Source: a virus (lineage: Duplodnaviria > Caudoviricetes). From it: a stretch of 64,000 nucleotides of DNA. A program made the position numbers and the translations under genes. Positions 1 through 64,000 of this stretch are shown piece by piece (position 1 is the stretch's first letter; the number at the start of each line of letters is the position of its first letter). The notes beneath the pieces were generated by a model. The model saw only the letters and a program-made list of their open reading frames with translations, made no database searches and was not told where the DNA came from. The stretch covers positions 96,001 to 160,000 of IMG/VR virus record IMGVR_UViG_3300031998_000009, one strand, 5' to 3'.

Positions 1-66
1 ACTTCATTTATCTTAGGTAACTTTAAATTTACTTTAACTAAATAAAACTGTACATCTGAATATTAT

Positions 67-444
67 TCAAAATTCAATTAATGGGATTTCTTCCCACCAA
101 TCAGGAACAAAGTACCATCTAATTACAGAATGTAAAGCTTCTTGTTTTTCAAGTATCTTATTATTTAACTCCATAAAGTCTGGAGTCAAAATAGCAACCG
201 CTCCAGAACTGCTTGTATCTGCTAGATGTTGATATGCTTGTACTTTTGAAGTGATTTTATCTTTTTCAGGTTCGAATTTTAGAACTTTTGTAAAAAACCA
301 ACCTACAGATAGAAACATAGTAAAAACTAAAGAGAAAGCGGTTAGAATAGTTAGTAACCCATTAAAAATATAATGTGAAACTTTTATTTTTATGGTTAGT
401 AGGACAAGAACTGTTGTTATAATTAAACATATAATTAAAAACAT
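67..444 (-). CDS. hypothetical membrane protein
   Basis: 125-aa ORF with two N-terminal hydrophobic segments; AGGAG SD upstream. Confidence 0.6.
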   Translation of the reverse strand: MFLIICLIITTVLVLLTIKIKVSHYIFNGLLTILTAFSLVFTMFLSVGWFFTKVLKFEPEKDKITSKVQAYQHLADTSSSGAVAILTPDFMELNNKILEKQEALHSVIRWYFVPDWWEEIPLIEF

Positions 445-505
445 TTTTTAATCTCCTATAATGTAAAATATTAAAACAAAAACCCAATATAATTTCTTTT
501 CCATT

Positions 506-823
506 TCAATTTACCTCCATGGTGGCACCACAATTTTGACAATAATTGGTATAGACTAATTTCTTTTTTGAAAAGGCACATCTACATTCGCTGCATAAAA
601 GGGCACCATTTGGAATTCTAGATTCAACTGTGAATGTATGTTCATCGATAATAAGGTCGTCTGTTGTTATCCACTTACCTTTTCTTCTTGTATGCAATTC
701 GGGTAGACTTCTTACAATGCGTTTAATATCTTCTGGTGTGAATAGTATATCTTCATCCTGTCTCTGTAGCACAGCTATATGATTCAAAAGAACTGTGGCA
801 TCTATTGGTTTTATCTCATTCAT
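506..823 (-). CDS. phage hypothetical protein with C-terminal Zn-ribbon
   Basis: KGKWI...CSEC...YCQNCGATM pattern common in Firmicutes phages; AAGGAGG SD. Confidence 0.7.
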   Translation of the reverse strand: MNEIKPIDATVLLNHIAVLQRQDEDILFTPEDIKRIVRSLPELHTRRKGKWITTDDLIIDEHTFTVESRIPNGALLCSECRCAFSKKKLVYTNYCQNCGATMEVN

Positions 824-938
824 CTTTTTTGGTCCTCCTTTAAACTATCGTACTTCAAATTTGTGTCTCTTTCATATTGTGGGTATGGATGGTTCAGAAA
901 ACATTATTGTGGATTCTCCCTTCGTGTTTACTATTTAT

Positions 939-967
939 AGTATAACATATAATTGATAAAAAGTCAA
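939..967 (-). promoter_or_regulatory. sigmaA/sigma70-type promoter
   Basis: TTGACT-17bp-TATACT with extended -10 TG. Confidence 0.8.
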
Positions 968-980
968 GTGATTTTTTCGA

Positions 981-1019
981 AAAAATAGCAGGACAGATAA
1001 ACAATTCTTGTCATGCTAT
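981..1019 (-). terminator. intrinsic terminator
   Basis: TAGCATGACA...TGTCCTGCTA imperfect stem followed by TTTTT, just after the stop of 1024-1308. Confidence 0.55.
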
Positions 1020-1023
1020 AAGA

Positions 1024-1308
1024 TTATTTAATTATAAACTCATTAGCTTCCTTAATACAACCATTTATATCTTTATGTAATCCTGTTTTATAAATAGTTC
1101 CTCCGGCTGTTTTTAATTCAAGAAACCATAAGTTATCATTAGTGATAACCCATCTTGTAGACCTATAAGAATTATTTAAATTAAACCAGATGATATCATT
1201 TATCCAAGAATTAAAGGTTACTTCTCTATCACCGTTTGGTAGTTCCTTATATGCCATAGCATTTGCTAGGGCAGACTTTCCAATGTTTTCCTTTACTCTA
1301 CTTTTCAT
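1024..1308 (-). CDS. hypothetical protein
   Basis: ORF; start moved to the ATG at 1308 behind an AAGGAG SD. Confidence 0.65.
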   Translation of the reverse strand: MKSRVKENIGKSALANAMAYKELPNGDREVTFNSWINDIIWFNLNNSYRSTRWVITNDNLWFLELKTAGGTIYKTGLHKDINGCIKEANEFIIK

Positions 1309-1318
1309 AATTACTCCT

Positions 1319-3478
1319 TTACTCAACTAAAATATTAGATTCACTTTTACTTACTTTATCAAGTATAATTGGGTCTAGTAATTGTTTTATCTTTTTACGA
1401 ATAAATCTAACTCCATCCTGTTTACTATAACATGATTTAAACAATTCCGATTTCTTATTGTCTGATACCACTACCGTTATCTGTTTATTATTATAATGGT
1501 TTAGATACAAGTTCATTTCCTTTTCAAATATCTTTATTGCGGTATTTTCATCAATAGTATTAAAATATATAATATTATCGAGTCTATTTAAGAATTCTGG
1601 AGTAAAATAGTTTTTTATTTCTTTCTGTATTATGTCCATTCCGTTTGTGTTTTCAAATCCTATACTATTCTTATTCAAATAATCTTTACAACCTATATTG
1701 GAAGTCATTATTATAAGTGTATTTCTAAAATCAACCGTTTCACCTGTAGAGTCTGTTAGTCTACCATCATCCATTACTTGTAATAAAATATTTAATACAT
1801 CTCTATGCGCTTTTTCTATCTCATCTAATAATATAATACAAAATGGATTATTTTTAACTTTGTCGGTGATACATCCACCTTGCGAATATCCTATATAACC
1901 AGGTGGAGAACCTATTAATTTAGAAACTGAATGTGGTTCCATAAATTCAGACATATCGTATCTTAAAAAACTTTCAGGAGTAAAGAAATTTTTTGCCAGC
2001 TGTTTACAAAGTTCTGTTTTACCCGTTCCTGTAGGTCCTACTAATAACAAATTTGCAATAGGACGAGTGGTTTCGTTTATTCCAAATAAATACCTTTTAA
2101 TAGGAAGTAAAGCATTTTTAACAGCCTCATCTTGTCCTATTATATTCTTTTTTATTTCTTCTTCTATTTCATTTATTTGAAATTTTCTATTTCCATTTAT
2201 AGTCACACCTATATAACTACTTATCCCCATATCTATTGTCTCTTTTGTTAATTTAGGTAATTTATTTTTTCTACATATGACACAAGATGTATCCATAATA
2301 TCAAAAGCCTTATCTGGAAAATATTTATTTCGTATAAATGTATCACAACTTTCTACAAGGTATGTACACATTTCGTCTGGTATTTCTATATTATGGAACT
2401 TTTCATAATCAGTTCTCTTATACTCTAACATACTAATGGTATCTTTTACAGATAGTTCGTTTACATGAATTCTTGTAAATCTTCTTTCGAATGCCTTATC
2501 AGATTCTATTTGTTTATACTCTGATTCTGTTGTACATCCTATTATTTTAGAACCTTTGGATAAGTATGTTTTGAAACTTTCTGCGATAGAAGAACTTCCG
2601 GAATTACCTGTTTTATTAAACATATTGTGTATCTCATCTATGAACACGATAACCTTATCGTATTCTTGTAAGGAAGCAATGACTGTTTCTATTCTGGCTT
2701 CGAGATCTCCTCTATAAGTGGTTCCACTTATCATAGAATTTATATTCAGTTCATATACATAATAACCTTTTAACATATCTGGACAACTTGTTGATTGTAT
2801 AAGATTACAGAAACCGTATACAACACTTGTTTTTCCTACACCTGGATTACCTACAAGAATAACATTGTTTTTTCTCATTCTACATAAAACATCTACGCAT
2901 TGTTGTATTTCTTTTTCTCGTCCAAAGCAGTCATAATGCTCTCTTACAACAAGAGGGTCAGTTAGATACTCGCCGAACTCTAATAAATCTCCAGACATAT
3001 TAGTATTTACACATTGATCAAGTATATTACAAAGCTCTGTCTGAACTTTTTCTTTCTCTTTTTGTTTTACATAGATTAGTTCGTCAAATAACTTTGAACT
3101 TTTTAATCTGGAGTCATATATCATTATATAAGATATATAGGCGGTTATTATATTTTGGTCTAGTTTATTTCCGTATTGAGATTTGAAGAATATATAATTT
3201 TTTATAAGAATTTCACATTCCTCAGATAATTCAAGTTCACTAAATTCGTGTAACTTCTTTTCTTTTTCTTTAGGTACTTTTAACTTATTCTCTACTATTC
3301 TATCGGCACATTCTTTAAGGTTCTCTATAACGCATTTTTTAAGTAGACCTTGTTGAATGAATAGACACGCTAATAGTTCAGTATCGATATTTCCATATTT
3401 ATGTGGAACTAGCATTTTTAATGTGAGTTGGGAGTGTTTAGGTAGTAACTCAAAAAATTCCAAATACTGTGTTTCCAT
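1319..3478 (-). CDS. ClpA/ClpC-type double AAA+ ATPase (Clp protease ATP-binding subunit)
   Basis: Walker A GNPGVGKT and GPTGTGKT; Walker B FIDEIH and LLDEIEK; pore loop GTTYRG; GSPPGYIG; IGF loop; start moved to 3478 because the upstream in-frame part overlaps a promoter. Confidence 0.92.
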   Translation of the reverse strand: METQYLEFFELLPKHSQLTLKMLVPHKYGNIDTELLACLFIQQGLLKKCVIENLKECADRIVENKLKVPKEKEKKLHEFSELELSEECEILIKNYIFFKSQYGNKLDQNIITAYISYIMIYDSRLKSSKLFDELIYVKQKEKEKVQTELCNILDQCVNTNMSGDLLEFGEYLTDPLVVREHYDCFGREKEIQQCVDVLCRMRKNNVILVGNPGVGKTSVVYGFCNLIQSTSCPDMLKGYYVYELNINSMISGTTYRGDLEARIETVIASLQEYDKVIVFIDEIHNMFNKTGNSGSSSIAESFKTYLSKGSKIIGCTTESEYKQIESDKAFERRFTRIHVNELSVKDTISMLEYKRTDYEKFHNIEIPDEMCTYLVESCDTFIRNKYFPDKAFDIMDTSCVICRKNKLPKLTKETIDMGISSYIGVTINGNRKFQINEIEEEIKKNIIGQDEAVKNALLPIKRYLFGINETTRPIANLLLVGPTGTGKTELCKQLAKNFFTPESFLRYDMSEFMEPHSVSKLIGSPPGYIGYSQGGCITDKVKNNPFCIILLDEIEKAHRDVLNILLQVMDDGRLTDSTGETVDFRNTLIIMTSNIGCKDYLNKNSIGFENTNGMDIIQKEIKNYFTPEFLNRLDNIIYFNTIDENTAIKIFEKEMNLYLNHYNNKQITVVVSDNKKSELFKSCYSKQDGVRFIRKKIKQLLDPIILDKVSKSESNILVE

Positions 3479-3515
3479 TGTTATCACTTCCTTGCATTCT
3501 AACTCCTCCAATTTT

Positions 3516-3544
3516 AGTGTAACATAAAAACACATAAAAGTCAA
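3516..3544 (-). promoter_or_regulatory. sigmaA-type promoter of Clp ATPase
   Basis: TTGACT-17bp-TACACT, extended -10 TG. Confidence 0.75.
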
Positions 3545-3550
3545 GTAGGT

Positions 3551-3589
3551 AAAAATAAAAGCTGCTCACATATTAGAGTAGCTTTTATT
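3551..3589 (-). terminator. intrinsic terminator
   Basis: AAAAGCTACTC/GAGCAGCTTTT stem plus T tract after the hydrolase gene. Confidence 0.7.
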
Positions 3590-3599
3590 CTATATATAA

Positions 3600-4553
3600 T
3601 TAAGCTGCATAGAAGTGATTTACCCAACCATCACCCCAAAAAGAATTTAATGTAGTACTGTATGAACTCCTATGATTAAAATAATATAATACGGCATCTT
3701 TGCAACTCTGTGAAGTTCTTCTCCAGTAATAAGAGTCTGGTACCCAACAAAACTGATTTCTCTGAAGGATTACCGAACGAATCGAGTTAGGAAAACGTGA
3801 ATCTCTAACTCTGTTCATAACAGTCATAACGACTTTACCTTTTTCATGTAACGAAACCCAATCAGCGCCATACTCATGTGCTACTAGATTTGCTAGCATA
3901 TAAAATTCTGCTTGAGTACAAGGTAGGTTAGACATCGTGTACACACCTGAACTAGAAGATGTTGTCTGTGTAACAGGAGGTTTGTATTCTTTGACTAGTT
4001 TTACATCCGGTTTACATTTAGAACAAATACGTCCTTCAATTTCATTAATGTCATAATCAAACACACAGGTATCATCAAACCATTTACAGGAAGTCATATG
4101 AAAATAATGTGTAGATGGCTTATATACTATCTTTGCTTCTGTTGTCGTTGTGGTAGTTGTTACAACTTCTGTTTTATAATTGGTTGTAAGAGCTACTTTT
4201 TTATTAGGAGTAGGTGCTACGGAAACCTTTGTCGTGGTGGTTGTTTCCTCCACAGTACTTGTTGTGGTAGTTTCTGTGGTAGTAGTTTCCGATTCCGTAG
4301 TTGTCTCTAATTCTTCTGTCTGTGTAGTAGTTGTTTCTGTTGTGGCTTCATCAGTAGTATCTTCTTCCTTTGTGATATATTCTAGTTTATCACCTGAAAA
4401 AGCGGTGTCTTCTGTATCCAACTCTTCCAAAGAACTTTCAGATACAACACTAGATTCATCGTTATTGGATGTAGGAAGTAAAATAACACCTAATGCCAGG
4501 ATGGAAACAAACAGTACACAAATAACACTTGCAATAATTTTGGTCTTTTTCAT
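3600..4553 (-). CDS. SleB/Hydrolase_2-family cell wall hydrolase with N-terminal membrane anchor
   Basis: C-terminal LANLVAHE...VMNRVRDSRFPNSIRSVILQRNQF; N-terminal hydrophobic segment; Thr/Glu-rich linker; YFH...C...CSKCKP Zn-type module. Confidence 0.85.
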   Translation of the reverse strand: MKKTKIIASVICVLFVSILALGVILLPTSNNDESSVVSESSLEELDTEDTAFSGDKLEYITKEEDTTDEATTETTTTQTEELETTTESETTTTETTTTSTVEETTTTTKVSVAPTPNKKVALTTNYKTEVVTTTTTTTEAKIVYKPSTHYFHMTSCKWFDDTCVFDYDINEIEGRICSKCKPDVKLVKEYKPPVTQTTSSSSGVYTMSNLPCTQAEFYMLANLVAHEYGADWVSLHEKGKVVMTVMNRVRDSRFPNSIRSVILQRNQFCWVPDSYYWRRTSQSCKDAVLYYFNHRSSYSTTLNSFWGDGWVNHFYAA

Positions 4554-4589
4554 TTTAATAACTCACCTTTCAATTTAATTATTCATTAG

Positions 4590-4856
4590 CTTGCAAAGTG
4601 AGTTGACACCTAAAAATAAATTTGATTGAAAGTTCTCCTTACCTTCCAACATCAAATCTTTACAATCCCGTAGAGATTGCTTTCCTCCTTTAAGGATCTT
4701 CCTTAAACTAGGTTGTCAACTCTTTGGGAACATGATCAAAATTCTAGTTGTTATTCTAGGATAAATTCAATTTTCTCTGACAAAATAGAAATTTAGATTT
4801 TGATATGTTCCGGATTCAGAACAATCAAAAGCATCACACCCTTCCAAAATTATACT
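4590..4856 (-). ncRNA. structured ~300-nt 5' leader of cell wall hydrolase gene (candidate cis-regulatory RNA)
   Basis: Two long stems (4727-4746/4794-4811; 4594-4612/4709-4726), the second enclosing three hairpins including a c(UACG)g tetraloop. Confidence 0.5.
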
Positions 4857-4862
4857 TTTTAT

Positions 4863-4891
4863 AGTATAACACATTGTAAAACAAAAGTCAA
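4863..4891 (-). promoter_or_regulatory. sigmaA-type promoter
   Basis: TTGACT-17bp-TATACT, extended -10 TG. Confidence 0.8.
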
Positions 4892-4923
4892 GTGGAAAAA
4901 CGTAAAAATTCTTCCACTTGATT
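4883..4923 (-). terminator. phoH terminator whose 3' arm contains the -35 box of the next promoter
   Basis: TCAAGTGGAA/TTCCACTTGA stem followed by CTTTTGTTTT. Confidence 0.6.
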
Positions 4924-4940
4924 TCTAAAAATGTGTGTAC

Positions 4941-5657
4941 TTAATATAAATTATCCGCCCATTGACTAATTTTTCCTCTATAATTTTTAGTTAATTTACA
5001 TACAGCAAAATTTGGGTCGTTAGTATCGTTGCAATATTTTATATATCGTTCAAATCCACAGGAAGTATCTTGTGTATCTTTTTGAAGTTGATGTCCTACT
5101 ACAATTATTTTGCAGTTATCGTTAGCTCTTGTTAATGTCTTTTTAAGATCATCAAAGCTATAATTCTGACTCTCATCTAGTATAACAACAGAATCCTCAA
5201 AGTTAGTTCCTCTTAAATAGGTGTGAGTTAAACATTTTACATAACCGCTACATTCCATCTTATCTGTTTTAGCTGTTAGCGATTCGTTGTATATAACTTT
5301 ATCTGGAAACAGATTGCACTTAATAATCGCTTGATATATTGGTTCAAAATATACCTCAGATTTCTCTGTGATGTCTCCTGGAAGAAATCCTTGTTTACTT
5401 TCACCATACGGACTTACAACATAAATGATGTTTTTATACAATCCATATTCATATAAGAGGTTTGCTGTTGCAAATGAAATAAGTGTTTTACCTGTTCCAG
5501 CTTTGGCATCACAGAATATTAAACACTTGTTCTTATCCCAAATACAATCTCTAAAATAGGTCTGGTTCTCATCTAATTGAAAACCATAGAAAGGATGTTC
5601 AGAAAGTGTTTCCGGAACATCATTAAGGTTTACAGGTTGTTTTCTAGGTCTGCCCAT
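4941..5657 (-). CDS. phoH: PhoH-family ATPase
   Basis: AKAGTGKT, GFLPGD, YLRGTNF, ILDESQN, VGHQLQKD, LTKNYRG motifs. Confidence 0.93.
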   Translation of the reverse strand: MGRPRKQPVNLNDVPETLSEHPFYGFQLDENQTYFRDCIWDKNKCLIFCDAKAGTGKTLISFATANLLYEYGLYKNIIYVVSPYGESKQGFLPGDITEKSEVYFEPIYQAIIKCNLFPDKVIYNESLTAKTDKMECSGYVKCLTHTYLRGTNFEDSVVILDESQNYSFDDLKKTLTRANDNCKIIVVGHQLQKDTQDTSCGFERYIKYCNDTNDPNFAVCKLTKNYRGKISQWADNLY

Positions 5658-5672
5658 GTAAACAACTCCTCT

Positions 5673-6050
5673 TCAAAATAATTTCTTCTTGTTAGTAATG
5701 TATCGAGTTATTACTTTTTGTTCATTACTGGATTTAGGTTTCTTTGTTAATGGGTTTCCACTAACGGTCGTTGTTTCTACAATTCTTACATTATGACCAT
5801 TCAAATTATCAAACCTACTACTTTGTGTAATAATAGGTTGATTTAATTTCATAACATGAAAATCAAAATCAACATAACTATCGGAACTGTTTATACATTC
5901 ACCCAACTTAAACCCATCCACATAATGCAAATAAAAAGTGTTTTCTCTATGTATTAATACATATCTTAAATGACTATCTACAACATATAAACAGGTTAGA
6001 TCATATCCTTTTGGAATTCTGGAAACAACATCAGCTAATAGGAAGTCCAT
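5673..6050 (-). CDS. hypothetical protein with C-terminal KKKLF motif
   Basis: ORF in a contiguous operon. Confidence 0.6.
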   Translation of the reverse strand: MDFLLADVVSRIPKGYDLTCLYVVDSHLRYVLIHRENTFYLHYVDGFKLGECINSSDSYVDFDFHVMKLNQPIITQSSRFDNLNGHNVRIVETTTVSGNPLTKKPKSSNEQKVITRYITNKKKLF

Positions 6051-6573
6051 TATTAACTGTTCCTGTAGAAATAAGATCTATAATAGGATATGTTTTAAAT
6101 GGTTCACACCAACCCCATTCATCTTCTATAAAGTTAGGAATATCAGAAACACGATAATCATTTCTGTCATTCTTTATTTGAACGGATGCGAATATAGCAT
6201 AGGGTAGTTGCTTAAGATCTCTATAGTATTTATATACATATCTATATCCAGAAGCATACAGACCCATTAGTATATTTACAACATTATTAGAAAGAATAGT
6301 AGGTGGTGAGATTCTTACGTTAAATCCATAACTGTTTATAATGTTGATCATTTCATCATCTGTGAATTTAGCATCTAGTGGAATTAATGTAGATGCTCCA
6401 ATATTTACAAATCCACTAAAATATTGTGCATTTGTATTATAGTCTGCGATTGTTATTTGTGTACCTGTTAGATCGTTACCTGTATATTCTGTTACTAATA
6501 TACGAAGATTAGTATAATCAGATCTGGCACCTGTTAATTGATTCCAGGTACTTATCTCTAGTATGTTAGCCAA
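6031..6573 (-). CDS. hypothetical protein
   Basis: 180-aa ORF, TTG start with SD. Confidence 0.65.
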   Translation of the reverse strand: MANILEISTWNQLTGARSDYTNLRILVTEYTGNDLTGTQITIADYNTNAQYFSGFVNIGASTLIPLDAKFTDDEMINIINSYGFNVRISPPTILSNNVVNILMGLYASGYRYVYKYYRDLKQLPYAIFASVQIKNDRNDYRVSDIPNFIEDEWGWCEPFKTYPIIDLISTGTVNNGLPIS

Positions 6574-6589
6574 TATAGTTCACTTCCTT

Positions 6590-7744
6590 TTAACTTACTG
6601 CCGAAATTATTTTATCTACAACAGAGTCAGTCTCGTAACCGGCCGTATTTTCTTTTGTTCCTGGATTATGTAATACGTCATACCACAATGTGTTAGATGT
6701 AGAAGCATCTCCAACTTTTTCAAGTATTTTGTCTCTTGTCCATGCAATAGGAGAATCGGATTCCACAACAACACCTTTTTGTTTAGTACCGGCATTATGT
6801 AAAATATCATACCAAACAGTACCACTGGTGCTGCTATTTGAACCTAGTCTTGTAGCAATATTGTTTACGGTCGTAGCAACAGAACTGATAGAGGATCCAC
6901 CGGAACCAACATTACTATTTATAGTGTTGCTATATCCGAACAATGTGGAAGTTCCTGTGTCTCCGGAGGCACCTATTAATGTATCGATTTTCTTCAGTTT
7001 ACCATTTAAGGTTGCTGCAGATGCGGAATCTGTACTTTGACCTATTCTACCTTCTACATCGCTAAATGAATTAGATATAGTAGTTGTTTGGTCTTTAACA
7101 GAGTGAGCTACACTATCATCGCTCGTAGTACTATCACGAAGTGCTTTAGAAATCGTGTAGGTATCATTATCAGCTTTAATGTTAGTAGCAACTTTTTCTG
7201 TGGATGTTTTTAATGCAATAAGTGTACCATCTGTACTATCATTGAAATTCTCATCCATAACGGTTATAGAATCGACAACATCTTCATTATAATCTTTCAA
7301 TGTATTTGTCTTATCTATACTTGTCGCAATAGTATTATCAAAATAAGAAGGAGGACTTCCGGTTGTTTTGGTCATATCATAATGTAACTGCCAGCACAAG
7401 GTATCGATTGATTTAGTTACAGTATCACTAGAAGCGGTTTCCGCTAATGCGGTTTCTAGTTTATCTAACCATAATTTAGCTTCATTACTAATCGTACTCG
7501 CTGTCCATGATTGAACCTTAACACCGTTTGTACCTATTTTATTGCTGTCGCTAAACTTCTTTTCCATTATAGGTGTAGGTATTCCGGAAACATAAATCAT
7601 ATAACCTTTATATTCAATACCCGTTTTTATCTTTGCATAGAAATGGGAATTACCTACTAATAATGAACATTCACTAACTCTTACCACAAGCGGATCAGAG
7701 GCTTTAGCAACATATGGATAATCGGATTGCGGAGTGTAGGGCAT
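6590..7744 (-). CDS. Ser/Thr-rich hypothetical protein with duplicated C-terminal motif (possible virion protein)
   Basis: STSGTVWYDILHNAGTK / STSNTLWYDVLHNPGTK repeat; AAGGAG SD. Confidence 0.7.
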   Translation of the reverse strand: MPYTPQSDYPYVAKASDPLVVRVSECSLLVGNSHFYAKIKTGIEYKGYMIYVSGIPTPIMEKKFSDSNKIGTNGVKVQSWTASTISNEAKLWLDKLETALAETASSDTVTKSIDTLCWQLHYDMTKTTGSPPSYFDNTIATSIDKTNTLKDYNEDVVDSITVMDENFNDSTDGTLIALKTSTEKVATNIKADNDTYTISKALRDSTTSDDSVAHSVKDQTTTISNSFSDVEGRIGQSTDSASAATLNGKLKKIDTLIGASGDTGTSTLFGYSNTINSNVGSGGSSISSVATTVNNIATRLGSNSSTSGTVWYDILHNAGTKQKGVVVESDSPIAWTRDKILEKVGDASTSNTLWYDVLHNPGTKENTAGYETDSVVDKIISAVS

Positions 7745-7757
7745 AAGAAAACTCCTT

Positions 7758-8267
7758 TCACTTTATGATAAAAGAATTTCTTTCTTTTCTAAAAGTAACA
7801 ACTTCTATTGTTTCCAGAAACTCTTTATAAAATGTGAGTATACCTGTATTTGTTATATTCACGTCAGATTTATTAAACAGACCATATCTATCGTCCTTAA
7901 ATAAATCGGGTTGATGAATTGGTTTTAAATACCATGAATAGATAGTTTGATTGGAGATGTTTGTGTGCCAACCATAGTTTAATTCATACTCGTCTATTTC
8001 ATTTACTTTTAATTTCACAATATCTCCAGGAAGTAAAAACCCAATACCTAAAACATACAGACATTCTGTTGTATAGGTATATTCATCCTTTAAATATGTA
8101 TATATTGTTCCATCTACCTCACAGGTGAGTACGTCAAACTCACCATTATCGTCAAATGCAACAGATATAGAACCTTGTAGTAAATTACCCTCTAAATCAT
8201 AAAAAGAAAAGTAGGGTATACTGTCACTTTGTCTATTATCATGTAAATTGTTGAATGTGTCAAACAT
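7758..8267 (-). CDS. hypothetical protein
   Basis: 169-aa ORF with SD. Confidence 0.65.
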   Translation of the reverse strand: MFDTFNNLHDNRQSDSIPYFSFYDLEGNLLQGSISVAFDDNGEFDVLTCEVDGTIYTYLKDEYTYTTECLYVLGIGFLLPGDIVKLKVNEIDEYELNYGWHTNISNQTIYSWYLKPIHQPDLFKDDRYGLFNKSDVNITNTGILTFYKEFLETIEVVTFRKERNSFIIK

Positions 8268-8804
8268 TCAATCACTCTCCTTTTTATCGCTAACCTCAGC
8301 TTCTATAACTTCAGATGTATCAAACTTTGATAATTGTGCTAATAAACTTGCAGCAAGGTTTCTAACCTCATCCCTAGATGTAGCATCAATGACAGTAGCA
8401 GAACCACCATCAGGTGTTATGATGTTAGTGGTATTTATCACTATTTTCTGAAGTTTATCATCTTTCAGAACCTGTGTTACTGTCATATTAGCATCTGCTA
8501 GACATTTAGAAACCGTTTCCATTGCTAATGATATCATAGATAGATTGGTAGGACCTTCGTCTATCTGTTCTGTAACTGTGTCTATAAACTTATTCTCTAA
8601 CTTCTCCATAAAATTAGTAAGTTTTATAATTCGTTTAAGACTATTTCTAGCCTGGACGACTAAAAATAATTTTGTTCTATCTATTAGTTGTTCACCGTTT
8701 ATATCAATAACAGTATTGGTATCATCGTTAGCAAGTTGTTTCATCAGTGACATGGAGGTAATTTCTGGATCACCTAGTTCAAGTTTTACTGTTTCTTGTT
8801 CCAT
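8268..8804 (-). CDS. hypothetical helical protein
   Basis: 178-aa ORF in a tightly packed operon. Confidence 0.65.
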   Translation of the reverse strand: MEQETVKLELGDPEITSMSLMKQLANDDTNTVIDINGEQLIDRTKLFLVVQARNSLKRIIKLTNFMEKLENKFIDTVTEQIDEGPTNLSMISLAMETVSKCLADANMTVTQVLKDDKLQKIVINTTNIITPDGGSATVIDATSRDEVRNLAASLLAQLSKFDTSEVIEAEVSDKKESD

Positions 8805-8807
8805 GTA

Positions 8808-9239
8808 TTACCCCTCACTTTCTAATCTAGAATACAACTCTTTTAATCTATCACTATATAATGTAGAAAAAACTTTTGGAAGATCGGTTTCTCTATTTAA
8901 AAATGCTTTATATATATCTGTTTTAAATCCACTACATGGTTCGAATTCGAAATCTAAATGTAGGGAAGGTGCCTCTGTAAGTCTATGTTTTTCGTGAAAT
9001 GTTCTAGGTTTTATTGTAACATTTCCTATAAGAGGTATTTCGGTTGTTACCTCCATTTCGTCTAGTGGGGTATCTAACGGATAATTGCATATACTCTCTG
9101 TTACTTTATAACAGATTAGTGTTTCTACTAATCTTAAAAAATCGAAATTATATTTATATGGACTTCCTTGAAGTTGTTGAATTTCAACAGCAATTTGTTT
9201 TGAATCTTTCGTAGAGGTACTACCTTTTGTTCTGGACAT
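8808..9239 (-). CDS. hypothetical protein
   Basis: 143-aa ORF, GGAGG SD. Confidence 0.65.
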   Translation of the reverse strand: MSRTKGSTSTKDSKQIAVEIQQLQGSPYKYNFDFLRLVETLICYKVTESICNYPLDTPLDEMEVTTEIPLIGNVTIKPRTFHEKHRLTEAPSLHLDFEFEPCSGFKTDIYKAFLNRETDLPKVFSTLYSDRLKELYSRLESEG

Positions 9240-9517
9240 TATTTGTACAACCTCCTCAATGTTTGAAGTAGTGTTTTACGATTATAGGAAAGCAATCTTA
9301 ATATTTTAGAAACACATACCTTGATTTGAGTTACAGAGTTATAATCTATATTCATTTCTAATTCGTCTAGTAGTTTATCAAAGGTATCCGTTTCTTGTGT
9401 ATATACTTTTTCTAATTTTACTCTTGCACATCTATTAAATAGTTGACACGGTGTTTCTTCATTGTTAAATAGATTATTTATATCCGTATAACATTCTTGT
9501 ATGATACTCATAATCAA
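9239..9517 (-). CDS. hypothetical protein
   Basis: 92-aa ORF, coupled to neighbours. Confidence 0.6.
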   Translation of the reverse strand: MIMSIIQECYTDINNLFNNEETPCQLFNRCARVKLEKVYTQETDTFDKLLDELEMNIDYNSVTQIKVCVSKILRLLSYNRKTLLQTLRRLYK

Positions 9518-9903
9518 TACTTCCTGTTCCCAAAGTTATATTTTTCCATTGTTTCCTTTAACTTGTCTAACTTATTATGCATTAACTTACCTTTGGATGT
9601 AGGTATATCACACATTGTTAGACAGTCTTTCCACGGTCTCTTTTCAATTTCATAATATTGGAAAAGTAACAATACTTGCATGGCATCTGAGAATTCTTTC
9701 TTTGTAGGAACTTTAACTGTTTTACCCGCAAAATATTTAATAAAGTTCATAAAAGAATCTATATCTAGTAAATAACATAATTCGGATAAAGTTGTATACT
9801 CAGGTACCTTGTGTAGGTCATATAAGAAACTACACAAAATAGAATAAACATCAGGTTTGCTTAAATTACCTATCACTTCTGATAAGTTCGGAGTATTCTT
9901 CAT
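9514..9903 (-). CDS. putative Mor/C-like transcription regulator
   Basis: FIKYFAGKTVKVP resembles the Mor-family FGG-x-x-I-Y-I-P motif; helical C-terminus. Confidence 0.45.
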   Translation of the reverse strand: MKNTPNLSEVIGNLSKPDVYSILCSFLYDLHKVPEYTTLSELCYLLDIDSFMNFIKYFAGKTVKVPTKKEFSDAMQVLLLFQYYEIEKRPWKDCLTMCDIPTSKGKLMHNKLDKLKETMEKYNFGNRKY

Positions 9904-10634
9904 CGTTTACTCTCCTTCTCCTTTGTGAACGATTCGTCAACTATTAACTGCATTTCTAAATCGGCATCTACGTTATCCATTATAGATTCTGTAAAACCTG
10001 CATTTCTAAATTCTTTTTTGAACTGTTCCATAACTATTTCTACATAAGGTTCTATATTCGGTTCTATTCTAAAATAAAATGGCTTATCCTTATCTATCTC
10101 CCTTAACAGGTTTAGACAGACATTTGTGTATAAGGATAGCCACTCTTTTGTACCTTTTTTAAATTTTGTTTTAGACATAGTTTGTTCTATTAGTGATGGT
10201 ATATTATCTAACATTATGTTTCTTTGCATTTTATCGAATTCTTCTGTACAAGACATTGACGAACTTGCACACATTCTTTTTACTTTTTCTCTTAAATGTG
10301 GGTCTGTTTCTGTGTTTATTATTTCATGTTCTATTTTCTTTTGGTTTGGAACATATGATAATTTTATCATTTTTCCTATATAATATATCCAGGCATATAT
10401 TTTTCTTCCATTTAGTACATTCATCCATGTATCTGCCGCTACATCATGACAGACATCTTCTACACCGTTATAACCATAATAGAATTTATTTTGATTTATA
10501 AAAATGTATGCTAATTTTTTAAGTAGTACATACATTTCTTCATTTCTTGGATCATTTTCTGCGAGATAGGTTAATCTTTGTTCTATCTCCAATATTTTCT
10601 TATTTCGTGTTGGTTTGTCTTTCTTGTCTGTCAT
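9900..10634 (-). CDS. putative divergent (late) sigma-factor-like protein
   Basis: LAYIF..KFYYGYNGVEDVCHD...AWIYYIG resembles sigma region 2 / T4 gp55; by eye only. Confidence 0.35.
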   Translation of the reverse strand: MTDKKDKPTRNKKILEIEQRLTYLAENDPRNEEMYVLLKKLAYIFINQNKFYYGYNGVEDVCHDVAADTWMNVLNGRKIYAWIYYIGKMIKLSYVPNQKKIEHEIINTETDPHLREKVKRMCASSSMSCTEEFDKMQRNIMLDNIPSLIEQTMSKTKFKKGTKEWLSLYTNVCLNLLREIDKDKPFYFRIEPNIEPYVEIVMEQFKKEFRNAGFTESIMDNVDADLEMQLIVDESFTKEKESKR

Positions 10635-10806
10635 TTATATTACCCTCTTTATCAAATAGCTGTATGCTCTGTAATCGTTCCTTCTTCCACATCTGATAAC
10701 ATACAGGACCAAAACCGATAGATTTACTATGTTCTCCTCGAAGCAATTTACCACACCTCCGACACAATACTTGTTCCTCTTTTTCCACGTTCTCTTTGGT
10801 ATTCAT
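10600..10806 (-). CDS. DUF6011-like Zn-finger protein
   Basis: CRRCGKLL...S...GFGPVC motif. Confidence 0.7.
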   Translation of the reverse strand: MNTKENVEKEEQVLCRRCGKLLRGEHSKSIGFGPVCYQMWKKERLQSIQLFDKEGNINDRQERQTNTK

Positions 10807-10818
10807 GTTTCACACTCC

Positions 10819-11763
10819 TCACATGACGTTTACAATAAGATAATCCACAACATCTTCCGATGTAACAATACCTTGTTTTACGGCTTTTTCATAATATTTT
10901 AAATATTTCATGAATGTAACAAGTTCTTCTATTTTATATTTATTTACATACTCCATAGCTGTTTTGACTTGATAACCTGTTAAACCTGTTGATTCTGTTA
11001 CGTTTTTAGTACCTGCTAGTGTTATTTGAAGTACAGCTTTTACATTGTTATGAAGTAAGGAAACAATCATTAAAGGATTATCACCACGTTTTTTAGAATT
11101 TTCCATAAAAGAGTAGACGTGTTTATAATCTCTTTTCATAATACAATCTACTAATTCATACACTTCACCACTTATTTCAGAATAAAAAACTCCATTCTGT
11201 TTGCATATTCTAAAAGCATCGTTATCTGAAAGTCTTCTAGCTTTCTTTAGATTCTTAACTTTATCAACTTCTAGAAGTATTCTACCATAACTTTTACCAC
11301 ATAATTCGGCAAGGTACAAACAATCCTCTTCGGATATATCTAAATCTTTACGAATGTATTTACACAACATACTTTCAGACAAATATGTGAACTCTACAAT
11401 ATTATCTACAAACTTCTTACTAAATTTAGAACGTGAATCTATATTTCCGTATTTCATGATTACTGTGATATTTTTTGATTTGAGTTGTTTCTCAAGCCCT
11501 TCCCAGCTCTTTTCATCCGTTAAGAATGATTTATCATCACGAATAACATATATAGATTTACTACTCGCAAATAAAGACTTGGTATTCAATGTTTTGATGA
11601 TGTTTTGTATAGACTCAGATTTATAGGTTATTCCATCTATTTTCTCACATAATTTGTTGATGTATATATTCAGTATTTGAAATTCTTCCCCATAAAAGAT
11701 ATACAGATTTCTAAATGATCCTTCAGACATGGATTTCTTTAATTCCATCAAGGTCATTAGCAC
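10819..11763 (-). CDS. holA: DNA polymerase III delta-like clamp loader subunit
   Basis: NLYIFYGEE, KSLF clamp-binding motif, ILLEVDK; adjacent to delta-prime and gamma. Confidence 0.85.
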   Translation of the reverse strand: MLMTLMELKKSMSEGSFRNLYIFYGEEFQILNIYINKLCEKIDGITYKSESIQNIIKTLNTKSLFASSKSIYVIRDDKSFLTDEKSWEGLEKQLKSKNITVIMKYGNIDSRSKFSKKFVDNIVEFTYLSESMLCKYIRKDLDISEEDCLYLAELCGKSYGRILLEVDKVKNLKKARRLSDNDAFRICKQNGVFYSEISGEVYELVDCIMKRDYKHVYSFMENSKKRGDNPLMIVSLLHNNVKAVLQITLAGTKNVTESTGLTGYQVKTAMEYVNKYKIEELVTFMKYLKYYEKAVKQGIVTSEDVVDYLIVNVM

Positions 11764-12617
11764 ACACCTCCGGCAATATCAATATGGGTATTTAGAATCC
11801 AGTTATCAATAATCATTTGTTTACTGCTACCTTTCATCTGTAACTCAGACAGATGTTTACTAGTGTTTTTAATTATTTTACAGAATACTTCTGTATCTTC
11901 CTTGCTGCAATTTTCTAATAGATAATTATTACAACATAACATGATACATCTTAAATACAGTATTGGGTCAAACTTTTCGGATTCTTCATCTTTCCTTAAA
12001 TTTAGAAATGTAGATATTTTGAATTCATTAGCCAGATTAGCAGAACCTATGAATTGAATAAACTTATCTGCTAGATTATATAATTCTGTCACGTCTAGTT
12101 TGGAACAGTTCAGAACATCCTGTGGTGTACTACATATACTCTTTACAATATTTAATTCTTTAGATTTGAACTCTATCTTTTTTTCGTTTATAAAGTTTTG
12201 CAGGTCCGTTTGAGTATATGGATCCAGATAAAATACAGTTCCTCTACTAACAATGGTTCCTAAAACACTATTGATATCCTGAACGGTCATAATGAAATAA
12301 GAATCGTTTGGAGGTTCTTCTGTTACTTTTAGAAGTGCATTTTTAGAAGTAACAGACATACCGTCACAATCAAAAAACATATATAATGTCTTCTCTGTAA
12401 CTGTATATGAATTATATATTACTTCTCTTACACTATCTGCTTTAATATCACAAGGAACAAAGTTTGCCCCTAACTGTTTAGCAGCATAATCAGATATTAA
12501 CTTCTTTCCGGAACCTACATTACCTACAAGAATACTGAATCTAGGAAATCTTCCAGTTTCGACTAGATGGTTTATCTTATCTAGAAGTTTTGTTTGACCA
12601 CAAATATACATATTCAT
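11757..12617 (-). CDS. holB: DNA polymerase III delta-prime-like clamp loader subunit
   Basis: GNVGSGKK, NALLKVTEEPP, TIVSRG. Confidence 0.85.
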   Translation of the reverse strand: MNMYICGQTKLLDKINHLVETGRFPRFSILVGNVGSGKKLISDYAAKQLGANFVPCDIKADSVREVIYNSYTVTEKTLYMFFDCDGMSVTSKNALLKVTEEPPNDSYFIMTVQDINSVLGTIVSRGTVFYLDPYTQTDLQNFINEKKIEFKSKELNIVKSICSTPQDVLNCSKLDVTELYNLADKFIQFIGSANLANEFKISTFLNLRKDEESEKFDPILYLRCIMLCCNNYLLENCSKEDTEVFCKIIKNTSKHLSELQMKGSSKQMIIDNWILNTHIDIAGGVC

Positions 12618-13639
12618 GCCTCCGAACAGAGTAAAATAAATGTGGACTCAATCATTGGTTTAGGTGTAGACTCCCACTTAATGCTATTATTCAGATTGAT
12701 CATTTCATTAAGAAGTGTTATAAAGAACTTAAAATCTGAATTATTATATTTGGACATTCTATTATCATAAAGATTAGGTATTTGAATAAATTCGAAAGAT
12801 CTACAAATATCATATTTACAAAGGTCTAGCACAAATGCATTGTAATTCTTGATAAACTGCTTTAGGTCCATACCATCTCTGTAAATAGTTTCAATTATAT
12901 TTATGACTGTTTTCTTATCCATCTTGCACAATGCGTCTGTAAGATCAAAAAGTGTATTATAGTCAACTGTTCCTAATGCTTTAACAACACTTTCCATGGT
13001 AACATCGTTAGAAAAACCTAATACTTTTTCCATAAGAGTAATAGCGTCACGCATACCGCCATCAGCAAGTTTTGCAATATAGCTAATTGCGTCTTCATTA
13101 TATGTATAGGAACATCCTTCTTTATTTTCCATTTCCAATATATACTTCAGACGTTTTGTAATACCGCTGTGAGATATTTTCTTAAAATCATATCTTTGTA
13201 CTCTTGATAGAATTGTATTAGGTATTTTTTGAGGATCTGTTGTAGCAAAAATAAATATGCTTGTAGGTGTAGGTTCTTCAGTTGTCTTGAGTAAACATTG
13301 CCATGAGGTATTGCTCAGCGAGTGGGCCTCATCAATGATATACACCCGATAGTCACAACCAATAGGCTTAAACTTCGAATCATCTATTAGTTTTCTAACA
13401 TCCTCTACACCACTATGAGAAGCTGCGTCTAGCTCTACAATACCGTTTCCATTATTATTGATATACTTTGCAAATAACCTAGCGTCAGTCGTTTTGCCAG
13501 TGCCGGCAGGTCCACAAAACAAATAAGAATTTCGAATTGATTTAGTTTCAATCTGATTCTTCAATATTGCTTTAATAACATCCTGTTCTACTACTTCTTC
13601 AAATGTGGCAGGTCTATACTTCACAGCTAATGTTGGCAT
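12614..13639 (-). CDS. dnaX: DNA polymerase III gamma-like clamp loader ATPase
   Basis: LAVKYRP, GPAGTGKTT, ELDAAS, IIDEAH, LLKTTEEP, TILSR, GGMRDA. Confidence 0.95.
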   Translation of the reverse strand: MPTLAVKYRPATFEEVVEQDVIKAILKNQIETKSIRNSYLFCGPAGTGKTTDARLFAKYINNNGNGIVELDAASHSGVEDVRKLIDDSKFKPIGCDYRVYIIDEAHSLSNTSWQCLLKTTEEPTPTSIFIFATTDPQKIPNTILSRVQRYDFKKISHSGITKRLKYILEMENKEGCSYTYNEDAISYIAKLADGGMRDAITLMEKVLGFSNDVTMESVVKALGTVDYNTLFDLTDALCKMDKKTVINIIETIYRDGMDLKQFIKNYNAFVLDLCKYDICRSFEFIQIPNLYDNRMSKYNNSDFKFFITLLNEMINLNNSIKWESTPKPMIESTFILLCSEA

Positions 13640-13698
13640 AATAAGAGTTCCTCCTAATTATAAAAATAAAAAAGTGTAGAAAATATTTCTACAATTAA

Positions 13699-13727
13699 AG
13701 TATAACACATTTCCTAATAAAAGTCAA
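13699..13727 (-). promoter_or_regulatory. sigmaA-type promoter of clamp-loader operon
   Basis: TTGACT-17bp-TATACT, extended -10 TG. Confidence 0.8.
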
Positions 13728-13765
13728 TAGTTTATTGGAAATTTCTTTCTTAATTTTTATATTTA

Positions 13766-13811
13766 TAAATGTAAAAGCAGTATGTTTTTTCACATACTGC
13801 TTTTACATTTA
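13766..13811. terminator. 20-bp perfect inverted repeat / terminator
   Basis: TAAATGTAAAAGCAGTATGT / ACATACTGCTTTTACATTTA at the stop of the resolvase gene. Confidence 0.7.
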
Positions 13812-14144
13812 GCTTTCATTTAAATATTCGATAAACTTTTTCATAACACTTTCAGGTAAAACATAATAGTTTTCACCGTCTCCAAAGTCAAATGCTAGTA
13901 TAGGATAGCGTTTTCCCATAGCGTAGCATTGTTCATCCACTTTTTCTAACCATTCTTTTTTAATAGAGAACGACTTCTTTTCTGTAACACAGGTCTTACA
14001 TTCGATTAAACAAGTATCACTAACCACATCACCTTTTAGAAAATCACTAGATCCACTACTTGTTTGAACCTTGGCACCTAGTTTTTTAGCGGTTCGTTTT
14101 TCTTGTTTATCACTATAATATCTTGTAGGTTTCTTTTCCATCAT
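13809..14144 (-). CDS. Hjc-like PD-(D/E)XK nuclease, putative Holliday junction resolvase
   Basis: QE...SG...KGDV...LIECKT. Confidence 0.75.
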   Translation of the reverse strand: MMEKKPTRYYSDKQEKRTAKKLGAKVQTSSGSSDFLKGDVVSDTCLIECKTCVTEKKSFSIKKEWLEKVDEQCYAMGKRYPILAFDFGDGENYYVLPESVMKKFIEYLNES

Positions 14145-14518
14145 TGATCCTCAAGATAACTCTTAATAGAGTTTATAGACCCATCTGCAAAATTATAGAG
14201 AATATCAAGTTCGTGTGCGATTGTGTCTAACTGTTTCATTCTTAATTTTACAGCCTGTTTGACCATGGACATAAATCGTTTCATAAGTTTCTTTCTGGCA
14301 ATGCGTTCACCCATATCCTTATTATAAGTATCACCGTTCTTGCAAATGGTTTTAGAAGTTATGATATAGATACCTTTATGTCTGTTGAGAAACAAATCTC
14401 CAAATTCATATGCAATAATTTCGGGTACGTTGTCATAGTATATTTTTGCCTGTGCTACAGTAATATCTCCGTAGTGCTTAAATGTAATGTCCAATGGGTT
14501 GCCTTTAAATTTTTTCAT
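14141..14518 (-). CDS. phage hypothetical protein
   Basis: C-x3-D-x-Y-N-x3-G-x2-IA motif; start at 14518 behind AGGAGG. Confidence 0.65.
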   Translation of the reverse strand: MKKFKGNPLDITFKHYGDITVAQAKIYYDNVPEIIAYEFGDLFLNRHKGIYIITSKTICKNGDTYNKDMGERIARKKLMKRFMSMVKQAVKLRMKQLDTIAHELDILYNFADGSINSIKSYLEDQ

Positions 14519-15014
14519 GTGTGTTTTTCCTCCTACAATATTCTTCACAATCTTCTTGTGTTATATAAAAAACATCGGAACAGGGTAATTCCAGATGTTC
14601 TTCATTAAATTTATCGTATATACTCGCTTCTCTAATAGATACGAACGAATCATTATAAGTACAATCATAGAATACGACATTATTTTGAATAGACATATTA
14701 GTAACAGTGACTTCTTCTGTTTTATAATTGGCTTTATATTCCCTACAACTACACAGTTTATAAGAAACAGAGAAAGAATTATCAACTAATACTAATCCAT
14801 CTTTATTACATTTATTACATTTCTTGGAACGTATATATTGTATCGTGGGTCGATAAATGGTACATAATCTGAACTTATTTAGAGATATACCCGGTTTAAT
14901 TACCTCGGCAAGTTTATTCTTATAATCAAAAACTTCTTTTCTTAATGAGTCTATATAGTTTAAGATATCGAGTTTCATCTCAATATCTTCTTGCAGATAA
15001 TCTCTTGGATTCAT
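14505..15014 (-). CDS. hypothetical protein with CxxC Zn motifs
   Basis: CNKC...CSC; AAGGAGG SD. Confidence 0.65.
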   Translation of the reverse strand: MNPRDYLQEDIEMKLDILNYIDSLRKEVFDYKNKLAEVIKPGISLNKFRLCTIYRPTIQYIRSKKCNKCNKDGLVLVDNSFSVSYKLCSCREYKANYKTEEVTVTNMSIQNNVVFYDCTYNDSFVSIREASIYDKFNEEHLELPCSDVFYITQEDCEEYCRRKNTHEKI

Positions 15015-15038
15015 TCAGTTTCCTCCTTAATACAATTT

Positions 15039-15240
15039 TGGGAACCTCCCTTATATAGGAAAATATACAAGGGAGGCTGGAACTTTCGTACCATTCACCA
15101 AAGGTGTTGTTCCCACAGGAAGTTCTTACATAGGAGGTCGAGAACCCATGGACAAAAAGGATGGCATTCTTCTAGAATCTAAACTTTTGAACTTCCAAGC
15201 GATTTAGATTCTACTCGACATGACCCAACAAAGCTGGGTG
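15039..15240 (-). ncRNA. unknown structured RNA downstream of tRNA-Phe
   Basis: Multiple nested stems, GAAA tetraloop; no credible ORF. Confidence 0.5.
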
Positions 15241-15241
15241 T

Positions 15242-15317
15242 TGGTGTCCCGGAACAGAATCGAACTGTTGACACGGGGATTTTCAGTCCCCTGCTCTACC
15301 ATCTGAGCTACCGAGAC
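15242..15317 (-). tRNA. tRNA-Phe(GAA)
   Basis: Cloverleaf, loop CTGAAAA, encoded CCA. Confidence 0.95.
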
Positions 15318-15323
15318 AAATAA

Positions 15324-15407
15324 CGGAAGGAGAGGGACTCGAACCCTCGCACCTTACGGTCTAGCGGTTTAGCAAACCGTCCCCTTCACCAGCTTGAGCA
15401 TCCTTCC
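15324..15407 (-). tRNA. tRNA-Ser(GCT)
   Basis: Cloverleaf with long variable arm, loop TTGCTAA. Confidence 0.93.
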
Positions 15408-15411
15408 TAAA

Positions 15412-15483
15412 AGTGGATGAAGGGAATTGAACCCTCATTACCTGCTTGGAAGGCAGGAGTCTTAACCATTCGACGACATCCAC
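15412..15483 (-). tRNA. tRNA-Gly(TCC)
   Basis: Cloverleaf, loop CTTCCAA. Confidence 0.93.
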
Positions 15484-15487
15484 AAAG

Positions 15488-15561
15488 TCCTCACAGTAGG
15501 ATTCGAACCTGCGACCTACCGCTTAGAAGGCGGTTGCTCTATCCAACTGAGCTATGTGAGG
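15488..15561 (-). tRNA. tRNA-Arg(TCT)
   Basis: Cloverleaf, loop CTTCTAA. Confidence 0.93.
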
Positions 15562-15564
15562 AGA

Positions 15565-15972
15565 TTAGCTACAATTATGACAAGTGTAATGACTACCATC
15601 GATAAATAATTGTCCAGACCAATTTGTATGAACATTAGGTAAATATAATCTAAATGTATCGATTATCATTTCTTTTATTATAGATGTATTTATGCACTTA
15701 TCCATATAAACATTTGATTCGTATATAACTGTTCCATTCACTTGTTTATGGGGTAGTACCTCAACTCTTCCTCTCGGAAAATAGTCATAAGGAACAGGTT
15801 TACCATCTACGATATATTTGTTTTTTAATGTTTCCCAAGATTTCTTGTGAAGTAAGTTTGTCATAAAATATGGATCATTAGGATCAACTGGATCTGTTAA
15901 TGCTACTAGTTCGTTATTTATAACCCAAAATATTCCTTCACAAAGAACTTGTAGACTTTCATAAACTATCAT
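15565..15972 (-). CDS. hypothetical protein within tRNA array
   Basis: 135-aa ORF, GIFW...H...W...YDYFPRGRV...HYTC. Confidence 0.7.
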   Translation of the reverse strand: MIVYESLQVLCEGIFWVINNELVALTDPVDPNDPYFMTNLLHKKSWETLKNKYIVDGKPVPYDYFPRGRVEVLPHKQVNGTVIYESNVYMDKCINTSIIKEMIIDTFRLYLPNVHTNWSGQLFIDGSHYTCHNCS

Positions 15973-16052
15973 TATTTATCATCCTTACCCAGAATACAGC
16001 AAGAATATAGAATTAATGTTATGAATACAGCTACAAATAAAATAACTTTCAT
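15972..16052 (-). CDS. 26-aa single-pass membrane peptide MKVILFVAVFITLILYSCCILGKDDK
   Basis: AAAGGAGG SD; TAATG coupling to the next gene; below the ORF-track cutoff. Confidence 0.6.
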   Translation of the reverse strand: MKVILFVAVFITLILYSCCILGKDDK

Positions 16053-16080
16053 ATATTATTCCTCCTTTATGGAGAAGAAA

Positions 16081-16164
16081 TGGAAGAGATTGGATTCGAA
16101 CCAATGAAGCACATAGGCAACAGATTTACAGTCTGCCCCCTTTGACCAACTCGGGAACTCTTCC
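16081..16164 (-). tRNA. tRNA-Tyr(GTA)
   Basis: Cloverleaf with variable arm, loop CTGTAAA. Confidence 0.93.
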
Positions 16165-16176
16165 AAATTATATTTA

Positions 16177-16311
16177 ATGCCGGGTGAGTAGTTTCAACCT
16201 CACGCATTCCCGTCCAGAGTTACATAACCTTTTTAACGGAGTTGGTCCTCCGAATGTTCTGTCGTAGGGACTGTATTTTCTTTTCGACTTTTAATGCTTG
16301 TCTACCGACAA
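16177..16311 (-). ncRNA. unknown ~135-nt RNA with tRNA-like ends
   Basis: UGUCGG/CCGGCA terminal stem, GCAUU/AAUGC stem, GUGAG-GUUGAAACUA-CUCAC T-arm-like hairpin. Confidence 0.5.
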
Positions 16312-16320
16312 TAAATATAA

Positions 16321-16395
16321 TGACCCTAACGGGATTTGAACCCATGTTTTCAGAATGAAAATCTGACGTCCTAGACCAGACTAGACGATAGGGCC
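16321..16395 (-). tRNA. tRNA-Glu(TTC)
   Basis: Cloverleaf, loop TTTTCAT. Confidence 0.92.
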
Positions 16396-16397
16396 GG

Positions 16398-16472
16398 TGG
16401 TTGTCGTGGTTGGATTTGAACCAACGAATAACGGCTTCAAAGACCGCTGCCTTTCCACTTGGCGACACGACA
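16398..16472 (-). tRNA. tRNA-Gln(TTG)
   Basis: Cloverleaf, U1-A72, loop CTTTGAA, encoded CCA. Confidence 0.92.
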
Positions 16473-16480
16473 ATCACGAA

Positions 16481-16562
16481 TACTACCTGTGGGACTTGAA
16501 CCCACATTCCTTTCGGAACTGGTTTTTGAGACCAGTGCGTATGCCAATTCCGCCAAGGTAGT
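16481..16562 (-). tRNA. tRNA-Leu(CAA)
   Basis: Cloverleaf with variable arm, loop CTCAAAA. Confidence 0.93.
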
Positions 16563-16569
16563 ATAAGAA

Positions 16570-16644
16570 TCGGAATGACAGGATTCGAACCTGCGACATC
16601 CTGCTCCCAAAGCAGGTGATCTAGCCAAACTGATCTACATTCCG
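16570..16644 (-). tRNA. tRNA-Pro(TGG)
   Basis: Cloverleaf, loop TTTGGGA. Confidence 0.93.
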
Positions 16645-16647
16645 AAT

Positions 16648-16765
16648 TGTGTCAACTCAGCTTTACCTCGCCATTAACGACCATTGTCACTTTTGCCGGC
16701 TACCATACTCGTAGCTTTGCTGCTTCTAAATAAGATAATTATAACGAGCAGCGGTTATAATTAAA
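16648..16765 (-). ncRNA. unknown structured RNA with possible pseudoknot
   Basis: 10-bp stem whose loop GCUGCU can pair with downstream AGCAGC; GCUAC/GUAGC hairpin. Confidence 0.4.
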
Positions 16766-16769
16766 TTAG

Positions 16770-16853
16770 TGCTGCTGACCGGACTTGAACCGGTACGGTG
16801 TATCCACCGAGAGATTTTAAGTCTCTTGCGTCTGCCGATTTCGCCACAGCAGC
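16770..16853 (-). tRNA. tRNA-Leu(TAA)
   Basis: Cloverleaf with variable arm, loop CTTAAAA. Confidence 0.93.
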
Positions 16854-16861
16854 AAATATTA

Positions 16862-16933
16862 AGACAAGGGTGAGATTCGAACTCACGATCGCGGTGTTGC
16901 AGACCGCTGTCTTAACCGCTTGACTACCTTGTC
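16862..16933 (-). tRNA. tRNA-Cys(GCA)
   Basis: Cloverleaf, loop CTGCAAC, U discriminator. Confidence 0.92.
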
Positions 16934-16934
16934 G

Positions 16935-17006
16935 TTATGTGAATCTGTTTTGTATGTACGCCGATAATCGTTCTTTCAAAATTATTCGTGTAACAGATTC
17001 ACATAA
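16935..17006. repeat. 15-bp perfect inverted repeat between tRNA-Sup and tRNA-Cys
   Basis: TTATGTGAATCTGTT (16935-16949) / AACAGATTCACATAA (16992-17006). Confidence 0.85.
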
Positions 17007-17008
17007 AA

Positions 17009-17081
17009 TGGGATTGGACAGGATTTGAACCTGCGATCTGGGCTTTAGACGCCCTTGCCTTACCCACTTGGCTACAATCCC
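17009..17081 (-). tRNA. amber suppressor-like tRNA (anticodon CTA), Gln-like body, aberrant
   Basis: GGGATTG/CAATCCC acceptor; GCC-AAGTGGGTAA-GGC D arm; GGGC-GTCTAAA-GCCC anticodon arm; GCAGG-TTCAAAT-CCTGT T arm; extra C before the acceptor 3' strand. Confidence 0.75.
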
Positions 17082-17083
17082 TA

Positions 17084-17297
17084 GTGGAACACCAGTACCT
17101 CTCCCTCTTGACCGATGTATTAACGAACTCCACCTAAATCCGTCCTGTAAGACCTAGTACAGAAAATATCATCTAAATATAACAGGCGTCCCTGCTTCCT
17201 ATTTAACCCATAAGTGGAGTAAGGTTTTACTGCTTACCTTCAAACATCGTCATCTAGGTCCGGATCCTAAATGATTCCAGGTAACTAGGATTACCCT
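17084..17297 (-). ncRNA. unknown ~210-nt multi-stem RNA between tRNA-Thr and tRNA-Sup
   Basis: Nested stems UGGAA/UUCCA, UCAUUUAGG/CCUAGAUGA, CGAUGU/ACAUCG, ACUCCACUUA/UAGGUGGAGU. Confidence 0.5.
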
Positions 17298-17300
17298 TGA

Positions 17301-17373
17301 AGCTGGATGACGGACTCGAACCCCCGACCTGCTGATTACAAATCAGCTGCACTACCAACTGTGCTAATCCAGC
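17301..17373 (-). tRNA. tRNA-Thr(TGT)
   Basis: Cloverleaf, loop TTTGTAA. Confidence 0.93.
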
Positions 17374-17375
17374 AA

Positions 17376-17570
17376 AGTGTCTGTCTATCCAGACTGTCAT
17401 AAGGCACTGCCACTTATGTTACCGTCTACCGTAAGCCTTATTCCCCTCTCGACGACCGTTAACGGAGTGGTCCATTCCGGATGTCTTGTTAAGGTACAAA
17501 CTCTTAAACCTTACTTTCTCAAGGTTATTTTATAGAACCGTTTGATATAAGTAATAAACCTTTCAGTTCT
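17376..17570 (-). ncRNA. unknown ~195-nt structured RNA between tRNA-Asn and tRNA-Thr
   Basis: AUAAGGC/GCCUUAU, AACCUU/AAGGUU and GUCUG/CAGAC stems; shares a motif with 16177-16311. Confidence 0.5.
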
Positions 17571-17572
17571 TT

Positions 17573-17648
17573 TGGCTCCCGTAGACAGACTCGAACTGCC
17601 GACTTGATCATTAACAGTGACCCGTTCTACCAACTGAACTATATGGGA
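17573..17648 (-). tRNA. tRNA-Asn(GTT)
   Basis: Cloverleaf, loop CTGTTAA, G discriminator + CCA. Confidence 0.93.
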
Positions 17649-17652
17649 ATGA

Positions 17653-17726
17653 TGGGCTCTCTGGGACTCGAACCCAGGACCACCCGGTTATGAGCCGGAA
17701 GCGCTAACCGACTGCGCTAAGAGCCC
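17653..17726 (-). tRNA. tRNA with CAT anticodon, probably Ile2 (lysidine) rather than Met
   Basis: CCGG-CTCATAA-CCGG anticodon arm typical of Firmicutes Ile2. Confidence 0.85.
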
Positions 17727-17819
17727 GTATAAACTCCTACAAAAACAATGCATGGTTATCATTGAAACATCGGAGTTTGTGTTTTTTACATTTGAAAGAA
17801 AGGAATATCAAATGTCTGG

Positions 17820-17895
17820 TGGTGTGCCAACTGGGATTTGAACCCAGGACCCCTTCCTTAAAAGGGAAGTGTTCTGCCAGCTGAACTATTGGCAC
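17820..17895 (-). tRNA. tRNA-Lys(TTT)
   Basis: Cloverleaf, loop CTTTTAA, encoded CCA. Confidence 0.93.
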
Positions 17896-18026
17896 ATTTT
17901 CAACCTCTAAAAACTTACATCACAAAATAAGTAAAACTTGGTTGAATTTAGTTTTATTAAAGGAGAATGGAATGAGATGGACAGTCGTTTTTTATTTCCT
18001 TTATCACTATTCGTGTTTACAAACAT

Positions 18027-18055
18027 ATTATAACACATTATTCAGATATTGTCAA
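18027..18055 (-). promoter_or_regulatory. consensus sigmaA promoter of tRNA array
   Basis: TTGACA-17bp-TATAAT with extended -10 TG. Confidence 0.9.
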
Positions 18056-18088
18056 GTACTTTTTGAAATTTTCTTTTTATTTTTATAT

Positions 18089-18511
18089 TTAATTTTTAAC
18101 TACTCTCTTTACTTCTGTTTCTGGAGAAAGTATAACCGGATCACCTGTTTTAGGGAAGGCGATAACAAAATCACCTTTTGTTGTTTCGTACACTTTATAA
18201 CAGTTGAATTTATAAAAGAACTGCTCACCTTGCTTCAGTTCTCCGAGTTTCACAGAGAAATTTGGAATAGGAATTCTTTTATATCTTGCCCAGGCAATAG
18301 CAATACCTGTTTTTGGATTGTACTTGTCAGTTTCTTTACATTTAGCAGAAGCTATTTTTCCGGTTTTACTATTCATAATAAAAACCGTAGTGCTTTTATC
18401 TGAATTAATAAAAACATCCTGGTGAAGATTAACTGTTTTTATGGTTGTTTTTATATAATCCATCCACATTGAATAACACCATTCATCAAATGTTTTGCAG
18501 TTTTTTCTCAT
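18089..18511 (-). CDS. phage hypothetical protein
   Basis: AKCKETDKYNPKTGIAIAWAR motif; GAGGTG SD; own promoter. Confidence 0.7.
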   Translation of the reverse strand: MRKNCKTFDEWCYSMWMDYIKTTIKTVNLHQDVFINSDKSTTVFIMNSKTGKIASAKCKETDKYNPKTGIAIAWARYKRIPIPNFSVKLGELKQGEQFFYKFNCYKVYETTKGDFVIAFPKTGDPVILSPETEVKRVVKN

Positions 18512-18571
18512 GATAACACCTCAATAATAGACTTTTTACCTTTTTGCAATATGACTTCTATTTACAATAAT

Positions 18572-18600
18572 AGTATAACATATTTTTAGTATTTTGTCAA
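18572..18600 (-). promoter_or_regulatory. sigmaA-type promoter
   Basis: TTGACA-17bp-TATACT, extended -10 TG. Confidence 0.85.
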
Positions 18601-18624
18601 GTAGTTTTTTGAAAAAATAAATAT

Positions 18625-18656
18625 AAAAAGTCCTCCTAGTAACAGGAGGACTTTTT
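18625..18656. terminator. bidirectional intrinsic terminator ending the SSB-to-HD operon
   Basis: AAAAAGTCCTCCT / AGGAGGACTTTTT. Confidence 0.85.
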
Positions 18657-18674
18657 GTGAAATATACACAACAC

Positions 18675-19292
18675 TTATCCTAATTTACCTTTTAGGTTTT
18701 CATTTTCCCAAACATAAGTTGCCATCATGTCCGCTCTATGTAATGCAAATGCTAAAGTATTTTTAGCAAAGGACTCACTTAAATTACCAACTGTACTGTA
18801 TTGAGATAAGTCATAAGCTCCCATATGCCAATATATTGCTTGTGCTTCTTCGTCTGTTAATTTAATGAATTTTTGAATCCTATATACAGATAATGCCCCG
18901 TGACCCATCTGGAAAGCATCTGTATTGTAATTATAGCAATCTACTGTATCCCATCTACCTGTTTCTGGATCCTTTACATTTTTAGTTCCTTTTACATATT
19001 TACCGGCTTTGCAAACATCATGAAGTAGACTGACAATAGTTGCAGATTCTAAAGAATGATATTGTTGCCATTTATCTTTACCGCCATAAATAAAGGAGAG
19101 TTCATCCAGCATGGAGTAATAAACATTCATGGAGTGGTCACATAGACCACCTTCGTAACTTCCATGGTATTTAGTACTGGCAGGTGATGTATAAAAACCT
19201 GCTTCTTCTAGATATACTAATAAATCAGACACACCTGGTCTATTTACGTTATCACTCATTGTTTTGACAAATGCACTCTTACTGCTTTCCAT
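18675..19292 (-). CDS. HD-domain phosphohydrolase
   Basis: PASTKYH..GGL.DHS, LLHDVCK, GHG, YWHMG, LHRAD. Confidence 0.88.
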   Translation of the reverse strand: MESSKSAFVKTMSDNVNRPGVSDLLVYLEEAGFYTSPASTKYHGSYEGGLCDHSMNVYYSMLDELSFIYGGKDKWQQYHSLESATIVSLLHDVCKAGKYVKGTKNVKDPETGRWDTVDCYNYNTDAFQMGHGALSVYRIQKFIKLTDEEAQAIYWHMGAYDLSQYSTVGNLSESFAKNTLAFALHRADMMATYVWENENLKGKLG

Positions 19293-19860
19293 CTGTATTA
19301 AACTCCTTCCATTCGTTCATATAATTTAACATACGAAGATAACCAAATATTAACTTGAAAAATTCCAATGCTTCAAAGGTTCCATCCTTCATGTCATAAA
19401 AAGGAAAGGCTTTCTTGATGGCATTTATATATGTCATTATATCCTTTTTGAATATTGTAGCAAACTCTTTATCCTTCGTTACATCATGAAAAATAATGTA
19501 TTTAATAGGAGCACGATGTTCTTGTAGTTTATCAATATCATAATAAGTGTTAAACAAAATTGAAGCCATGGAAATGTAAAGATCTTTCTTTTGTTTAACA
19601 TACATATCAAATAGTTTACTAACATTTTTGAACGCTAGTTTGTTACTTTGTTCAATCATTTGTTTTTGCTGGGTATCGAGTGTTTTCTCCTTGACAATTT
19701 CTTTGTTCTTCTCCAACTGTGGAAAATATCGTTTAAGTATATCCGAATATTTTCCTCCTTTATTAGAGTCTAGTTCTTCTTTAGCTTTCTTGCAGATTCT
19801 TTCAAAATCATTAAAGAAAACAACATCGAAAAAGTCATCGTACAGATTTGTGCTCAACAT
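19279..19860 (-). CDS. hypothetical protein
   Basis: ORF; start at 19860 behind GGAGG. Confidence 0.65.
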   Translation of the reverse strand: MLSTNLYDDFFDVVFFNDFERICKKAKEELDSNKGGKYSDILKRYFPQLEKNKEIVKEKTLDTQQKQMIEQSNKLAFKNVSKLFDMYVKQKKDLYISMASILFNTYYDIDKLQEHRAPIKYIIFHDVTKDKEFATIFKKDIMTYINAIKKAFPFYDMKDGTFEALEFFKLIFGYLRMLNYMNEWKEFNTDGKQ

Positions 19861-19874
19861 ATATGATCCTCCTT

Positions 19875-21140
19875 TTATATAAATATAACACACCTGTTCT
19901 TGGCGCGTGTTATTCCAACATAAAATACCTTTATCTCTTCTGAATTATCCATATTCTTTATAGGAAATTTACCATAAAGTGCTACATTTTCACATTCTAG
20001 TCCTTTAGAGGCATGAACAGTAAGTACCTTTATACACGGTTTCTCTGTTATCTCTTTTAGCTTCTTCTGTGAGATTGTAGACTGTTTAAAACAATAATGA
20101 TTTATGTTGTGCTGCTTCAATAGGTCGTCTATCATTACCATTTCTTTGTTACTTCGTGTAAGTAAGAACCAATCTTCATTTTCGTTTAATTTTGACAAGA
20201 ACTTCTCAAGTTGTGATTTTGCTACAAATTCCAAACTACCTTGATTTGGGTTCATACATACAACATCTTTCTTTATAATATCAGATGCCTTTTGGATAAC
20301 GGCATTGGCATACATAAGAATAGATTTAGCGGTTCTGTAATTTTCTGTCAGATAAAATACCTTCCAATCTGGATTCTTCATTAACGAAAGAAATATATTT
20401 ACATCTCCACCTTTGAAACCGAAGATTGCCTGAAAGTCGTCTCCTATGTAAAAATTATTTTTTGCTTTTAACGAACGTAAAAAGTTATACTCCAAATACC
20501 CAATATCTTGAAGTTCGTCTACAAATAGATACTCAAGATCCAGTTTATTCTCTTTGAAATATTTAGTAGTTAGTTCGATTAATTCGTCGAATGTAATTAT
20601 ATTATTTAGTTTACACAAGGTAGTTACCGTCTCTTTATAGTAGTAACTATATTCTCTACCTAATAGTTGCATAATCTCTGTATATACTTGCTCACTAGGA
20701 AACTTATACTTTATATCGTTTTTTGACATTCTACCAGCTGATACAAGACGGTCATAGACAACAAACTGTTCATAATCTTGTAATGTACAATATCTAGCAT
20801 ATTTAGGAATTAGAATTTTCATAAATTCTGTTTGATACTCTTCCGAAAATATTTCAAAATCGTATCCAGTCTGTTTCAATAACATATTCGCATATGAATG
20901 TATAGTTCCAATAAAACAGTATTTGCTAGAAGGTGTATCGGATAAACGTAGGTATAACTCGTCGGCTGCCCTATTTGTGAATGTGATAATAACAATAGAT
21001 CTGGCATCTACACCTGTATTTAATAAATGTTTGACACGTTCTACAAGTGTTCTTGTCTTACCTGATCCAGAACCGGCATCTACAATAATATTTTTATCTG
21101 AGCATAGTACAATTTCTTTTTGTTGCTTACTCAACTCCAT
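19875..21140 (-). CDS. UvrD/Rep-family SF1 helicase (compact)
   Basis: AGSGSGKT, ITFTNRAA, VDELQD, GDDFQAIFGF, LTENYR, TVHASKGLE, YVGITRAK. Confidence 0.92.
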   Translation of the reverse strand: MELSKQQKEIVLCSDKNIIVDAGSGSGKTRTLVERVKHLLNTGVDARSIVIITFTNRAADELYLRLSDTPSSKYCFIGTIHSYANMLLKQTGYDFEIFSEEYQTEFMKILIPKYARYCTLQDYEQFVVYDRLVSAGRMSKNDIKYKFPSEQVYTEIMQLLGREYSYYYKETVTTLCKLNNIITFDELIELTTKYFKENKLDLEYLFVDELQDIGYLEYNFLRSLKAKNNFYIGDDFQAIFGFKGGDVNIFLSLMKNPDWKVFYLTENYRTAKSILMYANAVIQKASDIIKKDVVCMNPNQGSLEFVAKSQLEKFLSKLNENEDWFLLTRSNKEMVMIDDLLKQHNINHYCFKQSTISQKKLKEITEKPCIKVLTVHASKGLECENVALYGKFPIKNMDNSEEIKVFYVGITRAKNRCVIFI

Positions 21141-21519
21141 CTGTCTTATCCTCCGTTCTGTTTAGAAATCTTTGTCGAGCTGCCTCTTTTTGTTCATCTG
21201 ACATTTCACGTTTCTTGAACGGATCAATGATGGAAACACCCTTTTTGGAACCTTTGAATGTTTTGCTACAAATAGTTCCATCTTTATAATACTGTGTTTT
21301 TATACATATCCAGTTCTTCTTTTCCAGTTTTCTCCAATATTTGGGTATACTTGTATCAGCATACCACACACCTTCAGCTTCATTGTAAAGAAGAACTATT
21401 TCTCGTTCGTCTTTGGTGAGTTTTTCTAATACAACTTCTTCAGATTCGGATTCTGCGGTATTTCTGATATTTTCTACATAATCCTTCTCTTTCTGAGTCA
21501 TGTTTGTGTCCTCCGTCAT
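21127..21519 (-). CDS. phage hypothetical protein
   Basis: 130-aa ORF; KREMSDEQKEAARQRF tail common in Firmicutes phages. Confidence 0.7.
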   Translation of the reverse strand: MTEDTNMTQKEKDYVENIRNTAESESEEVVLEKLTKDEREIVLLYNEAEGVWYADTSIPKYWRKLEKKNWICIKTQYYKDGTICSKTFKGSKKGVSIIDPFKKREMSDEQKEAARQRFLNRTEDKTDGVE

Positions 21520-22670
21520 CCATAAATTTCTTTATTTATATGATTTACAATTTTATCGTACACATCCTTATTTTCTGGATCTTTAAGAAATGGAATTAGT
21601 TTTGCTTGACCGTTTATCTTAATGTCTACCTTATTTCCATCTTCGTCTGTTCTGGAAAGTAGTTCACCTGTTTCCGGATCCAAAAACGTAAACCATGCAC
21701 CTGCTTTATTTATAATACCACTTTTAATTCCTAGATCAATGTAATCAATAAGTGGTTCAATACCGTGATCGTATGTTAAGGTATACGAACCTAACTTTCT
21801 ATCTGGCTTACATACCTTTGTCTTTGCAATGCTCATCATTACTTTATGTCCATATGGACTTTCGTGACTCTTTTTAACCTCATCGAACTTCTCATCAAAA
21901 GGTGTACCTTGTCTAAACATAGCACGAACAGAACAGACGTGTTTCCAACATTTACCACCTGGAGTTGTATATGTAGGTCCACCATAACCGGCATTAAGGT
22001 TATCTCTTACTTGATTTATACCTATTAAGGCACAGTTTCTTTTAGAACATATAAGTTCTACTTTTTTAGAGAATTTAGTTAAAGCTCTGGATATACCACC
22101 ATATGTAGAATCTTCAATGTCCTTATCCATTTCCTGCTGGGATACCATCATTCCAAGACTATCTATAACAGCTAGTCCAATTTCACCGGCATCAATAAGT
22201 TGATAGACCATATCAAATATTTCTTCAGCGCTCTGTGATTCTGGAGACATCATATAAAGGTCATCTACACAAACACCTAGTTTTTCTGCCCACTCATCAT
22301 CAAAAGTATTTTCACAATCAATCCACAATACTTTTCTAGGACCAGTTTCACGAAGTTCGAGTAAGTAACCGGATTCTTCTTTATTCAGTTTCTCTTTGTT
22401 TTCCAATTTATGGATTTTCTCTTCCCATTCCTCCTGGAATAGCTTTTGGGCATTTCCAGCAATATCGAGTGCTGTGGTTGTCTTACCTGAACTCTCTTCA
22501 CCAAAAAACTCAACAATACGTCCTCTTGGAATACCGCCATATAACATACGGTTTGCATTAGGACTACTAAATGGAATTCTAGCACAATTATGAATAATAG
22601 TACCTTTTGTGAAAAGTTCCATTTTGTACTTCTTGTTAAACTCCTTAAATAGTGTTTCTGACTTGGTCAT
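21516..22670 (-). CDS. recA: RecA-like recombinase
   Basis: GGIPRGRIVEFFGEESSGKTT, VIDSL, INQVR, TPGG. Confidence 0.95.
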   Translation of the reverse strand: MTKSETLFKEFNKKYKMELFTKGTIIHNCARIPFSSPNANRMLYGGIPRGRIVEFFGEESSGKTTTALDIAGNAQKLFQEEWEEKIHKLENKEKLNKEESGYLLELRETGPRKVLWIDCENTFDDEWAEKLGVCVDDLYMMSPESQSAEEIFDMVYQLIDAGEIGLAVIDSLGMMVSQQEMDKDIEDSTYGGISRALTKFSKKVELICSKRNCALIGINQVRDNLNAGYGGPTYTTPGGKCWKHVCSVRAMFRQGTPFDEKFDEVKKSHESPYGHKVMMSIAKTKVCKPDRKLGSYTLTYDHGIEPLIDYIDLGIKSGIINKAGAWFTFLDPETGELLSRTDEDGNKVDIKINGQAKLIPFLKDPENKDVYDKIVNHINKEIYG

Positions 22671-22681
22671 ATCATTACCCC

Positions 22682-23200
22682 TTAATTCGTTTTTGTAGGA
22701 GCTACTTTGGATAACTCCAATTCAGCCATTCTTCTGGATACTACCTTTTTAGCACTTTGTAGAAGTTCTGTAGCATAAGATACTTTTTGTTTGATTATAT
22801 CATAAGCACTTCCATATATAGTAGAAACTAATGTTTTATTCATAACAGCATTTGTTGCTACAGCTTTTCTATAACCTTCTGTACCTGCTGTTTCTGTATA
22901 AATATCGTTATAGTCTGTTGTTTTGGAAACATCAGACATATCCTGTTTAAGACCCAGTAGCTCTTGTTGTGTTCCACAGAAATACAAAAGAGCTGGTATT
23001 GTCATAATAATGTCGTCTAGTTCAGCATCCGTTATGTTGTTACTTCCACCATCCAATAATTCGAATACATACTGCACATACTGGTCTAGCTTATCACAAC
23101 ATTGATGAACCAGAGAGTCTACAATACTTCTTGCATACTCTGTATTAACATCTAATGTTTCCAATAGCTTTTCAAGTTCATCATTTGTTAATTTTTCCAT
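22682..23200 (-). CDS. hypothetical helical protein (recombination region)
   Basis: Start at 23200 behind GGAGTGAG. Confidence 0.65.
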   Translation of the reverse strand: MEKLTNDELEKLLETLDVNTEYARSIVDSLVHQCCDKLDQYVQYVFELLDGGSNNITDAELDDIIMTIPALLYFCGTQQELLGLKQDMSDVSKTTDYNDIYTETAGTEGYRKAVATNAVMNKTLVSTIYGSAYDIIKQKVSYATELLQSAKKVVSRRMAELELSKVAPTKTN

Positions 23201-23720
23201 CGTACTCACTCCATATCTTATCGGATTCTTGGTGAAGTTTGTGTAAAAACTTATCACCGAAATAGTCAAACATAACACGTTTCTTCATACCGTCAATTAA
23301 GATATGTGGAATAAAATCTTCATTAGACGAATCTGTAACTAGGTTTGTTATGTTCAAAGACTTTGCCCCACTATTACGATGTCTCTGTAAATCTTTAATA
23401 TTCACAAATGCTGTAACATCATGGTCCATAAACCAAACACACACACCGGCTACACAACGGTATATTTGACTTTTTTCGTACATACCAATCCATTGATTCT
23501 TTGTAATATCCCCGGCATAGTTCAGTGTATTACCATATTTACTCTTACACTCCAAATAAAACATATCCGGAGAACTAAACATTGTAAAATCACAAATATT
23601 ACGAACACCTGAATAACCTGCCATAGGGTCTATAAGTCTATCAAATGATACATTAGGTAGATTTTCTAGACTTTTCTTTATAGCACCCTCAAAGTCTTTA
23701 CCTCTATTTACTGCTTTCAT
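23181..23720 (-). CDS. recU: RecU-like Holliday junction resolvase
   Basis: NRGKDFE, CDF, LECKS, NQW. Confidence 0.8.
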   Translation of the reverse strand: MKAVNRGKDFEGAIKKSLENLPNVSFDRLIDPMAGYSGVRNICDFTMFSSPDMFYLECKSKYGNTLNYAGDITKNQWIGMYEKSQIYRCVAGVCVWFMDHDVTAFVNIKDLQRHRNSGAKSLNITNLVTDSSNEDFIPHILIDGMKKRVMFDYFGDKFLHKLHQESDKIWSEYDGKINK

Positions 23721-24706
23721 TTATTATCAACCTTACATACAGTTTTATAATCGCAATACTGACATATGTGCTTGGTTATATCCGTTTCTATAGGAGGAGG
23801 TGTTTTTTTATCTACATAACTCTGACAAGTAGCAATTCTGTTATCAATATATTGTCTATTTTCATCTGTCACTTCTACTAGAAATGATTTTTTAGTACAA
23901 AAATCTCTATTTTCATAAATAAAGATAACTTTATCAATTCCAAATTCTAGTGAGTATGTGTATGCTTGTATCCTATGTTCTGGATCCATTGCTTTTCTGT
24001 CCATCCATTTATAGGATGATTCTGTTTTGATTTCTATAATATAATATGTATTCTTATACTTTATAATTCCATCACACAAGAATACAATATTTCTTCTTTC
24101 GTCGTACAGTTTTACTTCATAGTCTTTCTTACTTTGAATTGTTAAAGGTAAATTATGTTCTTTAACAAACTCAACAACATCAACAAATTCACAGTCGACA
24201 ACGTATTCCTTCATTTTAGAAATAGCGTTTTGAATACGTTCATGTCTATCAGTCCCACTATCGCAAATACCGTAAAAATCAGATGTTTTACTGGATTGTT
24301 TATCCTGGTCAGCACCTATTACCTGATAGTACATATTACGAATACACTTCATCGAAGAAGGTTTATACGTTCTGGAAGGCTTTCCGTCCGAATACACACA
24401 CACATAATAATCATCATTTGCATGATAAACAATATGAGAATTATCATAGCAGTTTTCCTTATTAGGTTCAGGTAATTCTGTTACACAAACAATATCAACT
24501 CTTCTATACGTTTCGGAACCTTCTTGTTTGGTGTCGAGATATTTATCCTTGTTATCGGTTATCTTTTTGAAATAATAACCTACTTTGTACTCATTCATTT
24601 TACGAATAGTATAATCCAGATCCAAAAGAAAGGATGCTTCCGGAGAAACATCCTTTCCAGAATCTGCTACTAACCTATTCAGATTAAATAGTGCTTTCTG
24701 TGCCAT
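23717..24706 (-). CDS. Cas4-like PD-(D/E)XK exonuclease
   Basis: PSS..C.R, GTDRHE, CDGI, IEIKT, QAYTY, CQYCDYKTVC Fe-S cysteines. Confidence 0.85.
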   Translation of the reverse strand: MAQKALFNLNRLVADSGKDVSPEASFLLDLDYTIRKMNEYKVGYYFKKITDNKDKYLDTKQEGSETYRRVDIVCVTELPEPNKENCYDNSHIVYHANDDYYVCVYSDGKPSRTYKPSSMKCIRNMYYQVIGADQDKQSSKTSDFYGICDSGTDRHERIQNAISKMKEYVVDCEFVDVVEFVKEHNLPLTIQSKKDYEVKLYDERRNIVFLCDGIIKYKNTYYIIEIKTESSYKWMDRKAMDPEHRIQAYTYSLEFGIDKVIFIYENRDFCTKKSFLVEVTDENRQYIDNRIATCQSYVDKKTPPPIETDITKHICQYCDYKTVCKVDNK

Positions 24707-24708
24707 AT

Positions 24709-25797
24709 TTATGACTCCATTCTTGGGTCATCCAATAGTGAAATAATCTGAATTACATTATCCTCTTCAATACGGAATGTAGAAGGTTCACCGTAATAAA
24801 GATGTACAGTTTCACCAACTCTAGCATTGAGCTGCTTCTTCAAGGATTCCACACCTACAAAACAGGTGAAGTCTTTGAAGTTGTTACTACCCTGATACGG
24901 TACCGTTTCAATACCGTCATCATGTGCAGACTCTACCTTAACACCTGCTTGAGTAAATGTCATGTACAATCCATTCTGATCATTATCACTAATAAACAGA
25001 GACAATCTATCAATAATATTAAGAAGAGCTGTTTTTGGAAGTATGCAATCAGAACCGTATTCTCTTTCCAAAATAGCATCGATAGTTGATACCGGATATT
25101 CTTCAATACCTTCTGGAAGTACAGCAAACAGTTTCATCTTCTCGGTCTTAAACAAAATATTATTCTGATAAATCTTATATGTAATGTCTTCTTCAGATGT
25201 CATACTTAAAAGTTCGAATACATTCGGTGGAATGAGTATGTCCTTATCAAATGTAGGTAACTGTGTAATACAAATATTAAATGTATCAGCAGAAATAACT
25301 CTGTTCTTCAAACACAGATAATTTACCAGGTATGGTGCCTCCAATGTTAGTGCCAAAGAGGGCTTATTATGAAGAATAAGTGTTTTAATAACAGATGTTT
25401 TGATAGTTCCACTGTATTCAGGATTATTGATCTCGTGTACTGGATACTTAATAGGTGTACCATCTACATCAAGCTGAATTGGAATCTTATAAGTACCATT
25501 ACCTGTAACAGAAATAAAACTATCTGTAACATCAATCTTGATATTCTCTACACTTGTTTTCATAATCAGTTTAGAGAATGTATCTACATTAACTGTAAAT
25601 GTTACAGGATCTCCATTAAGAATTTTGTCAGTTACAGTAAAATAGTTATTAGAATCTGTTGTTGTAATAGAGAAGTTACCACTGTCTACAACAAAATTCA
25701 TCAAACTTGTAATAGCACTGAATTTACTGTTTCCGGCACCTTTAATTGCCTTATTAATAGCTGTTTGAAGTACCTGAGTATTAATAGTAAACGCCAT
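24709..25797 (-). CDS. dnaN: DNA polymerase III beta-like sliding clamp
   Basis: 362 aa; TTTDS, SADT, EEYP, IIDRLSLF patterns of the three-domain clamp; clamp loader encoded nearby. Confidence 0.8.
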   Translation of the reverse strand: MAFTINTQVLQTAINKAIKGAGNSKFSAITSLMNFVVDSGNFSITTTDSNNYFTVTDKILNGDPVTFTVNVDTFSKLIMKTSVENIKIDVTDSFISVTGNGTYKIPIQLDVDGTPIKYPVHEINNPEYSGTIKTSVIKTLILHNKPSLALTLEAPYLVNYLCLKNRVISADTFNICITQLPTFDKDILIPPNVFELLSMTSEEDITYKIYQNNILFKTEKMKLFAVLPEGIEEYPVSTIDAILEREYGSDCILPKTALLNIIDRLSLFISDNDQNGLYMTFTQAGVKVESAHDDGIETVPYQGSNNFKDFTCFVGVESLKKQLNARVGETVHLYYGEPSTFRIEEDNVIQIISLLDDPRMES

Positions 25798-25812
25798 AAT
25801 CTGAATCCTCCA

Positions 25813-26397
25813 TTAATGTTTTGTTGTGATATTTGAATAAAGTTCCTGTCTCAATGAGGCATTAGCACGGAACTCACCACCTAAAGCACAGGTCCTAGTA
25901 ATACTAGGTTTCTTAATACCTCTTGCCGACATACAACTGTGTCTGCCCTGAATGATAACAGCGACACTATCCGTATTAAGAATTTTTTGAAGTATCTCCA
26001 TGATGTCACTTCCAATACGTTCCTGAAGCTGTAAACGCTTACCTACCATATCTGCGATTCTGGCAATCTTGGAAAGTCCAATAACTCTACCATTCGGAAT
26101 GTATGCCACAGATACAGTCATATCAAACATAAGTGCAATATGATGTTCGCAGTAGCTATAAATAGGAATTTCGTCTACAATTACAAGGTCTCCCATTGTA
26201 GTGTCCTCGAAACACTTATCAAACATTGTAGCGATTTCGTCATTGGTATAGCACATACCTTCGAATACTTCTTCGTACATCTTTGCTACTCGTTTAGGAG
26301 TATCTAAAAGTCCTTCTCTATCCGGATTGTCTCCGAGAGCAATAAGAATATTACGAATGGACTGCTCAATAAGTTCTTTATTGATCTTTTTAGACAT
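25813..26397 (-). CDS. folE: GTP cyclohydrolase I
   Basis: [40 protein letters not shown]. Confidence 0.97.
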
Positions 26398-26758
26398 TCT
26401 CGCACACTTCCTTCTTATCCTTTTTAAGATTTATTGGATTAAGGTCAATGTTTAATAATTGTGCTCTTAATTCCAATAAGTACAGATATCTTGTCATAGC
26501 TTCTTCCTGGTCTCGCATAATCTGATTTAAGGTATATTTTTCACTTCTACGTTTTTCATCGTCTTTAGTGTAACAGATTTCGTTACTATAACCTCTATCC
26601 ATCACACGGCATTCTGCTTCTTCTCTAACATTACTAACATGAAGTTTATTCAGTCTAATTCTTGTCTGCCAATATTCAGCAAGAAATCTATCTCTAAAAT
26701 CATCAGAAACAGAGGCTTGAATAGTATCTCCCATCATAACTTCAACAATATCTAACAT
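26390..26758 (-). CDS. phage hypothetical protein
   Basis: [13 protein letters not shown]...Q..AM..YL..LE.RA pattern; start at 26758 behind GAGGAG. Confidence 0.7.
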
Positions 26759-26759
26759 A

Positions 26760-27458
26760 TTAAACTCCTCTCGCATTAAAATCCCAGATATACTTGTGAA
26801 TTTGTAATTGCATACGAACATCGAACAGATCATTTTGAATTATATATTCTACAATTTGTTTAGGTTCGATCATACCAAAAATAGGACTTACAAAAATATG
26901 CGGCATATCTGAATAACTATTTTTAATAGTAGTTATCCATCTTTTCATATCCTCTAAGTCCTCTTTTGTACCTACCACAAACTTTACAACATCCCAATCA
27001 TTAAGATTTTTTGTAAAGTTTTCAGGAATCATTTTATTGTTTTCACCGCTAGAAATAGATTTATAGTCAATAGTAAAGATTAATCTTTCATGAGAGTATG
27101 ACGATAAAGATGTAAGTAATCTTTTCTTAAATGGTTGAATGTCAACAGCGCCGCAGGTTTCTACATTTACTTCAAAACCTTCCTCCAGTAATGCTTCAAT
27201 GAGCTCGGCAGAATCTTTTTGAATAAGAGGTTCTCCACCTGTGAAAGTCACATAGGGTGTTTTATTGGATTTACAATATTCTACAATTTCTTCTACTGTC
27301 ATGTCTTTAGGTTCAGCACCGTGTCCGACTTCATTTGCGTAAATACTATCACAGTAGTTGCAGCACAAAATACAACCGAAACTTCGTATAAAAGTAACAA
27401 TTTTTCCTGTTCTAATACCTTCACCGTCAATAGATTTAAACAACTCAACTATTTTCAT
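26760..27458 (-). CDS. queE: 7-carboxy-7-deazaguanine synthase (radical SAM)
   Basis: ELFKSIDGEG, CxxxCxxC (CILCCNYCD), TGGEPL, ETCG, LQIHK. Confidence 0.95.
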   Translation of the reverse strand: MKIVELFKSIDGEGIRTGKIVTFIRSFGCILCCNYCDSIYANEVGHGAEPKDMTVEEIVEYCKSNKTPYVTFTGGEPLIQKDSAELIEALLEEGFEVNVETCGAVDIQPFKKRLLTSLSSYSHERLIFTIDYKSISSGENNKMIPENFTKNLNDWDVVKFVVGTKEDLEDMKRWITTIKNSYSDMPHIFVSPIFGMIEPKQIVEYIIQNDLFDVRMQLQIHKYIWDFNARGV

Positions 27459-27461
27459 AGT

Positions 27462-27920
27462 TTAACCTCTTTTCCAGGTGGCATGAGAATTAGTGGTTTC
27501 CCACAAATCAATTTTATCTACTGTACATTCCAAATTAGGAAAGTTGTTATTTAATAAGGATTGGATGTCATTAGCAAATGCCTTTACCATATTCTCGGCA
27601 GATGGACTATTCTCCATCTTGAAAATACGCATATTAGCTTGTTCTAGAACCTCTCTAATCTTGCCCTCTGTAGTCTCCGGACCATTACTCATATTGGTAA
27701 TGAAGGAATGATCTGGTACATAATCTTTCAGGATTTTATTTAACACACTGAAATCCACGACAAAATTAAATTTGTTTGACATTCTATCATATTCTGGACA
27801 ACTGATTGTAACTTCCAGTTTATATGAGTGTCCATGTAGGTTACCACAGAGTCCTTCGTAACCATAAAGAAGATGTGCTGCCTCAAACTCTACATGACGA
27901 GTAACACTGATACGATCCAA
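27462..27920 (-). CDS. queD: 6-carboxy-tetrahydropterin synthase
   Basis: FEAAH, CGNLHGHSY, DH, SAEN, WET. Confidence 0.95.
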   Translation of the reverse strand: MDRISVTRHVEFEAAHLLYGYEGLCGNLHGHSYKLEVTISCPEYDRMSNKFNFVVDFSVLNKILKDYVPDHSFITNMSNGPETTEGKIREVLEQANMRIFKMENSPSAENMVKAFANDIQSLLNNNFPNLECTVDKIDLWETTNSHATWKRG

Positions 27921-27938
27921 ACTAAAAACCTCCTCTTT

Positions 27939-28418
27939 TTAATAAATTGTTCCTTTATTTTCTGAATAATTTTTATATAATTCTTGAGCTAGATCTCTGT
28001 CCCTAAACTCGAATTCTAGTTCATTTGTATTGTAACACATTTTTGAAAGATTGTCAATAGTCTCATAAATATGTTTATCTTTAAACCCAATATGTTCGGC
28101 ATCTTCTAACGTACCAGAAATATAAACTTTCTTTATATTTGCCCACATTATAGCACCTAAACACATTGGACAAGGATAACCTGTTGCATATAATTCACAA
28201 TCAGATAAATCATGTGTTTGTAGTTTTTGACACGCTTTTCTTATAGCGTTTATCTCGGCATGAGCTGTAGGATCTTTAGTACCTAGTACTGTATTAGATT
28301 CACAGCTTATAAGTTTTCCATCTCTTACAACACTTGCCCCGAAAGGTCCACCTAAACCTAAATTAGAATTAGTATATGCTATATCTACAGCTTGCAGCAT
28401 AAAGGTTTTATTATACAT
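27939..28418 (-). CDS. guaD: guanine deaminase (GuaD-type, cytidine deaminase fold)
   Basis: GGPFGA, DPTAHAEINAIRKAC, PCPMCLGAI.WA, GF.D..IY: closely follows the Bacillus GuaD pattern. Confidence 0.85.
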   Translation of the reverse strand: MYNKTFMLQAVDIAYTNSNLGLGGPFGASVVRDGKLISCESNTVLGTKDPTAHAEINAIRKACQKLQTHDLSDCELYATGYPCPMCLGAIMWANIKKVYISGTLEDAEHIGFKDKHIYETIDNLSKMCYNTNELEFEFRDRDLAQELYKNYSENKGTIY

Positions 28419-28430
28419 AGAATAATCACC

Positions 28431-28811
28431 TTATTCCCATGGAAATTTAATCCAGAGATTACCTTTTTCCATATTCCAATAATCTGGAGTTACTTTTGCA
28501 TCCTTCTTATAGAACATAGTAGCAATATAGTATCCTTTATCTTTCCAAGCAAGTGCTGTATTACCTGTATCACAGATATCATCTACAATAAGGCATCCAG
28601 GTTGTGGGGCACCTAGAAATGGAAGATTAAGTTTATGTGAAAGCATTACGGCAAACACCAAACCACCTCTAGCAGGTCCGTATACACCTGTGAATGACCT
28701 ACCCTGTGTCTGAATAACACTTGTTAAACAATATATGAACTCATTTACTTGATCCCATGTTACATAGTATACTTCTGGGGTCATATCTTTTTTATCCCTA
28801 TCATTTAGCAT
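28431..28811 (-). CDS. purine (xanthine/guanine-type) phosphoribosyltransferase
   Basis: VTW, ARGGL, LIVDDICDTGNT PRPP motif, WIKFPWE C-terminus as in Gpt. Confidence 0.85.
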   Translation of the reverse strand: MLNDRDKKDMTPEVYYVTWDQVNEFIYCLTSVIQTQGRSFTGVYGPARGGLVFAVMLSHKLNLPFLGAPQPGCLIVDDICDTGNTALAWKDKGYYIATMFYKKDAKVTPDYWNMEKGNLWIKFPWE

Positions 28812-30057
28812 AATCTTTTTCCTTATCCTTAAAATCTAAACGCTCTTCATACTCAATAGGATCCACCAAACCGTTTCTAAAGAACGCTTTCTGTCTCATA
28901 AAACAAGGACCACAATGCCCACAGGCTTTATCCCCATTTCTGTAACAAGACCACGTATATTCAAAAGGTGCCTTATATTTAAGACCAAAGGGAATAATTT
29001 CATGCTTCATTAAGTTACCCACAGGAGTTCTAATCTCCACATACTTTCCATTTTGAACAGCTCCATACAAACAACTATTAAAATCCTTAATAAACTGTTC
29101 TTCATTATCAGGATATGCCCCAGACTCTTCTAAATTTGTCCCTAAATAAATGTAACTAAAATTATTTGCCTCCGCATAACCTACGGCCATTGACATCATA
29201 ATAAGGTTACGGGCAGGTACCCATTCATGGGCATATTCACTTCCAGAAACGCTCTCGGAAATGTTTTCCTTACCGTCCAAAATTGTACTTGCATGAGCCA
29301 TAAAATGTAAATCTAAATCCATTACATATAAAGAGCAATTACCATATGTGTGATTAAGAGATTCCTGAATCTTTTTAATTCGAATCAATTCGGGTGTCTC
29401 CGCTAGGCACCCATAATTATAATGCAATAAAGTCACTTTCTTATGTGTGGCACAAGCGTATGCTGCAACGGCGGTGCTATCTAAACCTGCTGAAGCAATA
29501 ACAATGGCGCTATCTTGAACATCCCTTTTTATACTTATAATCTCCCTTGTTTCAGAATCCATTATAGAATAAGGGGGAACTCTTTTAACATCCCCAATAG
29601 AAACCAAGTGATGTGCATAAGAACTAAAATAAAAATTACCATCCTTATCGTAAGAATAAAAAATGGGCTTATAATTACAGGCGAGGTAGAAATTTCCATC
29701 CGGTTTTAAAATTCCGATGGCATAGGCCCCTACCACCTTATACAAACTATCCCTTAGAGAATAAATATTTGTAAAGTCCAGAACTTTACTAAGTACATAA
29801 CTATCAATCATCCCATCTGGATTTCCTAATTCTCTATCATTACTAATAGTTCCATTATGAACTATTTTATAGTCCGTTCCGAAAGGTTGATTAAATTCGG
29901 CATTTTCAACCTCCGTCGTAGGAACTGCCCTATGGTTACAAATCCAGCTCCCTTTTCTATAAAAAACATTACTATAGTCTCTACCCCGATCTAAGGACGT
30001 TTGAAATATAGAAAGAAATTTTTCATTCAGGGAGGTTCCACCACAAATCGTACACAT
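28801..30057 (-). CDS. queC: Gat-QueC fusion (class II glutamine amidotransferase + 7-cyano-7-deazaguanine synthase)
   Basis: N-terminal MC (Ntn Cys), HRA.P, HNGTISN; SAGLDS, VPARN, YPD, TWSCY...CGHCGPC. Confidence 0.93.
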   Translation of the reverse strand: MCTICGGTSLNEKFLSIFQTSLDRGRDYSNVFYRKGSWICNHRAVPTTEVENAEFNQPFGTDYKIVHNGTISNDRELGNPDGMIDSYVLSKVLDFTNIYSLRDSLYKVVGAYAIGILKPDGNFYLACNYKPIFYSYDKDGNFYFSSYAHHLVSIGDVKRVPPYSIMDSETREIISIKRDVQDSAIVIASAGLDSTAVAAYACATHKKVTLLHYNYGCLAETPELIRIKKIQESLNHTYGNCSLYVMDLDLHFMAHASTILDGKENISESVSGSEYAHEWVPARNLIMMSMAVGYAEANNFSYIYLGTNLEESGAYPDNEEQFIKDFNSCLYGAVQNGKYVEIRTPVGNLMKHEIIPFGLKYKAPFEYTWSCYRNGDKACGHCGPCFMRQKAFFRNGLVDPIEYEERLDFKDKEKDYAK

Positions 30058-30069
30058 AAAAATCTCCTT

Positions 30070-30954
30070 TCAGAATAAAGATTTTTTTAAACCTTTTAAT
30101 TTACGTTCATGGTTATTTGCAAATTGTTGAAGGTACATAATATTAACAAGACATCTTATTTTATAATCTTCCATACATTGTTGAACGGTAAAACCTAGAG
30201 ATTTTAAATAAATTTGAACCTGTTCCTGTTCATCCTTTTTCATATTAGCATAATTTTTTGCCAGATAATCTTGCTTCTCACTAATATTAATGACTCCCCA
30301 AGGTGACATTATACCCCCGTTAGCACTTGTCATAATCCACGCTGTGGAGTCCGCACTTTTAAAAGGATAAGACTTCAAAAGAGGTTTAGAAGTCATACCA
30401 AAAGCGTGAACTTTAATGTCGGGTCTCACTTTCTGTATAACTTTATAACAGGACTGAAAAAAATTATCTAAAATACTCTTTGTACTACCCACCAATCCTC
30501 CTAGCGCAATATAATCAATATCATCATCCTGTAGGTACTTATATAAATATTGAATATTGTCACCTTGGTGATATGTAGGAAGTAATTTATGCTTATCTTT
30601 ACAATGCTCCTTTAAATATAAATAGTTCTCATAACTTTTTTTATCTGAATCTGGAACACCACTACCACCAATAATATCTAAACTCGCAAATATATCAATG
30701 TACTCGATGATATTATTTATATATTGAATATAGTTATCTATATCGATAGTAACACCTTGAGTAAAAGCTGTGTAGGCACCGCAATCTATAAATAATTTAT
30801 TTTTAGCATTTTGGGTAGACTTTTTAAAGTCTACCCAGGATCTAATAATAGACTTGTCGCTGTAATAGGAAAGAAGTCTATTACAACCATTATTCATCAT
30901 ATAATCTTCGGCGAGTTTATTTTGGCTTCCGGCAAAATAAATATCAAATGCCAA
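30070..30954 (-). CDS. dpdA: DpdA-like TGT-fold 7-deazaguanine DNA transglycosylase
   Basis: FIDCGAY, LDII, PTYH, ALGGLV, VHAFG, SADSTAW; context between polA and que genes. Confidence 0.8.
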   Translation of the reverse strand: MAFDIYFAGSQNKLAEDYMMNNGCNRLLSYYSDKSIIRSWVDFKKSTQNAKNKLFIDCGAYTAFTQGVTIDIDNYIQYINNIIEYIDIFASLDIIGGSGVPDSDKKSYENYLYLKEHCKDKHKLLPTYHQGDNIQYLYKYLQDDDIDYIALGGLVGSTKSILDNFFQSCYKVIQKVRPDIKVHAFGMTSKPLLKSYPFKSADSTAWIMTSANGGIMSPWGVINISEKQDYLAKNYANMKKDEQEQVQIYLKSLGFTVQQCMEDYKIRCLVNIMYLQQFANNHERKLKGLKKSLF

Positions 30955-31018
30955 ATCTAATCACCTCTATTTTCATATCCTAAGTAGATTTACACCCACC
31001 CATATTTGATTAAAAGAA

Positions 31019-33367
31019 TTACAATGTATTCACATCAATTGATTCTCCGTACCAACTATAAAACAATTCAACATCACAAGTGAGTGGAACACAGAGATCA
31101 CGTCCTGCATTTATCATACATTGACTCATGAGTTCGGCACACCGTTTAGCATTTTCTACAGGACACTCTGCTATAATTTCATCATGTACGGGAATTAACA
31201 TTCTAAAACCTAGTTCTTTTAGCTCCTTATGGTTAAACAATTCTATTTGTGCTAACTTTGTCAAATCAGCACTCGAGCCTTGAACACGACTGTTTACAAC
31301 CTCTCGTTTAGCCTTAGCGATATGTCCAGTGTTATCTTTAATGTTAATACCGGATTGACGAATCTTTTCCTTTATAAGTTCACGTTCTTTATAATTACAT
31401 CTAAGAAGTCTATTAGTGAGACGTCTAACTTCTTCTTCTGGAACTTCTGTAGAGTAATTTGTCTCTTCATCTGAAAGTGGATCAAAATCAGGAGTCATAC
31501 CATTCTTATATGTGAACTCATAATATGGAAGTTGCATGGCAGGCAACTGTCGACGTCGTCCCCAAACAGTAGTAACATATCCGTATTCTCTTGCCATGTC
31601 CTCTGATTCTTCCAAGAACATAGCGAGACCTGGGAACTTTGCTAGAACCTTATCGTAAATTGCCTGTGCTTCTTTACGATTTTTATGAAGTTGTTCACCT
31701 ATAGATGCTATACCTCTTCCATAAAGAATGCCAAGAACAACTGGTTTTGCCGTAGCTCTTCTTTCTTTACCTTCTTTACTGTATGTTCCATCAGGTCGTT
31801 TCTCACAACATTCTTCATATGGAACATTAAAAATGATAGAAGCTATTTCAGAGTAAACATCCTTACCGTCCTTATAAGCCTGAATCATCTTTTCATCTTG
31901 ACTTAAATGAGCAGTAACACGAACTTCTTGTCCGGAATAGTCACAAGATAACATAATGTATCCTGGAGAGGCTGTAAACAACTGTCTTACATCATGTCCT
32001 GAATCTATTTCTGTTCCGTCTTTTAATTTAAATGAACGGGAAGGGATATTCTGTAAATTCGGCGAGTCACTACTAACACGACCTGTTTCAGCACCATACT
32101 GATTGAATTTACAGTGAATTCGTTTATCCGGATATTTGGATGCTTCTTCTGGCATCTTATCAATGTAAGTAGAAACGACTTTTTTGAATTTTCTAACGTC
32201 TGATATAGCATTGCACAAAGGGTGATCTAGTTGTTCTAGTATTTCCTTGTCGGTCCCTCTAGGTTTTTCCTTATCTGGAGATTTCAAACCTAATATATCA
32301 TACAAAACAATAGCAAGTTGCTGAGTGCTTCCTAGATTAATTGGATCAGATAACTTACATCCAGGATGACTTCTTCTATACTCGTCTATTTGTCCCATAT
32401 AATCCTCTAGAACATTATCTAGATTCTGCTGCATTGTATCTGTGAGTTTATGATATTTCTCCTGTATCTTTTTGGCATGCTCATAATCTATTGCTGTACC
32501 TAAATTCTCCATAGCAATAAAGGTCGGCATAGATTTCATTTCGATGTTAAAAAATACATTAGACACACCTTGCATATTATGTGATTCATAATAAATACCA
32601 TTTGGTTCCAGATACTGTGCTTGAAAATCAGCTAATTCATCTGTATAAATAGCATCATGAGCCGCGTATAAATAGGCAACATCAATAGGAATTAGGTTGA
32701 ACGGTATTCCTTCGAACAACTTTCCAAAAGTTAATACTTCACCTTTTCCATCGTTACAATATTTATTACGAAGGTCTTTCAGGCTCTTTTCACCTTTTTT
32801 CTCGTCACTATTAAGACACATAGCAGCGATATAACAATCCCAATAAGGAGTAAACCACACACCTACGTGATTTCCAAGAATTTTAATATCAAAGGGTGCG
32901 TTGAACCAATATGTTTTTACGTCGGCATCAACTAATCTTTGGAACTGTTCTCTTATAAAATCAACAGGTAGCTGATCATTACATTTTACATTGGTTATAT
33001 AGCTAACATGATTAATAGGAATATAAGCAGGTTTAAGACCTTCTGTATGAATACAGATACCTACAATATCATCAAGTATTGTATTTAATCCTGTAGTTTC
33101 TGTATCAATACTTATCCTATTATTTTCAATAGCTTTGTCAATGTAATCTATAAGTGATTGTTCTTCCCGTATAAGAAGTAAAGAATCCTCTTTACCTTCA
33201 AATTTAGACTTTACAAAAGAACAAGCTGCCTGAATTCTGTCAATGAGTTTTCCAGAACCCTTTAATTTAATATTATTATCTTGGATAGGTTGTGTGACTT
33301 TTTTAAGTAGTTGCTGGTCCTTTTTGGTAGTAGCACGGCTGCTAGGTAAATTAAAGAATCCAGCCAT
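31019..33367 (-). CDS. polA: family A DNA polymerase with 3'-5' exonuclease
   Basis: IDTETTG, YAAHDA, TGRVSS.PNLQNIP, DYSGQEVR, AKPVVLGILYG, QGSSAD, VHDE. Confidence 0.96.
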   Translation of the reverse strand: MAGFFNLPSSRATTKKDQQLLKKVTQPIQDNNIKLKGSGKLIDRIQAACSFVKSKFEGKEDSLLLIREEQSLIDYIDKAIENNRISIDTETTGLNTILDDIVGICIHTEGLKPAYIPINHVSYITNVKCNDQLPVDFIREQFQRLVDADVKTYWFNAPFDIKILGNHVGVWFTPYWDCYIAAMCLNSDEKKGEKSLKDLRNKYCNDGKGEVLTFGKLFEGIPFNLIPIDVAYLYAAHDAIYTDELADFQAQYLEPNGIYYESHNMQGVSNVFFNIEMKSMPTFIAMENLGTAIDYEHAKKIQEKYHKLTDTMQQNLDNVLEDYMGQIDEYRRSHPGCKLSDPINLGSTQQLAIVLYDILGLKSPDKEKPRGTDKEILEQLDHPLCNAISDVRKFKKVVSTYIDKMPEEASKYPDKRIHCKFNQYGAETGRVSSDSPNLQNIPSRSFKLKDGTEIDSGHDVRQLFTASPGYIMLSCDYSGQEVRVTAHLSQDEKMIQAYKDGKDVYSEIASIIFNVPYEECCEKRPDGTYSKEGKERRATAKPVVLGILYGRGIASIGEQLHKNRKEAQAIYDKVLAKFPGLAMFLEESEDMAREYGYVTTVWGRRRQLPAMQLPYYEFTYKNGMTPDFDPLSDEETNYSTEVPEEEVRRLTNRLLRCNYKERELIKEKIRQSGINIKDNTGHIAKAKREVVNSRVQGSSADLTKLAQIELFNHKELKELGFRMLIPVHDEIIAECPVENAKRCAELMSQCMINAGRDLCVPLTCDVELFYSWYGESIDVNTL

Positions 33368-33373
33368 GAGCTA

Positions 33374-34051
33374 TTACACCATATTAGGTCTTGTACCACG
33401 TCTTACCGTTGGTTCTTCTTCGGAATTTCTAGAACCTCTACGATACACACCGGCATCTTCAGACGTAGACTCTTCAGAAGAATTATTAAGAGTTCTGTTC
33501 TTAATAAAATCCTTCATTGTATCAAAATCCATATCCTGAACATAGACACCGTCCGGACTAGGAATCATATCGAAATCGTCGAGTGTTGTGTCGTCACTAC
33601 TTTCGAAAGTAATTTCGTAGCGTGTATCAGAGTCACCTGCTACACCACGTCTAGTAATAGTGAAAATGTTAGCACAGAACGGTTCGCCTTTTTGAACCAT
33701 AAGTGGATAGATACACTTCTTAAAGAAAGCTGTGCTTCTATCCCAGAGTGCTACTTCAGATTCATCTACCTTATAAATTGGAATCCATGTTTTTTTCTCT
33801 GTCTTTCTATCCTCTAGAATAGGAGAAGAACAAAGTGGACACATTTCCTGTGGGTCGTTATAACCTCTGAGGCAGTTAATACTTGTAAATTTCCCATCCT
33901 TTGTTCTTACTCTGTGACAACAATAACCGTTAAAGTCACGAATACTTTCGTACATAAAACGGACATTACAACTGTCTCCGTCATCTTTCAGACCAAAGAA
34001 CCCTGCCGACTGTGACACATAATTATCAATGTCATCAAATCCAAATTTCAT
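33374..34051 (-). CDS. putative single-stranded DNA-binding protein
   Basis: FFGLKDDGD..VRF, H...C...CPLC, ITRRG.....TRY, acidic C-terminal region; between primase and polymerase. Confidence 0.65.
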   Translation of the reverse strand: MKFGFDDIDNYVSQSAGFFGLKDDGDSCNVRFMYESIRDFNGYCCHRVRTKDGKFTSINCLRGYNDPQEMCPLCSSPILEDRKTEKKTWIPIYKVDESEVALWDRSTAFFKKCIYPLMVQKGEPFCANIFTITRRGVAGDSDTRYEITFESSDDTTLDDFDMIPSPDGVYVQDMDFDTMKDFIKNRTLNNSSEESTSEDAGVYRRGSRNSEEEPTVRRGTRPNMV

Positions 34052-34114
34052 AATACATAATCCTTTCTTACTATAAAATATTTTATATAATCAGCTTTCA
34101 CTGAATATATCAGT

Positions 34115-34153
34115 AAAAAAATAAGGACTTATCTAGTTTACGATAAGTCCTAT
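34115..34153 (-). terminator. intrinsic terminator in leader of SSB/polA operon
   Basis: AGGACTTATC/GATAAGTCCT stem followed by TATTTTTTT. Confidence 0.8.
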
Positions 34154-34222
34154 CCTCCATATATAAAACAGATTCTAGACTTACGGTACTCTTATATATA
34201 ATAGTTGAATCTAGTATGTCAA

Positions 34223-34261
34223 CTATGGTAGAGATTTCGTGTATAGTCTAGTCTGTTTCAT
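34223..34261 (-). CDS. candidate leader peptide MKQTRLYTKSLP (amber stop)
   Basis: GAGTGA SD-like, first ATG after the promoter, lies in the 5' arm of a long hairpin. Confidence 0.35.
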   Translation of the reverse strand: MKQTRLYTKSLP

Positions 34262-34326
34262 CTGTAATCACTCTGCTTTCTGTTTTGTGTTATTATACAG
34301 TTTGTACTTTTTTACTTTCTAATTAA

Positions 34327-34355
34327 AGTGTAACATAAAAACCAACAAAAGTCAA
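34327..34355 (-). promoter_or_regulatory. sigmaA-type promoter
   Basis: TTGACT-17bp-TACACT, extended -10 TG. Confidence 0.8.
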
Positions 34356-34380
34356 GTGTTTTTTGAAAATATTTTTATTT

Positions 34381-35403
34381 TTACAAAATAGTTTCTTTTA
34401 GATTTTCTATTTCTTCCCATGTGCATTCGTTTATATCCTTACGACCTTCTGGAAGAATATACTCTGTCAACATTCTTGTTTTTAACTTTCGTTTTATCTT
34501 TTCTCTAGCATCCATACCGGCTTTATCCGAGTCGGTTGCTATTATGAATTTTCGTATTGGAAGTTTTAATAACTGTCCAAACTGATAGTCAGTACCTAAT
34601 CCATTAAGAGCAACTGCATATTTCTTATGTGTCCATAAAGTTAGACAGTCTATAATAGATTCACAAATACACAGTTCTTTTGGATATTCAGGTAGTTTAG
34701 ACAATTCATATAGTCCGTATACGGGTTTTAATACACCTTGAGGATAGTGGAACATTTTAGTTTCTACACTTCTTCTGGCAATAAAAAGTGTACCACCTGT
34801 TTCATCTCGAACTGGAAAAGTTATACATTTACAATGATATTTCTTTCCTGCTTTAGACGTTAATACGAAATCTTTGTCATAACCTACATCAAACAATTCT
34901 ATTATTTCATCAGTTAGTTTTCTTGTGTACATATATGGATGAATATATCTATAGGAGTCTAATTCCTCTTCGGAAACATAATTTATAGTAGTTTGATTAT
35001 TCTTTTTTCCTCTAGATGTATCTAGTACTAATTCAGGTCTATTTTCATACTCCACAGTCAGGAAGTTTTTTCGTAACCACTCTGAACCGAATATACCAAA
35101 GTCGTCTCTATCAAAAACATAACTTATCATTTCTTCGAGAGAGCATACCATACCACAAGTGAAGCAATGAACAGTACCGGCTTTGATTAATTTGCCACCT
35201 TGATAAATATCCTTTTTAGTTATACCACAAGAAGGTTTTAACTCCTGTCCACCTTTATGAAATGGACAGCTAAATTGTATATGGTCCGTGGTAGGTATAA
35301 AAGTATGAAAATAATGTTTACCATTAAGTTCAAGTTGATTTCTTAATTCCTGCAATATAACAAGTTCGTCCTCCAATATTGGACGACCCATTACTGTAAA
35401 CAT
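34381..35403 (-). CDS. dnaG: DNA primase (CHC2 Zn finger + TOPRIM)
   Basis: CPFH...HCFTCG, ITFPV, CESIID, TDSDKAG, KDINE. Confidence 0.92.
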   Translation of the reverse strand: MFTVMGRPILEDELVILQELRNQLELNGKHYFHTFIPTTDHIQFSCPFHKGGQELKPSCGITKKDIYQGGKLIKAGTVHCFTCGMVCSLEEMISYVFDRDDFGIFGSEWLRKNFLTVEYENRPELVLDTSRGKKNNQTTINYVSEEELDSYRYIHPYMYTRKLTDEIIELFDVGYDKDFVLTSKAGKKYHCKCITFPVRDETGGTLFIARRSVETKMFHYPQGVLKPVYGLYELSKLPEYPKELCICESIIDCLTLWTHKKYAVALNGLGTDYQFGQLLKLPIRKFIIATDSDKAGMDAREKIKRKLKTRMLTEYILPEGRKDINECTWEEIENLKETIL

Positions 35404-35412
35404 AGTATCACC

Positions 35413-35682
35413 TTAAAATTCAATAGTGATTTCTTTACTGTAGTCATTATTATATAAATGTACCTGTGGGAATAGTGAATAAATAGAAGATATATAAGGT
35501 AGTTCACTATAAGGTCTAATTCCGTCACCTAGTTTAAATCTTAAAATAGGATTATCAGGTTCTCCGTTTTCTTCCTTTTCCACCACAAGTTCTCTATCTC
35601 TAAATACATAGGAACCGTGTTCTTTTAGATATTCCCGTGTAAAAGATTTCGGAACTATGGTTGTATTGATCAAACTATCCAT
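35413..35682 (-). CDS. small protein with Mtd/hyaluronidase N-terminal-like motif
   Basis: ELVVE...RFKLGDG...YSELPY. Confidence 0.55.
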   Translation of the reverse strand: MDSLINTTIVPKSFTREYLKEHGSYVFRDRELVVEKEENGEPDNPILRFKLGDGIRPYSELPYISSIYSLFPQVHLYNNDYSKEITIEF

Positions 35683-35695
35683 TTAAGTCTCTCCT

Positions 35696-37024
35696 TTAGA
35701 ACGGTGTTTGTGCCCCACCACGTCTTGGCATTATGGGTTGTTTATTTTCTACCTCACGTTGTCTTGTATTTTCTGTACGTCTATATCTGGATTCAGTTTC
35801 TTCTGTATCTGTAAATTCATCTGGATTTGCATTATAAGAAAACTCACCTGTATCGATATGCCAATCATAGGAAAGTTTAATACCTACCTTACCATTTCTA
35901 TTCTTTGGTATCTCTATATTAAGTTTATTATTTCTCTGTCGGATAGAAAGCACCTTTGTAGCATTCTGAGCTATGCCGTCAGAATCTCTAATACTTTCAA
36001 GAGCTGGAGCACTTCCATCTTCATTTATACCTTCTCTGTTAGCCTGAACGACTACAAGAATAGGTATTTTTAACTCACAACTCAAACTCATTAAATCCTC
36101 ACTAATGTTAGTGAGTGATGTAGTTTTGTTATCACCCTTTTTGTATCTTTCATCTGTGAGATAGGTAATACCATCTATACCTAATACGTCTAAATTGTTT
36201 TTGATACAGAACTTTCTTAATTTAGATACAGTTATCTTTTTATTGAAATCAATAGGTGTCGCTACGATAAACGAGTTTTTAGCGTTCTCTTCAAGATCCG
36301 TTATGTATTGTTCATAGTCACCATCAAGGTCTCTACCTGTATACAGATTAAAATTGGAGAAGTGTTCATTCAATGTATCAAATCTATAACCTATCTGGTC
36401 ATCGCTCATCTCCGGAGATATATAACCTATATTACCCCCGACTTTCCAGTTATGCTCTAATATCTTACATAATATCCACGATTTACCTTGGTTTGTTCTA
36501 GCTACAATAACAACATATTCTTCTCCAGGAGCTAGTCCACCTATAATCTCGTCTAATTCCTGGAAACCTGTTGTTCTCATCCAAGGTTCTGTGGAATTTT
36601 TCTTTTTAAGATATACCTCGTAACGCTTTCTAGCATTTTTTATAATATCTACACCTACATCACCACCTATCACTTCCTGTGATTTAAGCTGTGCCTTTAA
36701 ATATTCTAAAGCCGCTTCTGAATTATCCTTTATTAGTTCAGCTGCTTTGTTAAGAATAGGTACTAATGTACTATATAGATATTCTTCACCTATTTGGTCT
36801 ACTAAATAATCATCACTTTCGTGTACTTCTGTGATTTCAAATTCATTAAAATGATCAAGAAATGTAAGAGTATCCGGAACATTACCGTATCTCTTATAAT
36901 GATCCATAATAAATGTAAATTCAGCAGAATAAGGTGCAAAGTGTTCCGCAGTAAGATCGTTTTCAAAGACGATATCTACGGATTTAGATTTTAGTATCTT
37001 ATTAAGTATCTGAATCTGTACCAT
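35696..37024 (-). CDS. dnaB: DnaB-like replicative helicase
   Basis: TGFQELD, ARTNQGKS, SPEM, IDGITYL, QANRE, DSDGIAQ, KNRNG. Confidence 0.92.
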   Translation of the reverse strand: MVQIQILNKILKSKSVDIVFENDLTAEHFAPYSAEFTFIMDHYKRYGNVPDTLTFLDHFNEFEITEVHESDDYLVDQIGEEYLYSTLVPILNKAAELIKDNSEAALEYLKAQLKSQEVIGGDVGVDIIKNARKRYEVYLKKKNSTEPWMRTTGFQELDEIIGGLAPGEEYVVIVARTNQGKSWILCKILEHNWKVGGNIGYISPEMSDDQIGYRFDTLNEHFSNFNLYTGRDLDGDYEQYITDLEENAKNSFIVATPIDFNKKITVSKLRKFCIKNNLDVLGIDGITYLTDERYKKGDNKTTSLTNISEDLMSLSCELKIPILVVVQANREGINEDGSAPALESIRDSDGIAQNATKVLSIRQRNNKLNIEIPKNRNGKVGIKLSYDWHIDTGEFSYNANPDEFTDTEETESRYRRTENTRQREVENKQPIMPRRGGAQTPF

Positions 37025-37754
37025 CGTCAATGACCTCACTATTCATAAAATTAGTGTAGGTATTCTTATACCTCATATCCATTCCAGTAATATGTAAACA
37101 ATCTGATCCTTCACACGCTCTGGAATATATTCGTGCATCTAACCTTTCTAGTTGTTCCGGTGATAGGTTACTCGTAAATATATTACACTTTTTGGCAAAC
37201 ATTCTCTCATTTATATAAGAGTATAACCATTGTGATTCGTATTTTGTTGGGTCCGTTTGTCCTATATCATCCCATATTACAATATCACATTTTTGAATTG
37301 TGTGTAATAGTTCTAAATAATTTTCTGACTTATATGTCATATACAATTTAGCATCTCTTAAAAACGATGGAACATTTATATACAATCCTCTAGGTGTGAA
37401 ATCGTTTACCTCTGCTATTTGTGCAAAGTAGTTACTCATAATTTTTACAGCCCACGATGTTTTACCTACACCTGTTTCACCATACAGATATAAATTAAAT
37501 CCTCTCTTTACAAAGAACTCAACATCACCTATTATAGTCTGTAATACTTCTGCTACATCAGGTTCCAGAGAATCTTTTTCCAAATGAATGTATTTCCACA
37601 TACTTTTAGGTAAATTACTTAATTGAAATAAATAGTCTGTTTGTGTGAATCGTTTACAAGTATGAACACATTCAGGAGTTTCCCATTTATCACAGAAGTT
37701 CTTATACCAACATTTGCTAGTATCTTCTAGGTGAGTGTACAGATCATCCCTCAC
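37002..37754 (-). CDS. dnaC: DnaC/IstB-like helicase loader ATPase
   Basis: GETGVGKT, WDDIG, INER, FTSN, RIYSR. Confidence 0.88.
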   Translation of the reverse strand: MRDDLYTHLEDTSKCWYKNFCDKWETPECVHTCKRFTQTDYLFQLSNLPKSMWKYIHLEKDSLEPDVAEVLQTIIGDVEFFVKRGFNLYLYGETGVGKTSWAVKIMSNYFAQIAEVNDFTPRGLYINVPSFLRDAKLYMTYKSENYLELLHTIQKCDIVIWDDIGQTDPTKYESQWLYSYINERMFAKKCNIFTSNLSPEQLERLDARIYSRACEGSDCLHITGMDMRYKNTYTNFMNSEVIDDGTDSDT

Positions 37755-37767
37755 TACAAATCACCTC

Positions 37768-39402
37768 TTAAAATGTTATGTTTTTTAATTTCTCGTCATT
37801 TGGGTGCAAATTCTTTGCTTTCATAACTTTGGCTTTTCTAGATCTATCCAAACTGGATGCTTTGTGCTCACGGGTTTCTAACTTCTGTTTCAACTGTGCC
37901 GTTTCAACATAATCTTCCGTAGCAAGTTTATTAGAGTTATTCTGTATAGCAAGTTTTACTTTCGTTACCTTTTCGGAATCATCCAAACAGAACAATCGTA
38001 GATTATCTAGTATGATGCAGAAGTTAGTATATGTCATAGAACTTCCAGCTTCTGTCTCTGTTGCATAAGTAATCAGAGCTTCTTCCAATCCTTCACAAAG
38101 TTGATAATAACCTTCTTTTATGAATGTATGAATCTTTTCGATTTTTTTATCTGTATCAATAGCATTACTTGATTGTGCTTGTTGAATTGTTTTACCGTAT
38201 AGATTAGTTCCGTTCGGATAAGCTAATGCAGCATAACCGTTAGCATAAGAAAGTTCAACACTCTCTATCTTTTGTTGTAATTCTGGATAAATAGTAGAAA
38301 GACGTTTTAATGCTAATGTGAACTGTTTAAGTGTAAAACTTTTCCCTTTCTGTGTGTCTGTAACATAAGAGTATAACAGGTCTTTAAGTTCTGAACTTCC
38401 TTCGCACTCATCCTCTATATATCTGTCAATAGCATCTAGTTTCTGTCTCATATCAACTTCTGTCTTATCCTGTATATAAAGGGAACGATAATTATTCATG
38501 AAGGTAAATTTAACACCTTCGATCATTCGTTCCACTGTTCTTCCATATTTATATAGATTCTCTAGCTGCTGTTCCCATTGAGCAGGAGTATAACTTCTAC
38601 CATTATCTGTATCAAGGAAGTTATTGATAACTTTCAATAACTCGTCATTTCCACCAACTCTCATATAAACGAAGTTGTGTGTCATCTCACGTTTTGCTAC
38701 ATCCCATTCGTTATGAAGAGCTTTCTTAGACTTTCGTTTAGGCTCATCGAACAACTTCTTTTGTGTTGTTTCCGAGGTTGTGTCGTTATTTGATTTCTGT
38801 ATATAATCCTTTTCTGGATTCTTTTTTGGTTGTTTTTCCTTTTGTATGTGTTCCAGCATATCTGTTATAGACGAACTGTCTATCTTTGTATTATTGTGTA
38901 TGAGCTTTGCTAGTTCACCTACTGTAATACATATTTCTATATCCTTGTTATCGTGGTATTCCATTAAGTTATTAAGATAAGTATCAATAGTTTCTCCGTC
39001 TTCTGGGAACCGTTGCTTTAACAAATAACCATACGAATCCAGAAAATTCTTATAATCGGAACTGTTAGCTTGTTCACATAATTGGGTGATATATTCTATG
39101 TTGACTTGATAACTGTTCTTTTTAATTATTGGGTTGTTTGGATTTTGTTTGCATTCCTTTATTATATAGTTTTTACAAACTAAATTATCTACATTTCGTG
39201 ATATTGTTTGTCTAGCATTTCCAAACCACATCTCCAATTCGGACATTGTGGAATAACATTTATGCACGTTATCAAATGTTTGTGTGAATATATAAGCAAA
39301 TAAGAACAGTTCATTACCACTTAATTTTAGAATAGTTCTCATCCAATACCAAATAATTATATTCGGTGCTGTTTGAGTATCGTTGAGTCTCAAAGAAATC
39401 AC
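37768..39402 (-). CDS. putative replication initiator: N-terminal wHTH plus three tandem helical repeats
   Basis: LKLSGNEL..FAYI...RQTISR.V..L..KNYI; directly upstream of DnaC/DnaB. Confidence 0.65.
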   Translation of the reverse strand: MISLRLNDTQTAPNIIIWYWMRTILKLSGNELFLFAYIFTQTFDNVHKCYSTMSELEMWFGNARQTISRNVDNLVCKNYIIKECKQNPNNPIIKKNSYQVNIEYITQLCEQANSSDYKNFLDSYGYLLKQRFPEDGETIDTYLNNLMEYHDNKDIEICITVGELAKLIHNNTKIDSSSITDMLEHIQKEKQPKKNPEKDYIQKSNNDTTSETTQKKLFDEPKRKSKKALHNEWDVAKREMTHNFVYMRVGGNDELLKVINNFLDTDNGRSYTPAQWEQQLENLYKYGRTVERMIEGVKFTFMNNYRSLYIQDKTEVDMRQKLDAIDRYIEDECEGSSELKDLLYSYVTDTQKGKSFTLKQFTLALKRLSTIYPELQQKIESVELSYANGYAALAYPNGTNLYGKTIQQAQSSNAIDTDKKIEKIHTFIKEGYYQLCEGLEEALITYATETEAGSSMTYTNFCIILDNLRLFCLDDSEKVTKVKLAIQNNSNKLATEDYVETAQLKQKLETREHKASSLDRSRKAKVMKAKNLHPNDEKLKNITF

Positions 39403-39420
39403 CCTTTTCTTTATATAATT

Positions 39421-39948
39421 TTATGTCCAAATATCCATTTTATATAAATTCAGAATCGTATGGACATAAGGAACATTTACAAAGTAACCTAGATTTCTTT
39501 TATGACCATAACAATACTCTGGATCCAGTACATGACTTTTAATCAGATTTTTTCTCACAAGTCGTTTAAGAGCGTTATGTGCTTCCTCTACACTACATTT
39601 GCACCAGTTTTCAATATTGCCACTACACTCAATATATCCGGTAGGGTTATCACAATTAGTAAAGTGAATGACATGAGCCATGGCTACTTTTTCTATATCG
39701 TCTAATTCAAAATCTGGATTGTGTGGATATTTACGAAACATCCAAGCCGGTATTCTTACAGGACTAGGAATAAGACCTAATGGAAATAGATGAATTCGCT
39801 TATTAAATTCTTCGGTACCACCTATCTTTAACTGTTCCAGCAATGCTTTTTGTCGTTCTGTCTCTTCCTCTATATATTTCTTCTCCCACTCCATTTTAGT
39901 TTCTGTACGACTTTCTTGTCTCATCTTGTTATATAAACCTGTCGGCAC
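39421..39948 (-). CDS. winged-helix DNA-binding protein
   Basis: IENWCKCS.EEAHNALKRLVRKNLI. Confidence 0.6.
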   Translation of the reverse strand: MPTGLYNKMRQESRTETKMEWEKKYIEEETERQKALLEQLKIGGTEEFNKRIHLFPLGLIPSPVRIPAWMFRKYPHNPDFELDDIEKVAMAHVIHFTNCDNPTGYIECSGNIENWCKCSVEEAHNALKRLVRKNLIKSHVLDPEYCYGHKRNLGYFVNVPYVHTILNLYKMDIWT

Positions 39949-39975
39949 TGTAAAACACCTCCAAAAAAGATGAAT

Positions 39976-40016
39976 AAAAAACTAGGCTAAAGGTCCCAGT
40001 CACTTTAGCCTAGTTT
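39976..40016 (-). terminator. intrinsic terminator in leader of initiator operon
   Basis: 14-bp stem AAACTAGGCTAAAG/CTTTAGCCTAGTTT plus T tract. Confidence 0.85.
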
Positions 40017-40107
40017 CATATATTAAAAATAGATATGATAAATCATGATCTATTTTAATACCTTTGTTTGGACAACGACTGGGATCGTTTTTCCTTTCCT
40101 CAATTAT

Positions 40108-40136
40108 AGAATAACACAAATCCCAGTAAATGTCAA
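40108..40136 (-). promoter_or_regulatory. sigmaA-type promoter
   Basis: TTGACA-17bp-TATTCT, extended -10 TG. Confidence 0.75.
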
Positions 40137-40175
40137 TAGGTATTTCAAAGTTTTATGTTTCGTACAAAATATTCT

Positions 40176-40592
40176 TTATTCTTTCAACGGTTTTTTATAT
40201 GTGGTTCGTAATGTTTCCGTATCAGGTTTCACAACCTGGAACGGTTTAAGCTGTTCCGCTGTGACTTTTTTATTGTATACTAAAGATTCCAAAACTTCCA
40301 TATCTACATAACTTCTAGTTTTAATCAATCCTGGAATCTTAAGGGTTTTACAGAACTCTATAAGTTCCTCTTCCTTCCAGGAAATGTTAGGTCTACTTGA
40401 AAGAGCTAAACTAACTCCATTTTCAGAAACAAAACGTGTTACACCAAATTCATTCATCAGATTCTTAAGAATAAGATTAAGTGATTTCTTTTTTGCTTCT
40501 GCTGATGTGAATTCCTGTGATGCTTCATCATACTGTTCAGTAAGCATCTCCAACTGTTTTTTCTGTTCACTAGTAAGTAAAATCTCTTCCAT
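40176..40592 (-). CDS. hypothetical protein (Gam/Gp157-like coiled coil, tentative)
   Basis: N-terminal coiled coil, LIKT..YVD...LE; start at 40592 behind GGAGG. Confidence 0.55.
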   Translation of the reverse strand: MEEILLTSEQKKQLEMLTEQYDEASQEFTSAEAKKKSLNLILKNLMNEFGVTRFVSENGVSLALSSRPNISWKEEELIEFCKTLKIPGLIKTRSYVDMEVLESLVYNKKVTAEQLKPFQVVKPDTETLRTTYKKPLKE

Positions 40593-40625
40593 GGTAGTTA
40601 CCTCCAAATTGTTTTTTTTTGTTTT

Positions 40626-40943
40626 TTACTTGTTTTCGGTTTCCTTTGTTTGTTTTTCTGTTACTTTTTTGCTCCAATACTGTCTACTGATAGCACCCAT
40701 GACACCGTTTCTACCGTGTGGCAGCCATTCCTGAAATTTCTTAAGCTGCTTAATATCCTCGTCTGTCCAATATCTAGGACCTCTCACAGATTCCTGAATA
40801 AAATCTGGAAGTGCTGGAAAATCCTCCGGTTTTTCAATACTGGAATCTTGGTACCATCTATACCAATTATTTAGTGTTTTAGTTGAAATATTGAGTTTAT
40901 TTGCCACATAACTAGCTGAATATCGCTTAATATTTTCCTCCAT
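40626..40943 (-). CDS. MerR-like HTH DNA-binding protein
   Basis: YSASYVANKLNISTKTLNNW...RYWTDEDIKQLK. Confidence 0.8.
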   Translation of the reverse strand: MEENIKRYSASYVANKLNISTKTLNNWYRWYQDSSIEKPEDFPALPDFIQESVRGPRYWTDEDIKQLKKFQEWLPHGRNGVMGAISRQYWSKKVTEKQTKETENK

Positions 40944-40958
40944 AATACTTCTTCCTCC

Positions 40959-42740
40959 TCATCTTACATCAAGCAAATAGTTTATAATGTTTGGATTCTT
41001 TAGTATATCTTCTTCCTTATCTATAAGGATATCTGACATTTTACCTTTTTTGTAAACAATATCATTTATTCGTTCGTCAATGGTTCCCTTGCACATTATT
41101 GTAATGATGTTAGGACTTTCTTTAGTTCCTATTCTATGTACTCTGTCTTCACATTGTGTTTTAGCTGCTCTACTCCAAGGTTCATCTAAAAATATAACTG
41201 TATTAGCTTCTGTAAGAGTAAATCCAACTCCAATAGAATCCATGGTACCTAATAGAACTTTACATTTTTCATCTTTACAAAATCGTTCTCTTTCCTGTTC
41301 TCTGTCTTTCTTGTTTTGTCCTGTATATACGGCTGGTTGATATCCTAGCTTCTGAAGTAGTTCATAGGCGGGAAATATAATATTTGTCCAATTACTGAAT
41401 ATTAAACATTTTCCTCCATTATCTACAACATCATCAACTAACTGAACCATTCTATCAAATTTTGGGTTATCCTTTATTTGTGAACTAATTATATTTGGAT
41501 TTCCTGTTACCTGTCTTAATCTAATAAGAGTTGTTAATGGATTAGGACTGATATTAACTTTGTCTATGACATCTGTTAGTATTTGTTCTCTTATCTGTTC
41601 ATATAGTTTTATTTGGTCTTTCGTCATCTCTACATAGTCATTTATATAGATTTTTTCGGGTAAATCTTTCAGAACGTCTGTTTTTAGACGTCTTATCATA
41701 CATTTGTCTAATACAGAAACCAATTCTGGTAAATTTTTATATCCAATTATCTGATGATCACCAAAGCCACCTTTAATACTATAATGGCGTTCGAATTGAT
41801 AATACGAGTGTTCTTCAAAACCCAACCATTTCAGTGGTATATAAGCATCTAAAGGTTTATTTACAACCGGAGTTCCTGTTAATGCTACTTGATAGTCACA
41901 ACACAATGACAGTAATGCCTCACCTTGTATCGAGGCACTGTTTTTAACTCTATGTGACTCATCAACTACCATCATAGAAATATCACCATCTTTTATAGCT
42001 TTTTGTAAAGCTTCTACCATAAGAAAAATGGTTCTTTTTCTAAATCGTTGAACTCCGTTCTTTTTCGTTTTAAGAGGTTCCTGAACTCTTTTTACATAAC
42101 GAAGTGTTTCAATATTCGTAATTAAATAAAAACAGTCTTTTGCAGGTCCTGTGTTTATGTTTACAATGTCACTTAATTTATCTTCATTAGATCCTATGGA
42201 AGCATTACCACGTTTACTGATTCTAGTACCTAAGATAAATGCTTTATCGTTTGTGTGTTTATATACCTCGTCATACCAGTTATATTTCAAACTGTTTACG
42301 CAGGTGACAATTAAAACGTGTTTTATACCATGTTGTTTCTTGAGTATTTGTGATAAATCAAGTATTTGCTTTGTTTTACCTAAACCCGGTTCATCTGCAA
42401 GTAGGAACTTTGGATGTGACAATCCATAGTTTATACCATCTACTTGATACGGATAAGGTTGCAACTTATATTCGTACCAATCTGGTATAAGATTTTTACA
42501 AGTAAATATTTTACTAGGTTCTTCATTAGTTACAGTTTGTTTTACTCCATCATAGGATATGTTATACTCATATCCTTGTAGAACCTGTAACAATGCTTCT
42601 AGTTCACTTTCTGGTATTTGCCATTCTCTGTTTTCCTTATCCCAAAACCGTTTAGCTCTACTTCGCATGAATTTGAGTATATTCTGGTCGTATTGGGAGT
42701 TTAGAAATATAGTACCCTTATTTACTCTAATATTTACCAA
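40959..42740 (-). CDS. SNF2-family helicase
   Basis: PYPYQ, LADEPGLGKT, VDESH, LTGTP, RRLK.DVL, GVGFTL, Q.EDRVHRIG. Confidence 0.93.
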   Translation of the reverse strand: MVNIRVNKGTIFLNSQYDQNILKFMRSRAKRFWDKENREWQIPESELEALLQVLQGYEYNISYDGVKQTVTNEEPSKIFTCKNLIPDWYEYKLQPYPYQVDGINYGLSHPKFLLADEPGLGKTKQILDLSQILKKQHGIKHVLIVTCVNSLKYNWYDEVYKHTNDKAFILGTRISKRGNASIGSNEDKLSDIVNINTGPAKDCFYLITNIETLRYVKRVQEPLKTKKNGVQRFRKRTIFLMVEALQKAIKDGDISMMVVDESHRVKNSASIQGEALLSLCCDYQVALTGTPVVNKPLDAYIPLKWLGFEEHSYYQFERHYSIKGGFGDHQIIGYKNLPELVSVLDKCMIRRLKTDVLKDLPEKIYINDYVEMTKDQIKLYEQIREQILTDVIDKVNISPNPLTTLIRLRQVTGNPNIISSQIKDNPKFDRMVQLVDDVVDNGGKCLIFSNWTNIIFPAYELLQKLGYQPAVYTGQNKKDREQERERFCKDEKCKVLLGTMDSIGVGFTLTEANTVIFLDEPWSRAAKTQCEDRVHRIGTKESPNIITIMCKGTIDERINDIVYKKGKMSDILIDKEEDILKNPNIINYLLDVR

Positions 42741-42756
42741 CTAATCACCTAACCTC

Positions 42757-42809
42757 GGTAGAGTTTATGTTACTACATCTTTCAAATATACTATAACATA
42801 AACTCTACC
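42757..42809. repeat. 16-bp perfect inverted repeat overlapping SNF2 promoter
   Basis: GGTAGAGTTTATGTTA (42757-42772) / TAACATAAACTCTACC (42794-42809). Confidence 0.85.
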
Positions 42810-42818
42810 AAAAGTCAA
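42790..42818 (-). promoter_or_regulatory. sigmaA-type promoter
   Basis: TTGACT-17bp-TATAGT, extended -10 TG. Confidence 0.75.
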
Positions 42819-42869
42819 GTGTTTTTTACCAAAATCGTTTATTTAACTAAAATTGTAACTGTTTTGTAA

Positions 42870-43787
42870 TTAAACAAACTCTCTTACAACTTCAAGGAAG
42901 TTATTAGTATTGGCACTGTCAAATGTTGCTTCCATAAAGGCACCTTCGTTAGCTGTCAGTGTCTTCTTACGCTGTCTGTGAGTGGTATAATCTGTAAAGG
43001 CGTTTACCAGTCCCCAAACAGTTCCTCTAAAATTGGAGTTGTCTTCGCTACGGTAGCAGTCAATGAAGAACTCCTTCTGGGCTTCGATTCTCTTCATCTG
43101 ACGTTCTGTAGCTTCCTTCTGCTTACGAAGTTCCCGGTCTTCCTTTACTTTGTCAAAGAACTTGTCAAGGATCTGGTGAACGATATCCATATTAGTAACC
43201 TTAATTGCTGCCAGTTCCTCGGCAGTATCGTTAAAGTGCTCCATATATGCCGCGGTTTCTGTAAGGAGTGTATGTGCCTGAGCAATCTTTGTAGGAAGTC
43301 TTCTGGAGTGTCTGATATCCACAGTATTTCTCATTTTCTTAAAACTTACTGCGAACTGGTTCTGACAAACAAACCGCAGCGGGCAAATTGTTGCTTTAAC
43401 ATTATACAGTCCATTGTGGCTTGTCTGGAAGATAATGTAAGGATTGAACTTGTCACCGAGAATCTGTGTTTCCGGAAGTTTACCGATGATGTAAACAAGA
43501 CCCTTAGAAGTTTCACCAGCTTGTTCAAATGTCACATTAGGAATTTCATTAATGAATCCAAATGCGTCCTGATTCTGGTAAATTTCATAAGTGTCGGACA
43601 CAACACCGATGTATTCGTTAGTTCCTTCCTTGACCGTTGCCTTCTTTTTAGGAATCACAAAACCGTTCGGCAACTGGATATCCTGTTTAACAACATTATA
43701 GTCCAGATTAGCCTTGATAAGGATTTCGTTGACGTCGGTCATTCCTCTAACATCAGTACCCATGTTAATCCATGTTGCTTCTCTCAT
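42870..43787 (-). CDS. DUF932/DUF945-family phage/plasmid protein
   Basis: GVVSD.Y...QN.DAF, SHNG, PLRFVCQN, IRH, RGTVWGLVNA.TDY..H. Confidence 0.85.
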   Translation of the reverse strand: MREATWINMGTDVRGMTDVNEILIKANLDYNVVKQDIQLPNGFVIPKKKATVKEGTNEYIGVVSDTYEIYQNQDAFGFINEIPNVTFEQAGETSKGLVYIIGKLPETQILGDKFNPYIIFQTSHNGLYNVKATICPLRFVCQNQFAVSFKKMRNTVDIRHSRRLPTKIAQAHTLLTETAAYMEHFNDTAEELAAIKVTNMDIVHQILDKFFDKVKEDRELRKQKEATERQMKRIEAQKEFFIDCYRSEDNSNFRGTVWGLVNAFTDYTTHRQRKKTLTANEGAFMEATFDSANTNNFLEVVREFV

Positions 43788-43846
43788 TTTACTTTCCTCC
43801 TGTTTGTTTGTGTTTGTGTTTTGTGTGGTTTAACTTTTGTAATTAT

Positions 43847-43875
43847 AGTATAACACATTTAGACTCAAATGTCAA
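43847..43875 (-). promoter_or_regulatory. sigmaA-type promoter
   Basis: TTGACA-17bp-TATACT, extended -10 TG. Confidence 0.85.
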
Positions 43876-43879
43876 GGGT

Positions 43880-44260
43880 TTTTAAGAAAATAATCTAAAA
43901 TAAATTGTAAACATTTTATGTATAAGTTATCATTTTTAACAAAGCCCTATATTAATAAATATTTCTATTTTTCTATTTGTTTTACTAAAACAATAGTCCA
44001 TATATAGATATTAGTATTATTATAATTAGTTAGTAATATATTAAGTAATAGTAAAGTAAATAATAGATATTAAGTAATATTATTAGTTTATTAAGTAATT
44101 AGTATTTTTAGTGTTTTATTTTTGGTCTTTATTATTTATTATATATTATATATGTAACATTTTGTAACACTTGAAATCACGATATCGCGGAATTATAGGG
44201 TTACAAAATGTTACTAGGTTTTTGTAATATTTTATTGTAATTATACTATGTGTATATAAA
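43880..44260. other. candidate replication origin (AT-rich tract, direct and inverted repeats)
   Basis: Non-coding and extremely AT-rich; 3x TATTAAGTAAT (44039, 44068, 44089); 15-bp IR GTAACATTTTGTAAC 44154-44168 / 44200-44214. Confidence 0.5.
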
Positions 44261-44268
44261 ATCAGAAT

Positions 44269-44309
44269 AAAAAACAAGGATAACAAACAAGATGTTACCC
44301 TTGTTTTTT
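44269..44309. terminator. terminator ending the tail operon
   Basis: AAAAAACAAGG.TAACA / TGTTA.CCTTGTTTTTT. Confidence 0.75.
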
Positions 44310-44327
44310 CGTATTATATTGAGAAAT

Positions 44328-45152
44328 CTATGCTTTTACATATACTAGACCACTTAATACATAATATTGAGTATCGTTCAATGTTACATAACCTGTTCCG
44401 AAGTATTCGGTATTACTTGCAATATACAGATCTTTAAATACAGTGGGATTATTTGGATAACCTATTGGTGCACTGTATATACAAGTATAACCGCCATGAA
44501 CAGGAAGTCTTCTGGAGAATACTTGCTGAGGTGTACCTAAACTTACTCGACACGTCATTAAACTTCCTATAGCACCATTATGACAACCTACATCTCCACC
44601 CTCGCTACTAGAAAGTGGATGGCTTTCTCTGTATCCATAAGGAGACATCGGCCATGTATGTGCTCCACTGGTTACAAATCCAGGCATAGAACAGTCGTTA
44701 GCACTGTTTCTTAATTCAAATATAGACCAATCATCGTCAGTAGTCTTACCAACACCACACCAGCACACCGCCAGTCCTTTATATCTACTCTCACCTTGGT
44801 AATTGTCGTCTAGTTTCCAACCAAAGAAGATAGTTCCAGTTGAACAGATATAGCATATTAACGTGTTACTATTTAGTCTTTCCAATGGGGAAGGAGGTTT
44901 AGGTATACCCGAATGATAACCGAATAATTTTACACCGTATGGGGTTTGATATTTACTAGGAAAACACATTATTGTCGTATTAGATTCCATTAACTTTGTA
45001 TTTATAGTTATAGCATCTGTATAGGAATCTCCACTATATGTTGCTCCATCTACTACTGTATCTACTAAATCACCGGGTAGATTTTCTTGTAACCAGGTAA
45101 TAAGTTCTGATCGAGCTTCGGAATCAGTGAGGTCTGCTTCTTTTATTAACAT
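44328..45152 (-). CDS. putative distal tail/receptor-binding protein (paralog 2)
   Basis: Last gene of the tail operon; N- and C-termini similar to 45236-46111; ends in TAG. Confidence 0.55.
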   Translation of the reverse strand: MLIKEADLTDSEARSELITWLQENLPGDLVDTVVDGATYSGDSYTDAITINTKLMESNTTIMCFPSKYQTPYGVKLFGYHSGIPKPPSPLERLNSNTLICYICSTGTIFFGWKLDDNYQGESRYKGLAVCWCGVGKTTDDDWSIFELRNSANDCSMPGFVTSGAHTWPMSPYGYRESHPLSSSEGGDVGCHNGAIGSLMTCRVSLGTPQQVFSRRLPVHGGYTCIYSAPIGYPNNPTVFKDLYIASNTEYFGTGYVTLNDTQYYVLSGLVYVKA

Positions 45153-45235
45153 TTACTACCACCTCGTAATTCTATACATTCTGGATTAACTTTTTTAACT
45201 TCCAAATGTTTGCTTTTATTGGTTTTATAATCACC

Positions 45236-46111
45236 TTATACTTTAAAAAATACAATACCATACCACGAAAAATAAGTTACTCCATTTAAGGTTATTTCTT
45301 CACATGCTAGTGTCTCTGTTGTTACGGATACATATATGTCGGTGAAATAAATATTATCTGTTTCGTCTGGTATTGGACAATTATATATGGCTGTCTTATT
45401 TGCAGCAGTGTCATATGATGGATTTGGGCTGTATCGAGTACATATATTATTCTCAATAGCCGGGTATACATTCGGTGTTGCAGATATAACAAGGTTTTTG
45501 GCTCCTACATATCCAGACCATGGATTTACAATACCAACATTTCCGCCGGTTCCATTAGGAGCTTCGACCTTATAATTTCCTGTAGTATACGGACCGACTG
45601 AACCACTTGTATCACTAAATGTTCTACCTGGACCTGACTGTAAAACCGAAGTAGGTATTCCAAATGTTAGCAATCCAATATTATCATCACTTAATTTTCC
45701 AATAGCTATACCGAAGAATAAAGCACCTTGATCGTATGTAGATGAATATGCAGAATCCACTTTCCAGCAGATAAGGAATGTTCCTGATGACATTACCTTA
45801 CAAACCATCGTATTGCTTGCAAAAAAAGCGACTCCGTGTGATGGAGAACTATTGAACCATGTGCCGTAATTGAAAATCTTGTATCCAAGTGTTCTGTATG
45901 TAGGGAAACACATGATTTGCTTGTATTTTACATCTGATACTGTTACATCGGTTTTGAGCGTTATTGTAACAGCCTGTGATACATTTCCTATTGGACCATA
46001 TCCACCTTCCGCGACACTATCTACAATATCACTCGGAAGATGTTCTGACATCCAAGATACTAATGCTGCTCTAGAAGTAGCATTAGTTAAATCCGCTTCA
46101 TAACTAATCAT
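45236..46111 (-). CDS. putative distal tail/receptor-binding protein (paralog 1)
   Basis: Gly/Ser/Thr/Tyr-rich; paralog of the neighbouring gene. Confidence 0.55.
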   Translation of the reverse strand: MISYEADLTNATSRAALVSWMSEHLPSDIVDSVAEGGYGPIGNVSQAVTITLKTDVTVSDVKYKQIMCFPTYRTLGYKIFNYGTWFNSSPSHGVAFFASNTMVCKVMSSGTFLICWKVDSAYSSTYDQGALFFGIAIGKLSDDNIGLLTFGIPTSVLQSGPGRTFSDTSGSVGPYTTGNYKVEAPNGTGGNVGIVNPWSGYVGAKNLVISATPNVYPAIENNICTRYSPNPSYDTAANKTAIYNCPIPDETDNIYFTDIYVSVTTETLACEEITLNGVTYFSWYGIVFFKV

Positions 46112-46125
46112 ATTCTATACCTCCT

Positions 46126-49100
46126 TTATGGAGTAGTTTCGATATTTCCAATTATTAACTGTGGACCGTTACCTCCACCGCCGGATGTATACGGAACATC
46201 GTATTCATTTCCATCCCATTCAATCCACAAATGACCTGGATTGTTAGGATCTTCCAGTATACAAGAACTTGTATCTATACTACCTCCGGATAATAATGGA
46301 ACACCAAGAAACTCAATCATTAGGTTTGCAATATTGTTAGAATCTATAGTGTCTCCATAATTATAGATTCTAATACCTACTACTTTATCTAAACTCGGAT
46401 TACTAGGTATATCAAAATACCATTTATATTCTAATTTATTCAGGAACTGTGTTTGATAGGAGCTAGTACTTGTATCTGCACTGCCAACTAATTGTTGTAT
46501 TTCGATATGAGATCCTTTATTAATATTAACATAATCTGGATTCATATGTACGATTAATTCTATATATTTATTTGCTGATAGTGACGTTAGTGCTTTTACA
46601 TTGGAACCTGGTGCATCCGGTTGTCCTATCCAAACAATAATTCTTCCATTAGGCCATCTAATTATACTGTTCTGTTTAAGATAATCCATCAGACTTTTTA
46701 AATCATCCACATTTACTTCTTGTTTTATAATATCTTGAATTGTGGTATAGTTAGGACCGTATATCTTATTGATATGGAATATTGCTTCTCGTCTACGTTT
46801 AATATATTTAGAATTAATGTCAATGTTTGTATTAGGTTTTTCTTTGTCATTGGTACCTGTTGTTAGATCAGTTGAAACCTCTAGGTTATATAGATAACAG
46901 GTATTATTATCTACATCACCTGGTAATGTATATGAAAGTTCAAGTCCAGCATAATTATTAGGTTGATCAAAATCTTTTCCTCTTAAATAATTGTGACTGT
47001 CCTTTTTAATGGTAGCTGTGCATGGAATATAGGTTATCCAGTTTGCCTCGTTCCAATCATAACACATACCGTTTATTATAGAATTAGAACTACCTGTACC
47101 GTTCAGAGATTTTATGTTATGTGTTCCAAACATTGCAGGAAGTGTATTATAGGCAAATCGATTATTTGTCCAGGAAGGTCTTGTAGGCATTAGATACTGG
47201 TCTATTAATAGATATGATACATGACCTAATACGACCGGAGTATCTACATATGCTACCTTCTTATTAACATATTGCATACTGAATGTATTTCCAGTGTAAT
47301 CAATTCTCTGAACAACTACATCGGAAACAATAGCATTTTTATTTCCTAATGGTACATAATTATCTGTTAATGCGCATTGTCTATAATAGTTTATTGGGTC
47401 ATCAAATTGAATTGCATAGTTTGTTTCTGTATTAACTAATGCACGAACATAGTAAGAGAATGTAAGAGGATTATTCCCGGTGTCTTTCCAGACCTCATCG
47501 GTTGTGAAATTAGTAATTTTTGCTGTATCTGAATTTACGTTTTTGCTATAGTGTATCTCTTTAATAACTGTACTAGGTGTAAATGTGTTATTGTTACTAT
47601 CATAATTATATTCGGTGCTATTGTATTGTTGAATGGTATCAAAATCAGTAGAAACACCATAACCGGATGCTGCTAACTGAACACCACATCCAATAGATTT
47701 CATACTCTCATAATCATATGTGGGAGAACTTCCACTATTATTGTATCCATATGCTACATTATCCATTAAACTACAATAGCACAGATGAATGTACATTGAA
47801 ATATAAGGTAAAATGTATGTCTGATAATTTGTTTTGAAGTTACCATATGTTGCATCAGAGGTTGTCCATGAACAGAGTTGTTGAACTGTTACACTCTTAA
47901 TATTATTTTCAGTAGGTTCTTCTCCATTTGTTGCCTTCCAGTAAAGTCTTTTTATAAAGTGTAAATATCCTTCTACTGGATAGGTGTTACAAGTTGAAGT
48001 ATTATTTATTAGAAATCCGTTAGGTGTTAAACTTCCTTCGGATGTCATGAAAGAAACCGGAATATAAATTGTTTCATTGTTAGGTCCGACATATGATTTC
48101 TTTAATGTGTCTGGAATACCCTTGATACAAAAATAATCTAGGTTTGTTTCTACTTTTGCGATGTTTGCGGGATTACCTAACGGAACATAACTTGTAAGCA
48201 GTTCGGATGTGGTCTTTTTATCAAATAATGTCTCTAACATTGTAGAATAGCTTGGAAAGTCTGTTGCTGTATAAGTAACAGTATCCTCTACAGTATATCT
48301 GGTTGAATCATTATCATACAATTCTTCAAAATTATACAGATATTTTGGATAAGTAGCAAGCTTACAATTATTAAAAGGTAATCCAGATAAAAGTGTATTA
48401 CCACCTAGATTAACATCTGTATTTTGAGTTGCTGGATAACAGTCAGAACTTGTTATAGTATTATCATAAAAGAATGTAAGACCGAATATGTCTACAAATT
48501 CAATTCTTTGCGATGTTTTGTATTCATTAATAGTTGTATCCCATGTTTCATGATCTTTAAAGAACATTCCATAGTAAATGTCGATATCCGAAGCAGCGTT
48601 TACAACTGCAAAATTATCACCTTTTTTCCAACCTACTTCACTATCTTTCAGTTTAGCCCATATTTGATCAGGTGTATCCGTAGGTAAGATTGGATTATTT
48701 AATGGGTCTACTAATACTTGCGAGTCTAATCTAATATCGGTGTTCTTATACTTGATTATTGCATTCGAAACGGTTAGTTCATCTGCGTAAGAACCTGTAT
48801 ATTTAAATTTTAAGTATCCTATACAAGTCTTATTGGTGTATGCAGATTTCCATTTATGGATAAGTTGTGACTTCGTAGATGTTGAATAATTATTTGGATT
48901 ATAATCAGAAAGAAGTACCTTTTCGAGGTTAGTTGTAAGAACATTTGCTGTACCTTGATTTACTAGACCTTCTACAAATCTTTGTGCATATCTAGAGTCC
49001 ATAGGAATAAAAGTTCCGCCGGTTTCATCATCAAATGAAATGTGTGCAGGGTCTCCGAGTTTGAATGTATACCCATCAATACTGAACATACCAGCATTAA

Positions 49101-49323
49101 TAATATCATTACCATCTTCGTCTGTGGTAGCACTAAATGCAGCACTTAATTCAGCTTCTGTATCACCAATAATAAAAGGTTTCGAAACCAACTTTTTAGT
49201 CAGCCATCTTAAATTTTCCTCATTATTAAAACCACCATCATTAGGTGAATTTTCGGAAGGTGCTGCTTTTACATCGGATAATGGTATTTTGTTTAATGAG
49301 GTGTTAGTTAAATCATCAAACAT
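46126..49323 (-). CDS. large baseplate/tail-associated protein
   Basis: 1065 aa, Asn/Thr/Tyr-rich, downstream of the baseplate wedge genes. Confidence 0.6.
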   Translation of the reverse strand: MFDDLTNTSLNKIPLSDVKAAPSENSPNDGGFNNEENLRWLTKKLVSKPFIIGDTEAELSAAFSATTDEDGNDIINAGMFSIDGYTFKLGDPAHISFDDETGGTFIPMDSRYAQRFVEGLVNQGTANVLTTNLEKVLLSDYNPNNYSTSTKSQLIHKWKSAYTNKTCIGYLKFKYTGSYADELTVSNAIIKYKNTDIRLDSQVLVDPLNNPILPTDTPDQIWAKLKDSEVGWKKGDNFAVVNAASDIDIYYGMFFKDHETWDTTINEYKTSQRIEFVDIFGLTFFYDNTITSSDCYPATQNTDVNLGGNTLLSGLPFNNCKLATYPKYLYNFEELYDNDSTRYTVEDTVTYTATDFPSYSTMLETLFDKKTTSELLTSYVPLGNPANIAKVETNLDYFCIKGIPDTLKKSYVGPNNETIYIPVSFMTSEGSLTPNGFLINNTSTCNTYPVEGYLHFIKRLYWKATNGEEPTENNIKSVTVQQLCSWTTSDATYGNFKTNYQTYILPYISMYIHLCYCSLMDNVAYGYNNSGSSPTYDYESMKSIGCGVQLAASGYGVSTDFDTIQQYNSTEYNYDSNNNTFTPSTVIKEIHYSKNVNSDTAKITNFTTDEVWKDTGNNPLTFSYYVRALVNTETNYAIQFDDPINYYRQCALTDNYVPLGNKNAIVSDVVVQRIDYTGNTFSMQYVNKKVAYVDTPVVLGHVSYLLIDQYLMPTRPSWTNNRFAYNTLPAMFGTHNIKSLNGTGSSNSIINGMCYDWNEANWITYIPCTATIKKDSHNYLRGKDFDQPNNYAGLELSYTLPGDVDNNTCYLYNLEVSTDLTTGTNDKEKPNTNIDINSKYIKRRREAIFHINKIYGPNYTTIQDIIKQEVNVDDLKSLMDYLKQNSIIRWPNGRIIVWIGQPDAPGSNVKALTSLSANKYIELIVHMNPDYVNINKGSHIEIQQLVGSADTSTSSYQTQFLNKLEYKWYFDIPSNPSLDKVVGIRIYNYGDTIDSNNIANLMIEFLGVPLLSGGSIDTSSCILEDPNNPGHLWIEWDGNEYDVPYTSGGGGNGPQLIIGNIETTP

Positions 49324-49343
49324 AGTAAAACCTCCTCCTTTTA

Positions 49344-50231
49344 TTATGTTACAATATGTCCTATAATCATTTCAGGTCCTGGTGTAGGTGTAGGTCCTGG
49401 TTCTATGTGTTCTTCTAATTCAAATTCTCCTAATGTAGGAATTTCTTGAATAGTGGTTGTAATAATATCACCGTTTTCATCCAAAACATTTGCTGTAAGC
49501 ATTGTGTCTTTACCAACAGCCGCTATGGTAATAACCCATCTTATAACAACTGTATCATCAGGTCTAACATAAAGAGTATTCGTTTTTTCTTCTTCGTCTT
49601 CTATGTAATTACCTAATTTTATATAAGCTAATAGATCTTCTGTTCCTGGAACAGGTGTCGCAAATAAACCTATTTCTGATATAAACAAAGGATTATTGTT
49701 ATAGTACATATTTAGTTCTCCGGGTCGTACCTCACAATAAAAATAAATACTGTCCATATCAGCGGTAGATTCATCTTCTAGTGTTAGAGTTGATTTTCTT
49801 ATTTGAGATCTAGTACCACTAATACCTTCACCTTCTTCTTTTCCAGTGAAGAATTCTCTTACAAACTTTTTAGCATTGTAGTCGACATATTCGTCCCAGT
49901 CAGATTCTAATTCTGGAACTCTTGGATTAGTATCAGAAGGCTTCGGTACTATTTGTCCTTCACTATTTTCGTAAAGAACAACACCACCATCACCACATCC
50001 TAAAAAACAAGGTATATACTGTTCTGTATTAGAGTATTGTGGATTGGGTTGTAAAAATGTTTTGTTAAAATCACCGTTTAGAAATCTTATAAGACCTGAT
50101 ACCATTTGTCTAGTTGCTTTATTATGTGTTTGGATATGTTTTTTTACAATGTTACTTCTGGTATCCATTACTAAAATGTCCACGTTATTACTGATTGTAA
50201 AACCCATGCTAGAGGAATTAATATTTCCCAT
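49344..50231 (-). CDS. baseplate/tail-fibre attachment protein
   Basis: HNKAT, G.GDG, ISEIGLF...LLAY...VIRWVITI pattern of tail-fibre N-terminal/collar domains. Confidence 0.6.
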   Translation of the reverse strand: MGNINSSSMGFTISNNVDILVMDTRSNIVKKHIQTHNKATRQMVSGLIRFLNGDFNKTFLQPNPQYSNTEQYIPCFLGCGDGGVVLYENSEGQIVPKPSDTNPRVPELESDWDEYVDYNAKKFVREFFTGKEEGEGISGTRSQIRKSTLTLEDESTADMDSIYFYCEVRPGELNMYYNNNPLFISEIGLFATPVPGTEDLLAYIKLGNYIEDEEEKTNTLYVRPDDTVVIRWVITIAAVGKDTMLTANVLDENGDIITTTIQEIPTLGEFELEEHIEPGPTPTPGPEMIIGHIVT

Positions 50232-50245
50232 TTTAGGATCACCTC

Positions 50246-50932
50246 TTAATCATTTAGATTTATTGTAGAATCTTCTGAAAACTGTTCCAACCACTTTGGA
50301 TCTGTTGTAGCAGAAAAGTTTACAAAAGAACGGTTGACATATGTATTTATTTCTGGTTGATATGTTTCGACTGTATTATCGGTAGCAGCATAGATCATTA
50401 ATGCGTCCGTATTGATGTTATGTCCTATAATAGAACGTAACTCTACTCTCATACCAACCGGTCTAACATAATCAAGAAGATATCTTACTAATGTGTATAC
50501 ATTAGGATAGTTTATATAAATTCTTGCATTTTCATAATCATACTGAATTTGGATATCACGAAGTGCATTAACATAATCAGAATCTTCTGTTACCAGCTCA
50601 GCATTATTTTTAGAAATATCCAAAGATGTTAAACTTAATGCAGATGCCATTTTTAGTCCAACCTCTGAACCTCGATTTCTTTCCATAGCCGTAAATGCTG
50701 CTAATGTACGTCTATTGGATGTAACAGTATCTTCGAAGTTATATTCGTAGTTTAATGTTTTAGCAAGAAGAGGTAATAACTCTTGTGGACACTTATAGGC
50801 ATCATAAACGTCACAACAATGGTCAATATCATATTTACAATTATTGATTATAATGTCTAATAGTTTTGTAAATACCTGTATGTCACGTTCTTTTCCATAT
50901 ACCTGAGGTATAAAGTTATTAGACTGTATCAT
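50246..50932 (-). CDS. baseplate wedge protein (P2 gpI-like)
   Basis: CPQELLPLLAKTLNY, RGSEVG, YVRPVG. Confidence 0.7.
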   Translation of the reverse strand: MIQSNNFIPQVYGKERDIQVFTKLLDIIINNCKYDIDHCCDVYDAYKCPQELLPLLAKTLNYEYNFEDTVTSNRRTLAAFTAMERNRGSEVGLKMASALSLTSLDISKNNAELVTEDSDYVNALRDIQIQYDYENARIYINYPNVYTLVRYLLDYVRPVGMRVELRSIIGHNINTDALMIYAATDNTVETYQPEINTYVNRSFVNFSATTDPKWLEQFSEDSTINLND

Positions 50933-50945
50933 ACTCTAACACCTC

Positions 50946-53258
50946 TTAATCCTGAATATAATTTGGATCAACACAAATCATATTATAATAAGGTGAGTTT
51001 GTATCCTCTACGGTTTCGTGATATGTTTGAACATATCTCATAATACTTTGTGGATTAAAATAGGCTTCAACATTAAAATACATACTATAATTATTCAATA
51101 CATTTTCAAAGTCAATAAGTTTTTTATTTCCTATACCGGCATCAAAATATCTAATTCTGTTATCACTTTGCAGAACAGCATCTATAACTTCCATATAAGT
51201 GAGTTTCTTTCCAAACTCCATGTTATAGGGTTTATATAGATTAGTTAGTCTTGTTATGACAGCTTTAATAATATTATTAGCTTCCATTCTATTTACAGAT
51301 TGTGTTAGATGAATGGTTCCACAGCATCTCCATGGAAATACTCTGCAAGCTGTGTAATTAGGAACAGTGGTAACAATTTTCGTTCGTCTAATAGCATTGT
51401 TGATGAGTGTAGGAATTTTATAGTTATCTGGGTTAGATGGATAATCATCTTCTGTTGTTACTCGATATAACATAAATGGAGCATTTGTTTCCGAGGTAAC
51501 ACCACTAAAATATCTGGCAACTATAGCACCTGTTTCATCCTGTGTAGCAAAATCTCCCCAAATAGGATAAAAGTTAATACTGTAATTTACAAAATCAGAA
51601 GGAATACTAGGATTCATTGCTTGGTCTACCGTGTAACAAGCATCTTTATAATCAGCAGTTACTTTTCTTATGTTATACAACATAGTTGCTAAAGCACTTT
51701 GGGAAGAACTAGAAGAAGCATTAGGTCCTAAAATATCAAGTAATTGTTCCTTTGTATAGGAACTACAAATATTCATGATTTGTTTGTTAAGATCGTCTGA
51801 ATACTGTCCGTCACAAACACAGGCATTGGAAATACCTTTTTGACGTCTAATAAAGCGTGCAAAATCATAAATAGTAACCAAGGTATCGTATGTCATAATG
51901 TAGTTCATAGAATCTATATATGCTTCTGCTGCTGTTTGTGGATTGTATCCAGGTTTACATAAATAATTTCCTTCGTCGTCTAGAACATAATTTGAGTTAG
52001 CGATGTTAGTAACAGAAACTTCTGTAGCACTATTAGAATCAAATCTTGTAAGATAATCTGTGGTAATAGAACCATATTTACCTTGTGTTTTTACATAATA
52101 TAATGTAAATGTAACAGAATCACTAATCTGGTCTTTCCAATAAGATGAGAATTTAATATACGGATAATCAAATTCGTCAACATCGAATTGGAAATAAACC
52201 TTTACTTTAGTTGGATCTGTAGGATCTTTGAAATCCGTAACAGTAAGTAGATTATCTGTTTTTTCAATAAATACTGTCTTTTCCGTTAAAGTATTATCGT
52301 CTACGGTTGTATAAGACACATAAATATAGGTATCATCTAAAGAAGCATCTGGAACATAATAGCAGTTATCTTTTATTTGAGAAGGTGTGAACTTTATGCT
52401 AGCAAAATAACCTTGAATAGCTATAAATTGTTTAGGTTCGTAAGGATACAATAGAGTATTAGGTAAATACTTACCTGTTATTACATCGGATTCTGGTGTA
52501 TATGTGGTAGGTAACAAAGTATACAGTAATGAATAAGAATCATTTCCGTATAGGTTTAGTGTTTTAGTATTTCCGGCAAGATATGTATAAAGACCTACCT
52601 TATTATCTTCCTGCCAGTACCTATACACCTCTCTAGCCTTATTCGCAAAAACATTGGAATGTGATATAAAATTAACATTTGTTTTAATGCTAGGTTCCGG
52701 TGGGTTATCAAAATCAATCTGTCCTTCATCTTGTATACCTATACTAGGTCTAGCTACACCGGCAGTTACCATTGCCTGTGGTAGTGGTTCTTCAGTACCC
52801 GAAATATTAGTAATAGGTGGTAAAGAAATGTTCATGTTGCCTGTATCGTTTGCATTATGATTATATCTGTATCTGTAATCATAATAAACATCAACAGGAT
52901 TTTCACCATCTACAATTCTTTTATAATAATAAATATATTCTGGCATTGCCGACCTATTAGTAAGAGTAACGGTTGTTTGTGCAGATTGATACCAGTGCAT
53001 TTTATATCCTACAAGACCAAATAATTTAGCAGCATTCTTTCTTTGTGATACAGTAGGTGCAAAACATTCTAATGCCTGTTTATCCTGGTTGTAGGATAAC
53101 ATATCACCCAGTGCTGACATCTCTTTAACTAATACAATACCTGGGTCACCTTCTTCTCTACTTGTCCAGGTATCTGTTAAAGTAGGTATGGCATCGATAA
53201 GATCTTCCTTTATAGATGTATAGTCTTTACTGGTATACTTTAGTATTTTATTGCCCAT
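50946..53258 (-). CDS. baseplate wedge protein (gpJ/T4 gp6-like)
   Basis: YTSKDY.SIKEDL...WT...EGDPG.VL...GDMLSY.QD, LVTIYDF. Confidence 0.8.
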   Translation of the reverse strand: MGNKILKYTSKDYTSIKEDLIDAIPTLTDTWTSREEGDPGIVLVKEMSALGDMLSYNQDKQALECFAPTVSQRKNAAKLFGLVGYKMHWYQSAQTTVTLTNRSAMPEYIYYYKRIVDGENPVDVYYDYRYRYNHNANDTGNMNISLPPITNISGTEEPLPQAMVTAGVARPSIGIQDEGQIDFDNPPEPSIKTNVNFISHSNVFANKAREVYRYWQEDNKVGLYTYLAGNTKTLNLYGNDSYSLLYTLLPTTYTPESDVITGKYLPNTLLYPYEPKQFIAIQGYFASIKFTPSQIKDNCYYVPDASLDDTYIYVSYTTVDDNTLTEKTVFIEKTDNLLTVTDFKDPTDPTKVKVYFQFDVDEFDYPYIKFSSYWKDQISDSVTFTLYYVKTQGKYGSITTDYLTRFDSNSATEVSVTNIANSNYVLDDEGNYLCKPGYNPQTAAEAYIDSMNYIMTYDTLVTIYDFARFIRRQKGISNACVCDGQYSDDLNKQIMNICSSYTKEQLLDILGPNASSSSSQSALATMLYNIRKVTADYKDACYTVDQAMNPSIPSDFVNYSINFYPIWGDFATQDETGAIVARYFSGVTSETNAPFMLYRVTTEDDYPSNPDNYKIPTLINNAIRRTKIVTTVPNYTACRVFPWRCCGTIHLTQSVNRMEANNIIKAVITRLTNLYKPYNMEFGKKLTYMEVIDAVLQSDNRIRYFDAGIGNKKLIDFENVLNNYSMYFNVEAYFNPQSIMRYVQTYHETVEDTNSPYYNMICVDPNYIQD

Positions 53259-53653
53259 TAAGAAATAACCTCCTCCATATAAAAACTATAGGTTCCTGTC
53301 TTTTTATTATTGTATACTTCATAATGAATGGTAATATGAAATTTGTTTCTGTCCGCATTTTCTACCTGCTCTATCGTAATGTCATCCATAGATACAGAAA
53401 CTCTTTTTTCGAAAGCCGTAATACTATCTACGATTTCTTCTTTTATTTGATTTTGTAATGTATCAGAATACTGTTCAAATAACATTTCGTATAATCGACT
53501 TCCAAAATTAGGATCACCCAATAATTCACCTTTACCTGTTGTTAGAATAAGTCCAATACATTGATTTATGGAATCTGTATAATCACTCAAATCTGTTTTA
53601 CCTGATATAAGATTGAATGTTATTGGATATTTAATTGTTTTTGTATATAACAT
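53258..53653 (-). CDS. baseplate protein gpW/gp25-like
   Basis: I.LILTT.KGE...PNFGSRL..LFE...I..FEKRV. Confidence 0.9.
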   Translation of the reverse strand: MLYTKTIKYPITFNLISGKTDLSDYTDSINQCIGLILTTGKGELLGDPNFGSRLYEMLFEQYSDTLQNQIKEEIVDSITAFEKRVSVSMDDITIEQVENADRNKFHITIHYEVYNNKKTGTYSFYMEEVIS

Positions 53654-53664
53654 AATATATCACC

Positions 53665-54018
53665 TTAATTCAACCAAACTTCTTTAACTTCGTACACATC
53701 TTCTTGATCTGTGTACTCGTATCCTAACCACCCAATAACAACAGGTTGATTAGAATCACCATCTATAAAAGCCACAAGAACAACTTGGTTAGGTTCTGGA
53801 GGTGTGTTATTTCCGAACGGATAACTTACCTCACACCAAGGTAAATCCTTTGTAGGAACAATAGAGGATTTCATATAAGGTTCTGCATTTTGATATGGAG
53901 TATCAGTCATAGTTCCATGTAATTGAGGTATTCTTACTTTAATACGATGAAACCCAGCAGGATCATTTGTATCAATAACAATTCCTTTTGTTACACCCGC
54001 CATTTTTACGAACCCCAT
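53665..54018 (-). CDS. baseplate spike OB-fold protein (gpV/gp5 N-terminal-like)
   Basis: G.V.DTNDP...RIKVRIP, LPW, P...V.VAFIDGD..QPVVIG. Confidence 0.85.
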   Translation of the reverse strand: MGFVKMAGVTKGIVIDTNDPAGFHRIKVRIPQLHGTMTDTPYQNAEPYMKSSIVPTKDLPWCEVSYPFGNNTPPEPNQVVLVAFIDGDSNQPVVIGWLGYEYTDQEDVYEVKEVWLN

Positions 54019-54029
54019 ATAATCACCTC

Positions 54030-55496
54030 TTATCTACTAGAATTTATAGAATCTTGGTTGTGCCAAGCTCTAGATGTGCTTGAATTAGAAATAAAGTTTG
54101 GTGCCTCCATGTTATCAGAACTATTCCACTCAGCCCTTAATAGTTTGAATGTAGTAGTGAATCCACTTTCAGATAAATCGTCTTCTATTTCCGTTATAGC
54201 ATATGTTCCAGTAAGAGGAACGTGTTGAACACCATTCACAAAAACATTAACCTTTATACAGTCCATAAGCTGATTACAATCTGTCTGACCTACAACCGTC
54301 ATGGATGCTTCTAGTGGAAGTGTTAGATGTTCTGCTATTGTAGTTGCAGATAAAAATGCAGATTCGTTAAATCCCGATAATGTAGAAAACGTGTTTTTCT
54401 TAAATCCATCTGTTTGTGAAACAACATATGTTCCACCTACATTCTGTCCATTAGCATCGATGTTATTACTAACTCCTTGTAATGCGGATACGGTTCCCAT
54501 CGCTACTACATAATTATAGTTAGCATCAAAACTTATAACATCGCTATTTATAAAATTATTTCCAAAATTATATGTGAATATATCAGTTGCTTGTCTGTGG
54601 AACTTTTCCTTATAATAGAAACTTCCTTTTTGTGGAGAACCTAACGAAGGAACTACATTATCAAAATAACACACAAAAGGCATAGTGAGTAGATTCTTAA
54701 ACGAATTATATTTTTGGTGTATTTCTTGTGAAACAGTTGAAGAAGCATATCTATTTGCCCATTCGTAATTTCGTAGAAACGCAACATCTGATTCGGAAAG
54801 TAGACCTTGCTGTAACCAAAAATCAGGAGTATATTTTCTATGACTTAAATGAACAAATCCGTTAGGTAATATAGTTCCATCCTGATTACTCTTACCAAAG
54901 AAGATATCATGTAAAGAACCGCTCTCTATGTTTATATCTTGTCTGTTTATAGCATCATCTGTGTGGTCAATATATATTTCATAACCTTGGAACATTTTGT
55001 TTATATCCGTAGATGTTGTAGTAGTGAGTAGATCTTCCACCAAGTTACTTGGTTGTTCCAATCCATATATAGAATGAATATAGGACATATATCCTTCCAT
55101 GGTTATTGGTATGTTAGCAATATCTAGTTGTCTGGCGATTCCTTTTATTGTGTATGTAAGAAATCCTTCACCTAGTGTTTCTTCGTATTCTGTAAAAATA
55201 CCTGTGTAATATTGGTTCTGTAATGTCATTCCTCCGCCAGGCGTTTTATATCCGTATCTATAGTGAACAGGTTGTTTTACAGAAGATAATAGAAGATTAT
55301 GAATAACAGTAGTTGTCTGTTCGTTAAAATTACCGGGTGCATAACTCAATTCGAGTGTAAAAGAGCATGCCTGTGAAACACTTCTATTTTGGTGAAATCT
55401 AGCAAAATATCTGGGTGGGATAGTATCAATAGTTCCGTTAGCAAATTCAAATATTATATAGGGTCCTACAAACCCACGATTCATTATACTGTTCAT
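54030..55496 (-). CDS. baseplate hub protein (gpD/gp27-like)
   Basis: RYGY, LTGTY.ITEIED.....GFTT.FKL.R; position. Confidence 0.7.
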   Translation of the reverse strand: MNSIMNRGFVGPYIIFEFANGTIDTIPPRYFARFHQNRSVSQACSFTLELSYAPGNFNEQTTTVIHNLLLSSVKQPVHYRYGYKTPGGGMTLQNQYYTGIFTEYEETLGEGFLTYTIKGIARQLDIANIPITMEGYMSYIHSIYGLEQPSNLVEDLLTTTTSTDINKMFQGYEIYIDHTDDAINRQDINIESGSLHDIFFGKSNQDGTILPNGFVHLSHRKYTPDFWLQQGLLSESDVAFLRNYEWANRYASSTVSQEIHQKYNSFKNLLTMPFVCYFDNVVPSLGSPQKGSFYYKEKFHRQATDIFTYNFGNNFINSDVISFDANYNYVVAMGTVSALQGVSNNIDANGQNVGGTYVVSQTDGFKKNTFSTLSGFNESAFLSATTIAEHLTLPLEASMTVVGQTDCNQLMDCIKVNVFVNGVQHVPLTGTYAITEIEDDLSESGFTTTFKLLRAEWNSSDNMEAPNFISNSSTSRAWHNQDSINSSR

Positions 55497-55828
55497 ACTC
55501 TACCGTATAAAGGACCTTTCCATTCCATTAGAGAAGATAATGCAGGTATTCTTAAAATATCTCCTCTTTTAATAACAAAAGGATCTACGATACTATTTGC
55601 CATTGCTATAACCCAGAAATATTCAGCATTGTTATAATACTTATACGCTATAATGTCCAATCTATTTTCTTCATTAGGTTGAACTTCATGATAAACATCT
55701 GTTTCCGATGTTTTTATAACATATTGATTTGCTGTCTCTAAATAAGTGTCATTGTTACTATCTATTATCTGTCTGTAAATACTGTATCTAGAAAGATTAG
55801 AGTATACTCTTGGTTTTGCATATCTCAT
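55493..55828 (-). CDS. LysM-like baseplate protein (gpX/gp53-like)
   Basis: RLDIIAYKYYN...FWVIAMAN.IVDPF...G..LRIP. Confidence 0.85.
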   Translation of the reverse strand: MRYAKPRVYSNLSRYSIYRQIIDSNNDTYLETANQYVIKTSETDVYHEVQPNEENRLDIIAYKYYNNAEYFWVIAMANSIVDPFVIKRGDILRIPALSSLMEWKGPLYGRV

Positions 55829-56574
55829 GTTCCTCTACCTCTTTCCTGTAATATCTCGCTTGATATTTTCGGATTACCTGTACATTCTGTTACTGTAAAA
55901 GATAAGGTAACTACATTATATTTATCATCAGCGTTTATTGTTTCTCCCCAATCCGTAGAGACCGTTCCAGCAATAACACCTGTGATATAACAACTATTTC
56001 CTAGATTTAATGTTACTTTCGGTACTATAGAATCTGAACCTGTAGGATATACAGCAGATTGAACAGCAGCTACAATATCTTCTATTTTATTAGTGTGCTC
56101 CATTTCTCTATGCATTCTAAAAGATACAGAAACAGTTCTGGGTCCAGAATTTTGATAGATTTGAAACGGTTCAGATCTTCCAAGAGGATGTTGACTTGTG
56201 AAATTGGACTGTCTAGTATCTGAATAATTTTCAGGCCAGCAAGGAAAAAAGTATATAATTCCGTTTATTCGTATCCAACATTTCTTCTGTGAATAGTAGC
56301 CTACGTTACCTTTATTTGTTACAGACTTTTGAAGTGGTTTACTTTCTTTAGCTTCTATAGTTGTTTCTCTAACTCTATTCTCATAAGATTCATTACCTGT
56401 AAGAACATTAGGTACTTTTAAGTTTCCAGATAACCACATTAGTTCAGAAGGTTTATTGGGATACGGATAAAGAATGTTATTTACCTTATATAATTCTGTA
56501 ACAGTTACTCCAAAATCTTCTGCGATACTAGCAAAGGTATCTGTTTCGGTGTATTCATAATCCAAATATGCCAT
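55825..56574 (-). CDS. LysM-containing tail tube initiator-like protein
   Basis: DTFASIAEDFGVTV.EL..VN; GRSEP...Y..SGPR.VS.SF. Confidence 0.7.
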   Translation of the reverse strand: MAYLDYEYTETDTFASIAEDFGVTVTELYKVNNILYPYPNKPSELMWLSGNLKVPNVLTGNESYENRVRETTIEAKESKPLQKSVTNKGNVGYYSQKKCWIRINGIIYFFPCWPENYSDTRQSNFTSQHPLGRSEPFQIYQNSGPRTVSVSFRMHREMEHTNKIEDIVAAVQSAVYPTGSDSIVPKVTLNLGNSCYITGVIAGTVSTDWGETINADDKYNVVTLSFTVTECTGNPKISSEILQERGRGT

Positions 56575-57442
56575 TTGATTTTACACCTACTTCCTTTAAT
56601 ACATAGGCTTCTGTGAATATATCAAAATAACCGGTAACAAATAGTTTTCCACCATTTATAGGATTTACTCTTTGTTTCTGATAATTTATAATTGTTTGAG
56701 TAAGGTCGTATTGTGTTCCTTCCATTCCAGGAATGCACCAAACACCTTTTTCTTCTCTTGTTATGTTTCGATCTCTGATAAGAAGTTGTTGAACATAATA
56801 TATATCTTCTCTTGAAGAATTAGGTGTTATTGTTCTGCCTAGTAAATAAGAGGTTACTAGGTCATCTAGTTCACAGATTTCTTTTTCATAACCCCATTCT
56901 TGAAGTGTAAATATAATATTATTATCCACTTTGTAATAGTTGTTAGATTCTTCAAAACAGAACAAAGGTAAATCTCTGTGATTAAAATATTTAGGATATC
57001 CAGGTTTGTACATACCTGTACTTCCATCGTATTTCAACACCATATATCTATTATAGATTTCTCTGTATAGTTCTTGTGGTTTCTCTTCGTATTCTTTTTT
57101 AACAGATGTAGGTAATGTTGCATATTCCTCGTCTGTATAGAAATTAGAAAACATAAGTCTGTGTCTTTTGTTATCCGATAAAAAGTAATTGCAGATTGAT
57201 ATAGGTTCTGTTAGAGGTCTAACATCACTTCTTTGAATGTTACTATAATCGCTTATGGATTTTTTATCAAGTAGAGGGTAGGTATGATCTAAATATTTCG
57301 CAATATAATGTGCAAATCCATAATTCATATCTATGTATGGATAATATTCAGAATTTATTTTAATATCAGAATTGAAGTTTTCCTGTAGCATTTGTTGAAT
57401 ATAATGTATTACAAGTCCACTATCCTTAAATTGTTTTTGCAT
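56555..57442 (-). CDS. tail-region hypothetical protein
   Basis: Two YIQQML / YVQQLL segments and VTGYFD, loosely peptidoglycan-binding-like. Confidence 0.6.
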   Translation of the reverse strand: MQKQFKDSGLVIHYIQQMLQENFNSDIKINSEYYPYIDMNYGFAHYIAKYLDHTYPLLDKKSISDYSNIQRSDVRPLTEPISICNYFLSDNKRHRLMFSNFYTDEEYATLPTSVKKEYEEKPQELYREIYNRYMVLKYDGSTGMYKPGYPKYFNHRDLPLFCFEESNNYYKVDNNIIFTLQEWGYEKEICELDDLVTSYLLGRTITPNSSREDIYYVQQLLIRDRNITREEKGVWCIPGMEGTQYDLTQTIINYQKQRVNPINGGKLFVTGYFDIFTEAYVLKEVGVKSNGIFGL

Positions 57443-57455
57443 AACCTACCCTCCT

Positions 57456-60400
57456 TTATGTAGCAGTATTTAGTTGTGTGATATTTGAATTCATTCTTAA
57501 TATACTACTATTACCTTTATCTATTCCGGAACCTCTAACAGTTATACTTATAGATTGAAGCATTTGAATTATCTGTTTGAGTAGCTGTTCCACAGAGGAT
57601 GTCTGATTATTAATGGATCTGTTAATAGATTCCGAATCAAGTTTGCTACCGTAAGCAGTTGAATAAGAGTTATTTGCCATAGAAGATATCTGACTCATAG
57701 CATAAGAAGACATTTCGTTGTATACATCAGATTCACGTTTTGTAAGAACTCTTTCACCTTCATGTAGTAGGGCAGGATAATTATTACTAGGAACTCTTGT
57801 TAAACCTGATTTGTATCTACCTACAAATTTGTTTTCGTAGTATAATCCTCCAGAATCCTCTAGACTTGGTAATCCATTAACAAGTAAAGGACTTACTTCG
57901 TCATCTGCTATAATAACATTAGGTGATATACCGAATTCTTTAATATATGATGCAAGTATACCGAACGAACTTTTATCGTTAGTTTTGGAGGCAGCTTGTT
58001 TCCATCTGTCCTGAAACTCTTTGTTAGCTTCTTCGTACTTCTTTTTTCTACTTAATATACCTTCTACATATTGGACATAAACTTCTTTATCTTTTTCCTG
58101 TATACCTAAATCGGAAGCCATGTCTCCAACAATTTGCTCAGCAGACATACCATCCATTGATGCCATCTGTACTAAAGAAGAAACACTTTCTTTACCTAGT
58201 CGAGTAGTGATAGCACGTTCCATTTCAGAAGAACCTGACTCATCTGTTTCGGAACTCATCTTTCGTATGGTACCCATATCCTCATGGAGACCTACAAGTT
58301 TATCCGCATTTTGCTTTATAAATGCTTGTTTTTGTAATTCTAGTGCAGCTTCTTTCTTCTCATTTTCATATTGTTGTGTGATAAGTTTCAGGAATTCATT
58401 ATTTATATCTTGTTCTTCCATTGTAGCAAGTTTCTCTGCATCATACTGACCTGTTTGTAAAAGATAAAGTTTTCTTTGGTTACTATCAAAGCTCTTATAT
58501 GTATTTTCTTGCTCTGTTATATTATTATATTCTGCTTTAGCACTGTCGTAAAGTTTAGTAGCAGCTTCTTGTAATTGTGTAACAGCATTATTAAATACTA
58601 GTGAATCGTCAGAGACAAACCAGTCACCTAGTTTATCACCAAGCAAATTACCTACACCAGAAGCTCCTTTAAATAATAAACCTCCAGCTAATCCACCTAA
58701 TGGACCTAGTATAGCAGAACCTAGTGTTGTTCCAATACCTGTCCATATTCCTGTATCAGTTAATATACCTTCTAGACCTTCACCTGCTTTAATGTCTTGA
58801 TACAGATTATAACCAGTTATTCCTAAACCGCCTAATACACCTAAACTCTTACCTATGGTTCCGGAAACAGTTCCACTAGAACCTACAGCAAAAGGAGCTA
58901 CTTTACCTATAACATCACCCAGCTTACCTGCCATACCGGCGGCACCTGCAGCACCAGCAACTGCGGTTCCGCCACCTGTAAGGACGGTTTTAAGTGTACT
59001 GACACCGGCATTCGCTAGTATATTTAGAATTTTGCTTGTGGTATCCACTAATGTATGTCCTATTTCTAAAAATGCTTTATCTCCCTCATAATACTCTTCC
59101 GCTGTTTGAGCTAGATCTGTCATAGCATTTTCAGCTTTATTCATAACTTTTTCTGTTTGTGATACCCAATCAGCTTCTTGTAGTGCCTTTGTGGTACTTT
59201 TTGCCATTTCTTTTATAGTACCCTCGTCTATAGATGTTTGAGTAATACCTTCACTTCTACCGTATCTCAAAGCACCAGAAGTAGTCATAGCTGAACTATA
59301 AGCTGATAAAACAGATGCGGCTATATCTGGGTTGGATGCAGCATTTCCAGCAATAACATTAGCAGAAGATATTAGTTTTTTATAGGCTTCTTCAAAACCT
59401 TCTTCCATTATAGTACTAGGTGTTACACCTTGAGTATAAGAGATTAGCTCTTCTTTACTTAATTCTTGAGGAGACTTTTGTGCTATATTAGCTAGTCTTG
59501 ATACAAAATAATCATTATCAAGTCCTGCTTTCACACCTGCTTGTGCTACTGTTATACTAGAATTTAAGTCATCTGCTATTTGTTCTATGGATCTACCATA
59601 AGCGGAACCAATATCAAGAACCTGATTCAGTATTGTATTGAAACCACCGTGAACTAATGCTGTATCACTACCAAATGTCTCTCTTACACCTCGTTCTTCG
59701 GCAGATGCAGCACGGAAGAAGGTTCGTAACTGTTCTGTAGTTGTTCCTTGTTTTACTAGATTAACTATTCTGGATAGTGTTTCTTCATTACTTAAATCTA
59801 AACTACTTCCACTAGCTTTTAGTTCAGCCATGTCCATAGTTAGTTCTTTAAGTAATTCTTTATCTGTAATACCTGCGGAAGAAAGTGAAACAAGAGCTTC
59901 TTGTAAATCTACAACAGACATAACTCCTTCTAGATTTTGGGAAGTTAAATCTTTTTGGAGATCATTAATTAGATCTTCGAAAGCGCCCTGATTAAGACCC
60001 ATTCTTGCCGATATAGTATTTCTAGTAGATTCTAAAGAACTATATACATTTTGGAATCCTTTTTCATAAGAATCCAAAAATCTATTTTTTAATAGACCCA
60101 ATGTTGTATGTAATAGTCCGGAAGCTAGATCTTTACCTGCTTGTTTCATATCCTGCCCAGCTTTTTTCCATATATCAGAAACAGGATTTAGATTACGCAG
60201 ATAATTTATCTGGTCTATTGTAAGTTGTTTTTGTTTACCTAATAATTCTTTTTCTTCTTTTGTAAGACTTTTGTCTTGTTTCAGCTTATCATTTATCTGT
60301 TTAAGATACTTGGTAAGAGTTTCTTTTTGAAGTTTAACAGCCTTCATAAACTCTTCATTAGCATTTTCTTTTGTTTCTTGTTCTTGTTGTTTACTTATAA

Positions 60401-61127
60401 AAGAACCAAAGGAAGAAGAAATATTTGCTAATTCCTGATTACCTTGCTGTGCCAAATCAAAGCTACGAATGAGTTTATCCAGATTTCTTTGCTGTTTATC
60501 TAATTCTATATCCTTATCACGAGTAGCTCGCTCTACAGCAGCACTGACGTTCTCTTGAACAGCATTAGCTACATCCTGTATCTGAGAAGTAAGAGAATTT
60601 ATTTCTGTGTTTAACTTATTAATAATTTCCTGATCATTACTAGGGTCTAATTCAGATCTTTGTTTTTGTAAGGATTGAATACTAGATTCTAATTTTTGTA
60701 TAGTAGCTTCTGCTTCTTTTGATTGTTTTATACGTTCTCTTTCTATTCTTTCTAACTCTTTTTGGTACTTTTCAAATATAGCAAGTTGTTTTCCAATACC
60801 TAATGAATCTACTGATTTAACAGGTTTTTTAGAATCTTGTCTTAATTTTGTTATTTCGGAATCTGTATGTGTTTGAAGTCTTGACAGATTATATTCCAAA
60901 TCTTCTATCTGATTTAATATATCTTTAACAGATTTAGTACCAAAACGATTAAATGTAGAAACATAATTGGTGGTTGTTTTTTGTTGATTTAGAATTTTAG
61001 TAAGTAATTCATTTTGCTGTCGAAAAGCATCTACAAATGTGTTTTTTAGCTCTAATAATAGTGAATTTACGATATCTCCGGTAGGGTTCATGCCATTATT
61101 TATTCTGCTTCCGTTTTCATCTGGCAT
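57456..61127 (-). CDS. tape measure protein
   Basis: 1223 aa helical/coiled coil, Gly/Ala-rich hydrophobic stretch, PALLHEGERVL motif; position. Confidence 0.85.
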   Translation of the reverse strand: MPDENGSRINNGMNPTGDIVNSLLLELKNTFVDAFRQQNELLTKILNQQKTTTNYVSTFNRFGTKSVKDILNQIEDLEYNLSRLQTHTDSEITKLRQDSKKPVKSVDSLGIGKQLAIFEKYQKELERIERERIKQSKEAEATIQKLESSIQSLQKQRSELDPSNDQEIINKLNTEINSLTSQIQDVANAVQENVSAAVERATRDKDIELDKQQRNLDKLIRSFDLAQQGNQELANISSSFGSFISKQQEQETKENANEEFMKAVKLQKETLTKYLKQINDKLKQDKSLTKEEKELLGKQKQLTIDQINYLRNLNPVSDIWKKAGQDMKQAGKDLASGLLHTTLGLLKNRFLDSYEKGFQNVYSSLESTRNTISARMGLNQGAFEDLINDLQKDLTSQNLEGVMSVVDLQEALVSLSSAGITDKELLKELTMDMAELKASGSSLDLSNEETLSRIVNLVKQGTTTEQLRTFFRAASAEERGVRETFGSDTALVHGGFNTILNQVLDIGSAYGRSIEQIADDLNSSITVAQAGVKAGLDNDYFVSRLANIAQKSPQELSKEELISYTQGVTPSTIMEEGFEEAYKKLISSANVIAGNAASNPDIAASVLSAYSSAMTTSGALRYGRSEGITQTSIDEGTIKEMAKSTTKALQEADWVSQTEKVMNKAENAMTDLAQTAEEYYEGDKAFLEIGHTLVDTTSKILNILANAGVSTLKTVLTGGGTAVAGAAGAAGMAGKLGDVIGKVAPFAVGSSGTVSGTIGKSLGVLGGLGITGYNLYQDIKAGEGLEGILTDTGIWTGIGTTLGSAILGPLGGLAGGLLFKGASGVGNLLGDKLGDWFVSDDSLVFNNAVTQLQEAATKLYDSAKAEYNNITEQENTYKSFDSNQRKLYLLQTGQYDAEKLATMEEQDINNEFLKLITQQYENEKKEAALELQKQAFIKQNADKLVGLHEDMGTIRKMSSETDESGSSEMERAITTRLGKESVSSLVQMASMDGMSAEQIVGDMASDLGIQEKDKEVYVQYVEGILSRKKKYEEANKEFQDRWKQAASKTNDKSSFGILASYIKEFGISPNVIIADDEVSPLLVNGLPSLEDSGGLYYENKFVGRYKSGLTRVPSNNYPALLHEGERVLTKRESDVYNEMSSYAMSQISSMANNSYSTAYGSKLDSESINRSINNQTSSVEQLLKQIIQMLQSISITVRGSGIDKGNSSILRMNSNITQLNTAT

Positions 61128-61139
61128 TTTACCTCACTC

Positions 61140-61367
61140 CTATCGTTTATGATGATTTAGCTTTCTATTCCTATCCATTTCTTCAAGTTGTTTTTTACGT
61201 TCTTCTTGTGCTTGACGTAAAGTATTTAATAATACTTTTCTATCATGGATAGGCATTTTATTTGTTTCTGTTACTGTTACAGCCCCGTTAGATAAATAAG
61301 CAATAAGTAATTGCTCTTTTAGTATTTGGTCACATCTATAAAAGGAATAAGGTTGACCATTAATCAT
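61140..61367 (-). CDS. T4 gp51-like hub/tail assembly protein
   Basis: EQ..IAY.S.G......MPI.DRK..L; ends in TAG. Confidence 0.65.
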   Translation of the reverse strand: MINGQPYSFYRCDQILKEQLLIAYLSNGAVTVTETNKMPIHDRKVLLNTLRQAQEERKKQLEEMDRNRKLNHHKR

Positions 61368-62148
61368 CGAGGCAGGGTCGAAAAAACTCTCTGTCTGCTT
61401 TTAAAATCCAAATAGCAGAACCTTCACAACCTTTTGGATTTTGACAGGTTGTCATATTAAGTCTAACAACTCCGAATGGGAATTTATCTATTTTTTCATG
61501 ATAAACATAGTTATCCATAGAAATCATACTTCTAACATATTCAGGAGCTGTTATGTAATCTAATTCTTTTCCATTTACAGTTACAATTCTTTTTTCCATT
61601 TCCATAGTATATGCTGGGTCACCCTGAATATTGATATCATAATTTGGATGCTTCACAAGGAATAACTCCTTCTGTTTTTCAATATCAATACGATCTTTGA
61701 TTCTTAAAAATCTGCAACCTAATGTATCACCATTACTAGGTAGTGGTCCTATAATATAAGGTTCTACAAAATCTTCAGGTACTGTGTTATAAATAAGATC
61801 ACCTAAATCTGCCTTGTATTCGAATTCATAACCACATACAGGGCAAATAGCAGAGGTTCTATATTTATTTCCATAAGAAATAATTCTTAATTTAACACAT
61901 ACTGCAAAGAAATCAAACTCTGTAAATGACCTAGAATCGATTTTATAGGTTCCATCTGGATTCTTGTTATCTACAATACATTCGTTCACAATAGTACTCA
62001 TTGTATTGTAAAAAGATTGACCACTTAAACGCATTCTTTCCTCTTCTGTTGTCATAGCACGAAGAGTCAGATGTCCATCAAAGTGGTCACCATAAATCTT
62101 GGAAGTGGCACTTGGAAGTACCATACTTTCAGTGATAATATTTGCCAT
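61360..62148 (-). CDS. T4 gp26-like hub/tail assembly chaperone
   Basis: LPS, LRAMTTEEE, LRIISYG..Y, CPVCG, LPS.G, C...C, FFRP; start at 62148 behind GGAGG. Confidence 0.75.
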   Translation of the reverse strand: MANIITESMVLPSATSKIYGDHFDGHLTLRAMTTEEERMRLSGQSFYNTMSTIVNECIVDNKNPDGTYKIDSRSFTEFDFFAVCVKLRIISYGNKYRTSAICPVCGYEFEYKADLGDLIYNTVPEDFVEPYIIGPLPSNGDTLGCRFLRIKDRIDIEKQKELFLVKHPNYDINIQGDPAYTMEMEKRIVTVNGKELDYITAPEYVRSMISMDNYVYHEKIDKFPFGVVRLNMTTCQNPKGCEGSAIWILKADREFFRPCLDD

Positions 62149-62240
62149 ATTTAATTTCCTCCATTTAAATATTAAGCAAAGAGCTTTCCCATAGTACAAA
62201 AACAATATATATTTAGTGTGGAATTCAACATAGATTTTAT

Positions 62241-62274
62241 AAAAAAGTACCGGATACTTTCCATATCCGGTACT
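62241..62274 (-). terminator. intrinsic terminator after tail tube gene
   Basis: AGTACCGGATA/TATCCGGTACT plus TTTTT. Confidence 0.85.
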
Positions 62275-62291
62275 CCTCTAAATATGACAAA

Positions 62292-62843
62292 TTAATTGTC
62301 AAGTGGAATAGCAACATCACAGTAGAATGTAACTGAAATCTCACGAAGATCGTTTCCACTGTTATCAAATCCACCCGGACTTACTGTACCTGGGAAACAA
62401 CCTCTTAACTGAACTCTTCTTACATTAGTACCGTCTGGAGCATACTCTAACAGATAACCGTCTCTCTTGTAATCTGTAGCCCATCCAATAGTTTCAGTCT
62501 TTGGATTATAGACTTTCTTGCTCCATGCCATAAGAATTCTTTCTGTCTGTAAACCGATAAAGTCATTAACAACAATTTCAACATCTGTGTAAGAAGGCTT
62601 ACCCGCAAAGTTAATAGAGTTGTTACCGTAGTAAACTGTCAGTTTATCAATATTAGTAGAAGGATAACCAACACTTTTAACAGAAAGAGTTAGTAGGTCA
62701 CTAGCATTACCCGGAAGTGCAATTCCCGTGTCAATAGATGTTAGATCACCTAGGTTAGGAAACACAATCTCGAAGTTATTCGTTCTTTGTGGTTCCCACT
62801 CGTTTCTGTCTATCATATGATAGGCACCTAATTTTAACGGCAT
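62292..62843 (-). CDS. tail tube protein (T4 gp19-like)
   Basis: EPQRTNNF, FAGK, W...VYNP.T..G...DYKRD, L.GCFP. Confidence 0.88.
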   Translation of the reverse strand: MPLKLGAYHMIDRNEWEPQRTNNFEIVFPNLGDLTSIDTGIALPGNASDLLTLSVKSVGYPSTNIDKLTVYYGNNSINFAGKPSYTDVEIVVNDFIGLQTERILMAWSKKVYNPKTETIGWATDYKRDGYLLEYAPDGTNVRRVQLRGCFPGTVSPGGFDNSGNDLREISVTFYCDVAIPLDN

Positions 62844-62864
62844 AACATTTCACTCCTTCTGTAA

Positions 62865-64000
62865 TTAGTCTTGTGTAAATATTGCGCCAGCTTCTGTGAT
62901 AATGAAGTCAATATCGAAGAACTCTGCTGTTCTTGTAGGTGCGATGTAAACCTTACCCGGGCACCGAAGATGATTAATATCATCTGTTGTTACAGTACTT
63001 TCGTCCATAACAATACGATAATCATAAACACCTTCATTATACTTCATATATCTAAGGAATTCATCCATCTGGGCATAGAACTTCAACCAAAGTGTGGATG
63101 TATTCGGGTCAAATGCAAGATTCAGACAAACATCAAATATCTTCTTCTTAACTACATCCGCAATAAGTCTAACATTAAGACTTTCTAGTGCAGAATGTGT
63201 ATAAAGATCTATTGCTTCGAGTGTAGTATACTGACCATAAATTACATAACCATACTGCTTGAGTTTCATAATAGGATTAACTCTGGAAGTATTATCATTC
63301 TGCCATTCGTTAAGAATTACAGAACCGATTTCATAATCAGGTCTCTTTACAACTCTTGCTGTAGCTCTAGTAACACCTGCAGGTGGGAACCATTTCTGAC
63401 TGTCTACATTATCAATCAGGTTAGAAAGGAATGTATACATAAAGATGTAGGATGGAGCCATGAGAATCTGTTTACCTGCAACATCTGGAGACATAACCCA
63501 GCACCATGGGTGATGCATTGTACCATAGGAAGTATTGATCATTCTAGAATATTCCACAATAGCAGTTGGATCATAATCTCTAGGAACATCATAAAGAGCA
63601 ATACAGTCTTGTCGTTCTTCTGTAAGAGCTTTCATAGCTTCGTGAATAGGAGTAAGAGCTGTATACTGTGCAGTATTCAGACCTGTTCCACTGTATTTTG
63701 GATAAATAACAGATGCTGTCTTTGGAACGGTGTTATCGTCTGTGTAGTAACTATATGCAGTGATTGATGCAGATGTAATGGATGCATCAGCAAGAAGTGT
63801 TACAACACCTGTTTCATAATTAACACTACCTACGGAATCACCTTCACCGTTGATTTTCAGTGTTCCAGTCTTACCACCACCATCTACTACATCTTTAATA
63901 GTAACTGTAGCAGTATCTTTGGTTCCTGTTATAGTTATTGTACCGAAAACAATACCATTTCCTAGTGTACTAATAGTACCCTCATTATTCGTGATAGCAA
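62865..64000 (-). CDS. tail sheath protein (C-terminal part; frame appears to continue beyond the window)
   Basis: RQDC.A..D, WFPPAG..R, NVR, FDPN...LW, IAPTRTAEF..IDF; frame stays open upstream of 63635. Confidence 0.9.
   Translation of the reverse strand, partial: AITNNEGTISTLGNGIVFGTITITGTKDTATVTIKDVVDGGGKTGTLKINGEGDSVGSVNYETGVVTLLADASITSASITAYSYYTDDNTVPKTASVIYPKYSGTGLNTAQYTALTPIHEAMKALTEERQDCIALYDVPRDYDPTAIVEYSRMINTSYGTMHHPWCWVMSPDVAGKQILMAPSYIFMYTFLSNLIDNVDSQKWFPPAGVTRATARVVKRPDYEIGSVILNEWQNDNTSRVNPIMKLKQYGYVIYGQYTTLEAIDLYTHSALESLNVRLIADVVKKKIFDVCLNLAFDPNTSTLWLKFYAQMDEFLRYMKYNEGVYDYRIVMDESTVTTDDINHLRCPGKVYIAPTRTAEFFDIDFIITEAGAIFTQD

Follow-up and report, generated by a model that had tools for sequence, protein, structure and literature searches.

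A conserved C-terminal Leu-Phe tail on phage DpdA proteins and its predicted binding to the phage-encoded sliding clamp

The DNA 7-deazaguanine transglycosylase DpdA of an uncultured phage from IMG/VR (198-kb genome, 33% G+C) ends in a short tail closing on Leu-Phe (LF), and the enzyme is probably a client of the beta-type sliding clamp of the same phage, to which it is predicted to bind through this tail. An LF tail of this kind was found across hundreds of phage DpdAs, including those of 9g, CAjan-like Seuratviruses and Dp-1. The analysis started from a window of 64,000 nt, this being the whole stretch of DNA analysed, in which an initial annotation had listed seven clamp-binding-like peptides; all seven were found at the positions it gave. 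The genes and peptides concerned are as follows.

30070..30954 (-): dpdA, DNA 7-deazaguanine transglycosylase of the TGT superfamily, 294 aa (phrog_887, E=1.7e-50)
30073..30111 (-): DpdA C-terminal tail, residues 282-294 (RKLKGLKKSLF...), with the candidate clamp-docking LF at its end (AF2 model and alignment)
24709..25797 (-): beta-type sliding clamp of the phage (DnaN-like), 362 aa (PF00712, TIGR00663, profile of homologs)
31019..33367 (-): family A DNA polymerase (PolA) with a 3'-5' exonuclease domain, 782 aa (PF00476, E=1.4e-89; PF01612, E=4.9e-14)
33353..33367 (-): MAGFF at the N-terminus of PolA, candidate N-terminal clamp-binding motif (N-termini in related loci)
10819..11763 (-): clamp-loader delta, 314 aa (PF21694, E=1e-12; weak match to B. 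subtilis delta 3zh9_B)
11569..11583 (-): TKSLF of delta, aa 61-65, likely clamp-opening plug (SLFAS also in E. coli HolA)
11757..13639 (-): clamp-loader delta' (11757-12617) and gamma/tau (12614-13639) (PF13177, PF12169, PF22608)
5673..6050 (-): 125-aa ORF ending NKKKLF, without family match
38749..38766 (-): TQKKLF, aa 213-218, in a linker of the replication-initiator-like protein at 37768-39402 (phrog_678, E=1.7e-4)
10654..10671 (-): QSIQLF, aa 46-51, in the DUF6011 protein at 10600-10806 (PF19474, E=4.6e-9)
24686..24706 (-): MAQKALF, N-terminus of the Cas4-like exonuclease at 23717-24706 (PF01930, phrog_1706)

At E 0.01 neither Pfam nor NCBIfam matched DpdA; its best Foldseek matches were tRNA-guanine transglycosylases (TGT and arcTGT structures, E ~3e-8, TM 0.6), and tblastn linked it to the Flasso, Dp-1 and 9g enzymes. 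Three Asp residues, at positions 57, 93 and 202, were invariant in an alignment of 28 DpdAs sharing 33-91% identity (alignment A2). As expected of the family, the protein is encoded together with preQ0/G+ synthesis genes: FolE, QueE, QueD and Gat-QueC lie directly downstream of dpdA, and the 7-deazaguanine synthesis genes (25813..30057, -) fill the interval between dpdA and the clamp gene, assigned from NCBIfam and PHROG as follows.

25813-26397 (-): FolE
26760-27458 (-): QueE
27462-27920 (-): QueD
27939-28418 (-): deaminase-like protein
28801-30057 (-): Gat-QueC, a glutamine amidotransferase fused to QueC

The Gat-QueC fusion is one of three amidotransferase types tied to dG+ synthesis (PMC6884629). 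The stretch from dpdA to the clamp gene encodes the Gat-QueC pathway, which points to preQ0 or G+ as the inserted base. In its phrog_887 membership, TGT fold and FolE/QueD/QueE/QueC set, the system resembles those of the phage DpdAs of 9g, CAjan, Dp-1 and iggy (PMC6884629, PMC10516641, PMC10484667). The DNA of Dp-1, one of the closest cultured relatives (34% identity), contains dPreQ1 (PMC6884629).

Next after the TGA stop codon of dpdA come a ribosome-binding site and the gat-queC start codon (ATG), which makes the LF truly terminal. In the AF2 model (overall pLDDT 91) the final helix runs to residue 281 and the tail lies outside the fold, with pLDDT falling to 63 and then 43; by this model the 13-residue tail is disordered or flexible, basic and closed by LF. 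L293 was invariant in alignment A2 and F294 occurred in at least 90% of its sequences, the preceding tail being variable, and L314 and F315 were invariant in a further DpdA alignment (A4). Lys and Arg are plentiful in DpdA tails; Gln is missing from the tail studied here (KKSLF) and present in those of Flasso (QGKLF), Dp-1 (QRRLF) and MS1 (QNRLF).

Of the complete DpdA relatives taken from IMG/VR (77 sequences, 27-91% identity), 62 ended in LF, against a background of 32 in 3536 ORFs (0.9%), and about 20 other gene families of the same loci had no conserved terminal LF. The clamp gene sits a few genes downstream of the LF-tailed dpdA at all loci with enough flanking sequence: a clamp ORF was present in the downstream flank of 55/55 such IMG/VR loci with >1.6 kb of downstream sequence. 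In phage-9g-type DpdAs, L[FYW] occurred at the end or no more than 8 residues from it in 78/78 complete sequences, with exact terminal LF (mostly QELF) in 62/78, and a clamp ORF lay directly downstream of dpdA in 78/78; these co-occurrence counts are drawn from a few large clades, with few independent gains or losses. Cultured phages agree, among them 9g, Dp-1, MS1, Flasso, Vid5, MiCath, HD01, R7M, N17, Me-ZS1 and VogelGryff. Among 150 DpdA representatives of clusters at 50% identity, 89 ended in LF, 16 in LW and 14 in L[LI], and nine had LF within the last 8 residues. No such tail was present in the DpdAs of Rosebush, Allegro and Bipper, mycobacteriophages whose complete genomes gave no dnaN match, and locus L083 likewise combined a DpdA lacking the tail with no clamp match. 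The expected association of terminal LF with phage dnaN was thus borne out, the motif being kept in clamp-encoding phages and absent from the sampled clamp-less mycobacteriophage DpdAs. Clamp-adjacent DpdAs without the motif also exist, namely those of Cellulophaga phi47:1, loci P0050 and P0068, and a clade ending RRIGL.

The predicted partner barely reached the PF00712 cut-off (24.6 bits vs 24.4) and scored 44.7 bits against TIGR00663 (E=8.7e-12). A profile built from 22 homologs matched 26 bacterial beta clamps of solved structure, the best at E=1.1e-21, over profile positions 1-339. Since the TIGR00663 score is far below the equivalog cut-off of 137.65, the protein is classed from these matches as a divergent phage beta clamp and not as a DnaN equivalog. 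The loader delta was recognised by its C-terminal domain, to which its Pfam and PDB matches were limited, and an HMM of phage deltas gave no match to HolA. In E. coli delta the hydrophobic Leu-Phe plug in domain I is L73-F74. NTKSLFASSK in the phage protein compares with QAMSLFASRQ in HolA, with SLFAS at a similar N-terminal distance in both (aa 63-67 of the phage delta and 72-76 of HolA, NC_000913.3). MAFFT offset the two, and the automatic alignment with HolA was unreliable; delta homologs keep a hydrophobic pair at the plug site (SLV, SIV, GLV or SLL). TKSLF is read as the likely clamp-opening plug of delta.

Other DNA enzymes of the phage carry comparable peptides. In about 42 related loci the PolA N-termini read MAQKGLFG, MALFNVP, MSGLFNLP, MAGFFNL or MALSFARP, and 9g-type polymerases encoded beside the clamp begin MRxDxxG[FL]FW; by this conservation the N-terminal GLF/LF/FF peptide of PolA is a real candidate motif. 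Only four ORFs of the 198-kb genome end in L[FW], those for DpdA, an NAD-ligase, a DNA methylase and the 125-aa protein. The NAD-ligase ends KPKKKSLF and the ligase of a related genome (G015) has SGKLF; the G015 homolog of the 125-aa protein (40% identical) ends KTKLF, and the methylase tail was not kept in G015. The KLF of the initiator was kept within an indel-rich linker of the single aligned relative (51% identical) and the LFD of the DUF6011 protein in the single relative examined, which makes both weak candidates for clamp-binding peptides. The proposed network thus held for DpdA, PolA, delta and the 125-aa protein and failed for the exonuclease, whose MAQKALF found no support as an LF motif: the F position is occupied by K, I, L, S, R or T in homologs, which instead keep an N-terminal SLxN[VLI]x[RK][LM][IV] element.

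In the 69 proteins within the 64,000-nt window, [KQ]xLF at any position was seen 7 times against 7.2 expected from shuffled proteins, terminal LF twice against 0.27 expected (P=0.027), and K[KS]LF, a pattern picked after the fact, 4 times against 0.75. The motif list as a whole is not enriched, and its force lies in terminal position and conservation, for some members only. For the minor motifs (TQKKLF of the initiator, QSIQLF of the DUF6011 protein and MAQKALF of the exonuclease), compositional chance in the K/L/F-rich proteome of a 33% G+C genome stands at even odds: the shuffled counts, the variable F of the exonuclease and the absence of the methylase tail from G015 all speak for it, against which KLF and LFD were kept at ~50% identity amid variable stretches, each in a single comparison.

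For DpdA itself, the tail would dock in the hydrophobic partner cleft of the clamp, as QL(S/D)LF peptides do. The phage loader (gamma/tau, delta and delta') would place clamps on phage replication forks, PolA would be held there by its N-terminal GLF/FF peptide, and ligase and DpdA by their C-terminal basic-xLF tails. The tether would keep DpdA on fresh duplex DNA and let it scan along, with guanine exchanged for the 7-deazaguanine base while the DNA is copied; modification probably takes place during copying, to judge from the terminal LF peptide. The data show the motif, its disorder, its conservation and its occurrence together with clamp genes, and from there clamp binding, coupling to replication and any gain in processivity or selectivity are inferred. 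A complex prediction with two clamp copies and DpdA residues 245-294 gave 0.36 vs 0.01 for the best of three controls, a weak score that does not give the interface; the runs shared at least 66% of contacts, with partner pLDDT of at least 55. The mark applied is reached by 58/80 solved complexes and 2/110 mismatched pairs, and at scores of 0.60 or below by only 7/80 solved complexes and by both passing mismatches; clamp-peptide complexes have already been solved, so the pass may reflect likeness to them. The initial proposal that DpdA rides the phage clamp is accordingly upheld as a prediction of binding, favoured by the conservation, the disordered tail and the matching peptides of polymerase and ligase, with weak support from the complex score.

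The tail might instead, or in addition, dock on the host beta clamp, the phage clamp serving mainly the phage polymerase. The motif does resemble bacterial clamp-binding peptides (PMC9690074), and phage Mu MuC has been reported as a host-clamp user (PMC12867686). Moreover, in E. coli without the phage clamp, 9g DpdA and Gat-QueC together brought about modification of 9-18% of plasmid G (PMC6884629), in uninfected cells where the host clamp is the only one; the phage clamp is therefore not an absolute requirement and might be replaced by that of the host. The further suggestion of the initial annotation, that coupling to the clamp could explain how phage is told from host DNA, found no support in the analysis and is weakened by the same result. 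Reliance on the host clamp nevertheless appears improbable, as the near-constant placement of LF-tailed dpdA a few genes from a phage clamp gene is hard to explain otherwise and the clamp-less mycobacteriophages, whose hosts do have clamps, encode DpdAs without the tail.

TGT enzymes are dimers, and the basic-xLF tail could also serve DpdA oligomerisation, act as a DNA-contacting arm, or bind another replisome or pathway protein (SSB, polymerase or Gat-QueC). Its Lys/Arg-rich character would suit DNA contact, the complex prediction was weak, and some DpdAs lack the motif with a clamp present. A role of this sort is nonetheless rated unlikely, if marginally less so than use of the host clamp, since the invariant part is the hydrophobic terminal dipeptide and not the basic residues, a similar terminal peptide occurs on two proteins expected to bind the clamp, PolA and ligase, and a disordered tail is unlike a fixed dimer interface. 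Binding of DpdA to the phage clamp thus remains the preferred reading.

Carriers of beta-clamp-binding motifs include Pol II, Pol IV, delta, MutS/MutL, Hda and LigA. As in bacterial QL(S/D)LF carriers (PMC9690074), the phage peptide is short, ends in Leu-Phe, is terminal or flexible and is conserved amid variable surroundings; a DnaN-type clamp and loader are present, and several DNA enzymes of one genome share the motif. The phage system differs in that the clamp is phage-encoded and very divergent, that the motif is carried by a DNA base-exchange enzyme, a type that a literature search did not find among described clients, and that the tail departs from the canonical motif, with LF preceded by basic residues and Gln often missing (K-K-S-L-F here), or QELF with Gln one position closer, at -4, in the 9g type. 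The same search found no paper tying DpdA to a clamp: the words "clamp", "processivity" and "replisome" are absent from three reports on phage DpdAs, in which neither a C-terminal motif nor dpdA-clamp gene linkage is discussed (PMC6884629, PMC10516641, PMC10484667). The bacterial Dpd system uses the same transglycosylase chemistry on DNA, and its DpdA requires a helper, the DpdB ATPase, for preQ0 insertion (PMC10164549); unlike there, DpdB was not found among the annotated genes of the window, and the sliding clamp may serve as the DpdA helper in its place.

DNMT1 and PCNA offer a parallel in which a DNA-modifying enzyme is tethered to a sliding clamp by a short motif and new DNA is marked when it is made (PMC9690074), a likeness of mechanism and not of kinship, as clamp family, motif (PIP box), chemistry and domain of life all differ. 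Another precedent is T4 alpha-glucosyltransferase, a phage hypermodification enzyme for which binding to gp45, a clamp of a different type, was claimed from older in vitro work. A 2025 preprint that cites this claim did not reproduce it, finding no interaction in vitro or in vivo (bioRxiv 10.64898/2025.12.06.692756). The T4 case is a caution that clamp-riding claims call for direct tests.

In the course of a single infection cycle phage DpdAs have to modify a large fraction of the guanines, and the conserved tail provides a concrete hypothesis, testable by mutation, for how they find their substrate. If the hypothesis is true, a base-exchange enzyme would join the clients of sliding clamps as a bacterial-virus counterpart of DNMT1-PCNA, with relevance to the engineering of phages or plasmids carrying modified, restriction-resistant DNA. 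More tentatively, phage clamps might be hubs for DNA hypermodification, with DpdA in most clamp-encoding phages, and perhaps the N6/N4 DNA methylase here, tethered by LF, the clamp replacing the DpdB ATPase and base exchange being processive, replication-coupled and biased to DNA loaded with phage clamps; such an arrangement, if true, would help explain the high occupancy of base exchange on phage DNA.

The window (33% G+C) covers bases 96001-160000 of an IMG/VR virus record of 198.5 kb (estimated 86% complete), and megablast of 10 kb of it against cultured phages gave zero matches, which points to a phage without a close cultured relative. The minus strand carries nearly all genes of the window, and the region under study forms a single large module for replication and DNA modification:

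Initiator-like protein, replication start (phrog_678)
DnaC-like loader, DnaB-like helicase, primase and SSB, replication start and unwinding
31019-33367, minus strand, family A polymerase (PolA)
30070-30954, minus strand, DpdA, the DNA 7-deazaguanine transglycosylase (phrog_887, E=1.7e-50)
Gat-QueC, QueD, QueE and FolE, modification genes
24709-25797, minus strand, DnaN-like sliding clamp
Cas4-like exonuclease, two resolvase-like genes and UvsX-like recombinase, recombination and repair
10819-13639, minus strand, clamp loader gamma/tau, delta' and delta

The 7-deazaguanine cluster also holds a 126-aa phosphoribosyltransferase-like protein (28431-28811, minus strand) and a deaminase-like protein (27939-28418, minus strand). 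An array of 16 tRNA genes (15242-17895, minus strand) includes an amber suppressor with anticodon CUA (17009-17081, labelled tRNA-Pyl by ARAGORN), and TAG is the rarest stop codon, found in 3 of 69 ORFs, one of these being a spurious ORF within the tRNA array. Together, the CUA tRNA and the rarity of TAG could mean that some regions of the genome read through or recode this codon. Extension of DpdA by the suppressor was ruled out, as its stop is TGA, followed by the ribosome-binding site of the next gene.

The initial annotation had drawn a network of clamp partners from seven LF-like peptides resembling the bacterial clamp-binding motif, located in DpdA, a 125-aa ORF, the exonuclease, the initiator, a DUF6011 protein, delta and PolA. 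All seven peptides are present. When each of the 69 window proteins was shuffled, the loose motif [KQ]xLF was seen 7 times against 7.2 expected, and terminal LF twice against 0.27 expected (P=0.027). Since the loose motif is not enriched, motif counts within the window do not by themselves make the case for a network; the bare pattern being unremarkable, what matters is which motifs selection maintains.

For DpdA, a role as a client of the sliding clamp is well supported by comparison of sequences and weakly by modelling. Its nearest cultured relatives are in Bacillus phage Flasso (39% identity) and the pneumococcal phages Dp-1 and MS1 (34-35%), with C-termini SQGKLF, RQRRLF and KQNRLF, respectively; in all three, dnaN lies at most two genes after dpdA and is followed by a Cas4/RecB exonuclease. 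An IMG/VR pattern scan, unbiased for the tail because it was seeded with N-terminal and internal DpdA peptides, gave 80 loci with 77 complete DpdA ORFs, 62 of which end in LF. A clamp ORF was found in the flank of all 55 LF-ending loci with more than ~1.6 kb of downstream sequence, the other seven running off their contigs. Across an alignment of 28 sequences (33-91% identity), every sequence has L293 and at least 90% have F294; the residues before LF vary freely in both alignment and scan (KKSLF, QKRLF, RKKLF, SNRLF, RQELF and others). A conserved terminal LF was absent from about 20 other gene families in these dpdA loci, and the background rate of LF-ending ORFs is only 0.9%. An exhaustive profile search collected 6744 members of the DpdA family; among the best 150 cluster representatives, in which tails were scored, 89 end in LF, 16 in LW and 14 in L[LI], 9 have LF within the last eight residues, and several of the other 22 are truncated.

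The pattern also holds in the 9g-type enzymes, a distant DpdA subfamily to which the experimentally studied enzymes belong. LF is invariant, either terminal or adjacent to the C-terminus and usually within QELF, in 14 cultured phages (9g, PSTCR4, Vid5, R7M, MiCath, HD01, VogelGryff, PaP002, a Stenotrophomonas phage, Me-ZS1, RHph_N17, Ssp-JY38, R31B and BcepGomr), most of which have an annotated clamp gene zero to two genes downstream of dpdA. IMG/VR yielded 80 loci of this type with 78 complete DpdAs; each of the 78 has L[FYW] terminally or no more than eight residues before the end, and each is followed directly by a clamp ORF.

Mycobacteriophages Rosebush, Allegro and Bipper, whose DpdAs end GASAQ or KENGQ, gave no dnaN match in their complete genomes, and one scanned locus (L083) is likewise without LF tail and without clamp. 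Exceptions are Cellulophaga phage phi47:1, which has a clamp and a short DpdA without the LF tail, and two further dpdA sequences (P0050 and P0068) with a clamp nearby and the motif absent. In a clade of 110-166-kb phages (L066-L075), DpdAs end LPKSARRIGL, or RRIGNR in two cases, followed closely by a DnaN-like ORF (349 aa, very divergent) and a clamp loader (e.g. 9986-13146 in L075); the IGL ending resembles the C-terminus of E. coli Pol IV, QLVLGL. Overall, the LF tail was accompanied by a clamp in every checkable case, and about 90% of clamps were accompanied by the tail; the counts are drawn from a few large clades and not from many independent events. The negative-control set is small, as the IMG/VR scans gave 2 loci for Rosebush-type DpdA and 0 for the phi47:1 type.

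AlphaFold2, run with the 28-sequence alignment, gave a confident TGT-like barrel (pLDDT 91) matched in Foldseek by tRNA-guanine transglycosylases. The last helix spans residues 264-281, and the tail beyond it drops to pLDDT 63 and then 43; it is thus a flexible arm that bears a linear motif and lies outside the fold. Complex prediction for DpdA 245-294 and a pair of clamp chains scored 0.36, against at most 0.01 in three controls; contacts agreed by at least 66% between runs, partner pLDDT was at least 55, and the verdict of the tool was "weak support". In a benchmark of 80 solved complexes and 110 mismatched pairs, 58 of the former and 2 of the latter pass the score mark; at 0.60 or below, it is passed by only 7 of the 80 and by both of the passing mismatches. 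As the PDB holds structures of clamp-peptide complexes, similarity to them may explain the pass.

Beyond DpdA, the network is real for PolA and probable for delta, the DNA ligase and the 125-aa ORF; it is unsupported for the exonuclease. With a clamp and loader of its own, a phage has to link its polymerase to both; PolA, delta and ligase serve as internal positive controls. PolA proteins from about 42 related loci have a conserved short hydrophobic peptide at the N-terminus, as MAQKGLFG, MALFNVP, MSGLFNLP or MAGFFNL in 28, MALSFARP in 9 and FNF, LW or LI in the rest, and the 9g-type polymerases encoded after the clamp gene start MRxDxxG[FL]FW. In the 9g-type loci L104-L183, the order is dpdA-clamp-polymerase, with two terminal LF-type peptides flanking the clamp gene. 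For delta, the reference is E. coli HolA, in which L73-F74 is the plug that opens the clamp. NTKSLFASSK of the phage protein and QAMSLFASRQ of HolA (NC_000913.3) lie at a similar distance from the N-terminus, and phage delta homologs keep a hydrophobic pair at the SLF position, so that a similar clamp-opening plug is likely; since alignment with HolA failed with MAFFT and HMM, and the match to B. subtilis delta is confined to the C-terminal domain, the SLFAS match stays a resemblance.

In the whole 198.5-kb genome (G000), only four ORFs end in L[FW], each after a basic run:

G000:C1:16927-18969, minus strand, outside the window, NAD-dependent DNA ligase (L197, 680 aa), tail KPKKKSLF appended after the BRCT domain
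G000:C1:80422-81180, minus strand, outside the window, N6/N4 DNA methyltransferase (L198, PF01555, 252 aa), ending TQRRKLF
125-aa ORF, ending NKKKLF
DpdA, ending LKKSLF

DNA ligase belongs to the known partners of the beta clamp in bacteria, and the phage enzyme is likely to be one through the same tail as DpdA. The same census in a related phage genome, G015 (proteins 40-91% identical), again recovered DpdA, the ligase (56% identical, ending KPKKSGKLF) and the small ORF (KTKLF), for which neither ESM Atlas nor a homolog search gave a function. The methyltransferase is a second DNA-modifying enzyme with a DpdA-like tail; TQRRKLF is not found in G015; the gene there is apparently split and has a different end.

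Conservation of the initiator KLF and the LFD of the DUF6011 protein, both kept within variable stretches in one aligned relative, is suggestive only. The exonuclease MAQKALF was rejected as an LF motif, as the Phe position is free in homologs. These conserve another N-terminal element, M..SLxN[VLI]x[RK][LM][IV], which may be a docking element of a different type. The exonuclease gene (23717-24706, minus strand; homologs in L002-L084) comes after the clamp gene in most relatives. Related-locus homologs of the SSB-like protein, primase and DnaB-like helicase (33374-34051, 34381-35403 and 35696-37039, minus strand) often have a C-terminal Phe or Tyr preceded by an acidic or basic stretch (RGGRF, EEIF, EDVF, EEEY), probably as docking tails other than the LF type.

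A full-text literature search found no paper linking DpdA to the clamp; "clamp", "processivity" and "replisome" are absent from the three main phage DpdA papers, and the Dp-1 phage-host interactome paper mentions neither Gp7 (DpdA) nor Gp10 (DnaN). The clamp-binding consensus and a precedent, DNMT1-PCNA, have been described (PMC9690074). Bacterial DpdA requires the ATPase DpdB (PMC10164549), and no DpdB was found among the annotated window genes, which would leave room for the clamp as a DpdA helper. Two reports caution against a broader interpretation: in E. coli lacking the phage clamp, 9g DpdA together with Gat-QueC modifies 9-18% of plasmid G (PMC6884629), and an interaction between T4 alpha-glucosyltransferase and gp45 could not be reproduced (bioRxiv 10.64898/2025.12.06.692756). 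The former study also describes how dpdA of phage CAjan was edited by CRISPR. It is a matter of speculation that tethering to the clamp might discriminate phage from host DNA.

Follow-up and report, generated by a model that had tools for sequence, protein, structure and literature searches.

The 64,000-nt window analyzed here (the whole stretch of DNA under study) belongs to a 198.5-kb ruminant-gut phage record (completeness, ~86%) and carries an operon of 16 tRNA genes on the minus strand (15242 to 17895), identified by both ARAGORN and the Rfam tRNA model and including a CUA suppressor tRNA (17009 to 17081). All features described below lie on the minus strand. ORFs of 135 amino acids (15565 to 15972) and 26 amino acids (15972 to 16052) are embedded in the operon. 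Other gaps between tRNAs are mostly 2 to 8 nt, and five long spacers are ORF free: S1 (199 nt; 17374 to 17572), S2 (219 nt; 17082 to 17300, directly upstream of the suppressor tRNA), S3 (123 nt; 16646 to 16768), S4 (155 nt; 16166 to 16320), and S5 (203 nt; 15039 to 15241, 3′ of the last tRNA). These agree to within a few nucleotides with five spacers delimited in an earlier, sequence-only reading of the locus, and its description of them as noncoding and higher in GC than the intergenic DNA around them was borne out: spacer GC content is 0.38 to 0.43, compared with 0.27 in the leader and ~0.3 in flanking DNA, and all ORFs that touch the spacers either overlap tRNAs or run on the opposite strand. 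Further gaps measure 75 nt, 93 nt, and 518 nt, the last enclosing the two ORFs. The 75-nt gap (Sa; 16934 to 17008) lies 3′ of the suppressor tRNA, forms a 13-bp hairpin (16937 to 17004; fold z-score, −5.0), and was seen in near-identical relatives only. Upstream of the operon, the consensus promoter proposed at 18027 is present as a σ70 sequence (TTGACA, 17 nt, TGTTATAAT; 18055 to 18027) with a 12/12 match and a TG extension, and no terminator-like sites were found outside the tRNAs on the minus strand down to 14300.

The spacers had also been described as extensively self-complementary. This is so for S4 and S5, with minimum-free-energy z-scores against shuffles of −3.1 and −3.9, and the signal is weak for S1 (−1.8), S2 (−1.0), and S3 (−0.8); self-complementarity alone is weak support for three of the five spacers. 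The real support for the predicted spacer RNAs is covariation in relatives. In phages that are ~95% identical overall, S1, S4, and S2 retain 96.8 to 100% identity, with the leader at 91.5% and ORFs at 91.6 to 98.3% (four of five ORFs at ≤96.1%).

The spacers did not match GOLLD, ROOL, ribozyme, Y RNA, or tmRNA families, which had been named as candidates. An Rfam 15 scan of the window at gathering scores, which also covered riboswitches, 6S RNA, RNase P RNA, and SRP RNA, returned the 16 tRNAs and nothing else, and a scan of 14500 to 18500 at an E value of ≤10 left S1 to S5 empty save for a 20-bit chance match to CRISPR-DR47 (E = 2.9) at the 3′ edge of S5; the tRNA model at the same threshold had no match in the spacers. 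Homologues at 14 related loci yielded tRNAs and one RAGATH-18 elsewhere but no other Rfam family. No tmRNA was found in the whole 198.5-kb record by ARAGORN with introns and tmRNA allowed (16 tRNAs).

S3 is a predicted RNA of ~120 nt whose hairpin Pa (16739 to 16760) has a GCUGCU loop pairing with AGCAGC (16719 to 16724) to form a pseudoknot. Hairpin Pb (16699 to 16715; loop GAGUAUG) and, third in order, a CCGGC element (16695 to 16699) are followed by stem Pc (16684 to 16690 with 16649 to 16655), which caps an invariant 26-nt loop, GGUCGUUAAUGGCGAGGUAAAGCUGA (16657 to 16682). Loops of the members detected by nhmmer (L053, L060, and L100) are identical to those found by pattern search, the invariance among the latter (L158 to L164) being partly imposed by the pattern. 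The alignment (A4) comprises 11 nonidentical sequences found in rumen phages and other large phages, each lying flush between tRNAs; 99% of cells are paired and 18 of 29 pairs show compensatory changes, a level reached by none of 500 shuffles, which here and in the alignments below ignored sequence kinship, and slid controls gave at most six compensatory pairs. The strand was fixed because of G-U pairs. The S3 covariance model (R1) recovered just the known members, and the S3 pattern had no match across 185,579 prokaryote genomes. The tRNA preceding S3 differs among members (Leu, Ser, and others).

These features could be read as those of a new class of small self-cleaving ribozymes, S3 above all, that trims neighboring tRNAs or frees itself. 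S3 is compact and pseudoknotted, has ~45 invariant nucleotides in loops and junctions, as is typical of catalytic or ligand-binding cores, and in 11 of 11 cases sits flush with a tRNA 3′ end and 4 to 10 nt before the next tRNA. There is precedent in theta (minimal HDV-like) ribozymes, which adjoin tRNAs of gut phages, in many cases suppressor tRNAs (Kienbeck et al. 2024, PMC10879173), and which, like the spacer RNAs, are compact pseudoknotted RNAs abutting tRNA 3′ ends in gut phages with suppressor tRNAs. However, the spacer RNAs are 120 to 220 nt, in contrast to the minimal theta motif, and have no G+1 at the junction (spacers start with AAAG, UCAA, CUAA, UUAU, ACAC, and UUUU). No Rfam ribozyme family, HDV included, matched at an E value of ≤10, and a loose HDV-like descriptor gave 24 matches compared with a shuffle mean of 29, none within 5 nt of a tRNA 3′ end. 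Furthermore, S3 is an H-type pseudoknot with two hairpins, and the topologies of S3, S4, and S5 all differ from the HDV-like nested double pseudoknot (P1, P2, P3, P1.1, and P4, with a catalytic C in J4/2). A self-cleaving activity, for which no cleavage site can be named, is therefore unlikely.

S5 (~200 nt) begins with a small hairpin (15223 to 15239), followed by hairpin Pa (15173 to 15213), whose loop GGAAGUUC (15189 to 15196) pairs with GAACUUCC (15118 to 15125). A conserved CCUCCU (15132 to 15137) precedes the core four-way junction, which consists of P1 (15109 to 15115 with 15039 to 15045), P2 (15096 to 15106), P3 (15078 to 15093), and P4 (15045 to 15077). The core alignment (A7; 15037 to 15126; 10 sequences) has 88.7% of cells paired and compensatory changes at 19 of 27 pairs (0 of 500 shuffles), and the long-range helix is compensatory at five of eight pairs (covariation score, 0.53 versus 0.19 in shuffles). 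The S5 covariance model (R2) additionally matches L053:9006-9129.

Directly behind S5 are a Shine-Dalgarno sequence, AAGGAGG (15022 to 15028), and an ORF of 169 amino acids (14505 to 15014) with a predicted helix and CxxC...CxC zinc-ribbon-like fold. Searches of Pfam, PHROGs, and PDB folds returned nothing for this family. Homologues with 23 to 39% identity follow S5 in seven loci (L048, L049, L053, L054, L055, L056, and L057), regardless of which tRNA is last, and the two families are linked in eight of nine lineages; in L060, the ORF homologue is present and S5 is not detectable. Nucleotide identity in the S5 core is 70 to 85%, compared with 23 to 39% for the protein behind it. S5 is probably the leader of this zinc-ribbon ORF family. 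Unlike the other spacer RNAs, its four-way junction and long-range pseudoknot would stay joined to the downstream mRNA, where S5 most likely controls or stabilizes the conserved ORF, perhaps via the conserved CCUCC, which could pair with the Shine-Dalgarno sequence. The CCUCC:GGAGG pairing cannot covary and is so far only a conserved coincidence. The leader pseudoknot of T4 gene 32 is a structured translational leader of a phage gene, and S5 is likewise conserved and pseudoknotted and directly precedes the ribosome-binding site of a conserved gene; S5 differs in being far larger and in also ending a tRNA operon, and its regulatory role is predicted from sequence.

S4 (~135 to 155 nt) is, in its predicted layout, a cloverleaf-like tRNA mimic. 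A closing stem, UGUCGG/CCGGCA (16305 to 16310 with 16178 to 16183), is followed by UA and a small GAC/GUC hairpin, then by a long arm with a pseudoknot module, CGGAG-GACCAA-CUCCG-UUAAAAA-GGUU (16226 to 16252), and by a T-arm-like hairpin with a UUGAAAC loop (16184 to 16203) that abuts the 3′ strand of the closing stem. The flanks of S4 are complementary and form an AU-rich stem. S4 is 98 to 100% identical in near-identical relatives, and homologues (L056:342-496 and L165:10510-10662) are each located between or after tRNAs. Across these three lineages, from which all the covariation derives, 93.6% of cells are paired, with compensatory changes at 13 of 39 pairs, a level that 0 of 500 shuffles reached (slid controls, ≤5). 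With its acceptor-like stem and T-arm-like hairpin, S4 would probably enter tRNA-handling pathways, e.g., those of RNase P and 3′ processing.

A different use of the same layout would be for S4, and perhaps S5, to act as a decoy or sponge for host tRNA-directed defense nucleases or tRNA-modifying or -handling enzymes. Bacterial immunity is recognized to target tRNAs (PMC12851939). S4 has four arms; its 6-bp acceptor-like stem covaries and is followed by UA, and a 5-bp T-arm-like hairpin directly adjoins the 3′ strand of that stem. The S5 core is also a four-way junction, in which P4 and P1 join without a linker. However, the tRNA model scores neither S4 nor S5 at an E value of ≤10, both lack an encoded CCA and, in the appropriate arm, a 7-nt loop resembling an anticodon loop, no defense or counterdefense gene is linked, and the tie of S5 to its downstream ORF better fits a cis role. 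Decoy function is thus improbable.

It is highly improbable that the spacer RNAs act like Y RNAs and partner with a phage Ro60/Rsr protein. The genomic setting of structured RNAs between phage tRNAs matches, and YrlA RNAs, often encoded near phage tRNAs, have a tRNA-like domain (Chen et al. 2014, PMC4201824), which the acceptor-like and T-arm-like helices of S4 recall. Yet YrlA matches reach just 20 to 21 bits (gathering score, 69) and overlap genuine tRNAs rather than spacers, and the TROVE/Ro60 domain (PF05731) is absent from the 198.5-kb, ~86%-complete record, with controls detected in two genomes.

S1 consists of a 5′ hairpin (17534 to 17570), a pseudoknot module, CGGA-loop(GGACC)-UCCG-UUAA-C-GGUC (17454 to 17479), a long stem, AAUAAGGC/GCCUUAU (17399 to 17442), and a terminal hairpin, GUCUG-GAUAGA-CAGAC (17379 to 17394). 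It is 99 to 99.5% identical in phages that are ~95% identical overall, and its 3′ half is 79% identical to a single diverged homologue (L060:1569-1675). Between these two sequences, changes are compensatory both in the terminal hairpin (GUCUG/CAGAC to GACCG/CGGUC) and in the loop-to-tail pairing (GACC:GGUC to GGCU:AGCC), and the 5′ hairpin also shows compensatory changes. S1 also resembles S4 locally, with a similarity score of 31 compared with a shuffle mean of 16.8 (0 of 300 shuffles as high).

S2 is a candidate RNA known solely from near-identical relatives (96.8 to 98.2% identity); its fold (z-score, −1.0) is not better than that of shuffles, and a search of five large related records yielded no homologue. 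Variants at 17107, 17109, 17163, and 17173 fit predicted pairs, few as they are. One stretch of S2 may be a copy of the module (CGGA-loop-UUCG-UUAA; 17114 to 17142).

The motif CGUUAA, previously noted in four spacers, does occur there (TTAACG on the plus strand at 16233, 16674, 17120, and 17459), and the hexamer is not enriched in the 64-kb window (18 observed versus 28.9 expected). What it marks is a predicted H-type pseudoknot module common to S1, S4, S3, and possibly S2, in which a hairpin loop pairs downstream; the hairpin has 4 to 5 bp of the form CGG(A/C)...(U/G)YCG and is followed by UUAA. A hairpin CGGM..KYCG followed by UUAA occurs four times in 64 kb, all within these spacers, compared with 0.12 expected; the pattern was defined post hoc, and its hairpin is invariant in S3 and gives no covariation signal there. 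A preQ1-I riboswitch came into consideration because the phage has deazaguanine genes and the H-type pseudoknot has an A-rich tail; Rfam gave no such match at an E value of ≤10, and the modules lie between tRNAs, not in leaders of queuosine-related genes.

The sequence-only reading had left open that the spacers are pieces of one large ornate RNA, i.e., segments of a GOLLD/ROOL-like molecule interrupted by tRNAs. The spacers do share one strand, one operon, and a motif common to four of them, and GOLLD and ROOL (PMC12286853) have complex folds, phage and rumen settings, and frequent proximity to tRNAs. However, the spacer families are found singly in different phage genomes, complete ones included, and are therefore independent RNA genes and not parts of one RNA. 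When all five records were scanned with the S5 and S3 models, G001 and G005 had S5 only and G003 and G006 had S3 only; G002 had neither and carries S4, identified there as a locus match rather than by a whole-record search. In addition, S3 is replaced by an unrelated 225-nt element in a ~95%-identical relative (L035) that keeps S1, S2, S4, and S5. All covarying helices are confined to single spacers with no pairing between them, the spacer RNAs are much smaller than GOLLD and ROOL, and neither model matched. A single ornate RNA is therefore extremely improbable.

Alternatively, the spacers could be only cis-acting processing or insulating structures that guide cuts by RNase III, E, or P or prevent tRNA misfolding and have no life after processing. 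They are always within tRNA arrays, the S4 flanks form an AU-rich stem, Sa is a plain 13-bp hairpin, and the 78 long noncoding spacers in the tRNA arrays of relatives fall into 47 sequence clusters, which suggests loose sequence requirements generally. Against this, most tRNAs of the operon are just 2 to 8 nt apart, and processing therefore does not require spacers. A nuclease site would need far less than pseudoknots, four-way junctions, and 26-nt invariant loops, and one family can be kept beside different tRNAs, as S3 is. A purely cis-acting role is rather unlikely.

We instead favor, with a probability of roughly 60%, the interpretation that the tRNA operon of this ~200-kb ruminant-gut phage carries, in its long spacers, modular cassettes that are individual genes for small structured noncoding RNAs of at least four families (S1/S4-type, S3, S5, and probably S2), cotranscribed and released by nucleases. 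The earlier suggestion of novel noncoding RNAs punctuated by tRNAs thus stands for S3, S5, and S4, which are conserved in related phages with strong compensatory covariation and are well supported as at least three predicted RNAs absent from Rfam; support for S1 is moderate, and S2 is undecided. Conservation, structure, strand, modularity, and linkage can be read from the compared genomes, and transcription, processing, and all functions we infer. The RNAs would be transcribed together with the tRNAs from the consensus promoter (18055 to 18027) and then released by host tRNA-processing nucleases, because each abuts tRNAs within 0 to 12 nt. Expression from this promoter and release by tRNA processing, as had been envisaged, are plausible given the layout.

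The elements share the tRNA strand and sit flush with tRNAs in every relative, and here, as in all relatives, they are encoded within the tRNA cluster of a phage and on its tRNA strand, like the T4-type RNAC and RNAD. Like those, they are small non-tRNA RNAs among phage tRNA genes, presumably matured with the tRNAs; they differ in comprising several families with pseudoknots and a four-way junction and in coming from an uncultured ~200-kb rumen phage known from sequence alone. The same data source and kind of object as S1 to S5 appear in Fremin et al. 2023 (PMC10690425), in which 8,495 covariation-supported candidate structured RNAs (csRNAs) were predicted from IMG/VR, some tRNA-like and some directly upstream of genes. 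The S3 and S5 motifs are not described in the text of that paper.

More tentatively, and with the odds well against it, a new class of catalytic or ligand-sensing RNAs at work in phage tRNA operons could have as its core S3 or the shared CGG..YCG-UUAA module, which S1, S4, and S2 carry as well, and S5 could then be a new riboswitch-like translational controller of the zinc-ribbon protein. If true, the class could consist of new self-cleaving ribozymes that mature neighboring tRNAs or of aptamers through which tRNA-operon output depends on a metabolite.

Annotation of phage tRNA clusters usually treats the spacers between tRNAs as junk. The ~200-kb ruminant-gut phages of this group appear to hold a reservoir of exchangeable genes for structured RNAs in these spacers. 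Invariant loops, pseudoknots, and layouts resembling tRNA mark the RNAs as good candidates for new ribozymes, aptamers, or decoys in tRNA pathways, and the pairing of S5 with its ORF offers a candidate new cis-regulatory RNA that can be tested directly. New RNA families could be seeded from the alignments and covariance models, which could also guide small-RNA sequencing of rumen viromes. A broader collection of such RNAs may, in addition, help with the decades-old question of what T4 RNAC and RNAD do.

Sixteen tRNA genes, including a CUA suppressor, lie on the minus strand at 15242-17895 (ARAGORN and Rfam agree), and ARAGORN found no further tRNAs and no tmRNA in the full 198.5-kb record. Gut samples of cattle and sheep are the source of the DNA runs that contain the window. 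The consensus promoter that a sequence-only reading had placed at 18027 is a perfect match (TTGACA-17-TGTTATAAT) at 18055-18027 on the minus strand, and no terminator-like site was found downstream of it on that strand. The spacers, too, are as that reading described and located them: gaps between most tRNAs are 2-8 nt, and the five long ones hold no credible ORF and are richer in GC (0.38-0.43) than the leader (0.27). S1 (17374-17572), S2 (17082-17300), S3 (16646-16768) and S4 (16166-16320) separate tRNAs, S5 (15039-15241) follows the last tRNA, and all are on the minus strand. The search proposed for GOLLD, ROOL, ribozymes, Y RNA and tmRNA came back empty, none of S1-S5 having any Rfam 15 match even at E≤10. 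The extensive self-complementarity attributed to all five is apparent in S4 and S5, whose fold energy clearly beats that of shuffles, but not clearly in S1, S2 and S3; fold energy by itself is not convincing support for these structures.

The suppressor tRNA is followed directly by a shorter spacer of 75 nt (Sa, 16934-17008) that forms a 13-bp hairpin (z -5.0). Sa is present in near-identical relatives only; it may serve as a processing hairpin of the RNase III type or be a further small RNA. The anticodon loop of the suppressor tRNA itself (17009-17081) varies among near-identical phages, the remainder of the tRNA being almost unchanged: the anticodon is CUA (amber) in the window and UCA (opal) in L059 (3875-3947), and L035 (13256-13328) has the loop ACACAAA, a change that recurs identically in one sheep-gut run at 17047-17050.

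When the complete array was compared by blastn with 50,697 phage records, only the tRNAs matched. Within the array lies a 135-aa ORF (15565-15972) with more than 40 homologous clusters; contigs of its homologues, together with profile searches in IMG/VR and in JGI metagenomes, supplied about 100 related loci (L numbers), many with tRNA arrays. In its family, which lacks a match in Pfam or PHROG, 20 residues are invariant, among them those of a C-terminal H-Y-x-C-x-x-C; the genes regularly lie within tRNA arrays of large phages from rumen and gut, and some genomes have two. The start of the 135-aa ORF is overlapped by the stop of a 26-aa hydrophobic peptide ORF (15972-16052), also inside the operon.

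Distant spacer homologues were detected by blastn, nhmmer and pattern scans. The homology search suggested earlier thus yielded relatives for S3 (L053, L060, L100 and seven IMG/VR contigs of 76-221 kb), S4 (L056 and L165), S5 (L048, L049, L054, L055, L056, L057, L100 and L157, plus L053 via a covariance model) and the 3' half of S1 (L060), but S2 is restricted to the near-identical set, five large related records having yielded no homologue of it. S1, S2, S4 and S5 are all kept in three near-identical phages (L035, L059 and duplicates), at identities of 99-99.5% for S1, 98-100% for S4 and 96.8-98.2% for S2, compared with 96-98% for tRNAs, 91.5% for the leader and 91.6-98.3% for ORFs (≤96.1% in four of five). 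Other routes were less productive. The piece common to S1 and S4, used as a search key in IMG/VR, gave 33 mostly chance matches, the genuine one being a near-identical contig; an S1 pattern scan of IMG/VR returned that contig and nothing else, and the neighbouring HD-hydrolase gene pointed to 54-kb phages that are unrelated and lack tRNAs. In GTDB, the S3 pattern had no matches and the S5 core pattern had five, about the chance number, of which the S5 covariance model (R2) confirmed none except one 22-bit match. Models R1 (S3), R2 and R3 found no new members except one divergent S5, and no connection of S1, S2 or S4 to S3. DNA contigs of four runs mapped to the array region contained few variants, and many of the joints that they show at tRNAs originate in other organisms.

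In an alignment of 11 distinct S3 sequences (A4), 99% of cells are paired and 18 of 29 pairs are compensatory; 0 of 500 shuffles reach this level and slid controls give ≤6. Many G-U pairs fix the strand. The S3 RNA contains an invariant CCGGC, a hairpin whose loop GCUGCU pairs with a downstream AGCAGY, a second, 5-bp hairpin with the invariant loop GAGUAUG, and a stem with covariation in six of six pairs, capping a 26-nt loop that is invariant (RGUCGUUAAKGGCGAGNNAAAGCUGA). For the seven IMG/VR members the search pattern itself imposed some of the loop invariance, but the same loops are found in three nhmmer members. S4 has a covarying closing stem, UA, a small hairpin, a long arm and a final 5-bp hairpin (loop UUGAAAC) lying right against the closing stem's 3' strand, a cloverleaf-like layout; 93.6% of cells pair, with compensatory changes in 13 of 39 pairs. 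Comparison of S1 with L060 revealed compensatory changes in the terminal and 5' hairpins and in a loop-tail pairing (loop GACC to GGCU, tail GGUC to AGCC). The S1 pseudoknot hairpin was read directly from the sequences, as the MAFFT alignment (A6) offsets L060 by one column.

The motif CGUUAA (plus-strand TTAACG), whose four sites had been placed correctly, belongs to a small module. Local similarity between S1 and S4 scores 31, against 16.8 ± 2.4 in shuffles (0/300). Both contain a hairpin CGGA(G)/(C)UCCG whose loop includes GGACC, then UUAA, then GGUY pairing with that loop, an H-type pseudoknot. Covariation in two lineages supports this fold: the loop-tail pair ACC:GGU becomes UCC:GGA in S4 of L165, and the hairpin CGGAG/CUCCG becomes UGGAG/CUCCA in S4 of L056. 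The topology of S3 is alike, with CGGC/GUCG followed by UUAA and loop nucleotides and downstream sequence forming a covarying stem (Pc), and S2 can be drawn likewise (CGGA/UUCG-UUAA). The pattern CGGM-N5-14-KYCG-UUAA, picked after the data were seen, occurs four times in the window versus 0.12 expected, always within these spacers. CGUUAA thus comprises the 3' side of a short hairpin and the first nucleotides of the third loop of the pseudoknot. Outside this module, S1-S4 have no sequence relation.

S5 is a structured RNA, as proposed, but is larger than was first read. Its core is a four-way junction (19 of 27 pairs compensatory; 0/500 shuffles); of its arms, CACC-UUU-GGUG is invariant, another has a GNRA cap and another is long and variable. 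The loop of a 5' hairpin pairs across approximately 65 nt with GAACUUCC, which ends two bases before the core; five of eight pairs in this helix are compensatory, and its covariation score is 0.53 versus 0.19 in shuffles. S5 always follows the last tRNA, whatever the identity of that tRNA, and its end lies 25-35 nt from the start codon of a downstream gene homologous to ORF169 (14505-15014, minus strand, 169 aa). This linkage holds in eight of nine lineages, the exception being L060. The protein is 23-39% identical among these phages, versus 70-85% for the RNA core. The predicted ORF169 model (pLDDT 84.6) has a long helix, a beta domain and four invariant cysteines; neither Pfam nor PHROG has a family for it, and a fold search of the PDB gave no match at E≤0.001. 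A conserved CCUCC in S5 is, as read from the sequences, complementary in most members to the ribosome-binding site GGAGG, a pairing that cannot covary. We read S5 as a leader staying on the mRNA, its mode of action being inferred. Further downstream, the clamp-loader large subunit is 341 aa in the window (12614-13639) and 745-778 aa, with LAGLIDADG or intein Pfam matches, in relatives (L048:8170-10407, L055:6406-8661 and L056:2666-5002), which suggests intein insertion in the latter.

The spacers had alternatively been considered pieces of one ornate RNA. In other phages, the families are found singly. Among large related phage records, G001 (207 kb) contains S5 but not S3 by record search; G002 (237 kb, complete) has S4 by locus match and lacks S5 and S3 by whole-record search; G003 (221 kb, complete) has S3 and lacks S5 by whole-record search; and the S3 and S5 models found S5 only in G005 and S3 only in G006. 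The 5' neighbor of S3 is tRNA-Leu in the window and three relatives, tRNA-Ser in five and others in two. In L035 (~95% identical), S3 is swapped for an unrelated 225-nt ORF-free element (13569-13793). A single large interrupted RNA is therefore excluded. The tRNA-Met region of the window also gives way in L035 (11465-12606) to an insertion of 1.1 kb and another tRNA, which has the anticodon UAU and a long variable arm. Evolution of the array proceeds by cassette exchange.

Known families did not account for the spacers. For an HDV-like/theta ribozyme (PMC10879173), no spacer has G as its first base at the tRNA junction, matches to a loose descriptor did not exceed those in shuffles and Rfam gave no match. 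A Y RNA with Ro60 was rejected, as the record has no TROVE gene and YrlA has no match in the spacers; tmRNA, tRNA, GOLLD, ROOL and preQ1-I likewise had no matches. The proposal of novel, tRNA-punctuated noncoding RNAs, with novelty meaning the lack of an Rfam 15 match, is right for S3, S5 and S4 from covariation and is likely for S1; S2, seen in near-identical phages only, is a candidate. Lack of conservation and covariation, named in the sequence-only reading as counting against it, is contradicted by the compensatory pairs of S3, the S5 core and S4. The nearest analogy in kind is with RNAC and RNAD, small RNAs of unknown role encoded in the T4 tRNA region (PMC3014915). Structured RNAs in IMG/VR have been predicted by the thousand in a survey from 2023 (PMC10690425). 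Our best guess is that the S RNAs would act in trans once freed by tRNA processing, that S4 would mimic tRNA and that S5 would serve as a leader in cis; that there is a new ribozyme or aptamer among them is improbable.

One tRNA array of a relative has a RAGATH-18 match (L053:7591-7652; 54.1 bits versus a gathering threshold of 44.9) beside an HNH endonuclease gene. Across 35 arrays of relatives (L048-L165), 78 ORF-free inter-tRNA spacers of 90-400 nt form 47 blastn clusters, one of which joins L053:6517-6849 to L057:2259-2592 and another L158:3248-3406 to four relatives. By this count, cassette-like RNAs are the norm among these phages.

Follow-up and report, generated by a model that had tools for sequence, protein, structure and literature searches.

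The question raised by this locus is why a large gut phage should carry, within its 7-deazaguanine DNA modification cluster, two genes for the handling of guanine, one for a predicted guanine deaminase and the other for a predicted purine phosphoribosyltransferase (PRT). Modification of phage DNA with 7-deazaguanines has been described as the work of five or six genes together with tailoring enzymes, and to our knowledge neither the fate of the released guanine nor the upkeep of high modification levels has been addressed for it. By a rough estimate, replacement of a quarter of the G residues in about 100 genomes of 200 kb would yield guanine on a millimolar scale per cell, which is far above its solubility, and as much GTP would be needed again.

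The window, i.e. the whole stretch of 64,000 nucleotides analysed here, is part of a 198.5-kb IMG/VR virus record estimated to be 86% complete, with a GC content of about 33%. A replication module occupies its minus strand in one long run between 19.9 and 37 kb; apart from the genes listed below it comprises DnaB, a primase and SSB, as well as a sliding clamp, a nuclease of the Cas4-like kind, RecA and a helicase of the UvrD type. Within this run the genes from PolA to FolE form a single tight operon, given below in the order PolA, DpdA, Gat-QueC, PRT, deaminase, QueD, QueE, FolE:

31019..33367, minus strand, family A DNA polymerase (PolA), directly upstream of the cluster (PF00476, E 1.4e-89)
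30070..30954, minus strand, DpdA, DNA guanine transglycosylase (phrog_887, E 1.7e-50)
28801..30057, minus strand, Gat-QueC, a fusion of a glutamine amidotransferase with QueC (PF06508, E 5e-50, plus GATase domains)
28431..28811, minus strand, short Gpt-like purine PRT of 126 aa, without the flexible-loop hairpin (Pfam, NCBIfam and PHROG matches)
27939..28418, minus strand, predicted CDA-fold guanine deaminase of the B. subtilis GuaD type, 159 aa (PF00383, dCMP_cyt_deam_1, E 1.4e-21; 1WKQ, E 4e-35)
27462..27920, minus strand, QueD, CPH4 synthase (PF01242, E 8e-23; TIGR03367)
26760..27458, minus strand, QueE, CDG synthase of the radical SAM type (TIGR03963, E 1.3e-70)
listed between QueE and FolE, a crAss001_48-like ORF
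25813..26397, minus strand, FolE, GTP cyclohydrolase I, the entry point of the pathway (PF01227, E 2e-61)

DpdA, FolE, together with QueD, QueE and Gat-QueC, lie contiguously (25813-30954) and make up a full phage DpdA modification cluster. In tblastn searches the DpdA of the window matches transglycosylases encoded by the phages Flasso, Dp-1 and 9g, and the presence of Gat-QueC suggests, by analogy with phage 9g, that the base made here may be the archaeosine base. The original prediction had placed a GuaD-type deaminase and a Gpt-like PRT between gat-queC and queD and had called them tightly coupled. Both ORFs lie, on the minus strand, exactly where it put them, and the coupling is evident from an 11-nt overlap of Gat-QueC with the start of the PRT, from gaps of 12 nt between PRT and deaminase and of 18 nt between deaminase and QueD, and from a ribosome-binding site at each of these gaps. 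A megablast search with the cluster returned no near-identical phage record; contigs of near-identical phages do occur in metagenome-assembled genomes (MAGs), in bins assigned to Clostridia, Romboutsia and Acholeplasma-like organisms, and one Clostridia MAG has chromosomal homologues of both the deaminase and the PRT. Judging from this binning and from the homologues in the Clostridia MAG, the host of the phage is probably a low-GC Firmicute.

The closest solved relative of the deaminase is the guanine deaminase of B. subtilis (1WKQ/1TIY; E 4e-35 over residues 2-123), with which it shares the CDA fold, nearly the same length, the zinc-site motifs H-A-E and P-C-x-x-C, and the aligned residues N42, H53, E55, C83, C86, W92 and D114. 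As a single sequence it scores 124 bits against bGD, 105 against the plant guanosine deaminase GSDA and 69 against TadA, and the profile of its family gives 159 bits for bGD, 143 for GSDA, 133 for 5JFY and 96 for TadA. The chain 5JFY was deposited as a deoxycytidine deaminase. Identification of the window enzyme as TadA or as a dCMP deaminase is ruled out by these scores. W92 is common to bGD and absent from the plant guanosine deaminase, which is a hint only. In comparisons with 32 to 119 relatives the invariant positions, including the guanine-contact residues N42 and D114 and a terminal Ile-Tyr, are all kept. The C-terminal 36 residues give no sequence alignment to B. subtilis GuaD, and a search of solved structures with the C-terminal 40 residues alone returned chance matches only; the terminal tyrosine is accordingly not aligned by sequence to Tyr156 of bGD, which we take to be its swapped C-terminal tyrosine. 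Clade-specific substitutions were noted at positions 88, 91, 104, 113 and 120, together with a 3-residue insert, but they carry little weight, because the set used for the comparison is partly phage-derived, several of its members being identical to viral-contig proteins in the tree. Many unlabelled database proteins in this tree are phage proteins, and monophyly or polyphyly of the phage sequences was not used as evidence. A chromosomal homologue in the low-GC Clostridia MAG, 51% identical over its whole length, likewise terminates in Ile-Tyr and has DUF218, a glycerophosphodiesterase and SpoVA among its neighbours. Taken at the level of sequence, the deaminase looks like an ordinary bGD-type enzyme with no sign of altered specificity, and differs from B. 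subtilis GuaD in its setting, namely an operon for phage DNA modification instead of purine catabolism.

The PRT is more divergent from characterized enzymes. It matches the Pfam family Pribosyltran (E 5e-7), PHROG 8995 (E 7.6e-17) and the xanthine/guanine PRTs in the PDB (E 2e-8 to 2e-7), and its AF2 model (pLDDT 93) has a type I PRT fold that comes closest to that of XGPRT, with a TM-score of 0.76 both to the E. coli XGPRT and to a purine PRT of P. horikoshii. The RGG pyrophosphate loop and the DDIxDxG PRPP motif are invariant among 40 family members. Compared with E. coli Gpt (XGPRT, 1A95/4JLS), the PRT of the window keeps the fold, the pyrophosphate loop, the PRPP motif in the form DDxxDTG, and the equivalents of D92, K115, W134 and I135, the residues of XGPRT responsible for 6-oxopurine recognition and catalysis; a few relatives have H or Q in place of the K115 equivalent, which is not invariant in the family. 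The two proteins differ in length, 126 aa against 152 aa, and about 26 residues of XGPRT (chain about 56-82), which form the hairpin that carries the flexible loop, are missing. This hairpin, which follows the second strand and precedes the PRPP motif, is absent from the PRT of the window and from all its que-linked relatives, whereas more distant phage PRTs (L007-L012) do carry it. The short form is shared with bacteria, as Clostridia possess chromosomal homologues that are up to 59.5% identical and are found next to a LysR regulator, a chromate transporter and peptidases, without que or purine genes. Longer forms of the PRT were also sought, and only two ORFs were found, both joined to NUMOD4/HNH homing-endonuclease domains, so that no informative fusion emerged from this search. 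Because the score against the NCBIfam xanthine PRT model NF006613 (47.4 bits) is below the curated equivalog cut-off of 138, we refer to the protein as a Gpt-like short PRT and not as Gpt; given this score and the missing flexible loop, it is uncertain which substrate the predicted enzyme uses and even whether it is catalytically competent.

The association of the PRT with deazaguanine clusters extends to at least four phage backbones. In the protein database its family is represented by 223 clusters, of which many are located on contigs of 175-240 kb. Relatives of the window phage (about 200 kb) have the same gene order with the deaminase present or absent, and in one of them a YhhQ-type transporter adjoins the PRT. 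Complete phages of 128 kb and 132 kb have another backbone, with ParB, HU and portal genes as neighbours, in which QueC overlaps the PRT, FolE is located about 9 kb away and DpdA is nearby; their whole genomes contain no CDA deaminase. In the Flavobacterium phage immuto_2-6A the PRT is gp211 and is sited between QueE and FolE, and in 42-kb Stenotrophomonas/Pseudomonas phages FolE carries a fused PRT domain at its N-terminus (NC_072504 gp47), in the gene order QueE-QueC-QueD-[PRT-FolE]-DpdA. A scan of IMG/VR with the PRT family alignment returned 17 loci, 16 of which have que genes or dpdA within 8 kb and ten the deaminase too, and in the lone exception to the que/dpdA linkage DpdA is found about 29 kb away in the same record.

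For the deaminase, the original prediction had proposed co-occurrence of guaD with dpd clusters in other phages as a check, and this linkage was indeed found. The corresponding scan of IMG/VR with the deaminase alignment identified 223 relatives, and among the best 80 loci que genes or dpdA occur within 8 kb in 58, while the PRT is also present in only 12. The arrangements are diverse. Besides the order seen in the window and a version with deaminase and PRT swapped, there are loci of the type DpdA-...-deaminase-QueC-QueE-FolE, loci in which QueC-QueD-QueE-FolE is followed by the deaminase 1.6-2.6 kb further on, loci in which FolE-DpdA-clamp-Cas4-like is followed by it at about 2 kb, and a minimal module PolA-DpdA-QueC-deaminase-YhhQ-clamp that is devoid of FolE, QueD and QueE. 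Around the remaining 22 of the best 80 GuaD-like viral loci, several of which belong to giant-virus bins, que genes are missing, and in some lineages the deaminase adjoins a dUTPase-like gene and RecA instead of que genes. A single replication module (SSB, PolA, clamp, Cas4-like) is common to many of the que-linked loci, and many stem from one sample; they do not represent independent events.

How could two such genes serve a modification pathway? In the interpretation to which we incline, with confidence a little better than even, both enzymes act on guanine as the by-product of DpdA and together provide a sink for it and a path by which it is salvaged to GTP; which substrates are used, in which direction the flux runs and whether the modification level is affected are all points that we infer. 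DpdA would swap guanine in DNA for a 7-deazaguanine, with one free guanine released per exchange. The deaminase would convert this guanine to xanthine, so that it could neither build up nor compete for the DpdA-DNA intermediate. With PRPP, the PRT would turn guanine or xanthine into GMP or XMP, and host enzymes would carry these to GTP, the substrate of FolE, by which the purine would be recycled into new deazaguanine. We favour this scheme because guanine, the sole substrate common to the GuaD and Gpt families, is also the stoichiometric by-product of DpdA, and because the two genes are attached to DpdA clusters, often singly. A search of nine virus records for DpdA recovered it in each of them, and in both cultured phages (immuto_2-6A and NC_072504) it is annotated next to the cluster; a PRT fused to FolE, moreover, would suit a function where GTP is supplied to the pathway. 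The recycling loop put forward in the original prediction is thus favoured by the recurrence of the genes, by DpdA in every record checked, by the ordinary look of the deaminase and by the resemblance of the PRT to 6-oxopurine PRTs, with the activities of both enzymes deduced from their sequences. Within this scheme the deaminase may be a sink only, since the route through XMP costs an extra amination compared with direct salvage of guanine. Five records searched for a phage guanylate kinase or GMP synthase yielded neither, hence the steps after the PRT would depend on the host, whether the PRT uses guanine or a deazapurine.

The second of these possibilities, a deazapurine PRT like TubE and ToyH, is one that we consider unlikely. 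Such an enzyme would couple preQ0, CDG or the archaeosine base to PRPP, and the nucleotide would be reduced and phosphorylated by the host and incorporated by the adjacent PolA, or used for some other purpose, while the deaminase would merely clear guanine. There is a clear precedent, as TubE, encoded beside homologues of FolE, QueD and QueE, is a CDG-specific PRT (PMC6112128), and on this point the original prediction, which had the PRT making deaza-nucleotides, retains some ground. The phage PRT is moreover translationally coupled to QueC in several lineages, its active site would be more open without the lid loop, PolA adjoins the cluster, and an ADG nucleoside has been reported in CP220-infected cells, as cited in PMC10516641. 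However, the constant presence of DpdA, which uses the free base, in every PRT-bearing record searched or annotated argues against nucleotide synthesis as the main route, as does the published view that all known 7-deazaguanine DNA modifications are post-replicative. The lack of a guanylate kinase in the phage records searched for it points in the same direction, and so do the retention of the aspartate equivalent to D92, which in 6-oxopurine PRTs acts on N7, the occurrence of homologues at up to 59.5% identity in ordinary Clostridia contexts without que genes, and the fact that the sole known fusion is to FolE, the GTP-using step, and not to QueC. We are similarly doubtful of the more specific proposal that the short lid-less PRT acts on the product of QueC and opens a pre-replicative polymerase route alongside the exchange by DpdA.

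It is less probable still that both genes are generic purine-salvage auxiliaries, whose closeness to que genes would stem from a common descent and gene order within a single large gut-phage group and not from any specific link in function. The SSB-PolA-DpdA-clamp-Cas4-like backbone common to most que-linked loci would be expected in this case, and the loci devoid of que genes (22 of the best 80, giant-virus bins included), the lineages with the deaminase beside a dUTPase-like gene and RecA, and the stand-alone bacterial homologues of both genes are in line with it. Nevertheless, the PRT accompanies que genes in backbones that are unrelated (those of the 128-kb phages, of the Flavobacterium myovirus and of the 42-kb Stenotrophomonas phages, in the last of which it is fused to FolE), the overlap of QueC and PRT survives the dispersal of the other que genes, and the deaminase stays with the cluster across rearrangements and is kept even in the minimal DpdA-QueC-deaminase-YhhQ module. 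We assign a very low probability to the idea that the substrate of the deaminase is a 7-deazaguanine base or the modified base in DNA, with a 7-deazaxanthine-type product (+0.98 Da) as a new DNA base. Two points that count against it are that the 2-amino group is recognised by TGT-family enzymes and that a base of the xanthine type would pair poorly with C. The position of the deaminase inside the pathway operon, often next to QueC, and the few clade-specific substitutions with the 3-residue insert could be taken as signs of such an activity, but the comparison that yielded these changes is partly phage-derived, and the invariant and aligned guanine-contact residues are all unchanged. Furthermore, CDA-fold guanine deaminases are reported to be tailored to guanine, being very intolerant of changes to its scaffold and having a C-terminal lid that restricts ligand size (PMC9081823), and this part of the original prediction is left without support. 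A comparably slight chance is given to the deaminase serving chiefly as a source of ammonia for QueC or Gat-QueC, so that the 2-amino nitrogen of the released guanine would be reused for the nitrile or the amidine: QueC needs ammonia, Gat-QueC has an ammonia-generating domain coupled to QueC (PMC10516641), and the deaminase is directly beside QueC in several gene orders. In other gene orders, however, it is kilobases away from QueC, and nothing points to contact between the two proteins. In addition, ammonia is normally not limiting in the cell.

If the sink and salvage reading is true, a dedicated module would explain both how the exchange is kept running forward and where the purine comes from. 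In a milder variant of it, the guanine cycle would be a closed one, with the by-product of DpdA turned by the PRT and the deaminase into the main feedstock, and possibly the nitrogen source, for new deazaguanine. One of the two genes already occurs, undiscussed, in a published phage for which complete replacement of G has been reported, and the module could raise the heterologous production of modified DNA. Should the PRT make deaza-nucleotides after all, the consequence would be larger, namely a second, pre-replicative route.

Among known systems, the clusters for tubercidin and toyocamycin resemble the phage locus in that a PRT, TubE or ToyH, is encoded together with homologues of FolE, QueD and QueE (and QueC) (PMC6112128). 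They differ from it in having no nucleic-acid transglycosylase and in carrying a GMP reductase and other tailoring enzymes such as a decarboxylase, whereas DpdA is present in every phage record checked and GMP reductase and such tailoring enzymes are absent from the phage cluster; TubE is also longer (194 aa against 126 aa), and the likeness follows from the description of the clusters. Accessory enzymes that clear a canonical competitor or feed the precursor of a modification are familiar from other phages, examples being the dCTPase of T4 and DatZ and MazZ of the Z-genome phages. These act on nucleotides before replication, while the target proposed here is a free base from a post-replicative exchange. 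The nearest counterpart of the whole locus is the phage 9g-type dG+ cluster (PMC6884629, PMC10516641), which consists of the same five genes, FolE, QueD, QueE, Gat-QueC and DpdA; the Gat-QueC of the window shares about 41% identity, across 92% of its length, with that of 9g-like coliphages, and the DpdA of the window has relatives in 9g and Dp-1. The backbone is different, that of a phage of about 200 kb, probably infecting low-GC Firmicutes, and so is the presence of the two additional genes. The main texts of PMC6884629 and PMC10516641 mention neither of them (in the latter no phosphoribosyltransferase appears), the main texts of the three main cluster papers are silent on both, and a literature search for phage deazaguanine with phosphoribosyltransferase or guanine deaminase gave nothing relevant, in agreement, as far as main texts go, with the earlier remark that no description of GuaD as part of phage dpd clusters was known. 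Both protein families and the pathway are already known; what appears to be new is a recurrent guanine-handling module in the deazaguanine clusters of phages.

The deazaguanine cluster of the window has a mosaic relative in IMGVR_UViG_3300028832_000095 (L110/L127), in which DpdA, Gat-QueC and FolE are 91%, 94% and 87% identical to their counterparts in the window, whereas the short, lid-less, Gpt-like phosphoribosyltransferase (PRT), the GuaD-like deaminase, QueE and QueD reach only 71%, 66%, 60% and 50%, respectively. This uneven conservation suggests recombination within the operon. In other relatives (L015, L017, L031, L032, L112, L113) the cluster is interrupted by homing endonucleases of the GIY-YIG and HNH types, and PolA, too, is found in pieces in relatives of the window. 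The PRT itself is joined to NUMOD4/HNH domains in two database ORFs (P0241, P0242).

Several further features were identified in the genome of the window; the first of them lies within the operon, where it separates QueE from FolE and shares 74 nt with the end of QueE:

Window 26390-26833, minus strand: crAss001_48-like ORF (PF21825)
Window 15242-17895, minus strand: array of 16 tRNA genes
Window 17009-17081, minus strand: tRNA with a CUA anticodon within this array, labeled Pyl by ARAGORN
G000:C1:92061-92399, outside the window: second, weaker match to CDA-fold deaminases, possibly a dCMP deaminase

The deaminase is also found in a minimal module with the gene order PolA-DpdA-QueC-deaminase-YhhQ(Vut_1)-clamp (L160, L161, L164, L187, L143), with which no FolE, QueD or QueE was detected, and the phages that carry it probably import the precursors or obtain them from the host. 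As for the PRT, a chromosomal family of uncharacterised lid-less homologs of ~123-131 aa is present in Clostridia MAGs (L033, L037, L038, L042), and their genomic neighbourhoods contain neither purine genes nor que genes. In cultured phages, the short PRT occurs both fused to FolE and as a separate protein:

L029 5754-6647: NC_072504 gp47 of a Stenotrophomonas phage, short PRT domain (approximately residues 1-112) followed by FolE
L028 8974-9369: NC_055915 gp211 of Flavobacterium phage immuto_2-6A, short PRT flanked by QueE and FolE

The annotation of gp47 reads 'GTP cyclohydrolase I'; the same fusion is present in Pseudomonas phages Baskent_P4_1 and PSASB_03 and in Stenotrophomonas phage Bhz54. 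Phage immuto_2-6A additionally possesses a gene annotated as thymidylate kinase, placed between DpdN and QueF. The article (PMC10516641) that reported the DNA of this phage to be fully modified with fdPreQ1 does not take up either this gene or the short PRT in its main text.
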